64,000 nucleotides of DNA from Phoronis australis (Eukaryota > Animalia > Phoronida). Location: the NCBI GenBank assembly GCA_002633005.1, contig NMRA01000391.1, positions 1-64,000 on the forward strand, written 5' to 3'. The translations under genes and the position numbers were made by a program. The first letter of the stretch is position 1, and each line of letters begins with the position of its first letter. Shown in pieces: positions 1-64,000 of the stretch. The notes beneath the pieces are model-generated. The model had not been told where the DNA came from, did no database searches, and saw only the letters and a program-made list of their open reading frames with translations.

Positions 1-193
1 CCTAACCCTAACCCTAAACCTAACCTAACCCTAACCCTAGCAATAACCGTAACATTAACTCTAAACCTAACCATAACCCTAACCCTAACCCTAAACCTAA
101 CCGTAACCCTAACCCTAAACCTAACACTAACCCTAACCCTAAACCTAACACTAACCCTGACCCTAAACCTAACCTTAACCCTAAACCTAACCT
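1..193. repeat. Degenerate telomere-like (CCCTAA)n array
   Basis: About 30 hexamer units CCCTAA with variants CCTAAA, CCGTAA, CCTTAA, CACTAA; runs off the left edge. Confidence 0.9.
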
Positions 194-383
194 TTCTCGT
201 TTAGTATGTGGTATAAATAGATTATTACATGTTCTCAGTCGTTATCCCCCTTATCTAGAGCCCTCGTGGATTTTGTAGAATTATCACCCTCGGGGCTGAC
301 GCCCCTCGGGCGATAATTCTCCAAAATCCACTCGGGCTCTAGATAACGGGGGATAACGACTTCGCCATGTAATAATCTATATA
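194..383 (-). repeat. Long-hairpin repeat (family D), truncated copy
   Basis: Imperfect ~165-bp palindrome 217-380 (atagattattacatg...catgtaataatctat); the same sequence in the opposite orientation lies at 16077 and 59413. Confidence 0.85.
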
Positions 384-1067
384 TAGCGACGTACTATTCA
401 GTTAATGTTAAGAATATAGCAATTATAATTATAAACAAGAGTTTAGACCATATTGTTGTTCAGATTGGTTTGAACTTTGCAATTTCCTCTTTAAGGTAAA
501 TGCCCAGCTTAATTTACATGGACATATCGGATCAGTGGCCTTGTTAGTTTTCGCTGGCTCCAAATACTTTTCCTCGAACTCGTATTTTTTCATCGTCGCA
601 GCTTTACAAATTCCAGAGTAGTGAACGTAAAATTCTCTGCTGAAAAGTACCGCCTGTTGTCCCTGTCGAAGCGTTTTCAGAAAGTGCAAAAAACACTCAT
701 CAATTCCACCAAGAAACGTCGTTTAGCGACTGTGTATTTGCCTCTGTGCATTTGCTTTTTTGTCGGGTGTCACGTGACTTTTGGCAAGGATGCGGAGCTT
801 GCGATTGGTCAATTGGCAAACCAAAAGCAAAGAGTGTCTCTCGGAAAGGCTATAAGGTACCCGTTTGGACAATAAGCTGCAGATTTTGTTAACGTTAGGA
901 AGTAGGCGGTAGCATTTATGGGTGCTTTTTGTGATATCACGGCTCCCTGTTTTCTATGGCAAAGATAGGTGTCAACTCCCATGGGCACAGGATACAGGAA
1001 ACTCGGTGTCGGCACCAAAGCTGTCCAGCTTACCGGCAACGACTGATAACATTGCATTTTTAGAGCA

Positions 1068-1281
1068 CATTCGCGCACCCAGGGGGGCGAAGTAAGCAAA
1101 GTCCTCGGAGAAACAAAAACACCGAAAAATAGAAAACGAGGAAAGTCCACTAAAATGCAGGAACAACCAAAATTCTGCAAATGCGTAATTCAGAACTCTG
1201 AACGTACTCCGTGAATCTTAGTAAAAGGTTCACATTCACAAGCTTTCGAACCCCCATTTTTTTAGGCTGGGTGCGCGCATG
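1068..1281. mobile_element. MITE family A copy
   Basis: TIR cattcgcgcacccag...ctgggtgcgcgcatg; internal similarity to copies at 34360, 35945, 36812. Confidence 0.8.
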
Positions 1282-2257
1282 CACCAAGTTTCCCAGTGGT
1301 ACAGTGATCCAACGATCATTTATCTCTTCCCAGCCCATCAAAATGTAGATGGGACACAGGTGAGACCAATATTTCACGGAACATGAAGGGCGGAGTACTT
1401 TATGCGCCAGAAGTTGTCTATCTAAGTTGTCAGGTGTGGCTGTGCTGCAAAATCGGAGAATGCGGTTGAATGGACGCCAGCTGTCTTCTACACTGTGCTA
1501 GAAGTCGCACTGAGGCTGATTTGTTCAATGAAAAAAAAATGCAAGGGGTTCTGCTGTAGACGATAGAGAAGACGAGGTCGACCTGAATTCGAACGATGAG
1601 TAAGATAGTAATGAGGTTTATTTTACTTTCTTGTTTGAGTTGGACTATCATCGTTTCATCTCTGTATACATTTGGTTGTAAAGTAAATGCTTCCCTGAGC
1701 CATACAACTACAAACACTTGAGGCCCAGTCAAACACACTTTTTGAAACTGCGTCAACTTTGCGATCAAGCTATTTGAATTTTGAACGTCTATACTTCCAA
1801 TTGGCAAAATGGTTTGGCATTGAACAAGTAAGAATTCATGTCACTACATGGAACTCTTTCATACTTCACTTGGATTGAAAGTCATGATGAAATTTAGGTT
1901 GAAATCACACGCGGCAGTCATCTCGTAAGCCACACCTGATTTTGTGAACGACAAACAAGCGGTCTCATTAGAATCAGCACGTTCTATATGAACAATTAAA
2001 GTAAAATTACTGTAAGGAGGTACTGCAAGGTTCAGGATTCTGGCACCAGACAACAAATAGTTAATAGCGCACAATGTGTTTTACTTTCATGTATTTCATT
2101 TAATATAGAATCGATGCTGTAAAATTATCAGTGTATTTTCAAGGAATTCAAGTCTGTGTTCCTGTGTACTAAACAATGATACCAATTATTGCAGAAAGGT
2201 TTATTGATGAAATCGAGGCAAGAAAAGCGCAATGTTCTGCTCACCACTAACTGTATT

Positions 2258-2263
2258 TTTATT
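2258..2263 (-). promoter_or_regulatory. Candidate polyadenylation signal of the minus-strand gene
   Basis: AATAAA on minus strand ~55 nt after the TAA stop at 2319-2321. Confidence 0.45.
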
Positions 2264-2318
2264 AACATATACATAGCTGTTATTATACACCCGTGCAATC
2301 TGGTAATCATGTAATCAC

Positions 2319-2591
2319 TTAATTTTTCATAAGCCAAGCGTGCTCGAAGTTATGTATCAGCTGCATTCTCATATTTCTTGCAGCAGATTCTTCAATGCTA
2401 CGTTTGACTCTGTTCCTGGCGATGTCCTTAACAGAATAAGGCGTAATGGCCGCACGACTTCGCGAAGGACAAGCACCACTGGCCCAAAATTCTGACTTTC
2501 GGTTCAGTGCGTCTTGAAGTTTTCCCTTGTTGGCAGTAGAGGCCACATTGAACTGCACGTGATCTACGTTTTGGTTGTACAAGAACAGGAT
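2319..2591 (-). CDS. Exon 21 (terminal): ILFLYNQNVDHVQF...RVKRSIEES...HAWLMKN*
   Basis: Acceptor cttttccag, phase 0, open to TAA; contains RVKR. Confidence 0.85.
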   Translation of the reverse strand: MLFLYNQNVDHVQFNVASTANKGKLQDALNRKSEFWASGACPSRSRAAITPYSVKDIARNRVKRSIEESAARNMRMQLIHNFEHAWLMKN

Positions 2592-5500
2592 CTGGAAAAG
2601 AAAGCAATAAGCGGCATTAAAGCCACAGTTTCTTCCAAAACTAATTTTAGATTTAGACCATTTACCGTTACAAACTTCGTCGTGGTCAGCTTTTTCCTTC
2701 ATTACTCACTTTAAAAGTGATCTCTGGGGCACTTTTCATGAAAAGTGATGAAAAACTTGTCTAAGTTAAAATCGCTAGTCGGGCAAGGAAAAGTTTCATG
2801 AAACGGGGCTAGAGAAGAACTAAAATATTGCGTGCTTGTTGAAGATTTATATCAAGTAAAATTCGATCATGTTAATGTTACCGTGGTTTTGTTATCCATT
2901 TGCGTTTCTTTTTGCTAAACGTTACTAAAAAGACGTGGTCACGTGACCCAATTACTAACACATTGGTAAAGTCAAAAATTAAATTGCACAAGCTTTCTAC
3001 TTTCAAGTATCAATGATAAGACCAAACTTTGCTTGATGTAAACGTTCAAAAACCCAGTTACAGTTTGCTAACCTATTGTTTAGTTTTCGTTTGAAGCAAT
3101 TTTTGAGTTTTTTTCATGAAAATCATAAAAGGCCAATTTGTGCTGGCTTCAAACGCGGAACATTCCAAAAGCAATTCCAAACAGTTTTAGAGAACAGTAC
3201 ATTAAGCAAAGTATTTCAAAGTTTGATATGAATCCGATCAGCTACTTCTGAGATACAATGTTCCAAATTTGGCCACATTTGAACATTTTTCTTCGGCCCT
3301 GATAACCTTAACGGTCCACCGTGTTGCGCAAACATCATTCGGAATACTTTAATTAGATTAGCATTGGAGTTTACGGTTTTAGCAACTATTGAGCTCAAAG
3401 AGGCTATGCATTGTTTTCACGAAATCGAGACTCATCACCCACGGTCCGTCCTGTTCCGTAAAAGTGTCGGTTTCTATTTCGCACGGATGAGAATACACAA
3501 CACTCGACTTTAATTTGTTACAGTCTCCGTGAAAGTCATTTGGCCGCGTGCTCAGGCCAGATACACTTATGTTGTTTCCGTTTTATCCTTGTTTTTCCAA
3601 AACAACTTCAAGGGTGAAGCTACACCCACATTTGTTGCAATAAATTTATATCGCGCTGGTGTGATAAATAATCATCGGTCTGATCTCATCATTCGTGGAA
3701 ATTTGGCTTTTGAACATTTACCATTGCTCAGTGACTAGAAATCATACAACTGATCACTAGTTGTGTATGTTGGGAGCAAATGTTCTTATGCAAGTGTAAA
3801 TGAACAAAACAATAGGGTCTGCCGATTCTTTAACTCCCTCGTAGTCCTCTCAAAACGTGCAAGCCAGCAAACGCTCTTGCATTGGCACCCAATGCAATCA
3901 CTGCCCAATATTCATTGCAAAAAAAGGAATTGCTGTGTTCGATCGAAGATCTAGGAATAAATGTTGATTATGTGTCTATGCGTATAAGGAATAAAAGCAA
4001 AGGGTTCCACTCCAAAACATGAAGCAAAAGAAATACTTTCAAAGTAGGCACTGTCATGAGACTTAAAATACATGCCGCGCGTTTGAAAACATTGTTTGAG
4101 GGTCATCCTCTGCGCGTAAGCGACGTTCCTAATAAGGCCTACACACCATAACTTCACGGTGCCATTAATTAAACTTATACATAAGCATCTTCTTTTGCGT
4201 GTGTATATATATATATATATACTTACTTTGATAATGTTAGTCAGTGCAGACACGTCAGTGTTATCTTCAATGTACACGTTGACGGTTCCCTTGGCATTCA
4301 TGGCCAACATTTGTTCTGCGATGTCGTTAACAGGACTCGGGTTCTCTCGACTACTATACAATTTCTCTTCGATACTTTCTGTCGGGACTGGTTTGAATTT
4401 GGCATTCAGGGCATTTCCTGAATAGAATGTTGATGTGTGATTAGGTAACGTTAGGTCATGACGGTGAATGAATAGAACAGCTAAATGTTCACACAGTAAA
4501 AATGAGAAGAATGATAAATTAAGTTAAATAAAAATCAATGATCTTGCATTTTGGACGACAAGTTTTTCAACTATCCGGAGGCGTATTCAGACCTAGGATT
4601 ATTGCAGTTTGGGGTGGAAGATGACGGTTAACTTGATCGCCACCGATGTCGCGCCACTGCAGCCCAGACGTCACCGTCGTTATCGGGGTCCCCGCGCCCG
4701 GGCCGGACCTCACCTCCCCACTCCCACACCCCACCCCACACGTAACCATGCTACTGCTCTTGCATTCCATGTAAGAGCGTATATCTATTTTTACGTTTAA
4801 CTGAACCTTTGAGGCTTTGGAAAGTCGCGATTGAAAGTTTCTGTTACACCACATAACGTCATAACAAATGACTTTCAAGGTCTTTTACGATCCTTAAAGA
4901 CACTAAATCCAAACTTCCTGAGCAAGAATTGATAATCACAATAGTTTTATAATATGTAACATAGACGTTTAAAGTGGCAGTTGGCTTTGTACAGTTTTAC
5001 TTGCTGCCTAAACATGAAAATAGAGTGGAAAGTTGTTTGCAACTGAACTAGTCTCAACCGTTTCCTTGTCATAGTAGCAGCTGTCTTGGTTAGGCCTACG
5101 ACCAGCAAAACGAAATAAGAGCTAGGCTATTGTGAAGTGGCCATTTTTAGAAGCCGTGTTTCTGCTCGAAGTCGTGTATGAATGCATTAATGTGACCTTT
5201 CCACCTATTAGTAAAAACATCATGCAATTCGCGAATATTCGACGAAAACTTGCGTGATTTCGCCGAACTCCCAAAACACTACCCTTAAGGAACGCAACCC
5301 AATATTGCGTCAAGCAACTTCCAATTGTTTGTTGAGGGATACAAAACCGAAAACGTGATGACGTGATGTGGTAACTAGTGTTTGTCGAGCGATTGGCTCA
5401 AGTAATTAGATCGTGTTCATCACACATGCCTTTGACAAAGATACGTGTTTCATCGTTTGCAAATCGTACCGACAATGGAGTAGATCTGTGTATTCTCCAG

Positions 5501-8500
5501 ACACGTAGCTCCCTTCTCGCAAGCCATTGAGTGAAGAGCCGAGTTGGTTCGGTCGCTGTTGTAGAAACGTACATTGGTCGGGTTTTTAAAAGGAACGTTT
5601 GCCTTCTCCACGTAGTTTTTCAGAAAGTTGATGCACGAGGTCACTTTGTTGCTCCAAGTTTGTCCTTCAAAATTCAGAAAATATAATCTCATAATTGATA
5701 GTTTGTAGAAAGACAACCTGCTAATAAACATCAGGCAAGTATGACCTCAATAGTTGATTAGTTACTCAGTTCCTTGTTTGACGACGCATACCGCGTTCAT
5801 TGTGACATTTTAGGAGTGCAAGCAGGACGTACAATCAGAAGACAGACCAGCAGCTTAAAATTAGCGCGCACCACTGCGGACGACCGACCCTCATGACAAG
5901 ACGCCAACTCCACAGTCGATGTTGATGATGAGACGGCTAAGATCAGGCCAGGAACGTCCGCGCGTGTCTTTCGTGAATTAACTGGCCACCTAACCACGTC
6001 CGTCGACACGACGGCTCTGTCTGAATGTTGGGCTGCAGAAAACGGCCCCAACACATCCGGTGTTATCAGAATCGTTATCAATATCAACCCGTATTTGAAA
6101 GAGAGAAAAGCTAGGCGAATTTAGTATCTTAAAGAAATGGACTACGCTCCATCTTCTTATATAGTTATTCTTCCCCAACGTGACGGGTGTTGCTCAATAT
6201 ACTGCACAACAAAAGTGACGAAATGATAGAGAGTAAACAATTTCGGTACTTATAAATACAATCAGTTGTTTTGTGTTACTAATGTGGCAACTATTCATTG
6301 ATGGCGTAATACAAGAGTGAGCAATTGGTCTCAGACACAGTGCCAATTTTCCTTATCATAAAAATATGAACCACTGGATATCGAATGCAACACTTGAGAA
6401 TGTAGTGAAAGATAAGAGAACGCCCAAAACAATAAAAATCGTTAACAGGAATTCATGGTTACGACAATGGCTTCCTATAAGCCGTTTTACAAATAAGTAG
6501 TAGAACGTTTATGAGCAAACAGCCAATCACGTGTGACTCCTGTGGGCTAACCAAAGTGTATTCCGTGGATGCAAGAAACTCAACAGCAAACCCAATGTGA
6601 TCACATGACCACGGACGCTCATGAGAGGGAAATCTGTACATATCTCAAAATCGCTCCTGGCTCAGGATATGCATACAATGCGCCATAAACAAAACATTTC
6701 TCAATTTGAAGTAACGTATTTGTAAAATATATGAACGTGACAATTTAAGAAGTTATTAAGGTTCTTTGTTGTTTTATTTCTCTGGGTTCTTTTGGTTATA
6801 TAAATAACACATCTTCGGAATGAAGGTAAACTTGGCACTATAAGAAAAACAATTGTGGGTGGATTTGTGTTCGTTTAAAGGCAGTCGTTATTAAATGATT
6901 TTTCTGCTAGCAAGGAATCTGGCAATACCCTCTAACGCTAAGTGGTTGAATTATGTTATTTACCGGTAGGGATCGGAAGAAGGCTAGATCTTATCAATAT
7001 TGCAGTTTGCACGTCATGGTGCGAGGTTTAGCCGCATTTAAGAAGTCACGCATGGTCCCGAATTGACCTTTCGCCAGGATTTTGAGTGACGATTCAACTG
7101 ACCAATCAGACGCAGCATTCTGGACACACCTTCTTTTCCAAGCTGGCATTTTACCCGACAAAGACCGCGCTGTCGGGTAAAACGTATTGTTTGTTTGTCG
7201 ACTTTTCGTAAGGGGGCGGAGCTTGCGATAGCTCAATTGCCGACAACGACTCAGTGGTTGGCCTTTTATGATTGAGGATTCGTTAATAATGTCGAAACAC
7301 TGCCGAACCTAGCATCACTTAGGGTAATCTCAACTTATACAGTATGAAACTGGACTGTAGCTTCCTCACGATTTCACTTCTGATAAGACGCCTTGTGAAC
7401 GTTGAATAAAACTGGTCGCTTCTCACCTATTCCGAGTCCGCAACCACAGTGGTCGACAAAGCACTTCTTAATGTCATTCGTCGGAATCATTCTTTTGTTC
7501 AGAAGAGTCTTTAACTTCGTTTCCAGTTCTTGTTCCACTTCCTGTCGATTTGTCAGGGTATTTGGACAGAACTTAACGTTTTCGTCTGAACATTTGTTGT
7601 CGTTGTCTGTCTTTAATGTAATGTAATGTAGATTTTCGCCAAACGGTGGAAGTTGGCAGGCCCTATTGGCATTCACAGGATTAATAATAGGACCTCCTGA
7701 AATTAAAGTAAAAATCAGTAAGAACACTTACTGGAAGACATTAGGTATCACGTATGTAGAGTGTGGGCCTTTGATGAGCAATACTTATAAAAACTTGAAA
7801 CACAACGAAATAAATATTGAGTAGCAAATCAAACTTGTAATGCAAGTGTCGACAGAAAAACTGATAAATTGTGAACAGTGTCTGATAACTGAAAGGAAGA
7901 GAAGTGGAAAACTACAAAGATCACCTCCGTTGATCTGATTAGCGAAAGACTCCAAGTCCTTGTACCATCCAGAATTTCCCACTTCCCAGATTTTCATCCG
8001 TTTGCTGTCACTTTCCTTTGTGCGGATGTCAAAATAAAGCTTGTCCGTGTGAGCTCCGATGCCAATGAACATTTGTTTGCTGCTCAGGATTGATGTGCAC
8101 ACTTGGGTAAGTTTTTTAGAGAGTTCTAACAACGTGTTCTTGGAGCCAGACTGTATCTTTAGTTCAACAGCTTGGCCTGTTTGAAACCTGTACCTTTCTT
8201 CAGTGTGGCGTGCGTCAAAGGCTATCCTGTTCTTAGACCTAGGTCGGTAAGCAGATTTCTGAATTACTTGGAGATTAGGAAATATGTCCTTAGTTTCCTG
8301 TAAGCATTCAACTAGGCGTTCATCCAGACGGAAAAATCTGAGGCCCGGATACATAAAGGTCGCTATGGTGAAAGAATCAGACAAAGGTTGCCCAGAGTTG
8401 GAGCCGTCAAGAAGCTTCGTCTTTCTTGATTCGCTCTTCATTTCTTCAGGATATTCATACTCGGACTGAAGGTCAGCAGGAACGCTTACAACAAGAAGGT

Positions 8501-11500
8501 TTGCGCCTTTCTGGAATGAAACTATTTCGCCGAGTGTTCCTGCTTGAGCCTGGACACACACTTCAAGTCTTGTTGCCGTGGCGAGTTTTACGTGGTCAAA
8601 TCCAGCACACTGCGCCAAATGGGACAGGATTGCAACATCAGCAGCACTTCCACCGTCAAGTTCAAGTTGTGCTGCTCTGTGAACAAAAGCAAGAGGTTGA
8701 TTTTAAGGTTTGTTTTTACGGCGGTACTGGAAACATATGTTAATACGTTAAAGTTAGCAATGACTATTGAGCTTGCAATAACTCACGTCGCCTTACTGTC
8801 TGTTTTCTGCATCGTTTCTGATACCGAGGCGGTACGAGCATTGCCCAGTCACTTACAGAATATCTTCTGCATCGCGAAGAGAGTAATGTTGGGTTATATA
8901 GAACCGGTAATGGCTAAGTGTCGCCAAAACTTGAAACAAAAATCAGTCGTGCGCAGCTGTAAATGCCCGACACCAGGACTTTGGCGACCTGTTTGATAAC
9001 CATATTAGACGATTATCGTCTTGATGTGTGTACAGTAGACACAGTCACCGCAACCGACCGCCTTCAGTATGAGTAACATTACTGTTGTATTGCCTCTACT
9101 CATCATAAAGGCACAGCAAAAAAGTACAAACAAATGTACCTGCTGTTTTTGCTCAAAATTTCCATGAAATGGACATGGCTACATGTAATAATGGATGTGT
9201 TAAGTGGGAAATTACTATCAATTTTATTTCAAGGAACTTTGTCCTGCGGTGACAGAATTGGTATTAAGGCACCCCTCTAGTATACGAAGGACGTCACAAA
9301 ATCAATAGTTCACCATTCCAGAAAGAAGTCCCGTTTCACTACCACTTACAGTCTAAGCAGAGAAATTGCCCAGTGATTTCTCACAAATGTGCGACCGAGT
9401 TCCTTTTCCGGGATAACAAATGTAATTCGTTTCAGTCCCTAACATGAATTAAAGGGCTACCTGATGTGGCCCCATTTGGTTGGGACGTTACCACCAACCA
9501 CGTCAAATTAAAACTGCATGGTGACTTTTTGAGACTATTTGTTGGATGATGTATAGTACGTTATGTTGAGGGATGGAGATGTGGAATTGAGAAGTTTATG
9601 CCTTTCTACGTACTGAGAAAAAGGAAATGGCCCATTAAGAGTACTGTTTAAGATCATGTTATGTGGATCAGACAACTACACGACGGATTTTCCAAGTACT
9701 TCAGACCACTAAACTTTTTGCCAATGTGATCTACTGAAAGACTTTCTAAACAGACTAAGCCAAGTTTTTGAAACTGCGAGGGTGCACTGTTTTACTAGTG
9801 ACTCCCTTATGATTGATGTTTTTTAAAACAAATTTTTTAACAAAAATTCTAAGATTTGCATCAGCAATTGCCTGATGTTTCTCCACAACACCTAATATGT
9901 ACACGTATAAGTATCATTCAATTCCTGAATTACATCAGGACCTCTATACTCAAAGAAATTTATGGACGTAGAGCACAAAGAGTGGTTTTAAAGCAAACAG
10001 CGTAAGTTTTCTCATTCTTACCACCTATTGTGCAAAGTCCTAAAGCCATGTCCGTACTGTTCTGACAAAGTGCCGTAAAAATAGTTATGAAAATAAGGTA
10101 GCATCATTCTACTTTGGATTTCGACACAATACTCTGCAATCAACTGGAAACCTACAAGCTTTCATTGTAATAGCGAAAGTACTTGAATCTCTAATCATGT
10201 AATAGGCCAAAGAAAACATTTTTTTCTGGTCCAACTCACTTTTGAGACCTGCGCTCTCCCACTAAATCAAACATCGCCGGCCCGTATCAACTTAACCCAG
10301 GTCTGGTGGTGTTTTTTTTTTGAAAAGCTGTACAAAGGTACGTAAGCACGATTAGAAACGTCATGATTTGTCATGAAATGATTGAAAAACAAATCCCGCA
10401 TCATTTTGTTGTCTCTGGTGTATTTCCACGTTTGAAAAAGTGAGCAACTAAAATGTACCACGTCAATGACCTGATTTCCAAAAAACACAGACCAAGGACC
10501 GGGGTATAATCATTGTGCGAGAAACTTGGAAATATGTTTCACATTTTCTGTCATACATGTCAGTAAAACTCAAGCTAAATGTATAATATTCTGTTCTCGA
10601 GTATAAATTATTGTTTATGCATATGAGTTGCTAGTCCAAGTTTGCATTTGACCCCTAGGTTCGAGTTAGAAACTCATATAAAAACTTTAAAGTTTTGAGA
10701 TTTCGAGTAAAAACTCGAAATTTCGATCCCAGACTTGAACTTCAGCCCTAATGCTAGGGTTATCGAGTGCAAACTGAGATTAGACAGTTATTAAAGCCAC
10801 CCATTTTGTACTCGGGCATAGAATAATAAACATTTATTTCGAGTTCACACAACAGCAGTTGAATAGAAACTGCCAAAAATGATATCGAGTTCGATTAGGC
10901 TCCAGTCCCTGAGCCTATGCCTTAGCTGTCGAACACACAGTTTGTCAAAATAATCGAGAGCCGGTTATTCCGTGTGAAAAGGTAAAGAAGAGAATTACCT
11001 GCCCTCGTAATGCAAAGAAGAAGTCCCGTGCTTTCCCTTGGGGTATTTTGAAGTTGGTTCATCCCATGCTTCAATTACTTTCAATTTCTTCGGCGTAGCT
11101 GTAATATAAACACCATGCGCAATGGTTTCGGTAAAGCATCGGACGAGGGTATAATTTTAAACAGGAAAGCTGATAATACGTTAAGTGTATAAGTTCATTC
11201 ATTTTTGGAGAGTCAATCGCATCCATCCATTTGGATGGTTTACCTACATTGTGAACACTACTGTTCATTGTTCAACGTTCGAACTATGAAGATTAGTTTG
11301 GTGCGTTCTCAAAATGACGAAATGGATGTTGTTGTGCTAACTGCACATTGATGTGAAATTTAAGACAGTTTGATGACTTGTTCGTTTGCACTGTTGCACA
11401 GAAGCATCAATTAGGCACTTTCACTTTTGCACAGCTGTCAATCATCACTGAATTGTACTTACATTTAAAAGGATACTAAACCGTGTTATGATGATTTCAA

Positions 11501-13077
11501 CCAATCCTCGACGTTTCACCTGCTAATGCATCATTGACTACAATCGTGAAAGATAAAAGCAGGAGCCAAGTAAAAACGTATACCACCTAACAAATTGGGA
11601 ATTATGGTCATGGTAGTTGGTCTTTCCCAACAGTTGTGTAGTTCGCTGGAAACATAGGTCACGCTTGACAAGAGTTTTCAAATTTTTCTCCAAACTTATG
11701 AGGATTGTCGAGGGTTAAAGAGCATTATGTTGTTGCAAAGAACTGGACAGAAAAGTCGTTTTTAGTATCTTCTGTTCATCGGCCAAAACCGGGTTTGGCA
11801 TCCTCTCAAGTATGCCTACCGGAGTTTTCAAACTGTTGCGCTGTAAGATACGCCAATCTTCTAAGACGGAAAAGCAAACGTGTCGTCATAATTCTGTCTT
11901 GGCAAGTTTTCGCTTGATCTTTTTCAGAGCAACTTGCGCATTTCTGATTTGCATTTCCGCACCAAGTATTTTCATTCTGTTCTTCGTTACTAAATATCAT
12001 GTCGTCCATTGCGTAACGTGTAAGCTCTCTGAAAATGAATTTAAAGAAAATTAAAACACTTAGAGGACTAACTTGATAAATTTTGTATCTTCTTCCCTGA
12101 ATTTGAAGCACATCCTAACTTTATGGATTTTTTGGTCACAGATTTTTAAACAAAAGCCCGATTGTGAAAGACCGCCATTTCTCGACTTAGTTTCTATACT
12201 TAACCCAATTTCAACAACATTACTTATACAGTAACACCAAATACCTTTCCATTTACGTACCTATAATAGTCGCAACAAACCTCTCGGATGCCATACATTG
12301 GTTGTCGTGACCTACCTCATCTTGAGGCAATTCATCAATCAAACTTTTTCAAAAATATTTTGCTACAATCAATGGAACGTATACCTGACAAGTAAATTGC
12401 GGTGTTTACTATGCATAAATAATATTGGTGGTGGCTATAGATATTTGCAGCCTAAGAAACAGCAGCTCCACGTTCTAAATCTAAAAGTATATGATTTTTT
12501 TTCTTTTATTGACATAAAAAGCAGGTTATAATTTGATTGATGAATTTGTACTAGTCTATGTAACACAAACAAAATAATTTTAATCGGTACACGCAATGTA
12601 CTACACGTAAGTGGTACAAGCTTCCTGCAACCAACTCGAAAACCGTCGGATACGGAAAACAAGGTTCGTGTGCATGCGAACAAGAGGGCAGCTATCCTCG
12701 AGTTGTGACAATAAAAACGACAGAATGAATATATATCTATCTACATCAGTTCTATATCTGTATAGATATAGATATGGACACATGTCAAATGAGGTCGTAT
12801 ATGGAGGTCGCAAGCTATTCTTTAACTTGCGATATTCATGCGACGGGCGTAAACGCATCGCATGCTTATCGCTTATGGGACGGTACCATTATTGTTTTCC
12901 TTTGTTGCGTCGTCGTTGAAATTTACAATATAAAAGTAGGTCGTGCGGATATCGTGCCTTGGGCGCACATCATCCGGTAACTGGTTGCCATTATCTTTAT
13001 CGTTAGAAAGAAAAACAAAGTGAACAATGGATACGCCTATCTACCGCTATACGTAGGTGTGCGTGCGTGTGTGTGTG

Positions 13078-13109
<32 letters not shown>

Positions 13110-16100
13110 TGTGTGTGTGTGCTTGCGAAACCGAGTTTCCAAATTATGCTGAGTTTGTCCTACGTGTTGTATGATATTGTGTTGTGGGATATTACTTCAT
13201 GTACGCCACTCTCGGTACGTTTTGTGTATATATTTCCTTTACTTTTTTCTGCACGAATCTAACATTTTCATTACGCCACATATCAGATGACATTTGTCAT
13301 ATCGTGCTTGATTTTACTTTATTTCTGTATGTGTTGACAAAGGATTTGATTATATCTGAAATTAATCAAGTGTAAATTTCAGATATAATCATATATATAT
13401 ATATATATATATATATCCTTTTTCTTAAAAAATGAATAGTATCCTTCAGAGAATGTGAATCACCTCATTTAATTTCAAATTTATTTTCTACGTAATTCTA
13501 GAAAGCCCAAATACAAATTGTTCAAAATATGTTTCACATTTAAAAGAGGCAAAGAAAAAATATTTTGCACACGCTGAATACAAACCTGCGAAATCGCTCG
13601 CCGTCTCTTGTGATAGCTTGGATCATCGGTTTGCATACGTCCACATTAGTTGCGGATGGGGATGACTTCCCAACAGAAAGAGCAGGGAACTTATTTTTAC
13701 ACCATGTGAGGGACGGAAAGTCACCTGGAAGAAATTTCAATCAAAAGAATATAAAAAACAATAGAACGCAAATATGTCCTATTTGCCATGGCTTGGACTG
13801 CGTCCTGTAAGGTAAGCGTGTTTAGTACGATCACGCAAGTCTTGCGAGGTATCTCCAAACTTTTACATGCCAAGAACGTGTTCCCCTTGTTTGACTCGCA
13901 AGTTTATTGCGTTACAAAACTGTTGTTGACCAATTCAAACTGAGGAAACCGTTTAAGACAAATGGCTACACGTATTTTTCGTCTTTTTGAGGGCATTTTT
14001 TAAATTTTATAAATGAAATTTAAGGCTGCGTTGTGACAGTAACATACGGTGGCCACAAGATGACATAGCGCGTTTCGTTTCAGTCACCTCAGCATCTGCT
14101 AGGTATCATAGTTACACAAGTGGTATACAGTATATTTGTCTCTAGATCAAACTTTACTATCTTAGGATCTCGAGATATTTTTTTCTAAGCTTGTGGCTGT
14201 ACGTAAACAGTATTCTGGCGCGTAGCACTGCCAAACCACCTGGATCGACAGCAGAAAGAATGATTCGAACCACTAAGTAATTAGTAACACATTTGTGGTG
14301 CATGGATCTGTAAGAATGTTGCTGCCCTGGCGTCGATAACTGCCGGTCTATGAAACCAATCACATCATCAATGTCTGAATAGCTGTTACGACGCGCGAGC
14401 TCTAGTCTCGACAACAAACGCCGAAGGTGCCTAACGCTAATAATGGTAAAAAGCGATACCTGGGCATGGTTACACTTTCCTTTTTGTGACAGTCCTAAGT
14501 TAAAAAGATCGCAAAAACTTTCATCACTTTCCAAATTGGAATGTTTGTGGTAACAGAAAAAGGTCTATCCTGTAAAACCGATTTTATCACAGTAAGAGGT
14601 CGAATTTTATTTTTGTTTTATAGCCGAAAAACTAGTAGAACAGCAGTTTTAAGAGAAAAGAGTACAGTGTATCTTTAAAATTATCCCATTAAAGTGAGAC
14701 AAGTAAATCTGTTATCTGGACTGTTGACTGATGGAAGTTTTAAACAAATGCGCTGTCAACAACGGTTTTAAAACTTGACATGTTTCGGTGTCATTTATTA
14801 AACACCATCCTCAGAAGTCATAATACAGTGGCCACCTAGCTAGGCCCAGCAACAAGTAATGAAGCACAGATACAGTCAGTTACAGGGAGTGACAATGAAC
14901 TAGACCAACAATGACAACCTGTGGTGTGTCAGTTGCCTATTGAGATTGGGCTTGCACCAACTGATATGTAAAGCCTCACGAAGGAGCTTAAAATTCGTGA
15001 GGCTTTACATATCAGTAAACCAGACAGGATCGCGTGTGCTTTTACAAACGTTGAAAATTAAGTCGTCTATCTTATTACGTACACTGTAGAATATTTTTTC
15101 AGTGCAACTGCCATTTGAATTATGTGATAAAGTGATATTCTCATCACAATGCCATGGCTTAGAAATATGAGGTTTTAAAGACTACGGTTGAAAAGGTGAA
15201 TTTGCATAAAAGTAGTCTTTGAGTACACTATAAGTAAGAACCGTCAGCTTTGATATTGCAGTTTTGCTTGCAAGGGTGGTATTCGTCTATTCTTCGGCAA
15301 GGATGCCGCTGAAAAATTTGTTTACCTTTAAAACATTTTTCCTTGTACAAAATGCCTGCAGCCCACATTATACTCAGTTGTGCACTATACATGTGAACCG
15401 ATCTTTTACCAGCTGTCAACAGTTACATACATGTACGTACCACTGAGTTTTTAAACGGTTCCCTCAAAATTTTGAGGGACTGTTGTGGGTTTCTGAGTTA
15501 TTATCATACTCCAGCTGAGTTATTATCCTAGTCCAACTGAGTTGTTATCCTAGCCTAAGCCTCTGGAACTTTTGTCTTCTTTCCTTTTGCCGTTTTTTGG
15601 TATTTTTCCTGTACCGAACGGCCCCCTAACTGCCCCGTGGATGTGGGCCCTCCTGTCCATCCCCTCTCGACGCCCTTGGCCATGCATTCCATTTAGTTTG
15701 CAACGTGTTTTTATTCAAACTACTTCGAACATCTGTTGTGGAAACCACGATTCTTTAGTTGAGACCGACGAGCATTTGAAAACAGACTATGTTGGTAGAA
15801 TCGAGATCCCGAGACAATTAAGTCGGAATCTCAAGATCCTGTGCTAATAAAAAAGAAACGCGCGATGTCATCCACCGTAGTAACAGGTCTAAATCCATGG
15901 TAGTTTTTCAGCGAGATAAATAGGACGAAATGCAACTTTAATTATGATTTGTTTTAGAAGAATTTCGTTCATACTTTAGTGATACCTATTATTTCTTCTT
16001 TGGGAACTAACGTCATAAGCGTGACTCGTACCAGGAAATAATGGTGAATTAGCGTTCCTGATTACACATGATAAATATAGAGTATTACATGGCGAAGTCG

Positions 16101-19100
16101 ATATCCCCCGTTATCTAGAGCCCGGGAGGATTTTGGAGAATTATCGCCCGATGGGCGCGAGCCCCGAGGGTGATAATTCTACAAAATCCATGAGGGCTCT
16201 AGATAAGGGGGATAACGACTTCGCCATGTAATAATCTATTTATACCACATACTGAACGAGAAACATACAATGAATCGATCTTTCTCGACACGCCTCGGCT
16301 TTGTAACTCCTTTCTATGTCAAAGGCCCGGGGTCGGAGGTCGTGACCTTTTAAGAAAAGCCGAGCTATTTTTGTCAAATAATGCTTTTACTCAAAACCAA
16401 TTGAAAACTAAAACAAAATAGAAATAAAGTGAATCTGTAAATAAAGGTTTAGCAACTACTATAGCTTACTACACATTTTGTCACGCTAAGCTTCGACCGG
16501 GAAAATATCGTCTGCTAAAGTAGGTTACCACTAGTAACTGGCTCAAGTCAAAGGATCCCGACGACACGATACCCGCATTCAAATTGGAGATCGGTGGTTA
16601 ACAAGTGAGAGAACACGAGAGAAAATACTTCACTGAATTAAAATATCGTTTTTATGGAACTTATGCGTCTTATTTTTCATAGCGTATAAATGTCGGTGCA
16701 ATGCCCTTTGCTGAACATGCGATTGTTACGCGTGCTCATTTAAAGGAGCATGCCACCCAAAAAACAACCTAATTTGTATCAATTTAGATCGAGTAGTTCT
16801 ACTCCATAACGACAGGTACGGTTGCGTTACCTGACACCTTACGGCAGACGGAGGTGTTGAAATTATCCAATGACGTCATTGGTTTCACACGCAGTCTGTT
16901 CAGCAGTTCACAACATGGGTTACTGGTGTCAGCGTATCGCTTGAAGTCATCGTTTAACAACAATAAATCATCAAACTTCGATGTAAAACCCTTAAAAACA
17001 CACCGAATTCTTATAAAAACGTGTTGTTTTATTTTGCTCTTACGGATTTATTGGTATTTGGACACACCGTAGCCTACAAAGTTCGTAGCAGGAGTTTGGG
17101 ATCCGACTAGATAATTTCGAAGTATTTTCCGTGATATACAGACAGGAGAACCTAGATCTGTATTGTTTAGACTTGTGATTTTTTGAGTTCTAAACACAAA
17201 ACGATTGTTAGCCTGGCCAGTGGCTCGGAGCACGATCAGACCCGTCGCGGCCGGTCGCCGGGAATGACTCGTTATCCCCGCCAGTGGCTCGGAAACTGAT
17301 CAGACATCACGAACATAAACCAGCCAAAGTTCAGTGGAAACTAAAGATCCAGTCAAGAAAATACTATACTAGTGAGCCAAAGTAATGTGCACCTGATTAT
17401 GTTGGTGAAATACCCACGAAACTGCAGATCTACTTAATCGTCGGGTGCCGCGAATTCACTGGGTTTCGCTTTGGCCACAGCACCGTCAGGGCAGAAGTTG
17501 TACATTGACAATCAGTATTTGAGTAATGTAAATGTCAATAAAGATTCCCATGACACCTGGCCGTGGGATGGAAATTGAGTTGTTTAACAACAGTTTCTGC
17601 CAGCAAACACTAAATTACCATGAGCTCACACGGCCTAGGAGTCCCGTCAATTAGTTTTATTGCACCTAAAGCTGGTAACGCAGTGATTTATTCATTGCTT
17701 GCTTCTCAAATCATTTGCACTCACGAACACTCCAAAGGCATTACAAATTGCATCTAATGATACAGGCTTTGTTTCAGTTTTATGTAAGTATTGGTTAGGG
17801 TGAGAATAATTCATTTTGAAACAGAACGCTCCGTAATAAACGCCAATATGGTAACTCGCAATCACGACTTAGGACGAGCTAGAGCTCATCAGTCCCGACT
17901 TCGCAGGTGGATCGTTAAGTTTTACAGGCTATCAATTCGAACAGAAATACAGTGATGAAGAAATACTAAAAAGGCGTCGTGAACAAGCTCAGACAACGGA
18001 ACGTATGGAGTTATTTGGAAAGCCGGCATTCGTCAGGCAAGGTCAACTCCTCTGCAGGCCACAGACACGGATATTTTTCACGGCCTCATACATGCGATTT
18101 ACAGCGTACATTTCATTCTTCACTACCATGAGCCACTTCCTAAGCATTTCGGACTCTCGAGGAAGTAAAAAAAAAACCTTATACCCGCTTTCCTTGCAGC
18201 TGCTTAGTTCGGACAAGCGGAAACGATGCACTGCAACATAGCGGCATTCACTCTGCATATGAACCACTGACGTCGCTAGCGTCGTTTCTCACCTTCCTCA
18301 CAGGTTAATGCGACACCTCTTGGCAAGGTAAGGTCGACCGTATGCGAGGCGACGTAGATATAGACCGATTAAGACGGCTAAAAAGACTAATTAAATCGGG
18401 TGGCATTCTCCTTTAAGTATTCTGCTTTCACGATCGGTGATGTCAGCCGCTGAGTGGTGTAGTGGTAAAGTTGGCGACTCGAAGCTCTTGAGGCCCGGGT
18501 TTGAATCCGGCCTCGGTTTCCCGCCAAAATGTTACCTCACTAGTGAGATAACTCATGGACTATTACACGGTTGTATCTGCCATTCGAGGCTAATATTGAG
18601 GTATAAAACCAAAGACCAAATGGAGTTGGTCGATTGGTTGAACAGAAAGATCACCACCGTTAAATTACTAATTATTATTAATTTATGCGTGCACCTTGAC
18701 ATAATAATAATACTGAGTAGGTCTTAATGATATCGTTTTTACAAAAATTAATTCAATGAAAACGACTAAAAATACTTTTTCTAAGTGGAATGTGCTAAAT
18801 AGTTCCAAACGCGTTCAAAAGGGTGACATTCCCTTAAAAGACAGATCAGCTAATGAAATTTCAGGATAACATTGTCGCACCATTTTATTGTTTCAATTGG
18901 ACGTTTTCGAACGGCAGTTGCTTATTTTTAAGTTGTTGAATATTAGAAAAGCATTTGCTTTATCAAATTATGAACTTCCTTTTTACAGGCACTCAAACAA
19001 ACATTTTGAAAGATCACTGCCATGTTCAACTATAAAACAATATCTCACAATGTTGCATCGTAATGTGACATTATCAACCAGGAATTTTTTAGGATCAGCC

Positions 19101-22100
19101 ACAGCTCGGTTTCTGATATGAAACATTCGCGGTCGCAGTCTTACACTTTACTGGCGTGCTCAATCCCACTCGATTAATGACGGTGTATTTTAATGGAGTA
19201 AAACTGAAAGTCAACGGTCTTAAAGGCGAATGCCACCAAAAAAAACAACCTAGTTTGTATCCATTTAGATCGAGTAGTTCCACTCGATAACACCTGACGG
19301 CAGACGGAGGTGTTGAAATGAACCAATGATGTTAGAGGTTCGAATGCAGTCTGTTCAGCAGTCCACAACACGCTTACTGGTGTCACCTTATCGTTTGAAT
19401 TCATCGTTTCACACCAATAAACCCTTACAAATATATCGAGTTATTGAACAAACGAGTTATTTTATTTCGCTGTTACGGATTTTAAGGTATTTGACCGTTC
19501 CGTAGTCTACAAAGTTCGGTAGGCCAATTTACCAGGGTCAGTGCGGGAGTTTCGGGTCTGTTCGGTGATAAATTCAATGTATTCGTCCGTGAAATACAGA
19601 CTGGAGAACATAGCTGTGTGTTGTAATTTTAGACTTGCAATATTTTTCAGTTCTAAACACACAAAACGCTTACTATCCCGGCCAGTGGCCGGACTGAAGA
19701 CACCCCGAACATAAACCAGGCAAAGTTGGAAACTAAACTTTCAGTCACGAAAAGACTGTACTAGTGATCCAAAGAAAAAATGTGTACTTGATTATTTTGG
19801 TGAATTAGCCGCAAAACTGCAAATCAACTTACTAGTTCGTCGGGGGCCGCGAAGTCAGGTTACCCCTCCACAGAACCGGCAGGGCAAAAGTTGTACAGTA
19901 ACAATGATTCGAATAATGTATATGAGTATCTAAATAAAGGTTCCCCTCACATATGAGCATAGGATATAAAATCGAGTTATTGTTTCACAACAGCTTTCTG
20001 TCAGCAAATACAGAATTAGCATGCGCTCAGACGGCCTCGGTGCGCGGTCAATTAGTTTATAGCATATAAAGCCTGTAACGCAGTGATTTATTCATTGCTG
20101 GCTTCTTAATATCACTCACGAAAACTTCAATGCATTGCAAATTGTATATAATGAGACACACTTTGTTTCAGTTTTTTATATTAAGCATTTGTTAGGGTGA
20201 GAATAATTCATTTTGAAACAGAACGCACAATAGTCAACGTCAAGGTGGCAACTCGCAATCCCTTAGACGAGCGCTCATCCGACGATGACTTCAGAGGTCG
20301 ATCGTTAGGTTTTACAGGGTATCAGTTCAAACCGGAATACACTGATCAAGAAAAAATAGAGAGGCTCCGTGAATGTGCATAGACAACGGAACATATGGAT
20401 TGTTACGAAAACCGTTTGAATGACTTGTCATGGTGTCAGTGAGCTAACTGCACGATAAATGGAAACGACTGACACTTGCATTTGCTGCCACGAAATTCCG
20501 CAAGTGAAACGCCCTCTTGAAGAAGCACAGATGCGTCTCAAGGACCATCCTGGTTTTGTACCGCACCTAAACAGAGGTGTGCCTATGTTTTTTTAGGGCT
20601 GAAAAAAGAACTGGGGAAAACTACCTACATACAGTGGAACAAACAGAAGACTCACGAACGTGTCAGTTATCAAACAGGTTATATAAAACGTTATGTTCTC
20701 ACGCCTTGAATTAATTTTAATTGTTTATGTTTTCATGACCAACTGCAATTCTCCATAATCAAAAACTGATCAACAACCCGGCGAACAGACGAAATGCAGG
20801 CCACTGACGGACACGGAAAAGTTTCACGGTCTCATACATTGTATTAACGGCGTACTTTTCATTCTTCACTACCGCGAGCCACTTTCGAAGCATTATGAGC
20901 TCTCGAAGAAGTAGAAAGAAAAACATATAACCGTTTCCTCGCAGCTTCATAGTTCGCACAAGCGGGAACGATACGTCACACAATAGCGGAACTCACTCTG
21001 CAGAAGAGCCACTGATGTCGCTGCGTCGTTTCGCACCTTCCTCACAGGTTAACGCGACACCTCTTGGCGAGGTAAGAGATTTGGATATAGACCGATTAAG
21101 ACGGCAAAAAAGACTAATTAAATCGGGTGACATTCTCCTTTAACTGCATCAAACTACTGGATGATATCGATTAGGTTATCCCAACATCGATAAACTTAGT
21201 TATTCGTTTCTCAGCCGTTCAAACCTGGGAATATTCACAAATGCACGGAGATGATAAGGGAGGAAGGGGAGCAGAGAGGGAGGGAGGCACAGGCGGAGGG
21301 AGGGACGGACGGACGGGATTGAGATGGAGAGGAAGATGGAGAGAGAGGGAAAGCGGGAGGGGGAGGGAGAGAGAGGGGGGGAAGACGGGTGGAGAAAGTG
21401 AGGGATACTGGCCCTTTGAAAGTCTGTAGGCATCACATTCTATTCTTCCATGGGCACTACAGTAGTTGACAGAATTCTACAAGGTAACCAGGGATATACA
21501 TTTTCATTAAGGTGACATAAGAAATTGTTGCTTTTCGTTTTAAGTAAAAGAAAAGATATATGCCATGTAATGCTTGTAGGCTTTTCAAAGGCTTCGACAT
21601 TGTTCAGCAAGCCGATCAGGCCGGGTTAGCCCACTGCGCTTCCCACTTGGAATTGTTTGTCTGCCTTATATATATAATTAAAAACGAGAAGAGGAGCTAG
21701 AGACATTTGGATTGTATGACATGGGCAAGCGGTAAGGAACCGATAAATTTCGGCTAAAGAAAGAAAAGCACTGAGTATTCTAAATAAAATGCTCTCTTAC
21801 GGTAGTTGAGAAAATATTGAAAACAAGCATTAACCACGTGGGTGTTATCATACACCCTCACATTTAGACCTACACGCCCATACGTGGAATATTTGAACGA
21901 TTCAAATTACTGAATTTTTCGCATTATTGAAAAGTCAAATCAGGTAAAACAAAAAATTCTCAAAATAACGTAGTTTAAGGAAATTTAAAAGGAGTGTGAA
22001 TTAAGACATGACTTTAGTCACTCCAGATACTCGCACGCACACATACACTTACGCCTGCACGCACACATAAACGCACAATCACACACTGACGCAAAATTCT

Positions 22101-25100
22101 AATCAATTTGCCAACAGTGCGACCTGTGTGTGCATTGTCACTTACCGCCCGCTGTGGCAGACTTAAACCTCTCTCCATTAACGGCTCGTTTCTTTCTGAA
22201 TAGATCGTCGTCGTCGTCATCATCATTGTGGCTGGCCGTTGCTACTTTCACGACGTCAACCGTGGTTTTAGCAGTTAAACCGTTATGAGCGATGCTAACA
22301 ATATTTACCGTGGTTGACGTAGGCGCGTGACTGAACACCGCAGCTGTGGTCTTTACTGTCTCTACCTTCTTCTTTACTGTGTCATAGCAAGTTACGTAAT
22401 TGTTTTTAACTTTAGAAACTGATGTTGTAGCTTCCGCTCTGGCGAAAGCGCGACACGAAGGTTTTCCTTCCTCTTTTGAGCGCCAAGGATCACCAGAAGA
22501 TAAAATCACGATCGGTTTGACTTTGTCCAGAAAAGCTTTCATGTTAGCCCAACTGCTAACTCTGCCGTGCTGACTCAGTCTGTACACCGATGACTGCATG
22601 CCTTGGACATAGTTAACACTCGTAGCTGCCCAAAGATGACCAATGAATAACATAGAGAACGTTTTGTAGACAAGGCGAAGAACCAGGCCCTTGTCCGTGT
22701 CTTCAGTGCCAAGTGCTGATGCAAGTACCTCCATTCTCACGTCAGTGCATATCGGAGGTAACGTAGGGCACTTACTTGGTTCCGTGCACTTGTTGATCTT
22801 TGTCTTTTTGACATCAGCACTAAACTGTTTTAAAACTTGTGTATTTTCTTCGAGACTAGAAACATACAAATTCACCTTCTTCCTAATATCTAGGTTTAAT
22901 TTCTCAATAAGTTCTGCGGATATGACAGAAATACCCTGAGCGAGATATCCGCGCGTGATGAACACGTGCCGTATGTTATTCAAGTCTTCTTGTTTTAGAA
23001 AGCTTACTATTTCTTGTTTGTGCCAAAATTTGTGTATTTTGGACTCGTAGTCTGTGATTCCGTCCACTATGCTAACAGTTCCATCTGGGCACTGAATCAA
23101 AGTGAAGTCACCATTACCAACCGGAAGCTCGTAGATGCGCAACACCTGGTCTGAAGGAGTAAGTATTCCTGAAATTGTGTAAACAAATAATTTCATTTTC
23201 ATTGCAAAATATCTTTGTTGGGTGAAATAATAAATCCAAAAAGGTTTGACAAACGATAACTCAGGGTAATAATACTGATAACCTATCTTCATTGAACGTA
23301 CGAAATTATCTGTTCGTGTATGTATTTTGTTTGTTTTTTATATTGATATATCCTGCTGTCTCTTGCTCTATGGTTGCATATGGAAGTAAATTAGTTCACC
23401 ATCTCCGATACCAGCCAAGCGCTTCGCACATACTCAACTTTCAGGTAACGTCATCGCAGGAGCTACAATAACCTGTTAGAACTTCTAGACGTTATAATTC
23501 CATTGTGAGAAGTTACATGTATACTTAGTTTATAGGGATCTCAAAAGAAGGAATTTCCCAACTTGTTTGGTATGGATTTTTACGTCTTACCCAAGGTGTG
23601 CAAGCTAAATGTGCTCATTTTCTTTACACTGGATCTTATGAGAACCGTCCTGATAAGTTTCATAAGAATGGCCAAGTTCATTAGAGAAGCAATATCGCTA
23701 TCAATTGTGTAGAGAAAACCTACGTGTGATGATCGATTTGCCAGTCTTCGAAGTTAGAACGAGACTTTCCCCTTCGACTGCAACCTCGACATCATTTCCG
23801 CTTTTTGTCACTTTGCAGAAACCGGAACAGGAGAGATATTTTATCATTTTGCCGATGAGTGTGGAGTCCGTACTTTGCTTACTGCTTTTCACCTCAGTGA
23901 AGCCCAACGTAAGCAGGCGTCCTTCGGCTGCTAATCCTTTCGCCGTGGCTGACCAAGCACCTCTAACCATGATCTTACCTGTCAATCGAGCAAATAGCTT
24001 GGTAAGTAAGAGACTATGAGAAACAATTTTTTCTTTGTGTTAAGTAATTAAGCGGCACTCGTGTTAGATTATGTGAAACCCTTAGAAATTAGAAGCTTGC
24101 CTGAGTGCCTGTGACAAAACAGTAGTCAAATTTACCTTTTGTAGACTAAATGAGTATGACGCGTGCACACGCAGAATGAGCTATGGGATGGGCCAGAATC
24201 GCGGTTACCAAAGAGATATTTGTTTTTAGGGTAAATTGTGCACAAGCACGCACAAAACATGTTTCACATCAATGGCAATCTCCTTTCAATTTAGTTTCCG
24301 TATCCAGCTATGGTATATTCATCCACATGGTCAGGGGCGGATACAGGATTTTGAGTGAAGGGGGGCCAGGGCACAGGAATAACCAGAATTCGCCACATGT
24401 AGGGAATGCCATATGCTAGTCAGCAATTCGTACCCCGAACTGCCAAATGGTATTTGGGAGAATTTTAGGGGGGTATGGCCCCCTTGCTCCCCCCTCCCTA
24501 AATCCGCCACTGGTGGTATATCATATCTCACAACTATGAACCGGTCCACCGTTACGAAGACTAAAAAACATTGGCCAATGCATAGTATAAGAATCAATAA
24601 ATCTATTACTGGACTTACGGTACGTGGAGATGGATAGCCTCAATAGACAGGGGGGCTGCGGTTTCACTTACCTAGGACATGGGATAGGGCGCTGAAGAGA
24701 ATCCCGCGGAAACTGTTGCTAAAAAATCTACACTTGTGACATTCCATTGTCTTCTGTCTAACGAGTCTCAATATCTTGAATATGCCTTGAACTTCTCATG
24801 TGACTGTTCAGAAGGTTATCAACCCGTTTCAGACTAGGCTCTACAAGTTGGCTTGTAATGTAGGGTCATTTGGCTCCCGAAGATGTTCTCGAACAATAGT
24901 GAATTGTGCGTTACCAAGTTGGAATCTATTTATAGCTATAAGAGGTCCAATTCAAAAGTGGGAAGTTTATTTGACGAAACGCAGTTTTATAACAGCTTCA
25001 AAGATTCAATGGCTATTTTTGGAGATAGAGGTTTCTCTCCATTTCTTCACAGAACCACAAGGTCCTCCAATTCTACAATTCCCGAGAAAAAAAAACTACA

Positions 25101-28100
25101 AACTTCTCAAGAAATAGCCGAAGAACAGAAAAGGAAATTTCGAAGTATTTTGCGTTCGTCTGACTCATAGATTTTGAGACATCTATGATCTAACCTAAAT
25201 CATTTGGTCACGTGGTATTTGCAACGTCGTTTTCTATGAACACGGTCTCAAATCATCGATTGTTTACGTTCCATAAGTTCTCTAATTAATCGAATTTTGT
25301 GGGTTTGTTGCAGCTATGCTCCGTGATGAGTAAAATGAAGTGGAAAATGCAAATATGTGGAAAACAAGAGGCCAAAGTAATTGATAATCGTAAAGTTTCA
25401 CGAGACTTGTCTTTTCCTAAGCAATGTATAAGCACTTACGGTCCTTAAAGATCTTAATCTTGCTTGCCATGTCTGCAAACTTGACTAATTTCGTCTTCAT
25501 GGTGGGCGACATGTAGTGAGCGTCGTCATTATCAAATATTATGTCATCTCTCTTCAGGTTTGATAATCTGATAGTAAAAGATCCAAGAAGATGTTATCAG
25601 TAGCAACATTTGCGAGAAGCCATTAATTCGCAGGTGAAACATGAGAAATGTCTAAAGGAGAAGAGAAGTCCCATGCACCTTTTCGCTCAGTCAATTCGTG
25701 CTCAATCAAACGTTATATTTATGGGGATTAAAGGAAAATCTTTGACATTGTCAATCATACGGAACAAGATACATGTTCTTTACTACAGTCTAGAGTGAAG
25801 AAATAATGATGTTTTAATGCAAATCGTTATCCGGTTTCAATCAGGAACTAAGAGATAATAACTCTAGTTAGATAACAGAACTAGCTAAAACATAACAGCG
25901 TCATGGACATTTACCTTTCGTCCGTCTTTTTGGTAATCGCCGTACCCTCTTTTCCGCATGGCGGCTGAGAAAACGTTCCGATGCAGAAGATGTCTTGGTA
26001 CGCGATGAGAGCAATAGGTCCGTTCAGCAGCGATATGGTCTTCTTGAAACCAAGTGGAATAATGTTAAACGACCTGTAAACGTAAAAGAACGTTTACATT
26101 TAGTCAATCACAAGACACAAGACAGTCACGAAGGTTACCAGCCATTCTGAAAACGCGGCTGCAGAGTTGTTGACAACTGAGCTTAAACTTTCATTTCCCC
26201 ACACCTGACAAGTCGTCTGCTCTAAACAATCTGCCGTTGCGTACAATAACTAGGCAATTTTCTCAGCATATTTTGACCGAGACTTTGATCTTCAATTTAA
26301 CAGATTGTGACCGGATTAGTTCGAGCTCTTTGGTATGGAAAGTTTATTTATCTGTTACACTTTTACTGTGTTACATAGGGCGGCATTTCGAAACTTCAGG
26401 CTTTGGTTATACTTTTATATCGACAAACTGTATTTCGACAAATATGCAATATCGCGTAAATCTACTGTGAACCCAAGGCACAGGTTCGACCAAAAGGACT
26501 AGCTGCGATTTAAAGCACACCAACTCGCGACAACTGATTTGTCTTTTGACTTAGATTAGAAGAGATTCCTGGTAGTTCGTTGTTCCTCGACAGGTCAGAT
26601 TTAACAAGTTAGTTTGGTCCGGCAGGCCACGCCGAGACTAACGAACAACCAATAACTGTCAGTTGTTTCTAAACCAATCTAAATAAGACAAAAGTTAAAT
26701 CAAGTTTTACAGTGGTTTATAACACCTTTAACAAAATTTCCAACATTTAAAATCATCGAAAATTGACACAATTGTACCACCCATTTTGAAAGAGGGGTGC
26801 TGATCGACGTTCTGAAGTGGTAGTTCGTACTGTCCATAGTAAAAGGCGTTTTAATAGGACTAATTAGCTGATAATCCGATTCATGCGACCTGTTACTTCT
26901 TTTAAACAAGAGCAACGCAGAGCGTTGAAATGCGCCCACAATTGCACCGCATACGGTGTCCTTCTAGGGTTGTTTATTGGTACCATAAAGTGGCCAGTAG
27001 AGGGCATATATGTAGTATGGTGTACTTTGCAAAATGGAAAGGCATGGTCATTGTCTCCTCAATAGGCTAGGGGCAAAATGTGAGTAATCTTCATAATACA
27101 AGCACATCCTATACACCAGTTGCTTAAAGCACCACAGAAAGAATTAAAAACAAATTTACCAACATACGAGCACAGCATTAGAATGCCAGAAACAAATTTC
27201 TACTTGGAACTTTTCCTTCATAGTCACGAAGTAACACAAAGTATACACCTGAAGACCTATGAAAATACAGAGGTCAATGTAAAATACCAAAATTGCCACT
27301 AGAGGCAAATACTAAAATTGCCACTAGAGACATACCGGTAGTCAGAATCATCCTAAAGTCGTCATCGTCCGTTGTCAACATCACATAAATACACTTGCTA
27401 AATTTAGTAAAGATCCTGCAAACGGTTTGGGAGATACAGCCATGGGTGCAAAAAAACAAAACTGCCACTAGGAGGCGCCACAGTAGTCAAAATCGTCAGA
27501 AAATCATCGTCAACCGTCCTCTACATAGTAAGCATATACATGCCAATTTTCACAATCATCCTTTGAGCGGTTTGGTTGATAGAGGGCCGGACGCCGCCCG
27601 GACGGACGGACGGACGGACGGACGGACAGAGATGACAGCATAATGCGTCCACATATAAATATGTGGGCGCATAAAAATTGACAGATCCGTAGTCTGAATG
27701 GTTTGTAGGTTCAAGAAGCGTGCAATCAGGAAGTCTTCTCAAAAGAATAGGGCTTGCACCGGGTAAACGATTTGGTTAGGTTTGATTATGAGGAGCTTAC
27801 TTTTTATATTAGGAGACCTTCGGCACGAACCGGAATTGTCGATCTATAGACAGTTCAAACAATTTAGAATAAAAACCTCCTCTTTGTTGTTTGAGCTGAC
27901 TTACCCGCGATCATAGAGCCTTCGAATTAAATTCATTTTCGACTACTAACTCCCGCTCATTCAAAACACATCGTTGTTTACATCCAATGGGCCTGAACCC
28001 CTATAACGTTGGATAATCAGATGAAATGGAAATACAATGATTTCGTTTTATTAAGTGATAAGGCGTATACAGATTAATCTGACGCAGAAGGATATTAAGA

Positions 28101-31100
28101 AGAGCTCACCATTTATGTCCAACAACGGCGAGAGTTAATTTTACGGGCCTTATTTCCAAAATAACATTAACATCGAGCTTAAGGTCCAAACTGCCTAGTA
28201 TTGCGGAACCCATAACAAGTTCGGCCTCGAGTCCAAGCAGCAATTCAGGCTTTACTCTGAAAGATAAATAATGTAATGAAAGCGATAACTTTTCAGAACT
28301 GAGTCAATGTTGAGCAATAGAGATCTTTTTACAGCGAAGAGCTGTTTTTTGTCAACAAGGGAGCTAAGACTCTGGAAGTAATTGGTTATAAATCACATTA
28401 AAGGCTCTTTTAGAGGCCAAACTTCACAAATTTAGTCTGTAATAAAACAACTTTAAGGCTGCCGTAAATACGTGGTTGAGCCATGGAAACGAATGCTGAG
28501 TGAAGTATAATGAATCAGAATAGTCCTTTTGCGAGTTTATAACAATAACGCGAGATTATGTGAGATTTAACTGTGACGTTACGGGAAGTGGGTCAAAAGC
28601 ATGTCGTTTTGGCCATTTGCCCAATGCGGTAGCAGAGTGTATTCTGTTATTTTCTTCGAGTTTTTAGCCTTTTAGTTTGATAAATGCCAAACAAGCATTG
28701 CTGTTATGGCAAGTGAAATTCAGATTCGCACAACAATATGTTCTATCGCGTTCTGCACTAATTTCGTCTCGTGTATTTAAACGGGCGGTAGGCGAAATCC
28801 GCTCACTGATTAAGTGTTCACATCGTCAAAAATACATTCTACACCTAAAATTATCACCTGAAAGGCGCTTACTTTCTTCAGTGATCCTTTCTGCTTCTAA
28901 AAGTATGTTCGATGAAGCATAGCTACGGGAATTCAGGTGTCTTTGGCGAAGAATTCCAACTCCACTTTGTGGTTACTGTTAACTTTGACGGCAAAGTTTT
29001 TCAACTGAGTCAAGTGAGTATGAGGCAAAGGCAAGCGCGAGACTGAGCTCAGCGCGAGACCTGGCGCGTAACACTTGCGAAATAGCATGAGAAAATATAA
29101 AGTGAAAATTGTAAGATTTGTGTCCCTTGGACGTTTTGTTCGTCAACAGGCGTAATTTCACATAACTTCCTCAAAATGGCGCTCGGTGAGAAAAACTCGA
29201 GCGATCGAACCGCGAGGACATGGACATGTTCAAGTTATTTGTAGACTAAATTGTATCCAGAGTCAGGGTACGTGTTAATTATAACTCCATGTGCACATAT
29301 GCCAGTTTCATTTGATTTTATTTGCTGTATTTTGAAGTGAGTACTTTTTATGGGGATATACTATCGCCCCTGTATGCCTGCGGCATTCAGGCCTAGACCG
29401 AGTTAAGTTCCATTTCACATTACCAGTAATACGTAAACTAGATCACCCGCCAGCTTCTCTGCATAAACTAGGTCATCGCTTATGGACCAGTTAGCGCTTC
29501 ACACTCCGCGTGTCTACTTGAGAGATTTACCAGGAATTTTGTTCAACATTTTGTAGCCCAAAATTACCAAAGTTCAAGTATATTCCGTTAAAAAGGAAAA
29601 ACAAAACATATCATTACAGATGTCTGGCCAATACCAACAGTCACCACTCGTAAACAAGTCAAAGCCGTCCTTTTTACTCGTTGCCTTATTTCGCACTACC
29701 TCAATCGATTAGTTTTTCGCTATGCAACAATACAATATTGCCATAAAATCAACTTGTAATGACTCCTTTCAATTTTAAACCATGCCCGAAGTATTCGGAC
29801 ACAAATCATTATTAGGTACAAAGACGTTTTTTCTCTGAAGTGGATCGTGAACTGCTCAGATGAGTTTTTCTGACATAGCTACTTTGGTTTCAGTGCCTAA
29901 TATTAGCTCCCACAGGCCGGTCAAGGGCCAATCCTTGCTGTACGCACTACTGAGAGCATTGGAATCAAACTGTTATCTATAAACCAAACGTTTATTAGTA
30001 AGTATACTGGTCTGAACATAATCAGTGATTTAACCAAAAACTTCGAATTAACTAGACCCACTGATGATAGTCTATGATAAAATAAACTGATATCAAAAGG
30101 CCAAAATTGGCAATTTTCGGCCACCCCATTTAAATACAAAATTTTGTCTAATTTTCTTCAAACTCCTACATTTCAATCTTCATTATACTGACATCTGTTG
30201 GATCTATCGGCAACTAACCGCACATGAAAGGCTTGGTCGAAAATTATCGTTTTCTCACATGCACTTTCGGGTTTTCAGCGGCGATTCCACTGATCGAAGC
30301 GACAAATTAAGCCGAAACTTTGGCCATACTATGTTAAACATAATTTTTTTTCCAATTTTGCTGAAACTTGGCCACGTTTTCAATAAAATACTTATCTATG
30401 TTATGTGCTTTCGGCAAATGTGATTGGTTCATAAATAAGACCCCACGCTGTGTTTTCTGCGAATCCCATGTATCTTTGGAGAGGGCTGACTGAGTGATTT
30501 TAGCGCATGCGCAGTTCACGGTTTCAATATTGCTGGTAATGAGTCCGTTCACAGCTTCGCACAGCATAACAAGTTCGCATTTTCTTCGTCCATCCACAAT
30601 TATTCCACGATCCATCTACCGTCTCTTAAGTTGTGTTAACGTTTTAAGCGTAAAATTCACCATAAGAACTCCAGTAATATTTAGCGTGTGTAGCAAAGAC
30701 TCGAAGCAAAACAAGAGCAATATGGCGGGTTTTGCTCCTTTTCCGGTGACGTCACATTGACTAACGAGAAACTCGCAAGTGAGCTATTATGTTAGCGGCT
30801 CTCCCTTTTGAAAACTAGGTCAATTGTAGAATATGTTTCATTCTTTCACAAAGATATAGTAAACATATATAGACGCTGAGGTTGGCCAGTAATGAAATAT
30901 ATCAAATGAACACAGAAAAATCAGGAACCCCAACTGGGAATCGAACCACAGGTCTCAGGTGAATTGCTGATTGTATATATAATTGTCCAAATTCCGTGTG
31001 AAAAAGGCAAAACTCCGCTCATGGGATGTATGATTTAACCGGTGGCTGTCAGCCGTATTTGTACAGATATCGGGTCCTCAGTAGCTCAGAGCTGAGAGCA

Positions 31101-34100
31101 CTAGACCGGCAATCTAGAGGACTTCACAAAGAAGTGACGAGAGTTGAATCCGGTCTCGATGAGGATATTTAGAGCACATTATGTTAGCTTATGATGGTGG
31201 GACACGGTTATTTACCATCTTGTTCTCTAGTCAGAAAAGTCAGCTGGTGAAGGGATTTATGTTAAGGAGACTGACATGAGAACATTTTCAAAGCCGCAAT
31301 GACCCCGCATTCCATCAAACTAAATTTGATTAGACAACTTACAGCTATGAAATTGGTCTCAACTTGTGTTCCTTACTCAGATGAGAAGTGATTTTTGGTC
31401 TTGCAAAGAAATGGCAATTCGTTATTGGCCTTGAAAACATGCTCAACAAATAAAATTAAACGTCGTGACTAGTCAGTTCGCAGAGCAATTGATCTCCATC
31501 ATAGTGGCGGATCTAGGATACCATAAGGGGGGCCAACATATTGCCTCGGGGAATTGGGCAAAGTGCGAGGGTATGTTGTGCACAGTCGGCCCAAAAGTTG
31601 CAGGGGGCTGAGGGTGCGGACCTTCTGTTCGGAAAATCTATCGCCAAAAAACGGGCACTCGATCCGTCGCAATTTGGGGTCTGAGCTCCCCCTCCCTCCC
31701 CCCTTCTCCACTGCCGTTCCTAGTTGCTGAACTCAATATTTCCTCACGCTTCAGGCTCTTGCTGTTTCATTTTGCTTACGGCAGCCAAGGGGGGGGCGGG
31801 CCCCCTGTCCCCTATATACGTCTATGCATCAACAAGGAAATGTCGGTACTTTGCGAGTCCACAACTCACGCCTGTTTTGACTTGAGAACCATTCGAGATC
31901 CATTTTAGAACGACAAGTGATCGAGTTTATAGCCTATGTAAAGGTGGGGCGTTTCGGGGCTGATTAGCCGTCAATATTGAATTATTAACCGAAGCCCAAT
32001 TAATTCTTGAAGGTTTTCTTGAGTATCTGGAGACTTCCATGTTTATGATAGCTGGCTTTACCATGGCAACGAATTTTTCATTTTTGGCAGTTAGACACTG
32101 ACGAAATGCATTTTCAATCTTACTTCCCCCTAACTACTTCAGGTGATTTCGAGGAATTTACTTTAAAAATATGCAAAGCTTTTCGACGGGTTGATAATGA
32201 AATGTCAAATCATTTCGTGATCAAAATTGTTCCCCATATAAATGCAAGACGTCCAGCCCATATCTTGCAACCTGCTGCGCGGCAAAACCGAATTGATATT
32301 GATACGCTGGCAAACAACACTGATTCATGGTGAGATTCCCTACTTACCCAATTGCAACTGGAGCAAGAAGTGCTATTTCAAAAACAAATTCGCTTAATCC
32401 CCAAGCTAAACCAACAGACACCTCTACCTACAATACAATTAACAAGAAATGTTTCACAGTTCCAATTACTGGTAATCTTTTTTACAGATAGCGTGAGTCG
32501 TGAGAAGTTATACACACAAAGGATACCAGCCAAGCTCATTCGGCACGGTATTCGTCAATTCCGTATAACGTTCTCTTGTACATTACTACATAAAACGAGG
32601 TTAGAGAGGCATTGCTGACATCAAGCCAAAGCTGTGAACTTACTACTGGCATGAAGCAATTACTAATGCAGCACACAGTAGGCCACACAGTAGAATCTTT
32701 ATGATAAGACTCTAATATTTCTTGTGGCTCATTTGAGATATGTTACACTACCTTTGAAAATTGAGATGGTTATGTTCGCTTGGGCATATTGTGTAAAGTT
32801 TGAATTATGACAGTTATGAAGGAGATGGAAATCATATTGTTTTGATGTGTTTAACATATTGTTTTGATGTGTTTTAAATATGAAATTTAAAGCTGTATTT
32901 TACACCTTTTTAGCTGCCAATGTTGAATTCCTAACCAAATCACTTTGATATTTAAAAAGATTACCACGCTCATCCAACAGTGAATTATTGCTGATCGAGC
33001 CGGTAACTCAAGTCACAGGCTACATGAGCTATTTTCTGATCCACAATTTCAAAGCTTGTCAACCTCAACGACCTCTAAACCGTTTTGTTGAGTCGTTGAT
33101 GTTCTTGTTGATAACGGAGATGAAATTTTATTATTGTCAGAAATATTATGAGCCTGATTTTGTGAGAATAGGAGGTCTAATTCTAAATGCAGCTACAAGA
33201 GGAGAGATCGCCATTACGAATGGGTTTGATTTTCATTTAAAAGCATTAGTTAATTACATAAAACACGTTGTAGAAGTCAGCAAGCATTCTTGAAGAAAAA
33301 TTATAGTGGCTGCCTTACAGTAATGTTAGTAAGGTGACGTACAAGCCCATGTGGTTGGAGATGTCCACGCTTGCCTTGTGTCCTTATGTTCAATATTACT
33401 GGTGAATCAATGTCATCATTAAAACAACAAATAGATAATATATAGAGACCAAGTTGTGCAACGCATTTCGCGCCACATCAAACTTTCATCTTTTCTAACA
33501 AAATTTTGAACCACAGAATTTTTCTCAAGCGCAAAACCATGCAGACGACATATATATCGAAGATTAAATATTTTACCTCTGCTGACTTCACCACTGACTT
33601 CACAGCACATGGGCGGCGCAGCACTGAAAAATNNNNNNNNNNNNNCCCCCCCCCCCCCCCCAGCCCCCTTGTGGTGCACTAGACCATGGGTAGCGCTTTA
33701 CTATCGTCGCAGTAACGTTGCACACGTGAACCTGGAAGTCCGTTTCATAGTGGATGGTTATACTCTGGTATCCGTGGTAGTGTATAATCTATATTCTGCC
33801 ATAGGTACCAAGGACCAAATTTTTAGAACTCTCCAGCGAGGCCTATTGGCGACTTCTGGATTCACACGTGCATTGTACATCGACGATTGCATTATGAACG
33901 AGTGCAAGGGACTGGTATGAAGTCTGTTAGCTTGTACGAATAAGTGCAATGCAAACGTTCCAAAGATAACACGTTGGCGTTCCTTAAAATACACGCCTGT
34001 TTAGGGAGCTCATTGCAAGTAATGTGCGGATATTTCAGACGTTATTCGTTTCCTCTGTACCGTAAATATGTACCTTTGGATAAATACTGAGGCTACCAGT

Positions 34101-37100
34101 GATTTTCGCTGCGATATCCACTTTTGGTGTGTGAGCTTTAAAGGGAACAATCTTCTTTTCCGTTGTTGTCGTTGCAGCAGCGTCACCTATCTTTTTGTTC
34201 TCTGAAAAAAGTAAAAAAATGGTGTAGGTTAGCTCATACCAATGAGGATAGGTTCCAGAAAAAAACATTTGGCTATGGAAGCTGAATCATGATTGGTGGA
34301 TGCCAAAACCAAACCGAACCCTGAGGGTGTGCTTCCGAAGGCTATGGTTATGAGAACAACATGCGCGCACCCAGGGGGGGAGGCGGACTCTGCGGACTCG
34401 AACGAGCNCCCCCCCCCCCCCCCATTTGGCGAAGTGGGCAACAAGGTCCTTCTCAGAGAAACAAAAACTCCGAAAATGTTGAAAACGAGACAAAAGACCA
34501 CTGCAAAGTCAGGAACTATCAAAATTCGGCGAATGCACAGTATTCATAGCTCTGAATCTTAGTAAAGGTCCACATTCTCAAAAACTCGAGCCCCTTCCAT
34601 TTTTTTAGGCTGGGTGCGCCCATTTACAATATATAGAAAACCAGTTTCCATTGTTTTTTGTCTGAGTCATGAGAAGTCGTTTCCACCGAGATGTTAACAA
34701 GGCCGGAAATTGACCTTCATTTTTGGCGTTGTCTGTGCATGCCATCGTTAGCCGCAACTCCACACATCTGAGATAAAATGAGTTCTAGGCTAAGTTTCAT
34801 TGCTTTGATTGTGCGCACATCCAGTTAGAGTAAAAGCTTCAATTATGCAATTCATAACAATGCCGAGTATTTGATGCAGGAGTCACAAACTTACCCCAGC
34901 TAAACTCAGCAGTCGAATGAAATCCCGTGGTGGCTTCCAATTCGGCTACAGCTGTAAATGCAGCCGAGAACCAAAGTTCAGCTGCAAGTGCGACCTTCAA
35001 GTTCAGACCCCATTGTGGTACAATGGGAATAAGAATGCCAAGAGGTACTTCGCCTCGCCAAAGACGCTTGTCGTACGATATAGAAAATTCACCAGTAACT
35101 TTGAGTTTCACGTCAATGTTCAGTTTCGCAGACGCTTTAAACTGAAGACAAAAGGTTTATTTTATGCATGTTGAATGAAACAAGGTAGTCAAATTACTTA
35201 CTTTCTTACCAAGTATCACATTTGTTAATATATCCTTTTGAATCCTTATTTCCAACCGGTGATATCATTTACTTTCGAAACTTCTGGTAATAACAGAAAT
35301 ACAGTATGTGTATATATGTAGTCACGTAGAAACATGTTTTTATAAAATAAATGAAAATACGTGACTACAGAAACCCGAGTGTTCTTTTCATGCCCATAGT
35401 ACGTTTCGAAATCTAGGATTTTAAAAATTATAGTTTGACAGGTTGAACATTAGTATATTGCTGTATCCAAACAGACGAATTGAAGGAATATGACTTGTGG
35501 TGGGGTAACTAGACAGCTATTGTATATTTAGCCAACACATGCATAAAGATATGTTTTGAGTGTAATAGACACATGGCTAATGTATATATCTGGGCTGAGT
35601 GGGGTGCCTCAAGTGAACTATAGCTTTCAGGTCAACTTGTGGCTAGGACAACTGGGACGTCTCAGATTACACAACGAAAGAACTCTCGTTTATCTCGGAG
35701 GTCGTTGTTTTCGTCGCCCTCGTTCTGCTTCTGGTATATCAGGCACATTTTCAGAGTCATATCATCTCGGAAACCGTGTATGGCGACGGAAATATTTCCA
35801 ATTTCAAACGGAAATGAAAAGGTATAGTCCAGGACATGGACTCTGTTCGGTTCAACATTAAGCTGACTAACTTGCGGTTAGTGTCAAGTTTATCAAACTT
35901 TCATGCGTCGGAGTTGTAGCCTACAGCACAGTTGTAATACTTCACATGCGCGCACCCCAGGGTGGCACGGGGGGCTCATTTGGCGCGAAGTGGGCAAAAA
36001 GGTCCGCTTCAGAGAAACAAAATGTCCGAGCAAACGAGACACACAGTTCACAGTTCTGAAGGTGGTACCCCGTTTTTTTCTAGTCCTCACGATTTTTGTC
36101 AGCGAAAGGTCCACATCGCCAGAAATTCGAGTTCCCCCCATGTTAAAGGCTGGGTGCGCGCATGCTTCATTAGCACTGGAAGGAAGAAGAGCCGAATAAT
36201 GCAGTCGAAACAATATGTAAAGAATACGACTTCACCAAAGAGCATGTGGAGCTCCGTTGGCGCGAAAACGAGGATATAAAAGTGCTGACGGATGTTGCAG
36301 CATCGTGGGTATACACAGCGAAATTCACGTGAGCTATCACCTCAGGTATCGTTTATTTGAGACAGCCCGCTCGCCTCTTAGCTCTCTGCTTGCGATGGCC
36401 CCTAAGGGAGATGACCAAGGATGAATTCCTCCACTCATGATTTGATGTATATTTGTCGTGAGTGTTCGGACAGTATACCTTCATTAGGGTCCCGATTCGT
36501 ACATAGTGGTAAGGTGTTAATAGATCGTACCCTGTCCAAATATTTGGTAAGAAAAAAATTGATGAGGGGACCTTGAGCAACCAGGTCAAGTTACGAAACC
36601 ATGTCGAGGAAAAGTGATGGGAGCGAAATGCCTTTGCAATCAAGGAGAATTAAAATCTGTTCAACTGTACTACAGTGCTTAAAAATCCTTAAGCACCCGC
36701 TCCCTTCAAGAAATGTTTTTGATTAGTTCAACTGTGTTGTTTAAATAAGTTGGGATGACGTAGACTACTTCTCAGTGCGGGCAATGAAGCCGATTTGGAG
36801 AGGGTATAAAGCATGCGCGCACCCAGGGGGCTCGGGGGGCTCNCCCCCCCTAATTGGCAAAGTGGGCAAAAAGGTCCGCCCCCGGGAAACAAAAAGTCCG
36901 AGAAAATCGGACAAAAGCCCACTAAATAAGGACAAACGCACAGAGGTTCGCCCGTTTTTTTTTAGACCGGCCGCCCTTTTGTCAGCAAATGGTCCACAAC
37001 GTCGGGAATTCGAGCCCCCTCATATCGAATATCGAACACTGGGTGTGCGCATGTAAAGGGTGATTTCGGTGGCGAAGTGTTTGCAGATTTTATCGTAGCT

Positions 37101-40100
37101 TGATGTCTGAGTTTGACTTCGAGGTTAGAAGAAAATGTATAATTTCATACACTTCAGATGAATCTTTCCAGAATCTGTTTTGTGAAAGAGCATATGTAAT
37201 ATGCTTCCTGTAAATGAATAGAAATAAACAAAAATGAGTGCAGAGAGGTGAAAAACAATTGATTTCAAATCTCAATTTCACATTTAAAAGAAGACCTTGA
37301 CGTTTAGCGTTTCAGATTATTAAAACCGGTGCGGCTTAATACCTACCGATAGCAAATACTCCTTGAACTTAAGTTTGTTGTCCTTGTCGCGGTCCATTAC
37401 CAATTTACTGAAGTACAAATAAAATGATTTGGATTCAAAGCGACATTCGTGTAAGTTCCTGCCATATAATTTTCGTATGCAATCGCCAAATACGGTGAAC
37501 CATGCGACTGCTCCCATTCAGCAACGCCACATTCTAGGAATACCTTCGATCCTTTTGGATATCATAATAAATAATCATGATCTTAGCGTCTGGACAGTGG
37601 TTGAATAAGGTCGCATCGTACAACAAGTATTAATTGTGGCAATCAAATCATATAGAGAAGAGTTCCGTGTGAAGTAGGTACTCTTTATGCGAAACATTCC
37701 AGTTTTTAGACTAAAAATCGTAGTTCGGGATAACACAAGGGTCAAGTTGAAATTATTGTAAGAGAACCGCTTATTCGCACATTTTTTCAAAAGGTGATCT
37801 TTCATTTTCAAACGCTGAGTTGTTGCCTTTACGCTAGCTTTCAATGGGTTAATAATTCAGCTGTTGGTACTGCCTTAATGGTTATGATTAGTTTTGGAAT
37901 TTAACAAACCAGTTGCTTTGCATCTAACATTCGAACACGATTAGAGATATACATGTATGCCCACTACGGAGTGATTTTCTGTGGTACTCAGTCGTCAGCT
38001 AGTGACTGCCCAGTCATACATGAAGATAAACTAATTTTGATTAAAGAGACAATCTGAATATTTTTCATGCTTTAATGAAACTGAACAATTTTCAACTTTA
38101 ATGTAAATTCAACCTAAAACTTGACTTTCGATCAGAATTCATCGTCCGCGTCCTTTTAACTGACTAATATAATTTGCATAGGTGGTGTTCAAGATTCGCC
38201 ATCCCTGATATACCGGATTGAATGATCGTTGGTCGAAGTGTTAGCAGTACTTTATGACGTTGGCGTAAATCTATTTCACGCAAACCAGACCTACGTAATT
38301 TAATGGAAAAAGTTTAAACCCTCAGCCAATTAATCCATTCAAGCTTTGCCGAAAGCAGTAAAGTGGAAAATAGCGATTTTTAGGGCGGTTCTTCCATCAC
38401 TTTTAACACATTTCATCATACCAAAGATGTAACCTTTATATGTGTTAACAGAGTTTTGTACCAAGGCTACTTCTAAATTAGACAGACCCCCTCCCCGCGT
38501 ATTCCCCCACCCCCGTCTGGGCTGTCGCCTCTCGGTGTGGCGCGCTACCACGTCTAAATCTATTTAGTAGGCCTACTATAAAGTGCCAATACCTGTGGAC
38601 ACAATACTCACAATGTTAAACCGGCTTTAAAATACAAGTAGCAGTCTTCGCACGTTAGCTTTGACTTTAACTCTGCGTTGAGGACCAATTTGGACGTGTC
38701 CGTTTCTACATTCTTTTCTGCTTTAAACCACGTATTCTCCACCGGATCAAAGCCAATGTTTTTCTTGTTGTCTGTAGAAACAAGGAATTCCCCTCCAGAT
38801 TTGTCTGCCTTTACGTCGTAGTTGACGCCTCGACCTATGTTGTATGCAGGATTCCAAGTAAACCCTTTGTTTTTCGGCAGAACGTCATCAAGTTTAGGTT
38901 CACGTTTTTCTCGACGGTGTACTTCTTCATGGGAACTGTTATCATACGTGTTGTTGTTGCTGCTGCCCTCTTTTGGTGGCGTATGGTGGTAAAAGATGTC
39001 GGCATGGTCAAACAAATCCCAAAAACTGTAAAATAATTGTTTTCAACCGTTAAAATGTTTGAAGGTGGATTTTGTTTTGAGAATACTGAGAAAGACGCCA
39101 CTTTAGAGGCAATAAATGGGCACGCTATTGCTTTATCTCCACGATAAGTCAGTTTACTAGACACGGCTTCGTGTTTTCTTTATTAAATTCTCGTTTACGG
39201 CTAATTCGAATGTACAGATAGCTATTATGAAACAAGTTTTGGAACCTAAAGGTCTTGGAAGAATTTTGATTTGAAACAATTGTTGTCTACACATTCTGAC
39301 TGTGGTATACGATTCTTGAGGATACAGTGAAACGTCTAAAAAAAGAAATTTTTGAAACCATATATCAACTACAACAGTGCATGAAACCAATTAACACCCT
39401 CCGTTCCCTGCTAGTCAGACCCAAAGACCCAACCCCGATGGCTAAACAATGTGGGATCATATACCAGCTGAAATTTGACCACGATCCTAACCACACCTAC
39501 ATTGGAGAAACCAAGAGGCCGTTCCTCACCAGATTCAAAGAACATCAGAAACTAGATAGACCAACAGCTGTAGGGGAACACATATTGGCGATTTGGCATT
39601 CCATCTCTCTTGCGCCATCCAGGATCCTAGCCAAAGAACAACACTGGTATGCTCGCAAGCTAATAGAGTCAATAAACATCAGCATTCAGAAACGGGACCG
39701 AGGCCTCCATTTACCTCCCATGTATTCAACCATTATTAAACAGCGAAACGCGGTAAATCCCTCGTTCATTGACAAAGACCTGGCGGACCAAGTCGAAACG
39801 TCTGCAAACAACCCACCACGTCTCTAAGTAAGTGACCATCTCATACTACAACACGCGCGCATCCAGCCTTCAATATTAGGGGCTTGAATTCCTGACGTTG
39901 TGGACCTTTTGCTAACAAAAGAGCTAGCGGACTAAAAAAACTAAGAAACAGGCGCACCGCTGTGAGTTGCGCGTTTGCGCTTATTTAGTGGACTGTCTGT
40001 CACATACTCTCGGACTTTTTGTCTCTCGGAGGAGGACGTTTTTGTCCACATCGCAAAACGGGGGGTTCGTTCGTGTCTCTCTTTTGGACATCGTACAACC

Positions 40101-43100
40101 TTTATGACGTCAGCGATACAACGAGACAAATCTCAAAATGATATGACAACACGGCGGAGAATGGCAGCGAAATTTTTGTTGATGCTGAGTCTTGAATCAG
40201 GATAAATTAAGGTAAATTAGGATTTTTTATCTTTAAGAAAGAATGAAATGTAATGCCAGGTGTCAGTTACTTCAATCAATAATTCTATGCAAATTTATAC
40301 TGAACCCAATCCCAATGGTCGTTTTGCTTTCAGTCATACCGACGTTTATACATGACCTACCCCATTGACTGATGAATCTGCTGAAAAATGCGTAAGCTTC
40401 TCGGGACAGCCACTTGGGAATAATTGCCTGACAACCCATTCTTAGACAGACAATCTCTGTTCCATGACCATTCCGTGAACAGTCGCCCACTTCCCGATTA
40501 CGTNGCTCACTTCAGTGAAAACGTGCTCTTATTCATACATACTTCGAAAGAAAAAGTCCATGAAAACTTGTTACAAAACAGATTTTCCACAACAAATTGA
40601 TTTGAATTTTTAAATTCAAGAAGAAAATTTGTAAGCAGTGCGAAGCTGTATTTCTGCAAGGTCCACTCTCTGACAATGGATACTGGAGTTATCTGTCGCC
40701 CTTTTTTCTCCATCTTTTTGAAATTGGATGTAGTTGATCATAGATCTTCGTGTTTTTGTTTTTACATTATTCTTTTTTTAAGGGACCACTCACGGGATAG
40801 GCAATGATGGAATCAATTGTCTCTCTTTTGGACATCGTACAACCTTTATGACGTCAGCGATACAACGAGACAAATCTCAAAATGATATGACAACACGGCG
40901 GAGAATGGCAGCGAAATTTTTGTTGATGCTGAGTGTTGAATCAGGATAAATTAAGGTAAATTAGGATTTTTTATCTTTAAGAAAGAATGAAATGTAATGC
41001 CAGGTGTCAGTTACTTCAATCAATAATTCTATGCAAATTTATACTGAACCCAATCCCAATGGTCGTTTTGCTTTCAGTCATACCGACGTTTATACATGAC
41101 CTACCCCATTGACTGATGAATCTGCTGAAAAATGCGTAAGCTTCTCGGGACAGCCACTTGGGAATAATTGCCTGACAACTCATTCTTAGACAGACAATCT
41201 CTGTTCCATGACCATTCCGTGAACAGTCGCCCACTTCCCGATTACGTTATTTTTGGCCTACATGTACTCCTACATTAGTGAAAATTTTGTCGCGTGAGCG
41301 TACGTCATGATATTAGAAGCGCACTACTATTATTTTAACTATTTACCTGGCTTCCACTGATATAACATCTACCCGTGTGTTGGTTTTAATGTCGATAGTG
41401 GCTATCTTTCTAAAAATCCCTTTATCTGGAGCGTGGGACAAACCTGAAAATTACCAAACACAAATCAACTAAGACTCCATGTAAGCTTACATGTATAGTG
41501 TACGTAACACAGATGATAAAATGGCGACATCGCGTGGCTCTTTGTACAACTGCTTAACAAAAAGCCCAAATCCGCTGTAAAGCATGTTATGGTCTCAAAA
41601 ACAAACTTCTTCACAAGCGCATTTGCTCTTCCAAAGAAATGTTACCTCAGTCTTCATCTTTTGAAATGAAATTGCTGACATTGAGACGCCTTCGCATGAA
41701 GGACAATGCGTGTTATGGTGACCGAGGCTAACCGGTGGTGACAACCCGCAACTCAGTGAGCTTTACTCAAACAGATGATCTGTCTAGCAATAACGAACTG
41801 TTAGTCTTTTATAAGCTTAGAAGCCTTTTCTAATCCGAGTCAGAAACAAGGTGAGACCAATGTGGTAAATGGCCTAAATGAAAAGTTTTCTGACACAAGT
41901 TAGGGATTTATTGGAGCAGTCCCGGGATTTAACATCACAGCGATTCATTGATTTTAATCACAGTCAGCCTACAGTATAGGCCTATGCTTCGATGATGTCT
42001 TTATTGCTTGAATCCATTCGGTGATAAATAGCCTCAATTGGCGATCCTGTGTTTAGACACACGGCATGTAGTCCATCGAGGAGAGGAAAAGCTTTTCACA
42101 TACATTGTTCCTTCGCATACTTACTACAGCAATGCTGCATTGCGCGAAGTGGCACCAGCGATCCGATTGTGCCTGACTGTGTTAGTCGGATTCTTGGCGT
42201 CTTCAGTTAGGCATCATGAGTGTATAAGAAGTCTAGAGGAACCTTAAGCTCAATCGGATGAAATTGAGCGTCATATCGCCTGGTGCGCACAATGTTAAAA
42301 ATGGTGAGTTACCGATTTTGGGAACTGAACGGGCGAGGGACTGCTCGAAGAAAAAGTTTGATGACTAGAGCATTTGTTCAAGTTGCAAGGAATTAAATAT
42401 ATACACGTCCTCCTAACATGGGCAGCGCACCACAGGGGGGCTGAGGGCTATAGCCCCCCACTTTTGTTCAGTGCTGCGCCGCCCATGCCTAAGTTGTCCC
42501 TGTGCAAAAGGTATTTATAACAACGTACCATTGATGTTTTAGTCAGTGCAAGGCATAATTCGCCGAAAATCTTCCGGCGTATGAAGCGCCTATAGGAGCT
42601 TACTGGCTCCGCAGTAGAGACAGTGGTGACTGTCTACTCTCACTAAACAGGAGGTTCTTGCGGAACAGCTTCATCGTACCAGCGCACCTGGCGGGCACCA
42701 CAGTTGCTCTTGTAAGGCGTGTCATTATACACGATCATTTCCATCACCCAGCTCGGCTTGGTGGGAAAAGTTGCTGTTTGCCTTGTTGAAAAGTACACGA
42801 ACGTACAGGTCGAAGTTATTAGAATCTTTGCTCATTGCATATTAGTGGAAAATCAGCGTTGATCGGGCAGTACACGGGGTACCGCATCATATGCTGTCTT
42901 GGCCCCAGCTGTGTCTCCCATTGTGTCTACATAATCAATGGCTTGCCTGCATCCTCGATGGCATCCTCTGTGTTTGTGACTTTTGAGTCGTGACTGTAAG
43001 TAACGTTGTATTTTTTTCTCGTGTTTCATTTTAATTCTGCCTATTGAACTTTAGACATAATCAGTCTCGGGCTTGAGCTGTTGTTCGTTGTGTCACGTGA

Positions 43101-46100
43101 TGTTACCAGTCACAGTTGCAAGGTGTCGCTGATTGAAGTTGCCACTAAGATGCAACTGCTAGTGAATAATACGAATTGCTTGTTTCACAACTGAACTACT
43201 GCGTCTGCTGGGTCACATTATGTTGCCACAAATAAGTTACGGTCGTAGTAGGCAATTATCTGTGTGCGAGATTAAAAGAGTCATCTCTCGCGTACTGACA
43301 CTACACCACGTTCAAAAGTCGGTGCCATAGACCTAATTCACGCGGCGGACATTAAAATCCAAAGCGAGGCTCGCTGCGATAAACAAAGCGGAAGTTGACA
43401 TTGTGTGAATTAAATGGCCAGTCTTTGGAGTCCAACCTGGATATTAAATCTTAAAAATGTGTCAATAAGTAACCGCAGAGACGTAGAAAAATACATTAGA
43501 GAACAAGTCAATACACCAAAGAACTGTCTAACGAAAGGGTATAAGTTTTTTCGGAAAACTAGATTCGAAACATGAAAAGTAAATATGACCAAATTACGGC
43601 GATCGTATTGTTACGGATTAGGTATGCTGAATGCAGTCACGTTTCTTCTTATAAATTCTGCTTTCTACACCAACCAGGCCATCTGCTCGTATTGTTGACG
43701 ATTTGAAGATATATTCGCCAGTGGTGGCTCATCGCAGTTTGCTGTCATGTGCAGTTAGTCACATCTGGTTTAATTTGTTGATCAAGAGTATTATCTTCAA
43801 GCATAGCCTAGGCCCTGGTGAGGTAAGCACTACCGGGACTAAAAGTTGATTTGTCATTGAGCTGATAAAATAATTGATGTTATTAAATAAAAAAATTATT
43901 GAGATAAAAACCAGGCTCGCAATTGAAAATAAAAATTATTTGAACATCAATTCTGCTTTCTTGGTTTTAATAATTACGTCTATTTCATGTGTTACATTTT
44001 TCAAATATCAATCTGGACCAAGTTGATTTTTAAAATTAAAACACCTGATTCTTTCGTCCAAAGCATAACCTCGTCTTGGAGCTCAATTTCAGTTAACTGG
44101 ACAGAACACTGACAGTGGCGGATTTAGAGGGGAGCCAAGGGAGACGTGCCCCCCCCCCTAAAATTCTCCCAGATTCCTTGGCAGTTCAGGACCGCGAATG
44201 TCTGACGGGAAAAATCCTGGCTTATACTCTGCCCTGGCCCGCCCCCCAACTCAAAATCCTGGATGCCCCTGGAACAAGTATAGTTATCATGTTTCTTCAG
44301 GGGCCTCGTTCATATCCGAGGGGAAAGGTGCGTGTGCCGGCCTTCTGAGAGGGGAACGTTTCGCCAAGTGACTGAGGTGAAAAATCTACCTGATCCCGTT
44401 CACCATAAATAGCACACCCGCCCTGGCTGTTGCAAGTTCTCATAGGCTCTGTCCCAAGTAGCATTGTGTGCTTTTTTCAAATTGTCAACTCTATGGATAC
44501 AAGTGATTTGAATCGTCGGTGAGAAATTTTCAATCACTAGGGGAATTTGTAGGCCTCGTGGGGGGAATTTCGCGTGATTTTTCCATATTTTTGAGAGGGG
44601 AATAGGGCCGATATTGGGCCCCAAAATCGAGGGATTGAGGGCCCTGTACTTTTTGGAAAGAAAAATGCATCACGTTTCAACCCGTAACCATGAAAACACA
44701 GGCCGGCTGGCCGAAGATTCTCCGGTCATTGCTATGATGCTCGGCAACCGAGATGCGACAAAATATGATCTAACTTTTCGAAAACATTTATAAATTTTAC
44801 ACTGACAATTTTCCTTCGTCGCGGCGTATGGCAAGAACCCAACGCTTCTGAATCTCAACGTCCTTAGAGATTGTAAAACAGACAGTTGAGTGTCCGTATT
44901 TTTTCAAGCCGTTCGAGCAACGCGGAGTACAACTACATGTAGTTTACACAATTGGTTTAGTTTGTAATCGCAATACCAAATTATTAATGAACAATGTCAG
45001 CAATGTTTGTGACTGATGACGTGTTACTAAGCATAAATGGTAAAATTGTAACGTGTGTAGTATGTATCGTACCACATTAATTAAAGGAGCTATCGTAGCG
45101 AACCTCGTTTTGGAACGCGCCTCTTGTCGGCGTGAATTAGGTCTATGTGCCAGGACAAACTTTGTCGGGATCAGCTTGTGCATATACTTATATATTTTTT
45201 ATATTTTACGTACCTAACTGACACTCCCACTTGTCATTTCCTGTGATGACGTCACCTACTCTCCACTTTTTGACAACATCACTGTTTTCCATGGCCAGAA
45301 GTATAGTGTTGGAGACGCACATAACTCTCTAAAACATAAGAAGAATAGCAATAAGTAATAGGCCAGATTTGAAAAACTTTTAAGGCGCTGCTTGTCGGAA
45401 CCCACATGCACTCATAACTAATTTTATGTGCACCCGGTATTCAAAAATCGAACATCATAACAAAAATAACATTAGAGAGTACAGACATTGTGAAAACCTG
45501 ATATTGAATTCATGAACTCAGTAGTTACTATCAATGTCTTTCGCATTGAATAAGTGACTTTTGAATCCACAAGTCAAATATAGGTATATTTAAGAATAAG
45601 AAGAGTTGAGTTACTACAAGAGTAAACTATCTACTGCATTAACAGGGTTAACGTGGAGGGTTCGCCTGAGTTATCGATATACAATATTCGGCAAGGATAT
45701 ATGCCACATATCTGTAGTTTAACGGTTCCCTCGTGACATCCTTGATTCTCAAATGAACGTTCAAGGTATTCACTCCTGAGTTGACATTTTGCAAATAATT
45801 CGAACATTAGGATGGTGTTTACAATAATCATGAAATGATCTCAGAAACCCATACACGGGTGAGAAACAACATGACCGCCGGTCCTCTAAACAGGACCTCC
45901 GGGGATCAAATGGGACCGCCGCACCAGAAAATGGGACTGACGCACCCAAAAACATGACCGCCCCACCACAAAACAGGACCGCCGGGGACTAAAACCGCAA
46001 CAACTAACAGGCTAAGATTTATTACCGTTAGGCCTACACAGATCATACAATGGGGCTATATACGTATGCATATGCAGGTCTTGTGCCNATGGTGTTTACA

Positions 46101-47274
46101 ATAATCATGAAATGATCTCAGAAACCCATAATACCGAAACAAAATGACGGCTTTATAAGCCCAGTGAAATAGGTCAAGCATGGTGAAAAACAACTTGATT
46201 TGAAGCGACGATGTGAATCCTAGCTCGCGCTTGTGTTGAAAAATGTGCGAGATTCGCATAGATGAACATGTGGGATTTTACAGGTACTTGTTTTTTTTTT
46301 CAATATTTGTTATTCTCAGTTTATTCAAAAAGTAGTAGAAACAGCGGAGCATTAGAGCCAACTGAAAATGAAAACTCTTCGACTATCTCGTTGTAACGAG
46401 ATAATCGACCCTCTTTATATTTTTGATTGGCTCTAATATTCCGCCGTAGTTATAAACGGTACCATAAAAATAGAAATTTGGCGAACTCATCGTAGTTGTC
46501 ATACATGGGACCGGCGTACCTTCTACTCACATAAGCAAGGTTTTCACGGACAGGTTGCCTACCAAAGGGTGTGTTGTTCAATTAAATTCCCTATGAAAGG
46601 ATTCAGTCTATTGAGTAGGATTGACTATGGAAAGAGTTCATTTTTGCAGACAGAACTAATAAAGGCTTATGTTCCATTCAGGCATGTCTGCCTAAAAAGA
46701 TGACAATCCAACATGTTATTTACTGAAATTTTATTCAATCATTAGAAGTCCTGATTATACGAATAAACCAAAAGTAATGATCGACATTGTCACCGAAATC
46801 CTAACCCTAACAATGGTGTTTTAATTGTACCACCTACCTATAACGGCCCGCTTCTTAGTTGAAATCCAACATTCAGTTTAAAACTTGTCAAACAAGGTAT
46901 TTTGCTCAAAGCAAGTCTCAAATATCGTGAAACATGACAGTGTTAATTTCTAGAACGAAAACCTTAAAAGAAAAGAACAAGATCGCTATACAAAATGCCA
47001 GGAGTCTTAAATTCTTACCAAACTTAAGTCTTTTGTAATTTGCAATCAAAAATTGATATACCTTCAGTCCCACGACAGAGTTTAGATCGATGAAATTTCT
47101 GAATTTCCCTCTGCTTGTCAAGATCTGGACTTCGCCTGTATGTGGGTCATGGTAATGGAAGTCCTCTTCAAAATGTTGCCCGGACGCTCTGCCGTGGTGT
47201 GGCAGTAAACCCACTACACATCCAGGTAAGATTAATAGCGTCCACAAGAGGACACTTGTTTTCAGACATTCCAT
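2319..47274 (-). CDS. 21-exon gene: secreted mosaic protein (signal peptide / beta-rich region / Hedge-like 1 / ComEC-type MBL / Hedge 2 / peptidase M15A-like / Cys-rich C-terminus), ~1,725-1,738 aa
   Basis: Exons 47274-47062, 45328-45214, 41443-41347, 39025-38612, 35283(or 35244)-35202, 35141-34895, 34201-34074, 32427-32348, 28256-28110, 26073-25915, 25567-25440, 23978-23724, 23168-22146, 13724-13586, 12028-11820, 11098-10999, 8676-7925, 7696-7427, 5664-5470, 4417-4227, 2591-2319. All GT-AG with matching phases; sum 5217 nt (divisible by 3). Hedge motifs are rebuilt across junctions. Confidence 0.82.
4227..4417 (-). CDS. Exon 20: NALNAKFKPVP...SALTNIIK
   Basis: ttctattcag acceptor, AAA|GTAAGT donor, phase 1->0. 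Confidence 0.85.
5470..5664 (-). CDS. Exon 19: QTWSNKVTSC...CLENTQIYSIV
   Basis: ttttgaag acceptor, G|GTACGA donor, phase 1->1, Cys-rich. Confidence 0.8.
7427..7696 (-). CDS. Exon 18: GPIINPVNANRAC...CFVDHCGCGLGI
   Basis: atttcag acceptor, G|GTGAGA donor, phase 1->1. Confidence 0.85.
7925..8676 (-). CDS. Exon 17: end of Hedge 2 (LAQCAGFDHV...LEVCV) plus peptidase M15A-like domain
   Basis: LSDSFTIATF...LDERLVECLQ...SAYRPRSKN...GQAVEL...IGIGAHTDKLYFDIR parallels the Peptidase_M15_3 pattern (LSxxF..SGYR..N..H..G.AAD..GIG.Y..FVHVDVR); phase 2->1. Confidence 0.85.
10494..10911. mobile_element. Diverged TIR element rich in AAACTCGA motifs (same family as 54432-54835)
   Basis: Ends caaggaccgggg.../...ctccagtccctg; repeated aaactcga/tcgagtt. 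Confidence 0.5.
10999..11098 (-). CDS. Exon 16: Hedge 2 core KLKVIEAWDEP...GKHGTSSLHYEGR
   Basis: Matches Hedgehog KLRVTEGWDEDGHH...SLHYEGR; tattacag / AG|GTAATT; phase 1->2; absent from the ORF track. Confidence 0.92.
11820..12028 (-). CDS. Exon 15: Hedge 2 ELTRYAMDDMIFSNEE...CQDRIMTTRLLFRLRRLA
   Basis: Matches Hedgehog ELTPNYNPDIIFKDEE...ADRLMTQRCKDKLNALA with a 5-Cys insert; phase 2->1. Confidence 0.9.
13057..13121. repeat. (GT)n/(GCGT)n microsatellite
   Basis: Direct reading. Confidence 0.9.
13586..13724 (-). CDS. Exon 14: start of Hedge 2 (LSVGKSSPS...CKPMIQAITRDGERFR)
   Basis: ITRDGERFR resembles Hedgehog ITRNSERFK; ttcttccag / AG|GTTTGT; phase 1->2. Confidence 0.88.
14200..14540 (-). 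mobile_element. Fragment of IS3EU-like (integrase-core) transposase N-terminus
   Basis: FNLGLSQK...IISVRHLRRLLSRLELARRNSYSDIDDVIGFIDRQLSTPGQQHSYRSMHHKC...ILSAVDPGG resembles the HTH region of these eukaryotic DDE transposases. Confidence 0.6.
14772..14820 (-). ncRNA. Minimal type I hammerhead ribozyme (Penelope-associated)
   Basis: Minus strand: tgactt CTGAGGA t GGTGT ttaataaatg ACACC GAAA CATGTC aagtt; intact CUGAnGA and GAAA core, 5-bp stem II, palindromic stem III, GUC site. Confidence 0.75.
14772..15016 (-). mobile_element. Penelope-like element 3' end with short 5' inversion
   Basis: Minus strand encodes REALHISWCKPNLNRQLTHHRLSLLV* (typical C-terminus after the PLE GIY-YIG domain); perfect 23-bp inverted repeat 14960-14982/14994-15016; hammerhead downstream. 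Confidence 0.75.
15493..15556. repeat. 22-bp unit x3 minisatellite (ctgagttattatcctagtccaa)
   Basis: Units start at 15493, 15515, 15537. Confidence 0.75.
16744..18412. mobile_element. Non-autonomous Kolobok-like DNA transposon, copy 1
   Basis: TTAA|AGGAGCATGCCACCC...GGGTGGCATTCTCCT|TTAA; empty site gctcatTTAAgtattct at 60012; THAP-like remnant on minus strand (GYKVFFLLPRE..LRKWL..IRVC). Confidence 0.88.
18449..18518 (+). other. tRNA-derived sequence (A box TGGTGTAGTGG, B-box-like GGTTTGAATCC), probably not a functional tRNA
   Basis: Pol III boxes present, D and anticodon arms pair poorly; paralog at ~60048-60110. Confidence 0.6.
19224..21139. mobile_element. Non-autonomous Kolobok-like DNA transposon, copy 2
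   Basis: TTAA|AGGCGAATGCCACC...GGGTGACATTCTCCT|TTAA; colinear with copy 1; plus strand has YQFKPEYTD..LSWCQ*ANC..CICCHEIPQV..HPGF (P2X7C/KolX-like), minus strand has a THAP-like remnant. Confidence 0.88.
21257..21404. repeat. Purine-rich (GGAG/GGAC) low-complexity tract
   Basis: Direct reading. Confidence 0.75.
22146..23168 (-). CDS. Exon 13: ComEC/Rec2-type metallo-beta-lactamase fold, catalytically degenerate, then poly-Asp and RKKR
   Basis: LRIYELPVGNGDFTLIQCP, GLVLRLVYKTFSMLFIGHL, VYRLSQHG, FLDKVKPIVILSSG parallel ComEC motifs (VGQGD, SLVL..FLFTGD, LKVSHHGS, FL..V.P...IIS.G); HxHxDH replaced by TRGYLAQ; phase 1->1. Confidence 0.88.
23724..23978 (-). CDS. Exon 12: C-terminal half of Hedge-like 1 (KIMVRGAW...AEGRLLTL...LSCSGFCKV...VEVAV)
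   Basis: Parallels KLRVTEGW..EGRAVDI..AVEAGFDWV..IHCSV; phase 1->1. Confidence 0.8.
24332..24512. mobile_element. MITE family B copy
   Basis: TIR caggggcgga...tccgccactg; flanks atggt/gtggt; homologous to 44113 and 50734. Confidence 0.8.
25440..25567 (-). CDS. Exon 11: Hedge-like 1 LSNLKRDDIIFDNDDAHYMSPTMKTKLVKFA
   Basis: Resembles DIIFKDEE..DRLMT.R.K.KL..LA; C|GTAAGT; phase 2->1. Confidence 0.85.
25915..26073 (-). CDS. Exon 10: SFNIIPLGFK...PPCGKEGTAITKKTDE
   Basis: tttacag / AG|GTAAAT; phase 2->2. Confidence 0.85.
27097..27677. mobile_element. Non-autonomous Helentron/Helitron-like element with (GGAC)n and terminal hairpin
   Basis: (GGAC)n at ~27599-27627, then hairpin atgcgtccacatat-aa-atatgtgggcgcat and an A run; internal short direct repeats tgccactag. 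Confidence 0.55.
28110..28256 (-). CDS. Exon 9: VKPELLLGLEAEL...VKLTLAVVGHK
   Basis: tctttcag / TG|GTGAGC; phase 2->2; amphipathic beta pattern. Confidence 0.85.
30915..31121. repeat. tRNA-derived SINE fragments
   Basis: B box ggttcgattccc on minus strand (~30935) and A-box-like gtagctcag on plus strand (~31081). Confidence 0.4.
32348..32427 (-). CDS. Exon 8: VEVSVGLAWGLSEFVFEIALLAPVAI
   Basis: tattgtag / GG|GTAAGT; phase 0->2. Confidence 0.82.
33608..33688. mobile_element. MITE family C copy (spans an N gap)
   Basis: catgggcggcgcagcactgaaaa...ccatg, reverse of the 42417 copy. Confidence 0.6.
34074..34201 (-). CDS. Exon 7: NKKIGDAAA...ITGSLSIYPK
   Basis: tttttcag / AAG|GTACAT; phase 1->0. 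Confidence 0.85.
34360..34624. mobile_element. MITE family A copy
   Basis: catgcgcgcacccag...ctgggtgcgcccatt; flanks aacaa/tacaa. Confidence 0.8.
34895..35141 (-). CDS. Exon 6: FKASAKLNIDVKLKVTG...FHSTAEFSW
   Basis: gtcttcag / G|GTAAGT; phase 0->1; long amphipathic beta strands. Confidence 0.85.
35202..35283 (-). CDS. Exon 5: SFESK*YHRLEIRIQKDILTNVILGKK (in-frame TGA), or a shorter form starting at 35244
   Basis: Perfect donor AAA|GTAAGT; the only phase 2->0 bridge I found between exons 4 and 6; two possible acceptors. Confidence 0.6.
35945..36164. mobile_element. MITE family A copy with perfect 5-bp TSD CTTCA
   Basis: cttca|catgcgcgcaccc...gggtgcgcgcatg|cttca. Confidence 0.88.
36812..37053. 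mobile_element. MITE family A copy with perfect 5-bp TSD TAAAG
   Basis: taaag|catgcgcgcacccag...ctgggtgtgcgcatg|taaag. Confidence 0.88.
38612..39025 (-). CDS. Exon 4: FWDLFDHADIFY...HRREKRE...LTCEDCYLYFKAGLT
   Basis: ttttacag / TT|GTGAGT; phase 2->2; furin-type site. Confidence 0.87.
39370..39810 (+). mobile_element. Penelope-like element 3' fragment (GIY-YIG endonuclease)
   Basis: KPINTLRSLLVRPKD...CGIIYQL...TYIGETKRPFLTRFKEH...AVGEH...RKLIES...RDRGLHLPPMY; followed by a degenerate hammerhead at 39769-39803. Confidence 0.88.
40074..41247. repeat. Near-identical ~430-bp direct duplication (40074-40503 / 40818-41247) across a single-N gap
   Basis: Only ~2 substitutions seen; first copy ends exactly at the N at 40504. 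Confidence 0.85.
41347..41443 (-). CDS. Exon 3: LSHAPDKGIFRKIATIDIKTNTRVDVISVEA
   Basis: ttttcag / AG|GTAAAT; phase 1->2. Confidence 0.85.
42417..42487. mobile_element. MITE family C copy (71 bp) with perfect 5-bp TSD CCTAA
   Basis: cctaa|catgggcagcgca...tgcgccgcccatg|cctaa. Confidence 0.85.
44113..44271. mobile_element. MITE family B copy (reverse orientation)
   Basis: cagtggcggattt...ggatgcccctg. Confidence 0.75.
45214..45328 (-). CDS. Exon 2: RVMCVSNTILLAMENSDVVKKWRVGDVITGNDKWECQL
   Basis: gttttag / G|GTACGT; phase 0->1. Confidence 0.85.
45871..45995. repeat. Degenerate ~21-bp minisatellite (aaacaggaccgcc-like)
   Basis: About six diverged units. Confidence 0.55.
47062..47274 (-). CDS. 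Exon 1: signal peptide MECLKTSVLLWTLLILPGCVVG...FIDLNSVVGLK
   Basis: ATG in aacATGG context, hydrophobic N-terminus, AAG|GTATAT donor, phase 0. Confidence 0.85.
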
Positions 47275-50172
47275 GTTGGATGTTACAGTTGTCGCATATC
47301 AGAAACAGAGCCTTGCTTAACAAAAACGAAGGTGCGAAAGCAGGTATCTACAGTTGCAGAAACCTTAAACACACTGTCGCACGTTGCGCTGTCCAGGTAA
47401 ATTGATTTGTGCGCAAACAAGTCCGTCACACATCAGCAAGTTCACCGTGGTAACTTCAATTACCTTGTCCTACGTTCCGCACGATTCAGTTCATATGGAT
47501 CTCGTACAAGAGGTCATGGGAATTTTTGATGAGCCGACAGTTAAAATTTGGCTAATTGTTTCTGTTCTCCGCAATTCCAAACTTGGTTGCTCTTTAGCTT
47601 TTTTGCACATTAATACGCCAAAATTTGTTTTTCTCGTCAATAAATTTTGATCATTAGGTTGTAATTGTGTTATCCTCATTAGCTCGGCAAGTCGATTAAA
47701 AAACTGCTGAACCGTGCATTGAGCTATGCCTCACTGAATCGTGACTACAGTATGTTCACGTGTTTCGGCTTGTTGAAGTTTTGTTCGCAACTTAGTTAAC
47801 TTAATTGAATTGATCGGTTGTCTTCACAAATAAAAATTCAACGAAATTCATCTTGGTAACTGCACTGCTTGTAAAATACGTTTGTACATGTACATGGATT
47901 ACGTAGTCCTCTGTGGACCTGAGTAATTGTGTTTGTTGCAAAGTCACTGACCCGACGAATGTATAATATCCCTCCTTTTCTCTGAAGCGTGATATGATTG
48001 CGTGGATACATTTTCACAGTGATCACTTACCTGTCATATTTATTTCAGTAAACTAAGTGGCGGTTTTGTACTGTTCTGGCTAGAGTAATAAACGCAGGAC
48101 AGTTAACATGTCCCTGGTAAACGCATATGGTGGACCAGAAAGGGCAGACTTCCAAATGTATGCACCCATGTACTCCGGAATTTATACCCCAACTGACGAA
48201 TACGAGTTAGTGCAGTCGAGAAAAGCTTGAAAAAGTCAAAGCACAGGAGTATTAATTCAAGTTTATTCTTCATTAACTCTTAAGTTGATGAGCTGCACAT
48301 TGGCACCTGATAAAAGAATTAGCGGGATGTAAAACAGAATAATTAATATCTCAGATATATAAAACTCTAATTCCATTGTTCATTTTTATGGGGGCACCAA
48401 TTCGAAAAGACATGAAGATAAACTAATGATTGTGTCTACTTTGGGCTATGATGGAAATTTGCTGCGTATCAACAGGAAAATTAATAGGAGTACATGATCA
48501 ATTTAATGCCCGGTGTAAAAAAATAATGCAGGCATATAATCTAATTAACACAATAACAAAATCGATTACTCTCAGTTGGTTTTATGGGGGCATCAACTCT
48601 GGAATAGATTGGGGCGTTAATTTTGGAACATATGGGACATAAATTTTGAAATTATGTGTACTCTGGCTTTCCATATACGCACGATTCACACCAGTCTGCT
48701 GATTAATTAGGTCGCCTGCCGTCTCATCTTTAAAATCACCCGCCTTTGCCTGGGACATGCCTTAGTGGGTTTAAAACGTCGACGAAACAGTACACGATTA
48801 CATTGTAGATCAAGCTGAGCTGATCAATGAATTTGAGGCTACATTAATCGTTGTCAATTAACACTTGATTTTTTTCTAATTCGAACTAGTTGCCCTTTTG
48901 AAATCGCTATTTGTGTGTTAAACGCATTATCAAATCTTATTTTTTTCTTGTTGGTACTACCGCACCCATTCTTTGGACTTTTGAGTATACATGTAGCTTG
49001 TATTTTCTTGCTATGTATGTAAGCTCCTAATGTATCGACTTACGAGACAAATTTCTGTTCGAGTTGCAGTCATGACAATAATTAAACAGTCTGTTGATAT
49101 CTTTTTATTTCGACAGGCTGAAAATTTTACATTTATCATGTTGTGATGCATTGTATAAATGAAGAGGACTTACCGTGACTCGTGAGTTGACAGTTGTTTA
49201 CATATGTCTTAGCTGGGTACGGTCAGATTTATTGTTAACCAAAATCACGTTGTGTATGCAGCATCAACTAAACGCTTTGTAAAATAAAAATATCACTACA
49301 ACGCACAATAAAGAAATGCGAATTAAAATGCTAAGAAAAATCGAATCATTCTAAGTCTGTCCGTTCTGTTAAACATGTATTCTAGAGCAGCAGTCACTCC
49401 CCTTGTGCAACTCGGCAGCATCAGTCACCTCAGGTGGGTAAGATTTGGTGAGAGGAGGGGGGCCTGGAGAAAGTGGTATTGTTTCGGTGTACGTAGCCTA
49501 CCCATTACCCATTTTACCGCGTGTCCAGATATTGTTTAGATTAATGGATATCCGGTGCTACTGCTATTCTAGGCATTCTGGGTGTGCGTGAAGCTTGCGG
49601 CGTACTGATGTAGATTTCACCACTCTAACTGGTAACCAACCGGACAGCAGTATAATGTTTTTAAACGGGCAGGGGAGGAATAGATTTTCCAGAACATTGA
49701 GAATGTTTTAAACGGGCTTCAAACAGCATGGACGAGATGGATATTAAAAACATTTTATTTGACATTTAAAATATCTCTTGAGTCTACTCCCGTCCTAAAA
49801 AGGACAGGTTAGAATAGGATAACCGAGTGAGACAGCCAAGGGAAAAGGTTTTACTCTGAACTGTCACTGAATCTAATCGTAAAGGCGCTTTAAAATATCA
49901 TTCTTGTCTTGAAATTGCACAAGGACACAGTGTACAAGAGAAGCAGCTGTTGCATATGTGTTTTACCGGACCGACCGTTTATACTGAATTATCTCTGGAC
50001 TTTATCATTTCAAACAAAACCGATAATTTGTACCGTACTACAGGGGACCAAGCACAAATCGGAACAGTTGCATAGCACATATGCATGTCAGTAATTAGCC
50101 GATAGTGGGGTTATCTGCCTGTCTGTCGGCTATATACGAACTTTAGACCTTCTTTTGGATGAGCAATTCAAG

Positions 50173-50192
50173 ATGGGTTCTTTTTGTCTCAG
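50173..50192 (+). CDS. Probable first coding exon (MGSFCL R)
   Basis: caagATGG context, AG|GTACGC donor, phase 2 completes signal peptide MGSFCLRCVLFLLVTMPAVSS; alternative 49159-49181 also fits the phase. Confidence 0.5.
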
Positions 50193-53100
50193 GTACGCCT
50201 ATTTATAATCTCTAATATTATGACTGAATTTGTGACTTGTGCCACTTAATGTTTCTGCTTGAAATGAATAACCAGTTCATGATAAAACAAGGTTCGAACT
50301 AGGATTAACTTGTGAGTGGACTTCATTTTCGACGGATGATAATTTGTCCCTGTTGTGTTCGAACACCAGCTCGACTGATAACACCTTGCCTAAGGAAAGA
50401 GTGGTACGTGCACCGACGCAATATAGCTCACCACTCTGGAAGTATTTATTTGCGTGAGTAGGAAAGTCGGTACAGCCACAATGTCATGTTAGAATGGGTT
50501 CAGCTGCCGAATTAAGTTAATTGTTCTCTATTAGTGAGGATGAGTACTGGGTTAGGATGTCGAATGTGTCTCATACGTACCTGTGTAATTAAGTTTTATG
50601 ACGCAATCATGCACTGTTACCATAATTCGTCAAAGCTATGAGCCGATCGTGAACAGGCTAGCGATAAACAAGGATTACAAATATAACGATAGTTTGCATC
50701 GAAGCAAATAAATGTGATATGTGATCCTGTGTGCAGTGGCGAATCCAGGATTTTGAGTTAGGGGGAGCCAGGGCAGAGTATTTGCCTGGATTTTGCCCGT
50801 CAGACATTGGCACCCCCGAACTGCCAAATGGAATCAGGGAGAATTTTAGGGGGCAAGGTCCCCTTGCCCTTCCTCCACCCCCTAAATCCGCCACTGGTGT
50901 GTTTCTTGTAAAACATGGCGATATCTCGCAAGTTTGCGTGATTTGGTTTTTGAGAGGTTCTTGAGTCTATAGAGCCTTAATTGCCGATTCGAGATGATCA
51001 GACATCTGTGAATGAAGCATATGACGTGTCAAAAACCTGAACTAATCGCCATGCAGAATGGGCTGTAACAGCTAGATCATGGGCGGCGCACCATAGGGGG
51101 ATGGGGGTCTGTAGCTCCACCTTTTTCAGTGCTCTGGCGCCCATGGTCTATGGGAGGTGCACCACAAGGGGGCTAGGGGTCTATACCCAAACTTTTTTCA
51201 GTGCTGCGCCGCCCATGCAGATAGCTTGCTTTTCCAGGTCCACGGTTTGCGGCTCTTTAAGGTGACAGTTTCGGTAGAATATGATCAAAACACATATCGT
51301 GCAGACTCTGTCGCTTGAAAAGGACTTCACGTGACTATGCGCTCATATTACTGCGTCATGAGTAGGCTAACAGTTGTGAACGTGCATGGCCTGCCTGCTG
51401 TTTTCGATTCTGGGAACCAACGATCATGACATTGATGGTCTGGGAATTGGGGATAAATCTGGTTCCGTAACTATCCACTCTGAAGCTAGTACATACTGAC
51501 AACCAACAATAGACTCGTTGCATCATACACGAAAATAAATGCCTCAATCTCATCAAAACGAAGTCATTATTTCCGACTGTAATTAGTGGTAAGGCTCATT
51601 CTCGTACTTCCGTTTACGCACATGGGACTGTCCTATTCAATATACTTGCGGAAGATATATACGTCTTCCTTCGATATCGACAAAATTTCAAAACTACTGC
51701 TAGTGGTCGGTCTTTTGTTACATCCTCGCGGTTACGCAGATGAAGCAAAAAAAGCTACTTCACGTTTAACTTCCGTTTGACGTGTTTGCGGTCGAGAGCT
51801 TAAATGGTGTTTTCTTGTGCTTTTTTATTACTTGACAGTCCAGTTCACCCATAATTATAAATGTACGTTCGATGAAAGCTTAAAGATCTTTGAGATAATT
51901 ACTTTCATTAACACCTATAAATATAGTTGTATTTCTTCCAGATGCGTCCTATTTCTTCTGGTAACAATGCCAGCCGTCTCGTCGACTCCGGACACATCAG
52001 TATGTACACCCCATCCCAGGTCAAGTTCAGGTACATCACCCACCAGCACACTATTAGACACGCATCTCTGTATTTTGAGCTTCACTGTTACGACGGAAAG
52101 TTAAACAAATGTTTGAACAATGATCCCCGCCATTGATCGAGTTCGCTCAGGCCGACTAGACTCTTATGAGTATTGTGAGCAATGTATGGCGCATAGACTG
52201 TAGCAAAAGCAAGTATCAGCGGAACTTTTGCTGTCTTCAGTAAGTTATTAATTTATGGTTCACAACGAGAGCTGTTGTGACATACGCTGATGCTCTCGAC
52301 ACTAAGTGTTGCCCGGGCGACGAGTGCGGCAGTATACACAGTCAACAGCGACACACGTGATCGCGCGAGCGACAGTATATCATACAATACTTGCAGTGAA
52401 ATTTAATAAATAGCTTTCTATTAAAAGCGATAACATGTTCCCGTTATGGATGGATTCGACGCATTTTTAGCTATCTAGTGGCCATTTTCATGATACAAAT
52501 AAACACACCTAAAAGCACACCGTTTGCGGTGCATTCGTGGGCGCATTTCAACACTCCGCGTTCCTCTTATCACAGAGAACAATCATAGTTTGGTAAAATC
52601 CCAATCTTGTGAAGATAAGTATTTGTACTTACAATTCTATGAGTAATTCTGAACTGGAACCACATTAAATTGGTGTCAGAAGTAAATTTAATTGAAAAAC
52701 CACTCTTTATTTGATGCGATATTTAGGGCCTGCTCCCACTTCATTTCCATTGTTTTTTAGTGTTTTTGTCGATTTTGGTTATGAATCGATTATAGATTAT
52801 TTTGTTTGAATATGGCACAATGCCCAAGAAAATAGGAGGAGTCTGTGGAAGAGAAATCGTGAAAATAGAGAATTTTTCTTCATTTTCAAGTATTTACAAT
52901 TGGCCCTTATTAGACCCTGGAAATAGGTAAATGGTGGAGGAAAGCCGTACTTACATGTATTACAAAAAAGTTGATAAGATATCTTCTTGATAATGTCGAC
53001 GACAGCACTGTTGTGGCATAGGAAGAGAATCTTGTGGTTGGCGAGCTTTCAGCCCCACAGCTCGAACTCGATGACGAAAGGTAGGAGTTTCTTGAACGTG

Positions 53101-56100
53101 ATGTGATGGTGCTGGAAGGGTCTGACCAAGGGCAGGCAAACCAGGAAGCCCCCAGCGCGCACGATGACAGAGCAGTCGAAGTTGAGTAGACCGATCAATG
53201 TTTTAAGATCGCTTAGAGTACGTTTCGGCGCTTCTGAAAGTCGAGGAGAAGGTCTGTAGTCTTATCCACCTTGTCCTGTGGGAGAGAGGCACTCACGGTC
53301 GTAGAGTCAAGATGGATGCCATAAATGGTGATAGAGGTGGTTGGTTGAACCGTCTTGTCGTATTTGATGGGGATGCCTACGGAATCGCAGAGTGACATGA
53401 ATGCGGTGAGGTCCTTGGAGCATTTCGGCGGGAATGGGGACCCACGAGGAAGTCGTCTAGGAAGTGAGATACGCCGGCGACATTGAGCATGTTTTCCATT
53501 ATCCATTGAATCGCAGAACTGGCGTTCTCAAAGATGTTGCAGCTAGAGGCACAGCCAAATGGTAGCCAAGTTGTTGGCCCAGGATAGGATTAAAAATGCT
53601 AGTCGTCAGGATGAACTGGTACGATGCGAAAAGCGTTCTTGATGTCGGTCTTTGCCATGAGGGAGTTGGCTGCAGACTGTTGAACCAAGCGGATAGCGTC
53701 AGTGATGGATTGGGACTGGACTTGAGAGAATTGAGGGGAAATGGGGGAGGTAACCGAGACGGATATGACAAGTTATGAATTAGACGAAAACTGTTAGGTT
53801 GAGACTTAGGGATGAAGGCAAGAGGTGATAAAGAGAAAAATGGGAATGGAGGAGACGTGAAGGGACCAGCATAGCGACCCAGCAGAACCTCGGTCTGTAT
53901 TTGGTGAAAGGCAACATTAGGGTTACGGAGTGCAGACGGGTGGTTGGTGGGGGGAGGGGTGGCAGATCTGGGAGGCGCCAAGCCTGGAATCGAAAGAGAA
54001 ACCATTTATTTCTTCCGTAGCCAAGTGGATATCGTAACGTGGGGGGTTAAGCGTGTTTACTTTTAGGGGTGTTGGAGTACCTAGCAAATCAATGCGGTGC
54101 TGGGTGCGGTGACAGCTATGGAGCTGGAGGTGCATGAACGGGCCGGGTGGTTGGTGCCGCGGAAACCGCAACAGTGCTGATATCGGCAGAGCGGAAGGGT
54201 GCAAGGCTGGTCGTTTAACTTCCAGCAGATACTTGTGGGGAAAGAGTGGGGGTTAGGGGTCGAGGCACGAGGGCCTCGAAAAATGTGGAGTTGGATGAGC
54301 AGGTGGGGTGGCTTTGGATCCTGTTGAACTTGAGGCAAACTTGGCGCCAGAGGTCCGTCCCAGTGGACATGGCCCTACATGAATGGGAAAGATGACCTAA
54401 ATTTCCTAAAATGTGTGTCATAGAACAAGGCCAGGGCCCGGTCTCCAATCTTTTTACTCGAAATGGAACTCGAAATTAGGTTTGGCATTTTCTACTCTAC
54501 GTTCGGGCGAACTCAAGATAAGTGTCTATTATTCTATGCTCGAGTACACAATAACTTACGTAGATAATTTATTGCCCTTAGTTCACAGTTTGTAAACCCA
54601 ATATTAAAGCAATAAGTTCGAGTTTGAACTTGAAATTTCGAGTTTTTACTCGAGTTTGTAGCACGAATATAAGGGTCTTCAAGGGCAAACTTGAACTAGA
54701 AACTCCTATGCATAAACTATAATTTATTCGATCACAGTCTGATAACCAATTATCTAAGTTCGCACAAAAGGAGCAGAGAAATTTCCAAAAATAGTTTCGA
54801 GTTCGTTTCGAGTACAAAGATTAGAGACCGGGCCCNNNNNNNNNNNNNNNNNNNNNNNNNNNNNNNNNNNNNNNNNNNNNNNNNNNNNNNNNNNNNNNNN
54901 NNNNNNNNNNNNNNNNNNNNNNNNNNNNNNNNNNNNNNNNNNNNNNNNNNNNNNNNNNNNNNNNNNNNNNNNNNNNNNNNNNNNNNNNNNNNNNNNNNNN
55001 NNNNNNNNNNNNNNNNNNNNNNNNNCTGCCCTTGCCCCCCCCCCCCAACACAGAATCCTGAATCCGCACCTGGCAAATGTTTAAATTTCATGTCGATCGG
55101 TCGAAAAAGGCGACCTCTAGTAGCGTGTGTAAAGGAGGAGTGAGGAACGGGTAAAAAAGAACAGTCATCAGATCAGTAATCTCGGATAACTCGCGAACGG
55201 TAAATTGTAGTGAGAATCTGGCACACTACGCAGATAGCGCCTTGTGAGTTTTATCTACATACCAAATTTCTTAAAAAATTGTCAAGGGACACTGGAGACT
55301 GGCAGAACGACAAATCAATCAATGAAAGAGCATTCACCAGAAAATTTTGAATTACCCGAGAACAGTAAGTCGTAGAAAAAAACGGACGTCACAATCGTTG
55401 GCGAGAGCTATCCACATGGACACACTGGATTCCAGAAGAAACCTTCAGAGAACTGCACAGCTAATGCTTAACAACCATGGCAAGAAAAAAGGGCCGAAAT
55501 CAATCAATGAAAGAACAGTCGTCAAAAATCTTGAATGAATGAGAACGGCGACGAATTAACAGATGGTGTAAATTCCATGCAGCTCCTTCTACGTTCCAAA
55601 TATTAGAAGAATCCCTCGAACGACCACGAAGAAAAAGTTCCATGAAGCGAAATGGTTTCTACAGACCAGTAATGTGTTCGATGTTGACCAATAACAATAG
55701 GCCTCAAGCAATCCAGTTAATCAGTATGTCAAAATTTTCAGAAATGTAGCCAGTATCGTGTAAAAACATAGCAAAAACTGAAACTCCCTTGACTATAGAG
55801 TAAAGGACATGTTGTATCGCATTTCTTCAGTGGCAGAAAAATATCAAAATCCTACTTTATTCACAAGTTTTGGAACAAAGATCCATAGCCAAGAAAGTGA
55901 CACTGTCGTTTGTGTCTAGTAATGGGCTCTCCTTGGCGTCAGGAATTCAGTTGAAGGTTTTCACCGCAAAAGTAAACGAAACCAAAAGTTGCTCAATTGG
56001 TTTTAAAATGAAAAAACGCAAAAACGTTCTTTTACTTTAATGAGTCTTCTGTTTTTTATTTTCAGATCCAACGCTTCTTCAATTTCCGGACCAGATTTCT

Positions 56101-59100
56101 GCATCTGTTGAGATGAACATTCTCAGTCAAAACAAAACGATGTACATCTTGGAGTTGTATGACGCTGTTTCGAGTCGTTACGCTTTAGAAATCTCCGAAG
56201 GTTTTGACAAATACAGCGTTATTTTTGATAACGCCACGCAACAAGTTTACACTTCGCTCATTGGTGAAAGTATGTATAAATACGAACCAAATAAAATTTG
56301 GCTACAACAGTATTTCACATACTTAGAATGTTAAGTTTTGGCATCACAAATTTGAAAATAATAAGAACGAGTGTTTCAGAAAGTGATATATGGAATTTAC
56401 CGAAACTTTGTTTGTTCGTATTACAAACTACCATTGTTTTTGTTCTATCTTTTTGTTGCACACTGCTTATGCAACAACTATACAAGGCTTCTGGTTTTTG
56501 ACGCACTATAGTTTTCTCACTTAGCAAAAGTTCATTTGTCCGACAAAACGCTGGAGACTAGATTGGATTTTGAACCATCTTGGTTTCTGGCCCAACCTAC
56601 ATTGATTCCTTCATTCTGAGTTAATTACACGTAATATTAGCGCTTTATTGAAGATGTGTCATACGTGTTTCATTGTCACTACTTTAGGTTTCACGTTAAC
56701 TATTAAACGGATTTTTAAATCCTTTCATCTTTTTTGTCTGAATACCAAGCAAAAGCATGAATTACAACTTTTAACAATTTTCAAAAATCGTTATTACAGA
56801 GCTTCTCGAGCAAATTCCTTCTCGCCCCTCTGTGTGTGAACATCTCGATAATAACTTGTGCGAAGAACTCGTTGAAATACAAACCACTGCGTAAAGTAAA
56901 ACACAAATCAATCTCAAAATTTCTTTGTGAAATGCAGAAGACTATATCTGTATTGTACTCGTGCATACATGTACAATACGTTTATACGGAATTACTTAGT
57001 AAAACTCCATGTCTTTTATAGAAAAATGTGTGGCAAGTGACGTCAAGTCAGATCCTCACGGATTTCTTTTCGCTGACGCCAATGGGAATTTTATGTCGTT
57101 TTCCAAATCAATACGGTTTGGTGACAAGTACAAAGTCACCAAACGGCCGGCTGTGGAAAGACATCGCGGAATTTTGGTGGATGTCTACGACAGTTGCGTC
57201 TACATCGAAGAAAATGGCAGACAATCTACCATGAATGTCGTATACTATTTTGCAAGTAAGTTTAAACTTATTGTGTTTTGTTCTAATAATCATGCCTAAT
57301 GCTCGAGTACATGTGAACAAACATAATTTTGTAAAAACAAACGTCGATCCATCTCCCGCACCCTGTTTCGTTTGGGTGAGACACACTTTCATTGTCCGAT
57401 TTAAAATGGTTCGTGGTTTCACCTTTCAGATCAAGACGCCTGGCAGACTGGTTACGGCTCGAATATAACTCCTGTGAGGATTGAAGTAAAAGGCACTATT
57501 CAAGACGGCACGGACAAGCAAGAGTTTGAGCATCATTATGAAATCACATTCTTTTATGACAATATCGATGGTCAAGAAGATCGGTTTTTAGTAAGTTGAA
57601 AGTTCACCTACATACGGCAGGCTTTCACGAGCACGTTCTTTGCCAAACACAGATGTGTACACCAGTGACGCAGTCAGTTCTTTGACATCTTTCTTAGAGG
57701 TTAGTTTCAGTCTCTGTGTACACATCTACCATATCTCTAAAACGTGAGTTTTATCAAATTTCTCATATCTCTTCTCACCAACCTCTCTGTTGATGACTGA
57801 ATTAAAGTAAAAGTTATTTTTTAGTAAATGTGGTGTTGCTGTTGTTTTTCTTTTGTTGTTGTTGTTTTCTTTTGTTGTTGTTGTTTTGTTTTGTTGTTGT
57901 CATTTCTTTCCTCGACGTCGTTCGTCGTGATTGTTCATTAGTTGGACGCTTTTGTAGCTAAAAAGAGTATGAGAAGATAGCGATGAGACGATGGTGAAAA
58001 TGTTCCAATCACGTAGTGCGAACTTTCAGACCCGCTCATTCTCTTTACAGACACCACCTGTTGTGGCGTGCCAAGCCAAAAAATCATTGCAGAAATTACC
58101 GCCAATTGGACGATATTTCAGTTTTACAGTAGAAGAGGTCAACACAGATAAAGCGTTTACGTCCTATTTGCGGGTATTGTAATCAGTCTGAAAAGTTTCT
58201 GAAAATTGCAGGCACTCATAGAACGCTAAGCTCCCCCAAAGGATCGCATGCGACCATTACAGGGTCTATTTACTTATAAATAGAAAGTCGGCCAACTGCA
58301 CCGCTTGCAGGTTGTATAGTGTATTGCCGCGCCTGTTGGACACCGATTTGTTCCAGCCATTAAGAAATTTTTGATATAAACAATTACAAGGCGTGTTTTA
58401 AGATACTTGTGCTATAAAACGCTGTTTATCAGTTGTATTTTCAATAAAATGTTGTTCATGAAAAGCAAATCAATTTTTGAAAAGAAAACAGGAGCGTCTA
58501 TATGCATATTAATGCAGGGCCTATGTAGGGGTTATTTCCTGGGATTATATGCTAAACTTTGGCGAATGCGCCAATGTGAGATCCACTTGCGTAAAATGGC
58601 AGCCAAAAACGCATTATTTCGGATATAGGCCCATGGGCCTAAAGGCGTGGTAATGTGATACTTTATATACGTCAACATTCTTCGTGTCCCATTTTCAACA
58701 TCTCTTGGACTATTCTTCCAAATGCATCCAGAAGGTTTTGAGTTTCTCCAAACCAACTTCACTTTCTGTAAATGTTCAGCTTTCAACAAAGACGGTAACA
58801 ATAGAAGAGTATTTTGTTGACCTGGCGTACTTAGTAAAGAGGTCAAGCCGTTAATCATTTCATTGATGTCTTGAATTTTCTTTCAAACATCGACGGAAGC
58901 TAGAACGTTACAAATCTTTCAATTCTTGTGTTAAAATTTGAATCTCCCAATCTAACCGTTAAAAAAGTAAAAATTTGTAAATTTCTTTTTAGGAATATTA
59001 TGATTCAGTTGCCAAAATTGTGAGCTATGACTATCGGGCATCAATTTACGACAACTCTCCGTATGGTGACAGGCCCATGAGATATGTTGACGACTTTAAT

Positions 59101-60387
59101 ACAGGTGCGTACCGTGTGAGAGGAAAATAGAGAATGAGGGGGCGGTTGAGAGAGGAAAATGGTGGGGTGAGGGGTTAGACGAGGAGATATTGGGAGTGGA
59201 GCAGTGACGGCAAGAGCCAATGTAAGGGAGAAGGGGATGGAAGGAGGGGGTCAAGAAGAGTTGGTGTTACAAGTTGGCGAACAGGCAAACTGACAGACAG
59301 ATAAATAGGCTGACATGAATACATGTCGGGGAGATAACACGTTTGATTTCAGAGATTGTGTCTGCCTTACAGTTCATTGTGTCCCTATAGTTCGGCATTT
59401 AGTAAAGATATATATAAATTATTACATGGCCCCTCGGGCGATAATTCTCCAAAATCCAATCGGGCTCTAGATAATGGGGATAACGACTGAGAACATGTAA
59501 TAATCTATTTATACCACATACTGAACGAGAAACATTGCAATGAATCGATCTACCTTTCTCGACTCGCCTCGGCTTTGTAACTACTTTCTATGTCAGAGGC
59601 CCGGGTTCGGAGTTCGTGACCTTTTAAGAAAAGCCGAGATATTTTTGTAAAATAATGCTTTTACTCAAAATCAATTGAAAAATAAAACAAAATAGAAATA
59701 AAGTGAATCTATAAATTAAGGTTTAGCAACTGTTATAGCTTACTACACATTTTGTCACGCTAAGCTTCGACCACGAACATATCGTCTGCTAAAATAGGTT
59801 ACCATGACTATAATGCTCAAGTCAAAGGATCCCGACCACACGACACCTGCATTCAAATTGGAGATCAGTGATTTACAAGTGAGAGAACACGAGATAAAAA
59901 TTTCACTGAATTAAAATATCGTTTTTATGGAAATTATGCGTCTTATTTTTCATAGCATATAATTGTCGGTGCAATGCCCTTTGCTGAACATGCGATTGTT
60001 GCGCGTGCTCATTTAAGTATTCTATTTTCACGCGTGATGACGTCAGCCGCTGAACGGTGTAGTGGTAAAGTCGGCGACTCGCAACTGTTGAGGCCCGTGT
60101 TCGAATCCAACGTTGTTCTGTAAATATACCCACACTACACTGTATTTTTCATCTAATAACTCTTTTTTTCTTTTTGTATATATGCGTCCATGTGCACAAT
60201 TTTGTATTTCTAATACTTAGGTATCAACTACATCATCGACAAAGTCCGCAAAAATTGCACGGTTTCAACAATTGATCCCTGGATGATTACATCAAAATCC
60301 TCGCCGGGTGGATATACGAGGATGCGTACGCCCGAAGAATATTTCGATTTGGACAACACTGAGGACGGATGGACTTACCAGGGGCAG
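50173..60387 (+). CDS. Multi-exon gene (3'-incomplete): secreted ependymin/LolA-like repeat protein
   Basis: Exons 50173-50192 (tentative), 51942-52030, 56066-56269 (or 56263), 57022-57255, 57430-57590, 58051-58173, 58993-59104, 60221-60387; phases match; two repeats P..P..FS..VE..EYYD...DFNTG..Y.ID...NC.V and an RGI.VD motif. Confidence 0.8.
50734..50896. mobile_element. MITE family B copy with perfect 5-bp TSD GTGTG
   Basis: gtgtg|cagtggcgaatcc...atccgccactg|gtgtg. Confidence 0.85.
51078..51217. mobile_element. Tandem dimer of MITE family C
   Basis: Two ~70-bp units; outer flanks tagat/cagat. Confidence 0.75.
51942..52030 (+). CDS. Exon: CVLFLLVTMPAVSSTPDTSVCTPHPRSSS
   Basis: ttcttccag / G|GTACAT; phase 2->1. 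Confidence 0.7.
52970..54390 (-). mobile_element. Degraded DIRS/Ngaro-type (tyrosine-recombinase) retrotransposon: gag zinc knuckle, RT, RNase H
   Basis: ICWKLN..CT...CRYQHCC; NHPSALRNP...GRYAGPFTSPPF..LSPLAFIPK..FRLIHNLSYP; MAKTDIKNAFRIVPVHP; LPFGCASSCNIFE; GIHLDS..SLPQDK; LCHNSAVVDII; frameshifted. Confidence 0.88.
54432..54835. mobile_element. TIR element with ~45-bp inverted ends and AAACTCGA repeats
   Basis: cagggcccggtctccaatctttttactcgaaa... / ...tttcgagtacaaagattagagaccgggccc abutting the N gap. Confidence 0.75.
56066..56269 (+). CDS. Exon: PTLLQFPDQISASVEMNILSQNKT...QQVYTSLIGE
   Basis: ttttcag / A|GTATGT; phase 1->1. Confidence 0.85.
57022..57255 (+). CDS. Exon: KCVASDVK...RGILVDVYDSC...VVYYFA
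   Basis: ttttatag / A|GTAAGT; phase 1->1. Confidence 0.88.
57430..57590 (+). CDS. Exon: QDAWQTGYG..PVRIEVKG...FEHHYEITFFYD..EDRFL
   Basis: ctttcag / TTA|GTAAGT; phase 1->0. Confidence 0.88.
58051..58173 (+). CDS. Exon: TPPVVACQAKKSLQKLPPIGRYFSFTVEEV...YLR
   Basis: tttacag / CGG|GTATTG; phase 0->0. Confidence 0.85.
58993..59104 (+). CDS. Exon: EYYDSVAKIVSYDY...YVDDFNT
   Basis: tttttag / G|GTGCGT; phase 0->1. Confidence 0.88.
59413..60110 (+). repeat. Family D element, uninterrupted body, left hairpin arm largely deleted
   Basis: Colinear with 16077-16743 plus 18413-18510; ends in tRNA-like A/B boxes preceded by TGACGTCA. Confidence 0.85.
60221..60387 (+). CDS. Exon: INYIIDKVRKNCTV...MRTPEEYFDLD...WTYQGQ
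   Basis: tacttag / CAG|GTAATT; phase 1->0. Confidence 0.88.
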
Positions 60388-61377
60388 GTAATTCGATTTT
60401 TCGAAAGCTAAATGTAGTACACATAAATTAAGTTTTACCCTTCACAACCATTAATCAAAATTGCGTTTACATGAAATGAAACATAGCCTTTATTTCGACA
60501 CTTGGGACCCAAAAAGCCGTAGTGTTGATTGAAAATCATCTTGTATGAATTTAGTGAATACATGTGTGCACAGCATTGCTCTAGATTTTGCGTGAAGTAA
60601 TTCATAGAAGCTGACGCTTGTTATACACATTTATGTGAATATAGAAGAAAACTGTCCACCAATTCAATGGATAATACTTAGCGCGCATCATAGTCAACTA
60701 GTGCCATTGATTTTTATATGAAATTGTTGGTTTATTTCATATTTTTGTACAGATGAGCAATTCACTTGACTGCTGAGTTCAATGAATAAGATCCGTGATG
60801 CCTGAATAGAATGCCATATACTGCGTAGTTATCTGTAGGAACCTCTCTTATCCCATACGGTCATTTAATGGATTTATAGTCGCGGTGGCAGCCATGAGCA
60901 GGATTTGTAAGATGGGTGGCGTGTTAGAACAGTGAGGGCTCCAAGTGATCAAGGAGAAGCTTTGCATGTTCCTAGATGACGATGCTCAAAATTCCATCGC
61001 TGGACATCAGGCAGAGGGCATTTATTTATGCAATCTAGGCTAAAACGAATATAGCGATGGTGGCAGGTGCCACGTTTTCGTAAGGTTAAGGGCACGAAAG
61101 GAACGGTAATTGGAATAAAAATGGAATAAGGTCGCGGATGTTTTGTAATGTGAACGGGCTCCTTTTTTGTCAGTACTGAGGTGAGTCATGTGCATCATTT
61201 GGTCTGGAAATCGACCGAACAAATGGGTGACTCCAGCAAAAGCCGAAAAACCGCGTTCCGGGTATATTAAACAACTTTCTTCACAGGCCTACTTGCTCAC
61301 TTCAGCAACGCCAGGTTACTTACCTTGGAATTTCCCCAGCGGTCGTGCAATTTCACGGCTGGAACTCGCCGTAACAA

Positions 61378-61735
61378 TTGGCCCCTTCCGGATTACACAG
61401 CGACACCCCAATTTCGCTGTATTTACCCACAATGCCTTAAACATTATTATTTTCTGCCTCGTTTTCGTGCCATTGGAATTTCACATGTGATTTGTTGTTG
61501 TCTGATTCTTTACAAGTTTTTTCTCGGTTGCATCAGTTTATTTGTCCTTCCAGTGCCAAGTATTACTGCTGTGCTGTGGGTTACAAATCCGACGTGAGAA
61601 AGTTTGATAAACTGGAAAAATACCCGTGGATGTGTGATGTGAAGTTTTTCACCTCCCCGACACGAAAATCTCCATGATTTCTAATTTCCGGGACAAAGGA
61701 GAGTTTTATCGCCGGGTAATCCGGGGCGGCCCTAT
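61378..61735 (+). mobile_element. Short ISL2EU/Harbinger-like non-autonomous element carrying a THAP start
   Basis: TIR ggccccttccggattac...gtaatccggggcggcc; encodes KYYCCAVG. Confidence 0.55.
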
Positions 61736-62699
61736 TGTTAATTTTGTAACTCATTAAGCCTGGTTTGAATCAATGACAAGCTGGCCGTCCTTCTCAATCA
61801 CAGAAATCACTTCTGAACTGAGTAGGGTAGTGAATTCGGTCAAATTTATCGTGACATTTGCAAGTGGTCTCAATATATAAAGTTAGTCTGGATTGCAGGT
61901 TCGGTTGTTGCACCTGCTTGCCAGACGAATTTTAATGTTTCGTCTCTCTCACCTTGTTTGGGCGTCTTTGCTACTAGAAGGTCGTCAGCGTGCAGGCGTT
62001 GAAGACTTTGTTACACTCTTATTCAGATGCAGTGTAGTAGTCTGCTGTATGAAGAGTGTTTTTCGCAGTTGCGTCAAGAATGGTCTATCCTTGTTTTCTT
62101 TCGATTGTTGAGGCAATGGTATATAAATAAAGTCGTCCTAGAAACTACTTGATTTCGATTTCCACAGACAGATGAGTACGTCAGGGGAGTGCTTTCAGTA
62201 GACGAAAAACATTGAACGAGAGATGACACAAGTAGGCCTATCGTCATCCGCTCCAAGAGAAGCAACTCGCGAATCTTTCGTTTGTCTACAAAATGCGAAC
62301 CGGTCGGTAAACCATCCTCTACAGTCATGGCCTCTGCGCTGCTAGAAGAGATTTCTTGTTGCTGAAGTTAGACTTTTAACTTTCTGATTTTTGCTTAGTG
62401 AGCGTACTTTTTTTCCTTTAAAACCATACAGGCAATATAGATTCCTAAGTTGAGATAGTAATAGGCATTACCATCCTGGTAGGCGGCCTTCATGTAGTGA
62501 TACTGTTAGCATCCTTGAGTTGGACGACAAAGATCTATTGATTTGGCTTGAATTCTAAATGAAACTCTTTGTTACAATGATCTACGGCACGCATGATGGT
62601 GAGATTTCTGTTCATTGCGTGGTCATGGTGCTAGCTTCACTTTCCATTGTGGATGGCGTAACTGTATGGTAGGAGCTCATGATGACGTTAGATATGGGA

Positions 62700-63340
62700 T
62701 GTTATTCTGGAGACAACAGGCAAGCTCACATTCCAAGACAATGTTGCACGTTATTGCAGTATCCTACGTCAGCTTCTGGTTTTGGCACAAAATCATGTAT
62801 ATTAACGCGAACCTAGTCCACGGGCTACCGCCTGTTCCTAGTGGGCACAAACTTATCTGTTTCTGTTTTCCTCAATTGATTGTCTTGTACAAAGGAAGAG
62901 CACATCAGATCTGTTTAACCAATGATCAGCTGTTGTCCTCTTTTACCGGTTATTCTCGTTCTCCTTTGTTACAAGTCTTCACACTAGCAGAAGAAAACCC
63001 ATGCCATTGTTTTGGAAATCAGGTATATTCGTATCTCTGCGTTGATGTCGGGAAGGCGAAGAATTACACATTTCGCATCTACGAGTATTTGTCCAGTTAT
63101 CAAATTTCATGTCGGAGTTGCAGCCCACAGCACAGCAGTAATACCCCGTTAGCATTGGAAGGACGAAAAGAGTACAATCAGCCGAGAAACACTTGTAAAG
63201 TATCAGACTACAACAAATTGCAACATGCCAATTCCAATGGCATGAAAACGAGGTAGCAAATGTGCCTGACGGAAGTTTACGGCACTGTGGATAAATACGG
63301 CGAGACTCTAGTAGATCTGCGTAATCCGGGAATGACCCTA
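62700..63340 (-). mobile_element. Longer relative of the 61378 element, inverted, with a decayed THAP-like frame
   Basis: End agggtcattcccggattac; MLTGYYCCAVGCNSD...FPK...LMCSSF...FVPT across stops; ~330 bp homologous to 61378-61700. Confidence 0.55.
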
Positions 63341-64000
63341 CTGGCAACACTTTGTGCAATTGAAAGCTCGACAGTATGGCTCATTTTACCCTGTCAAACA
63401 TGATAATTGAACATCATTTTTTTTCAGCGAGTGAGTACATGTAGATAATGGCACAGAATCTATATACTACTTTATGATCTTGCCAGACGAAATGTTCTTT
63501 CAAATATTGTTATTTCACTTTCAAACAAACGGGATATCGGCCGTAGAAATGAGGAATTGGGGTCTTGTTTTAGAAAAATAAGATTTTAGGCTCTCTTAGA
63601 CGTGGTTTGAATGTGCACTGAGTACTGTAAAGGTTACTTACATTTGAAAGAATATTTGCCAAAATTGCAATGCGTTTTTCAAGAGCTCACTGTATTGCTG
63701 ACAATGGTCAAAATTTTATCGCGCATTTTTATGACAGCTTTATGGTATAACGTATTTGAATAATCGAGCAAATTTTTCTTCCTGTTCGTTTTGTAAAAAA
63801 AATGCCCAGGTAAATTTTCACTTCTCCGTCTTATTGTGTTCTAAGTTGAAGAAACTTCAACCGCGTGTTTGTTGAACTCGGATTTTGTCACTCAAGTGCA
63901 CTTAACTGACGTAAATGCTAACGGCAACGCCAAAACATATTCTCCATACATAAATTGGATTTTTCATTCAGTGTGCTGTGCAGTTCGTGTTTGTGACATA

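Follow-up and report, generated by a model that had tools for sequence, protein, structure and literature searches.

On its minus strand, the window (the whole stretch analysed, 64,000 nucleotides of eukaryotic DNA from Phoronis australis with about 41% GC) carries a gene running from 47274 to 2319, whose 21 exons splice into a single open frame of 1,731 amino acids plus stop. This gene is an architectural variant of the named but barely studied Hedglet family, and the main new points that it brings out are family-wide. The conserved core of the family is a C-terminal domain with a predicted CD38-like fold, which was absent from the original prediction made for this DNA. Three features are apparently unpublished, as we did not find them in print: the CD38-like C-terminal fold, the presence of the core in a sponge and a choanoflagellate, and the insertion of a metallo-beta-lactamase (MBL) domain as one exon.

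Hedglets were named in lophotrochozoans, amphioxus, and echinoderms by Jägers and Roelink (2021, PMC8052667), who described them as Hint-less invertebrate Hedge proteins predicted to be unable to catalyse and, from a comparison limited to a core of about 105 residues, suggested their derivation from Hedgehog (Hh). According to the same source, every animal with Hedglets also has Hh, while choanoflagellates and sponges lack it. We found no architecture given in its text or supplement text, and sponge or choanoflagellate members are not among the Hedglets listed there. Within the literature we searched (most subscription journals were outside its scope; PMC9695228 provided further background), the word Hedglet occurred only in this paper and its preprint, and an architecture combining Hedge with MBL, M15, or ADP-ribosyl cyclase was undescribed. 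The P. australis protein had been proposed as a third, uncharacterised class of animal Hedge protein. A third class it is, but one that already has a name: a listed Hedglet (XP_002607850.1) belongs to the cluster of homologue P0035, which aligns to P. australis residues 1059-1728 (670 aa) at E = 5e-63.

Gene model and surrounding sequence

RNA reads from four runs (X1-X4) were aligned to two 20-kb stretches of the window, with introns 1, 2, and 20 lying outside both. Of the 20 introns, the 17 within the two stretches all showed GT-AG joints in stranded reads. Read counts per joint were 14-117 (X2), 10-79 (X3), and 0-3 (X4); expression of the Hedglet gene differs strongly among these samples. 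The splice from 22146 to 13724 across an 8.4-kb intron, on which the proposal of a single gene hinged, was present (27 reads in X2, 39 in X3), and one 1,597-nt X1 contig spans this joint together with exons 12, 13, 14, and 15. Homologues cover the remaining junctions. Five of them are in register across junctions 1 and 2, gap-free save for a two-residue gap in one, junction 20 is crossed by single BLAST alignments, and the frame ends in register with the homologue C-termini. The RNA evidence is a chain of short-read joints, not one end-to-end molecule. With 17 introns established by RNA, the rest by homologue alignment, and the frame open throughout, the gene was rightly predicted to be one spliced unit, and we confirm that the 21-exon Hedglet gene is real, expressed, and animal.

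All exons lie on the minus strand. Exons 1 (47062..47274; residues 1-71) and 2 (45214..45328; residues 72-110) are placed by homologue register. The first contains the ATG, a likely signal peptide (47274-47209), and the beginning of a small N-terminal domain; the second has two in-frame donor options, the alternative being at 45223, that give 1,729 or 1,732 codons. Exon 3 (41347..41443; residues 110-142) has its 3' junction from RNA. Exon 4 (38612..39025; residues 142-280) carries an R-x-K-R convertase-type site at residues 180-183 (38913-38902) and begins the beta-rich domain, which continues through exons 5 (37347..37407), 6 (34895..35141), 7 (34074..34201), 8 (32348..32427), and 9 (28110..28256) and ends in exon 10 (25915..26073), where the first Hedge domain (Hedge1) begins from 25967. 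A candidate exon at 37208-37151 was dropped, as RNA places exon 5 at 37407-37347. The degenerate Hedge1 occupies exon 11 (25440..25567), and its C-terminal half, devoid of Zn-binding histidines, lies in exon 12 (23724..23978). The entire ComEC-type MBL domain is held by exon 13 (22146..23168; 1,023 nt, phase 1-1), together with an acidic linker and an RKKR site (22197-22186).

The second Hedge domain (Hedge2) has its N-terminal part in exon 14 (13586..13724) and continues through exon 15 (11820..12028), where calcium-site acids E1084, E1085, and D1113 surround a four-cysteine insertion, and exon 16 (10999..11098), which contributes E1148, D1151, and the sole retained Zn-ligand histidine, H1168. 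It ends in exon 17 (7925..8676), with Q1175 and E1210 at Zn-ligand positions; the same exon encodes an M15A-like domain with its N-terminal extension (8540-7932), including F1336, E1343, and Y1386. The CD38/ADP-ribosyl-cyclase-like domain has a Cys-rich start in exon 18 (7427..7696) and extends through exon 19 (5470..5664), where E1569 likely corresponds to the CD38 signature glutamate, and exon 20 (4227..4417), which contains the invariantly acidic position D1632 as well as K1641, inferred to stand where CD38 has its catalytic glutamate. Exons 4 to 19 are supported by RNA, as is the 5' junction of exon 20. Exon 21 (2319..2591), placed by homologue alignment, contains the end of this domain, an RVKR site (2411-2400), a conserved 26-aa tail, and the stop. 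The five motifs that had been reassembled across exons were all located on the minus strand (IFSNEE at 11997, DRIMT at 11898, EAWDE at 11072, SLHYEGR at 11018, and AGFDHV at 8606).

The window holds further features beside the gene and within its introns. On the plus strand at 56062-60790, open stretches with splice-like ends (56062-56331, 57426-57590, 58993-59106, and 60220-60387) suggest that a multi-exon gene lies next to the Hedglet gene in head-to-head orientation; a Pfam scan of the four pieces gave no match. Broken frames on the minus strand at 52900-54400 look by eye like a remnant of a DIRS-type reverse transcriptase, and the two pieces scanned had no Pfam match. Intron 3 contains a plus-strand ORF (39300-39827) with a weak GIY-YIG match (E = 0.003), which we take to be consistent with a Penelope-like retroelement remnant, as well as two almost identical direct copies, about 440 bases each (40054-40516 and 40812-41249), beside an N; this duplication could be real or an assembly artefact. 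An intronic repeat at 26905-27677 has an RNA depth of about 400-550x on one strand in every run, and its two borders show mixed loose ends; the reads probably stem from many loci of a transcribed repeat family. The repeat-rich part of the 8.4-kb intron (16500-21100) likely consists of transposon remnants; it matches THAP weakly at 18046-18288 (E = 0.043) and is heavily covered by RNA reads that map to several places.

Domains from the N-terminus to the M15A-like region

We show that the domain order is a likely signal peptide, the beta-rich region, Hedge1, MBL, Hedge2, the M15A-like domain, and the C-terminal domain. Profile, BLAST, and exon scans bore out the earlier view that two Hedge domains are joined to MBL and M15A domains and that the protein, having no Hint, VWA, or cadherin, is neither Hedgehog nor Hedgling. 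The Hedge fold itself is common to Hedgehog and P. australis, but Hedgehog has Hint/Hog, whereas in P. australis the M15A-like and CD38-like domains follow Hedge2 up to the stop. The P. australis Hedge is also internal and doubled, with two of three Zn ligands and the catalytic glutamate replaced and a Cys-rich insertion. Hedgling (Hedge-VWA-cadherin-EGF; Bürglin, 2008, PMC2362128), reported there from sponges and choanoflagellates as well, resembles it as a large extracellular protein with a Hint-less, non-catalytic Hedge. It differs in its N-terminal Hedge and in its VWA, cadherin, and EGF domains, none of which was found in the P. australis exons scanned or in 23 family proteins. Of these 23, 20 matched HH_signal, whereas not one matched Hint, VWA, or cadherin.

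Residues 3-21 form the most hydrophobic 19-residue stretch (mean hydropathy 1.89), and the other windows above 1.5 fall where the model of a homologue has beta strands; the Hedglet protein has no clear transmembrane helix. A signal peptide and secretion are likely from this profile. Convertase-type sites (R-x-K/R-R) are found at residues 183, 1009, and 1705. The first recurs in homologues P0005, P0013, P0017, and P0023 and the second in P0013, P0016, and P0023, and at the third the arginine (R288) is present in all 24 rows that reach it, with the tail behind it conserved. Two cephalopod homologues have no such site. Cleavage by a furin-type convertase at the three positions is likely, judging from the motifs.

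A model of the N-terminal region of a homologue (pLDDT 74, pTM 0.59) is nearly all beta. The beta-rich third had no confident fold match; the best Z (6.6, rmsd 9.9) is in the range of generic beta-sheets. A possible resemblance to fungal DUF7223-type domains found no match in a Pfam scan. Its best matches, all weak, were to MTP (Foldseek E = 9e-3), ApoB, and lipovitellin (Z about 5). These would fit a structural or carrier protein (a lipid or pigment carrier, or a component of shell or mucus matrix) in which the curved beta-sheet does the work and the pseudoenzymes serve as scaffold. We consider such a role unlikely, the matches being within generic beta-sheet similarity and one of the two Hedglet types described below lacking the region altogether.

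The Hedge domains were scored with a profile of 47 out of 62 bacterial pattern matches, the other 15 being not Hedge-like or too short. Hedge2 (residues 1034-1214) reached 79.2 bits. Hedge1 (residues 546-626) reached 4.6 bits, compared with 1.6 for the best of 200 shuffles; its alignment runs through the entire Hedge fold, and in a quick midpoint-rooted tree it groups on a long branch with molluscan first Hedge domains (SH-aLRT 90). A family profile matched Shh at E = 1.7e-23 and retrieved only Hedgehog chains, and no CD38, from the PDB. Relative to the zinc motif of Hedgehog, H-x6-D and H-x-H (10.1101/276295), the ligands in Hedge2 are H/Q/E (H1168, Q1175, and E1210), with A1204 at the position of the catalytic glutamate, and Hedge1 has no Zn-binding histidine. 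Our ligand census comprised 29 rows, P. australis and 28 homologues, excluding three with a disrupted Hedge2, bacterial-type proteins, and duplicates. The first histidine was present in 18 rows, the aspartate in one, and the third ligand, a histidine, in none. As judged by these alignments, the Zn ligands are shown to be replaced in both Hedge domains, H1168 of Hedge2 excepted, and the catalytic residues appear to be lost. Acids stand at five of the six Shh calcium-site positions in Hedge2 (positions as given in PMC8052667) and are kept in only about half of the 29 rows.

Two side observations concern Hedge sequences of other organisms. In two bivalve homologues, P0016 (residues ~590-905) and P0020 (at its start), an unrelated insert that looks lysozyme-like by eye lies inside Hedge2; no Pfam, PHROG, or PDB match supported this identity for P0016. 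Five Hedge proteins from Chloroflexota (L012, L020, L026, L035, and L053) form a long-branched clade with extra cysteines, one of them right before the AGFD motif as in Hedglets. A special link between Chloroflexota and Hedglets was not supported: in the quick midpoint-rooted tree, the bacterial sequences included (21 of the 47) fell into a single clade, separate from the eukaryotic ones.

The M15A-like domain of exon 17 matched Pfam PF08291 below cut-off (E = 0.033), and it had an Atlas value of 0.93. Three metagenome proteins named LdcB/YcbK, presumably bacterial, matched it at E of about 1e-11 and have the N-terminal extension in common with it. These three keep the zinc ligands H, D, and H, which in P. 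australis are replaced by F1336, E1343, and Y1386; across the 29 rows the first histidine is found in 13, the aspartate in one, and the last histidine in none (Y or F in all 29). The single-exon Pfam and NCBIfam scans were all below curated cut-offs, and single-exon sequence searches of the PDB gave only chance matches apart from a weak one to ComEC.

That match (E = 0.028) came from exon 13, which alone had no Pfam or NCBIfam match. Residues 9-243 of the exon matched ComEC/Rec2 and MBL proteins in tblastn (best E = 1e-5), a pairwise alignment with a ComEC/Rec2-family protein over about 240 aa gave E = 2e-11, and the Atlas value to a ComEC cluster was 0.95. The proposed fold similarity to ComEC-type MBL domains therefore stands; what had been overlooked is that the domain is an insert. 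An MBL profile found it in none of 67 stored proteins from the family search. The spacing between Hedge1 and Hedge2 is 548 aa in P. australis vs. 207-235 aa in four molluscan orthologues, a difference close to the 341 aa of exon 13. By these comparisons the MBL domain is an insert made up of a single phase 1-1 exon that the molluscan orthologues lack, likely a later addition via exon shuffling. A truncated Lingula model starts with a stretch resembling the MBL tail (2 of 5,000 shuffles reached its score in a targeted test, and an untargeted profile search gave it 1.6 bits only); the insert may thus be common to the phoronid and brachiopods.

Could the MBL exon be a separate gene, joined with at least one neighbour into an artefactual model? 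Three introns lie outside the RNA stretches, the reads are short, and no complete homologue has an MBL domain. Against this, both junctions of the MBL exon are confirmed by RNA on one contig within a frame that is open throughout, and the molluscan orthologues are collinear on both sides, with a gap in spacing of about the length of the exon. We regard an artefact of this kind as very improbable.

In the P. australis MBL, the HxxxDH-type metal motif and the downstream D/H ligands are replaced, as seen in an alignment with two bacterial relatives. Unlike the animal domains, bacterial M15A/YcbK-type and BacHh peptidases and ComEC-type MBL hydrolases keep their metal ligands. Nuclease or peptidase activity is not supported, because the metal ligands are gone from the Hedge, M15A, and MBL domains alike.

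The predicted CD38-like domain and the distribution of Hedglets

The structure of the C-terminal domain was predicted for the matching 314-aa stretch of a Haliotis homologue (32-39% identical to the P. australis exons) with a 32-row alignment, and gave a pLDDT of 93.5 and pTM of 0.91. Every match that Foldseek listed was to CD38 or to Aplysia ADP-ribosyl cyclase, with a best E of 1.4e-4 and a probability of 1.0. In an independent search of 48,161 chains, Aplysia cyclase came first (Z 11.1, rmsd 3.9, 203 residues aligned), followed by CD38 (Z 11.0), CD157 (Z 10.4), and two bacterial toxin domains of this kind (Z 7.9 and 5.9). The domain is about half helical, and middling Z values are common in such searches, but the three top chains belong to one family and the unrelated rows had at most 5.0. 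Overall, about 200 residues align with known cyclases at an rmsd of about 4, Z of 10-12, and identity of 9-16%. The conserved C-terminal domain of the family is therefore predicted, from this model, to have the CD38/ADP-ribosyl-cyclase fold. This predicted fold also relates it to CD157 and the bacterial Tox-ARC domains (Zhang et al., 2012, PMC3482391), and it differs from the CD38 family in following Hedge and M15A within one fusion protein, instead of standing alone or being anchored in a membrane. Zhang et al. list Tox-ARC domains in choanoflagellates and metazoans, and their supplements might include Hedglet-type proteins. Pfam Rib_hydrolayse gave no match in 10 homologues at E ≤ 10.

The key residues described for CD38 are a TLEDTL signature, W125, W189, and E226 (PMC6368836, PMC2785692), and those of Tox-ARC are [ST][DE], S, and E (PMC3482391). 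We mapped them from the offsets at the ends of the structural alignments, the spacing of motifs, and in part the CD38 sequence, rather than from a residue-level superposition, so the register is inferred. On this mapping, over 27 rows, the TLEDTL signature is not kept (only L-E stands at the likely position, with E in 14 of 27), no conserved tryptophan is found at the places expected for W125 and W189, the inferred E226 position is K1641 in P. australis and E in only three rows, and columns 216-234 hold no conserved acid. The domain thus appears to be without the catalytic glutamate. Column 215 (D1632) is D or E in all 27 rows, and column 152 is acidic in 18. In 23 of the 27 rows, S, T, or D stands three residues before the invariant acid, at a predicted helix start, which we take to be a helix cap pattern.

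These data bear on whether the domain could be an active NAD-consuming enzyme working through D1632 or E1569, with the dead Hedge and M15A domains targeting bacteria, either as a domesticated effector of the polymorphic-toxin type or as an ecto-signalling enzyme. The three cyclase matches above the next chain and the Foldseek probability speak for it, as do the two acidic columns and the retention of the domain family-wide; ADP-ribosyl cyclase domains are, moreover, known C-terminal toxin domains of bacterial polymorphic toxins (PMC3482391). The loss of the signature, tryptophans, and E226, the helix-cap-like setting of the invariant acid, the low identity to CD38, and the lack of a Rib_hydrolayse match and of any CD38 match with the family profile count against it, and we consider enzymatic activity improbable.

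Searching exhaustively with exon 17, we found 60 proteins, 38 of them at E ≤ 1e-10; 30 were looked up and 24 named. Word-seeded searches with exons 13, 15, and 17, restricted to longer proteins, had found no homologue, a blank that reflects their sensitivity limit since the exhaustive search later gave 60 matches. A scan of metagenome contigs gave no relative, and the one phage match from tblastn was rejected, being weak and antisense to the annotated genes. The animals named as holders are invertebrates of marine or other aquatic habitats, and we distinguish two types of Hedglet among them. Type A Hedglets (about 1,330-1,490 aa; Sinanodonta, Haliotis, Batillaria, Argonauta, Octopus, Pecten, and Saccostrea) combine a beta-rich N-terminus with a pair of Hedge domains, M15A, and the C-terminal domain, and the molluscan proteins of 1,327-1,490 aa are collinear with the P. 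australis protein. Type B Hedglets (about 900-960 aa; Branchiostoma, Asterias, Anneissia, Glandiceps, Owenia, and Potamilus) have one Hedge and no beta-rich region, and several have a detectable extra M15A-like domain in front. XP_002607850.1 falls in the type B clade (about 920-960 aa, one Hedge), whereas P. australis is type A with an MBL insert.

A quick, midpoint-rooted tree of 47 rows, made without cluster duplicates and matches aligned over ≤200 residues, separates the types. P. australis falls within the type A group (SH-aLRT 100), where Lingula is its nearest named relative (SH-aLRT 90-91). The family extends to a homologue of 2,253 aa in the sponge Oscarella pearsei, which adds trypsin and PLAT to the Hedge-M15A-CD38-like core, and to one of 2,145 aa in the choanoflagellate Craspedida sp. 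UC1, which adds C2 and Peptidase_M15_4 (E = 3e-10, H/D/H motifs intact). The sponge protein also has a VanY-like stretch below cut-off (E = 9e-4), and a peptidoglycan-binding repeat suspected in it had no Pfam match. The choanoflagellate protein has weak matches to endolysin PHROGs and an N-terminal region that is beta-rich by eye (19% in alignment), to which BLAST gave no link from the P. australis N-terminus. Three environmental proteins (P0041, P0046, and P0060) group with it (SH-aLRT 99), which suggests further unicellular members of the family. Both trees contain no animal Hh or Hedgling and hence are no direct test of Hedglet vs. Hh origin; that a sponge and a choanoflagellate both have the core speaks against an origin of Hedglets from Hedgehog.

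Possible roles of Hedglets

We tentatively favour a reading of the Hedglet protein as a secreted, convertase-processed multi-pseudoenzyme that binds microbial surfaces. Convertase cleavage would give one chain with the N-terminal beta-rich region, Hedge1, and MBL and another with Hedge2, M15A, and the CD38-like domain. The dead LAS-fold clefts would hold peptidoglycan stem peptides without cutting them, presumably much as non-catalytic PGRPs do, and the target would be bacterial cell-surface polymers in mucus or gut. We favour such polymers because the relatives of the core are cell-wall peptidases and its accessory domains include the intact M15_4 of the choanoflagellate and the VanY-like stretch of the sponge. 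All the enzyme-fold domains are predicted from their residues to be inactive, and the earlier idea of a microbial sensor is plausible. Loss of catalysis does not imply that the clefts still bind peptidoglycan; they could instead bind host glycans or proteins, or be structural. The holders include predators (Octopus, Argonauta, and sea stars), so a link to filter feeding is not clean.

A possible, if more doubtful, role is that of a secreted matrix or cell-signalling protein, for which Teneurin, with its reuse of a dead bacterial toxin domain (PMC3482391, PMC3417536), offers a precedent. The calcium site of Hedge2 would then engage partners in the host (Cdon/Boc/Ihog-type, Hhip-type, or proteoglycans), or else the convertase fragments and the 26-aa tail would signal; Hedgehog signalling might be modulated in animals that have both genes. 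The five acids in Hedge2, the conserved convertase site and tail, and the presence of Hh in all Hedglet-bearing animals (PMC8052667) are in line with such a role. The calcium acids are retained too unevenly among homologues to speak clearly for it, however, and Hedge2 is missing the N-terminal segment through which Shh binds Patched (PMC8052667). Being internal and without Hint, it would also receive no cholesterol by autoprocessing, which counts against signalling, as does a core present in two lineages without Hh. Modulation of the Hedgehog pathway is less likely as the ancestral role.

Beyond the binding of microbial surfaces that we favour, there is a bolder version of the enzymatic reading, to which we give little credence: that Hedglets are a bacterial-conflict protein domesticated before animals, in which dead, peptidoglycan-binding Hedge and M15A domains deliver an active NAD-consuming domain with a non-canonical acid. 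Its accessory modules would be swappable, with an active M15 peptidase in the choanoflagellate, VanY-like and trypsin modules in the sponge, and MBL in P. australis. If this were true, Hedglets would be a new family of antibacterial or feeding effectors among choanozoans, and they would preserve in living organisms the setting from which animals acquired the Hedge domain, ahead of Hedgehog signalling. The core common to a choanoflagellate, a sponge, and many invertebrates points to a third, older Hedge lineage tied to bacterial cell-wall and toxin-type domains, and with the predicted C-terminal domain the CD38 fold would gain a large unannotated branch.
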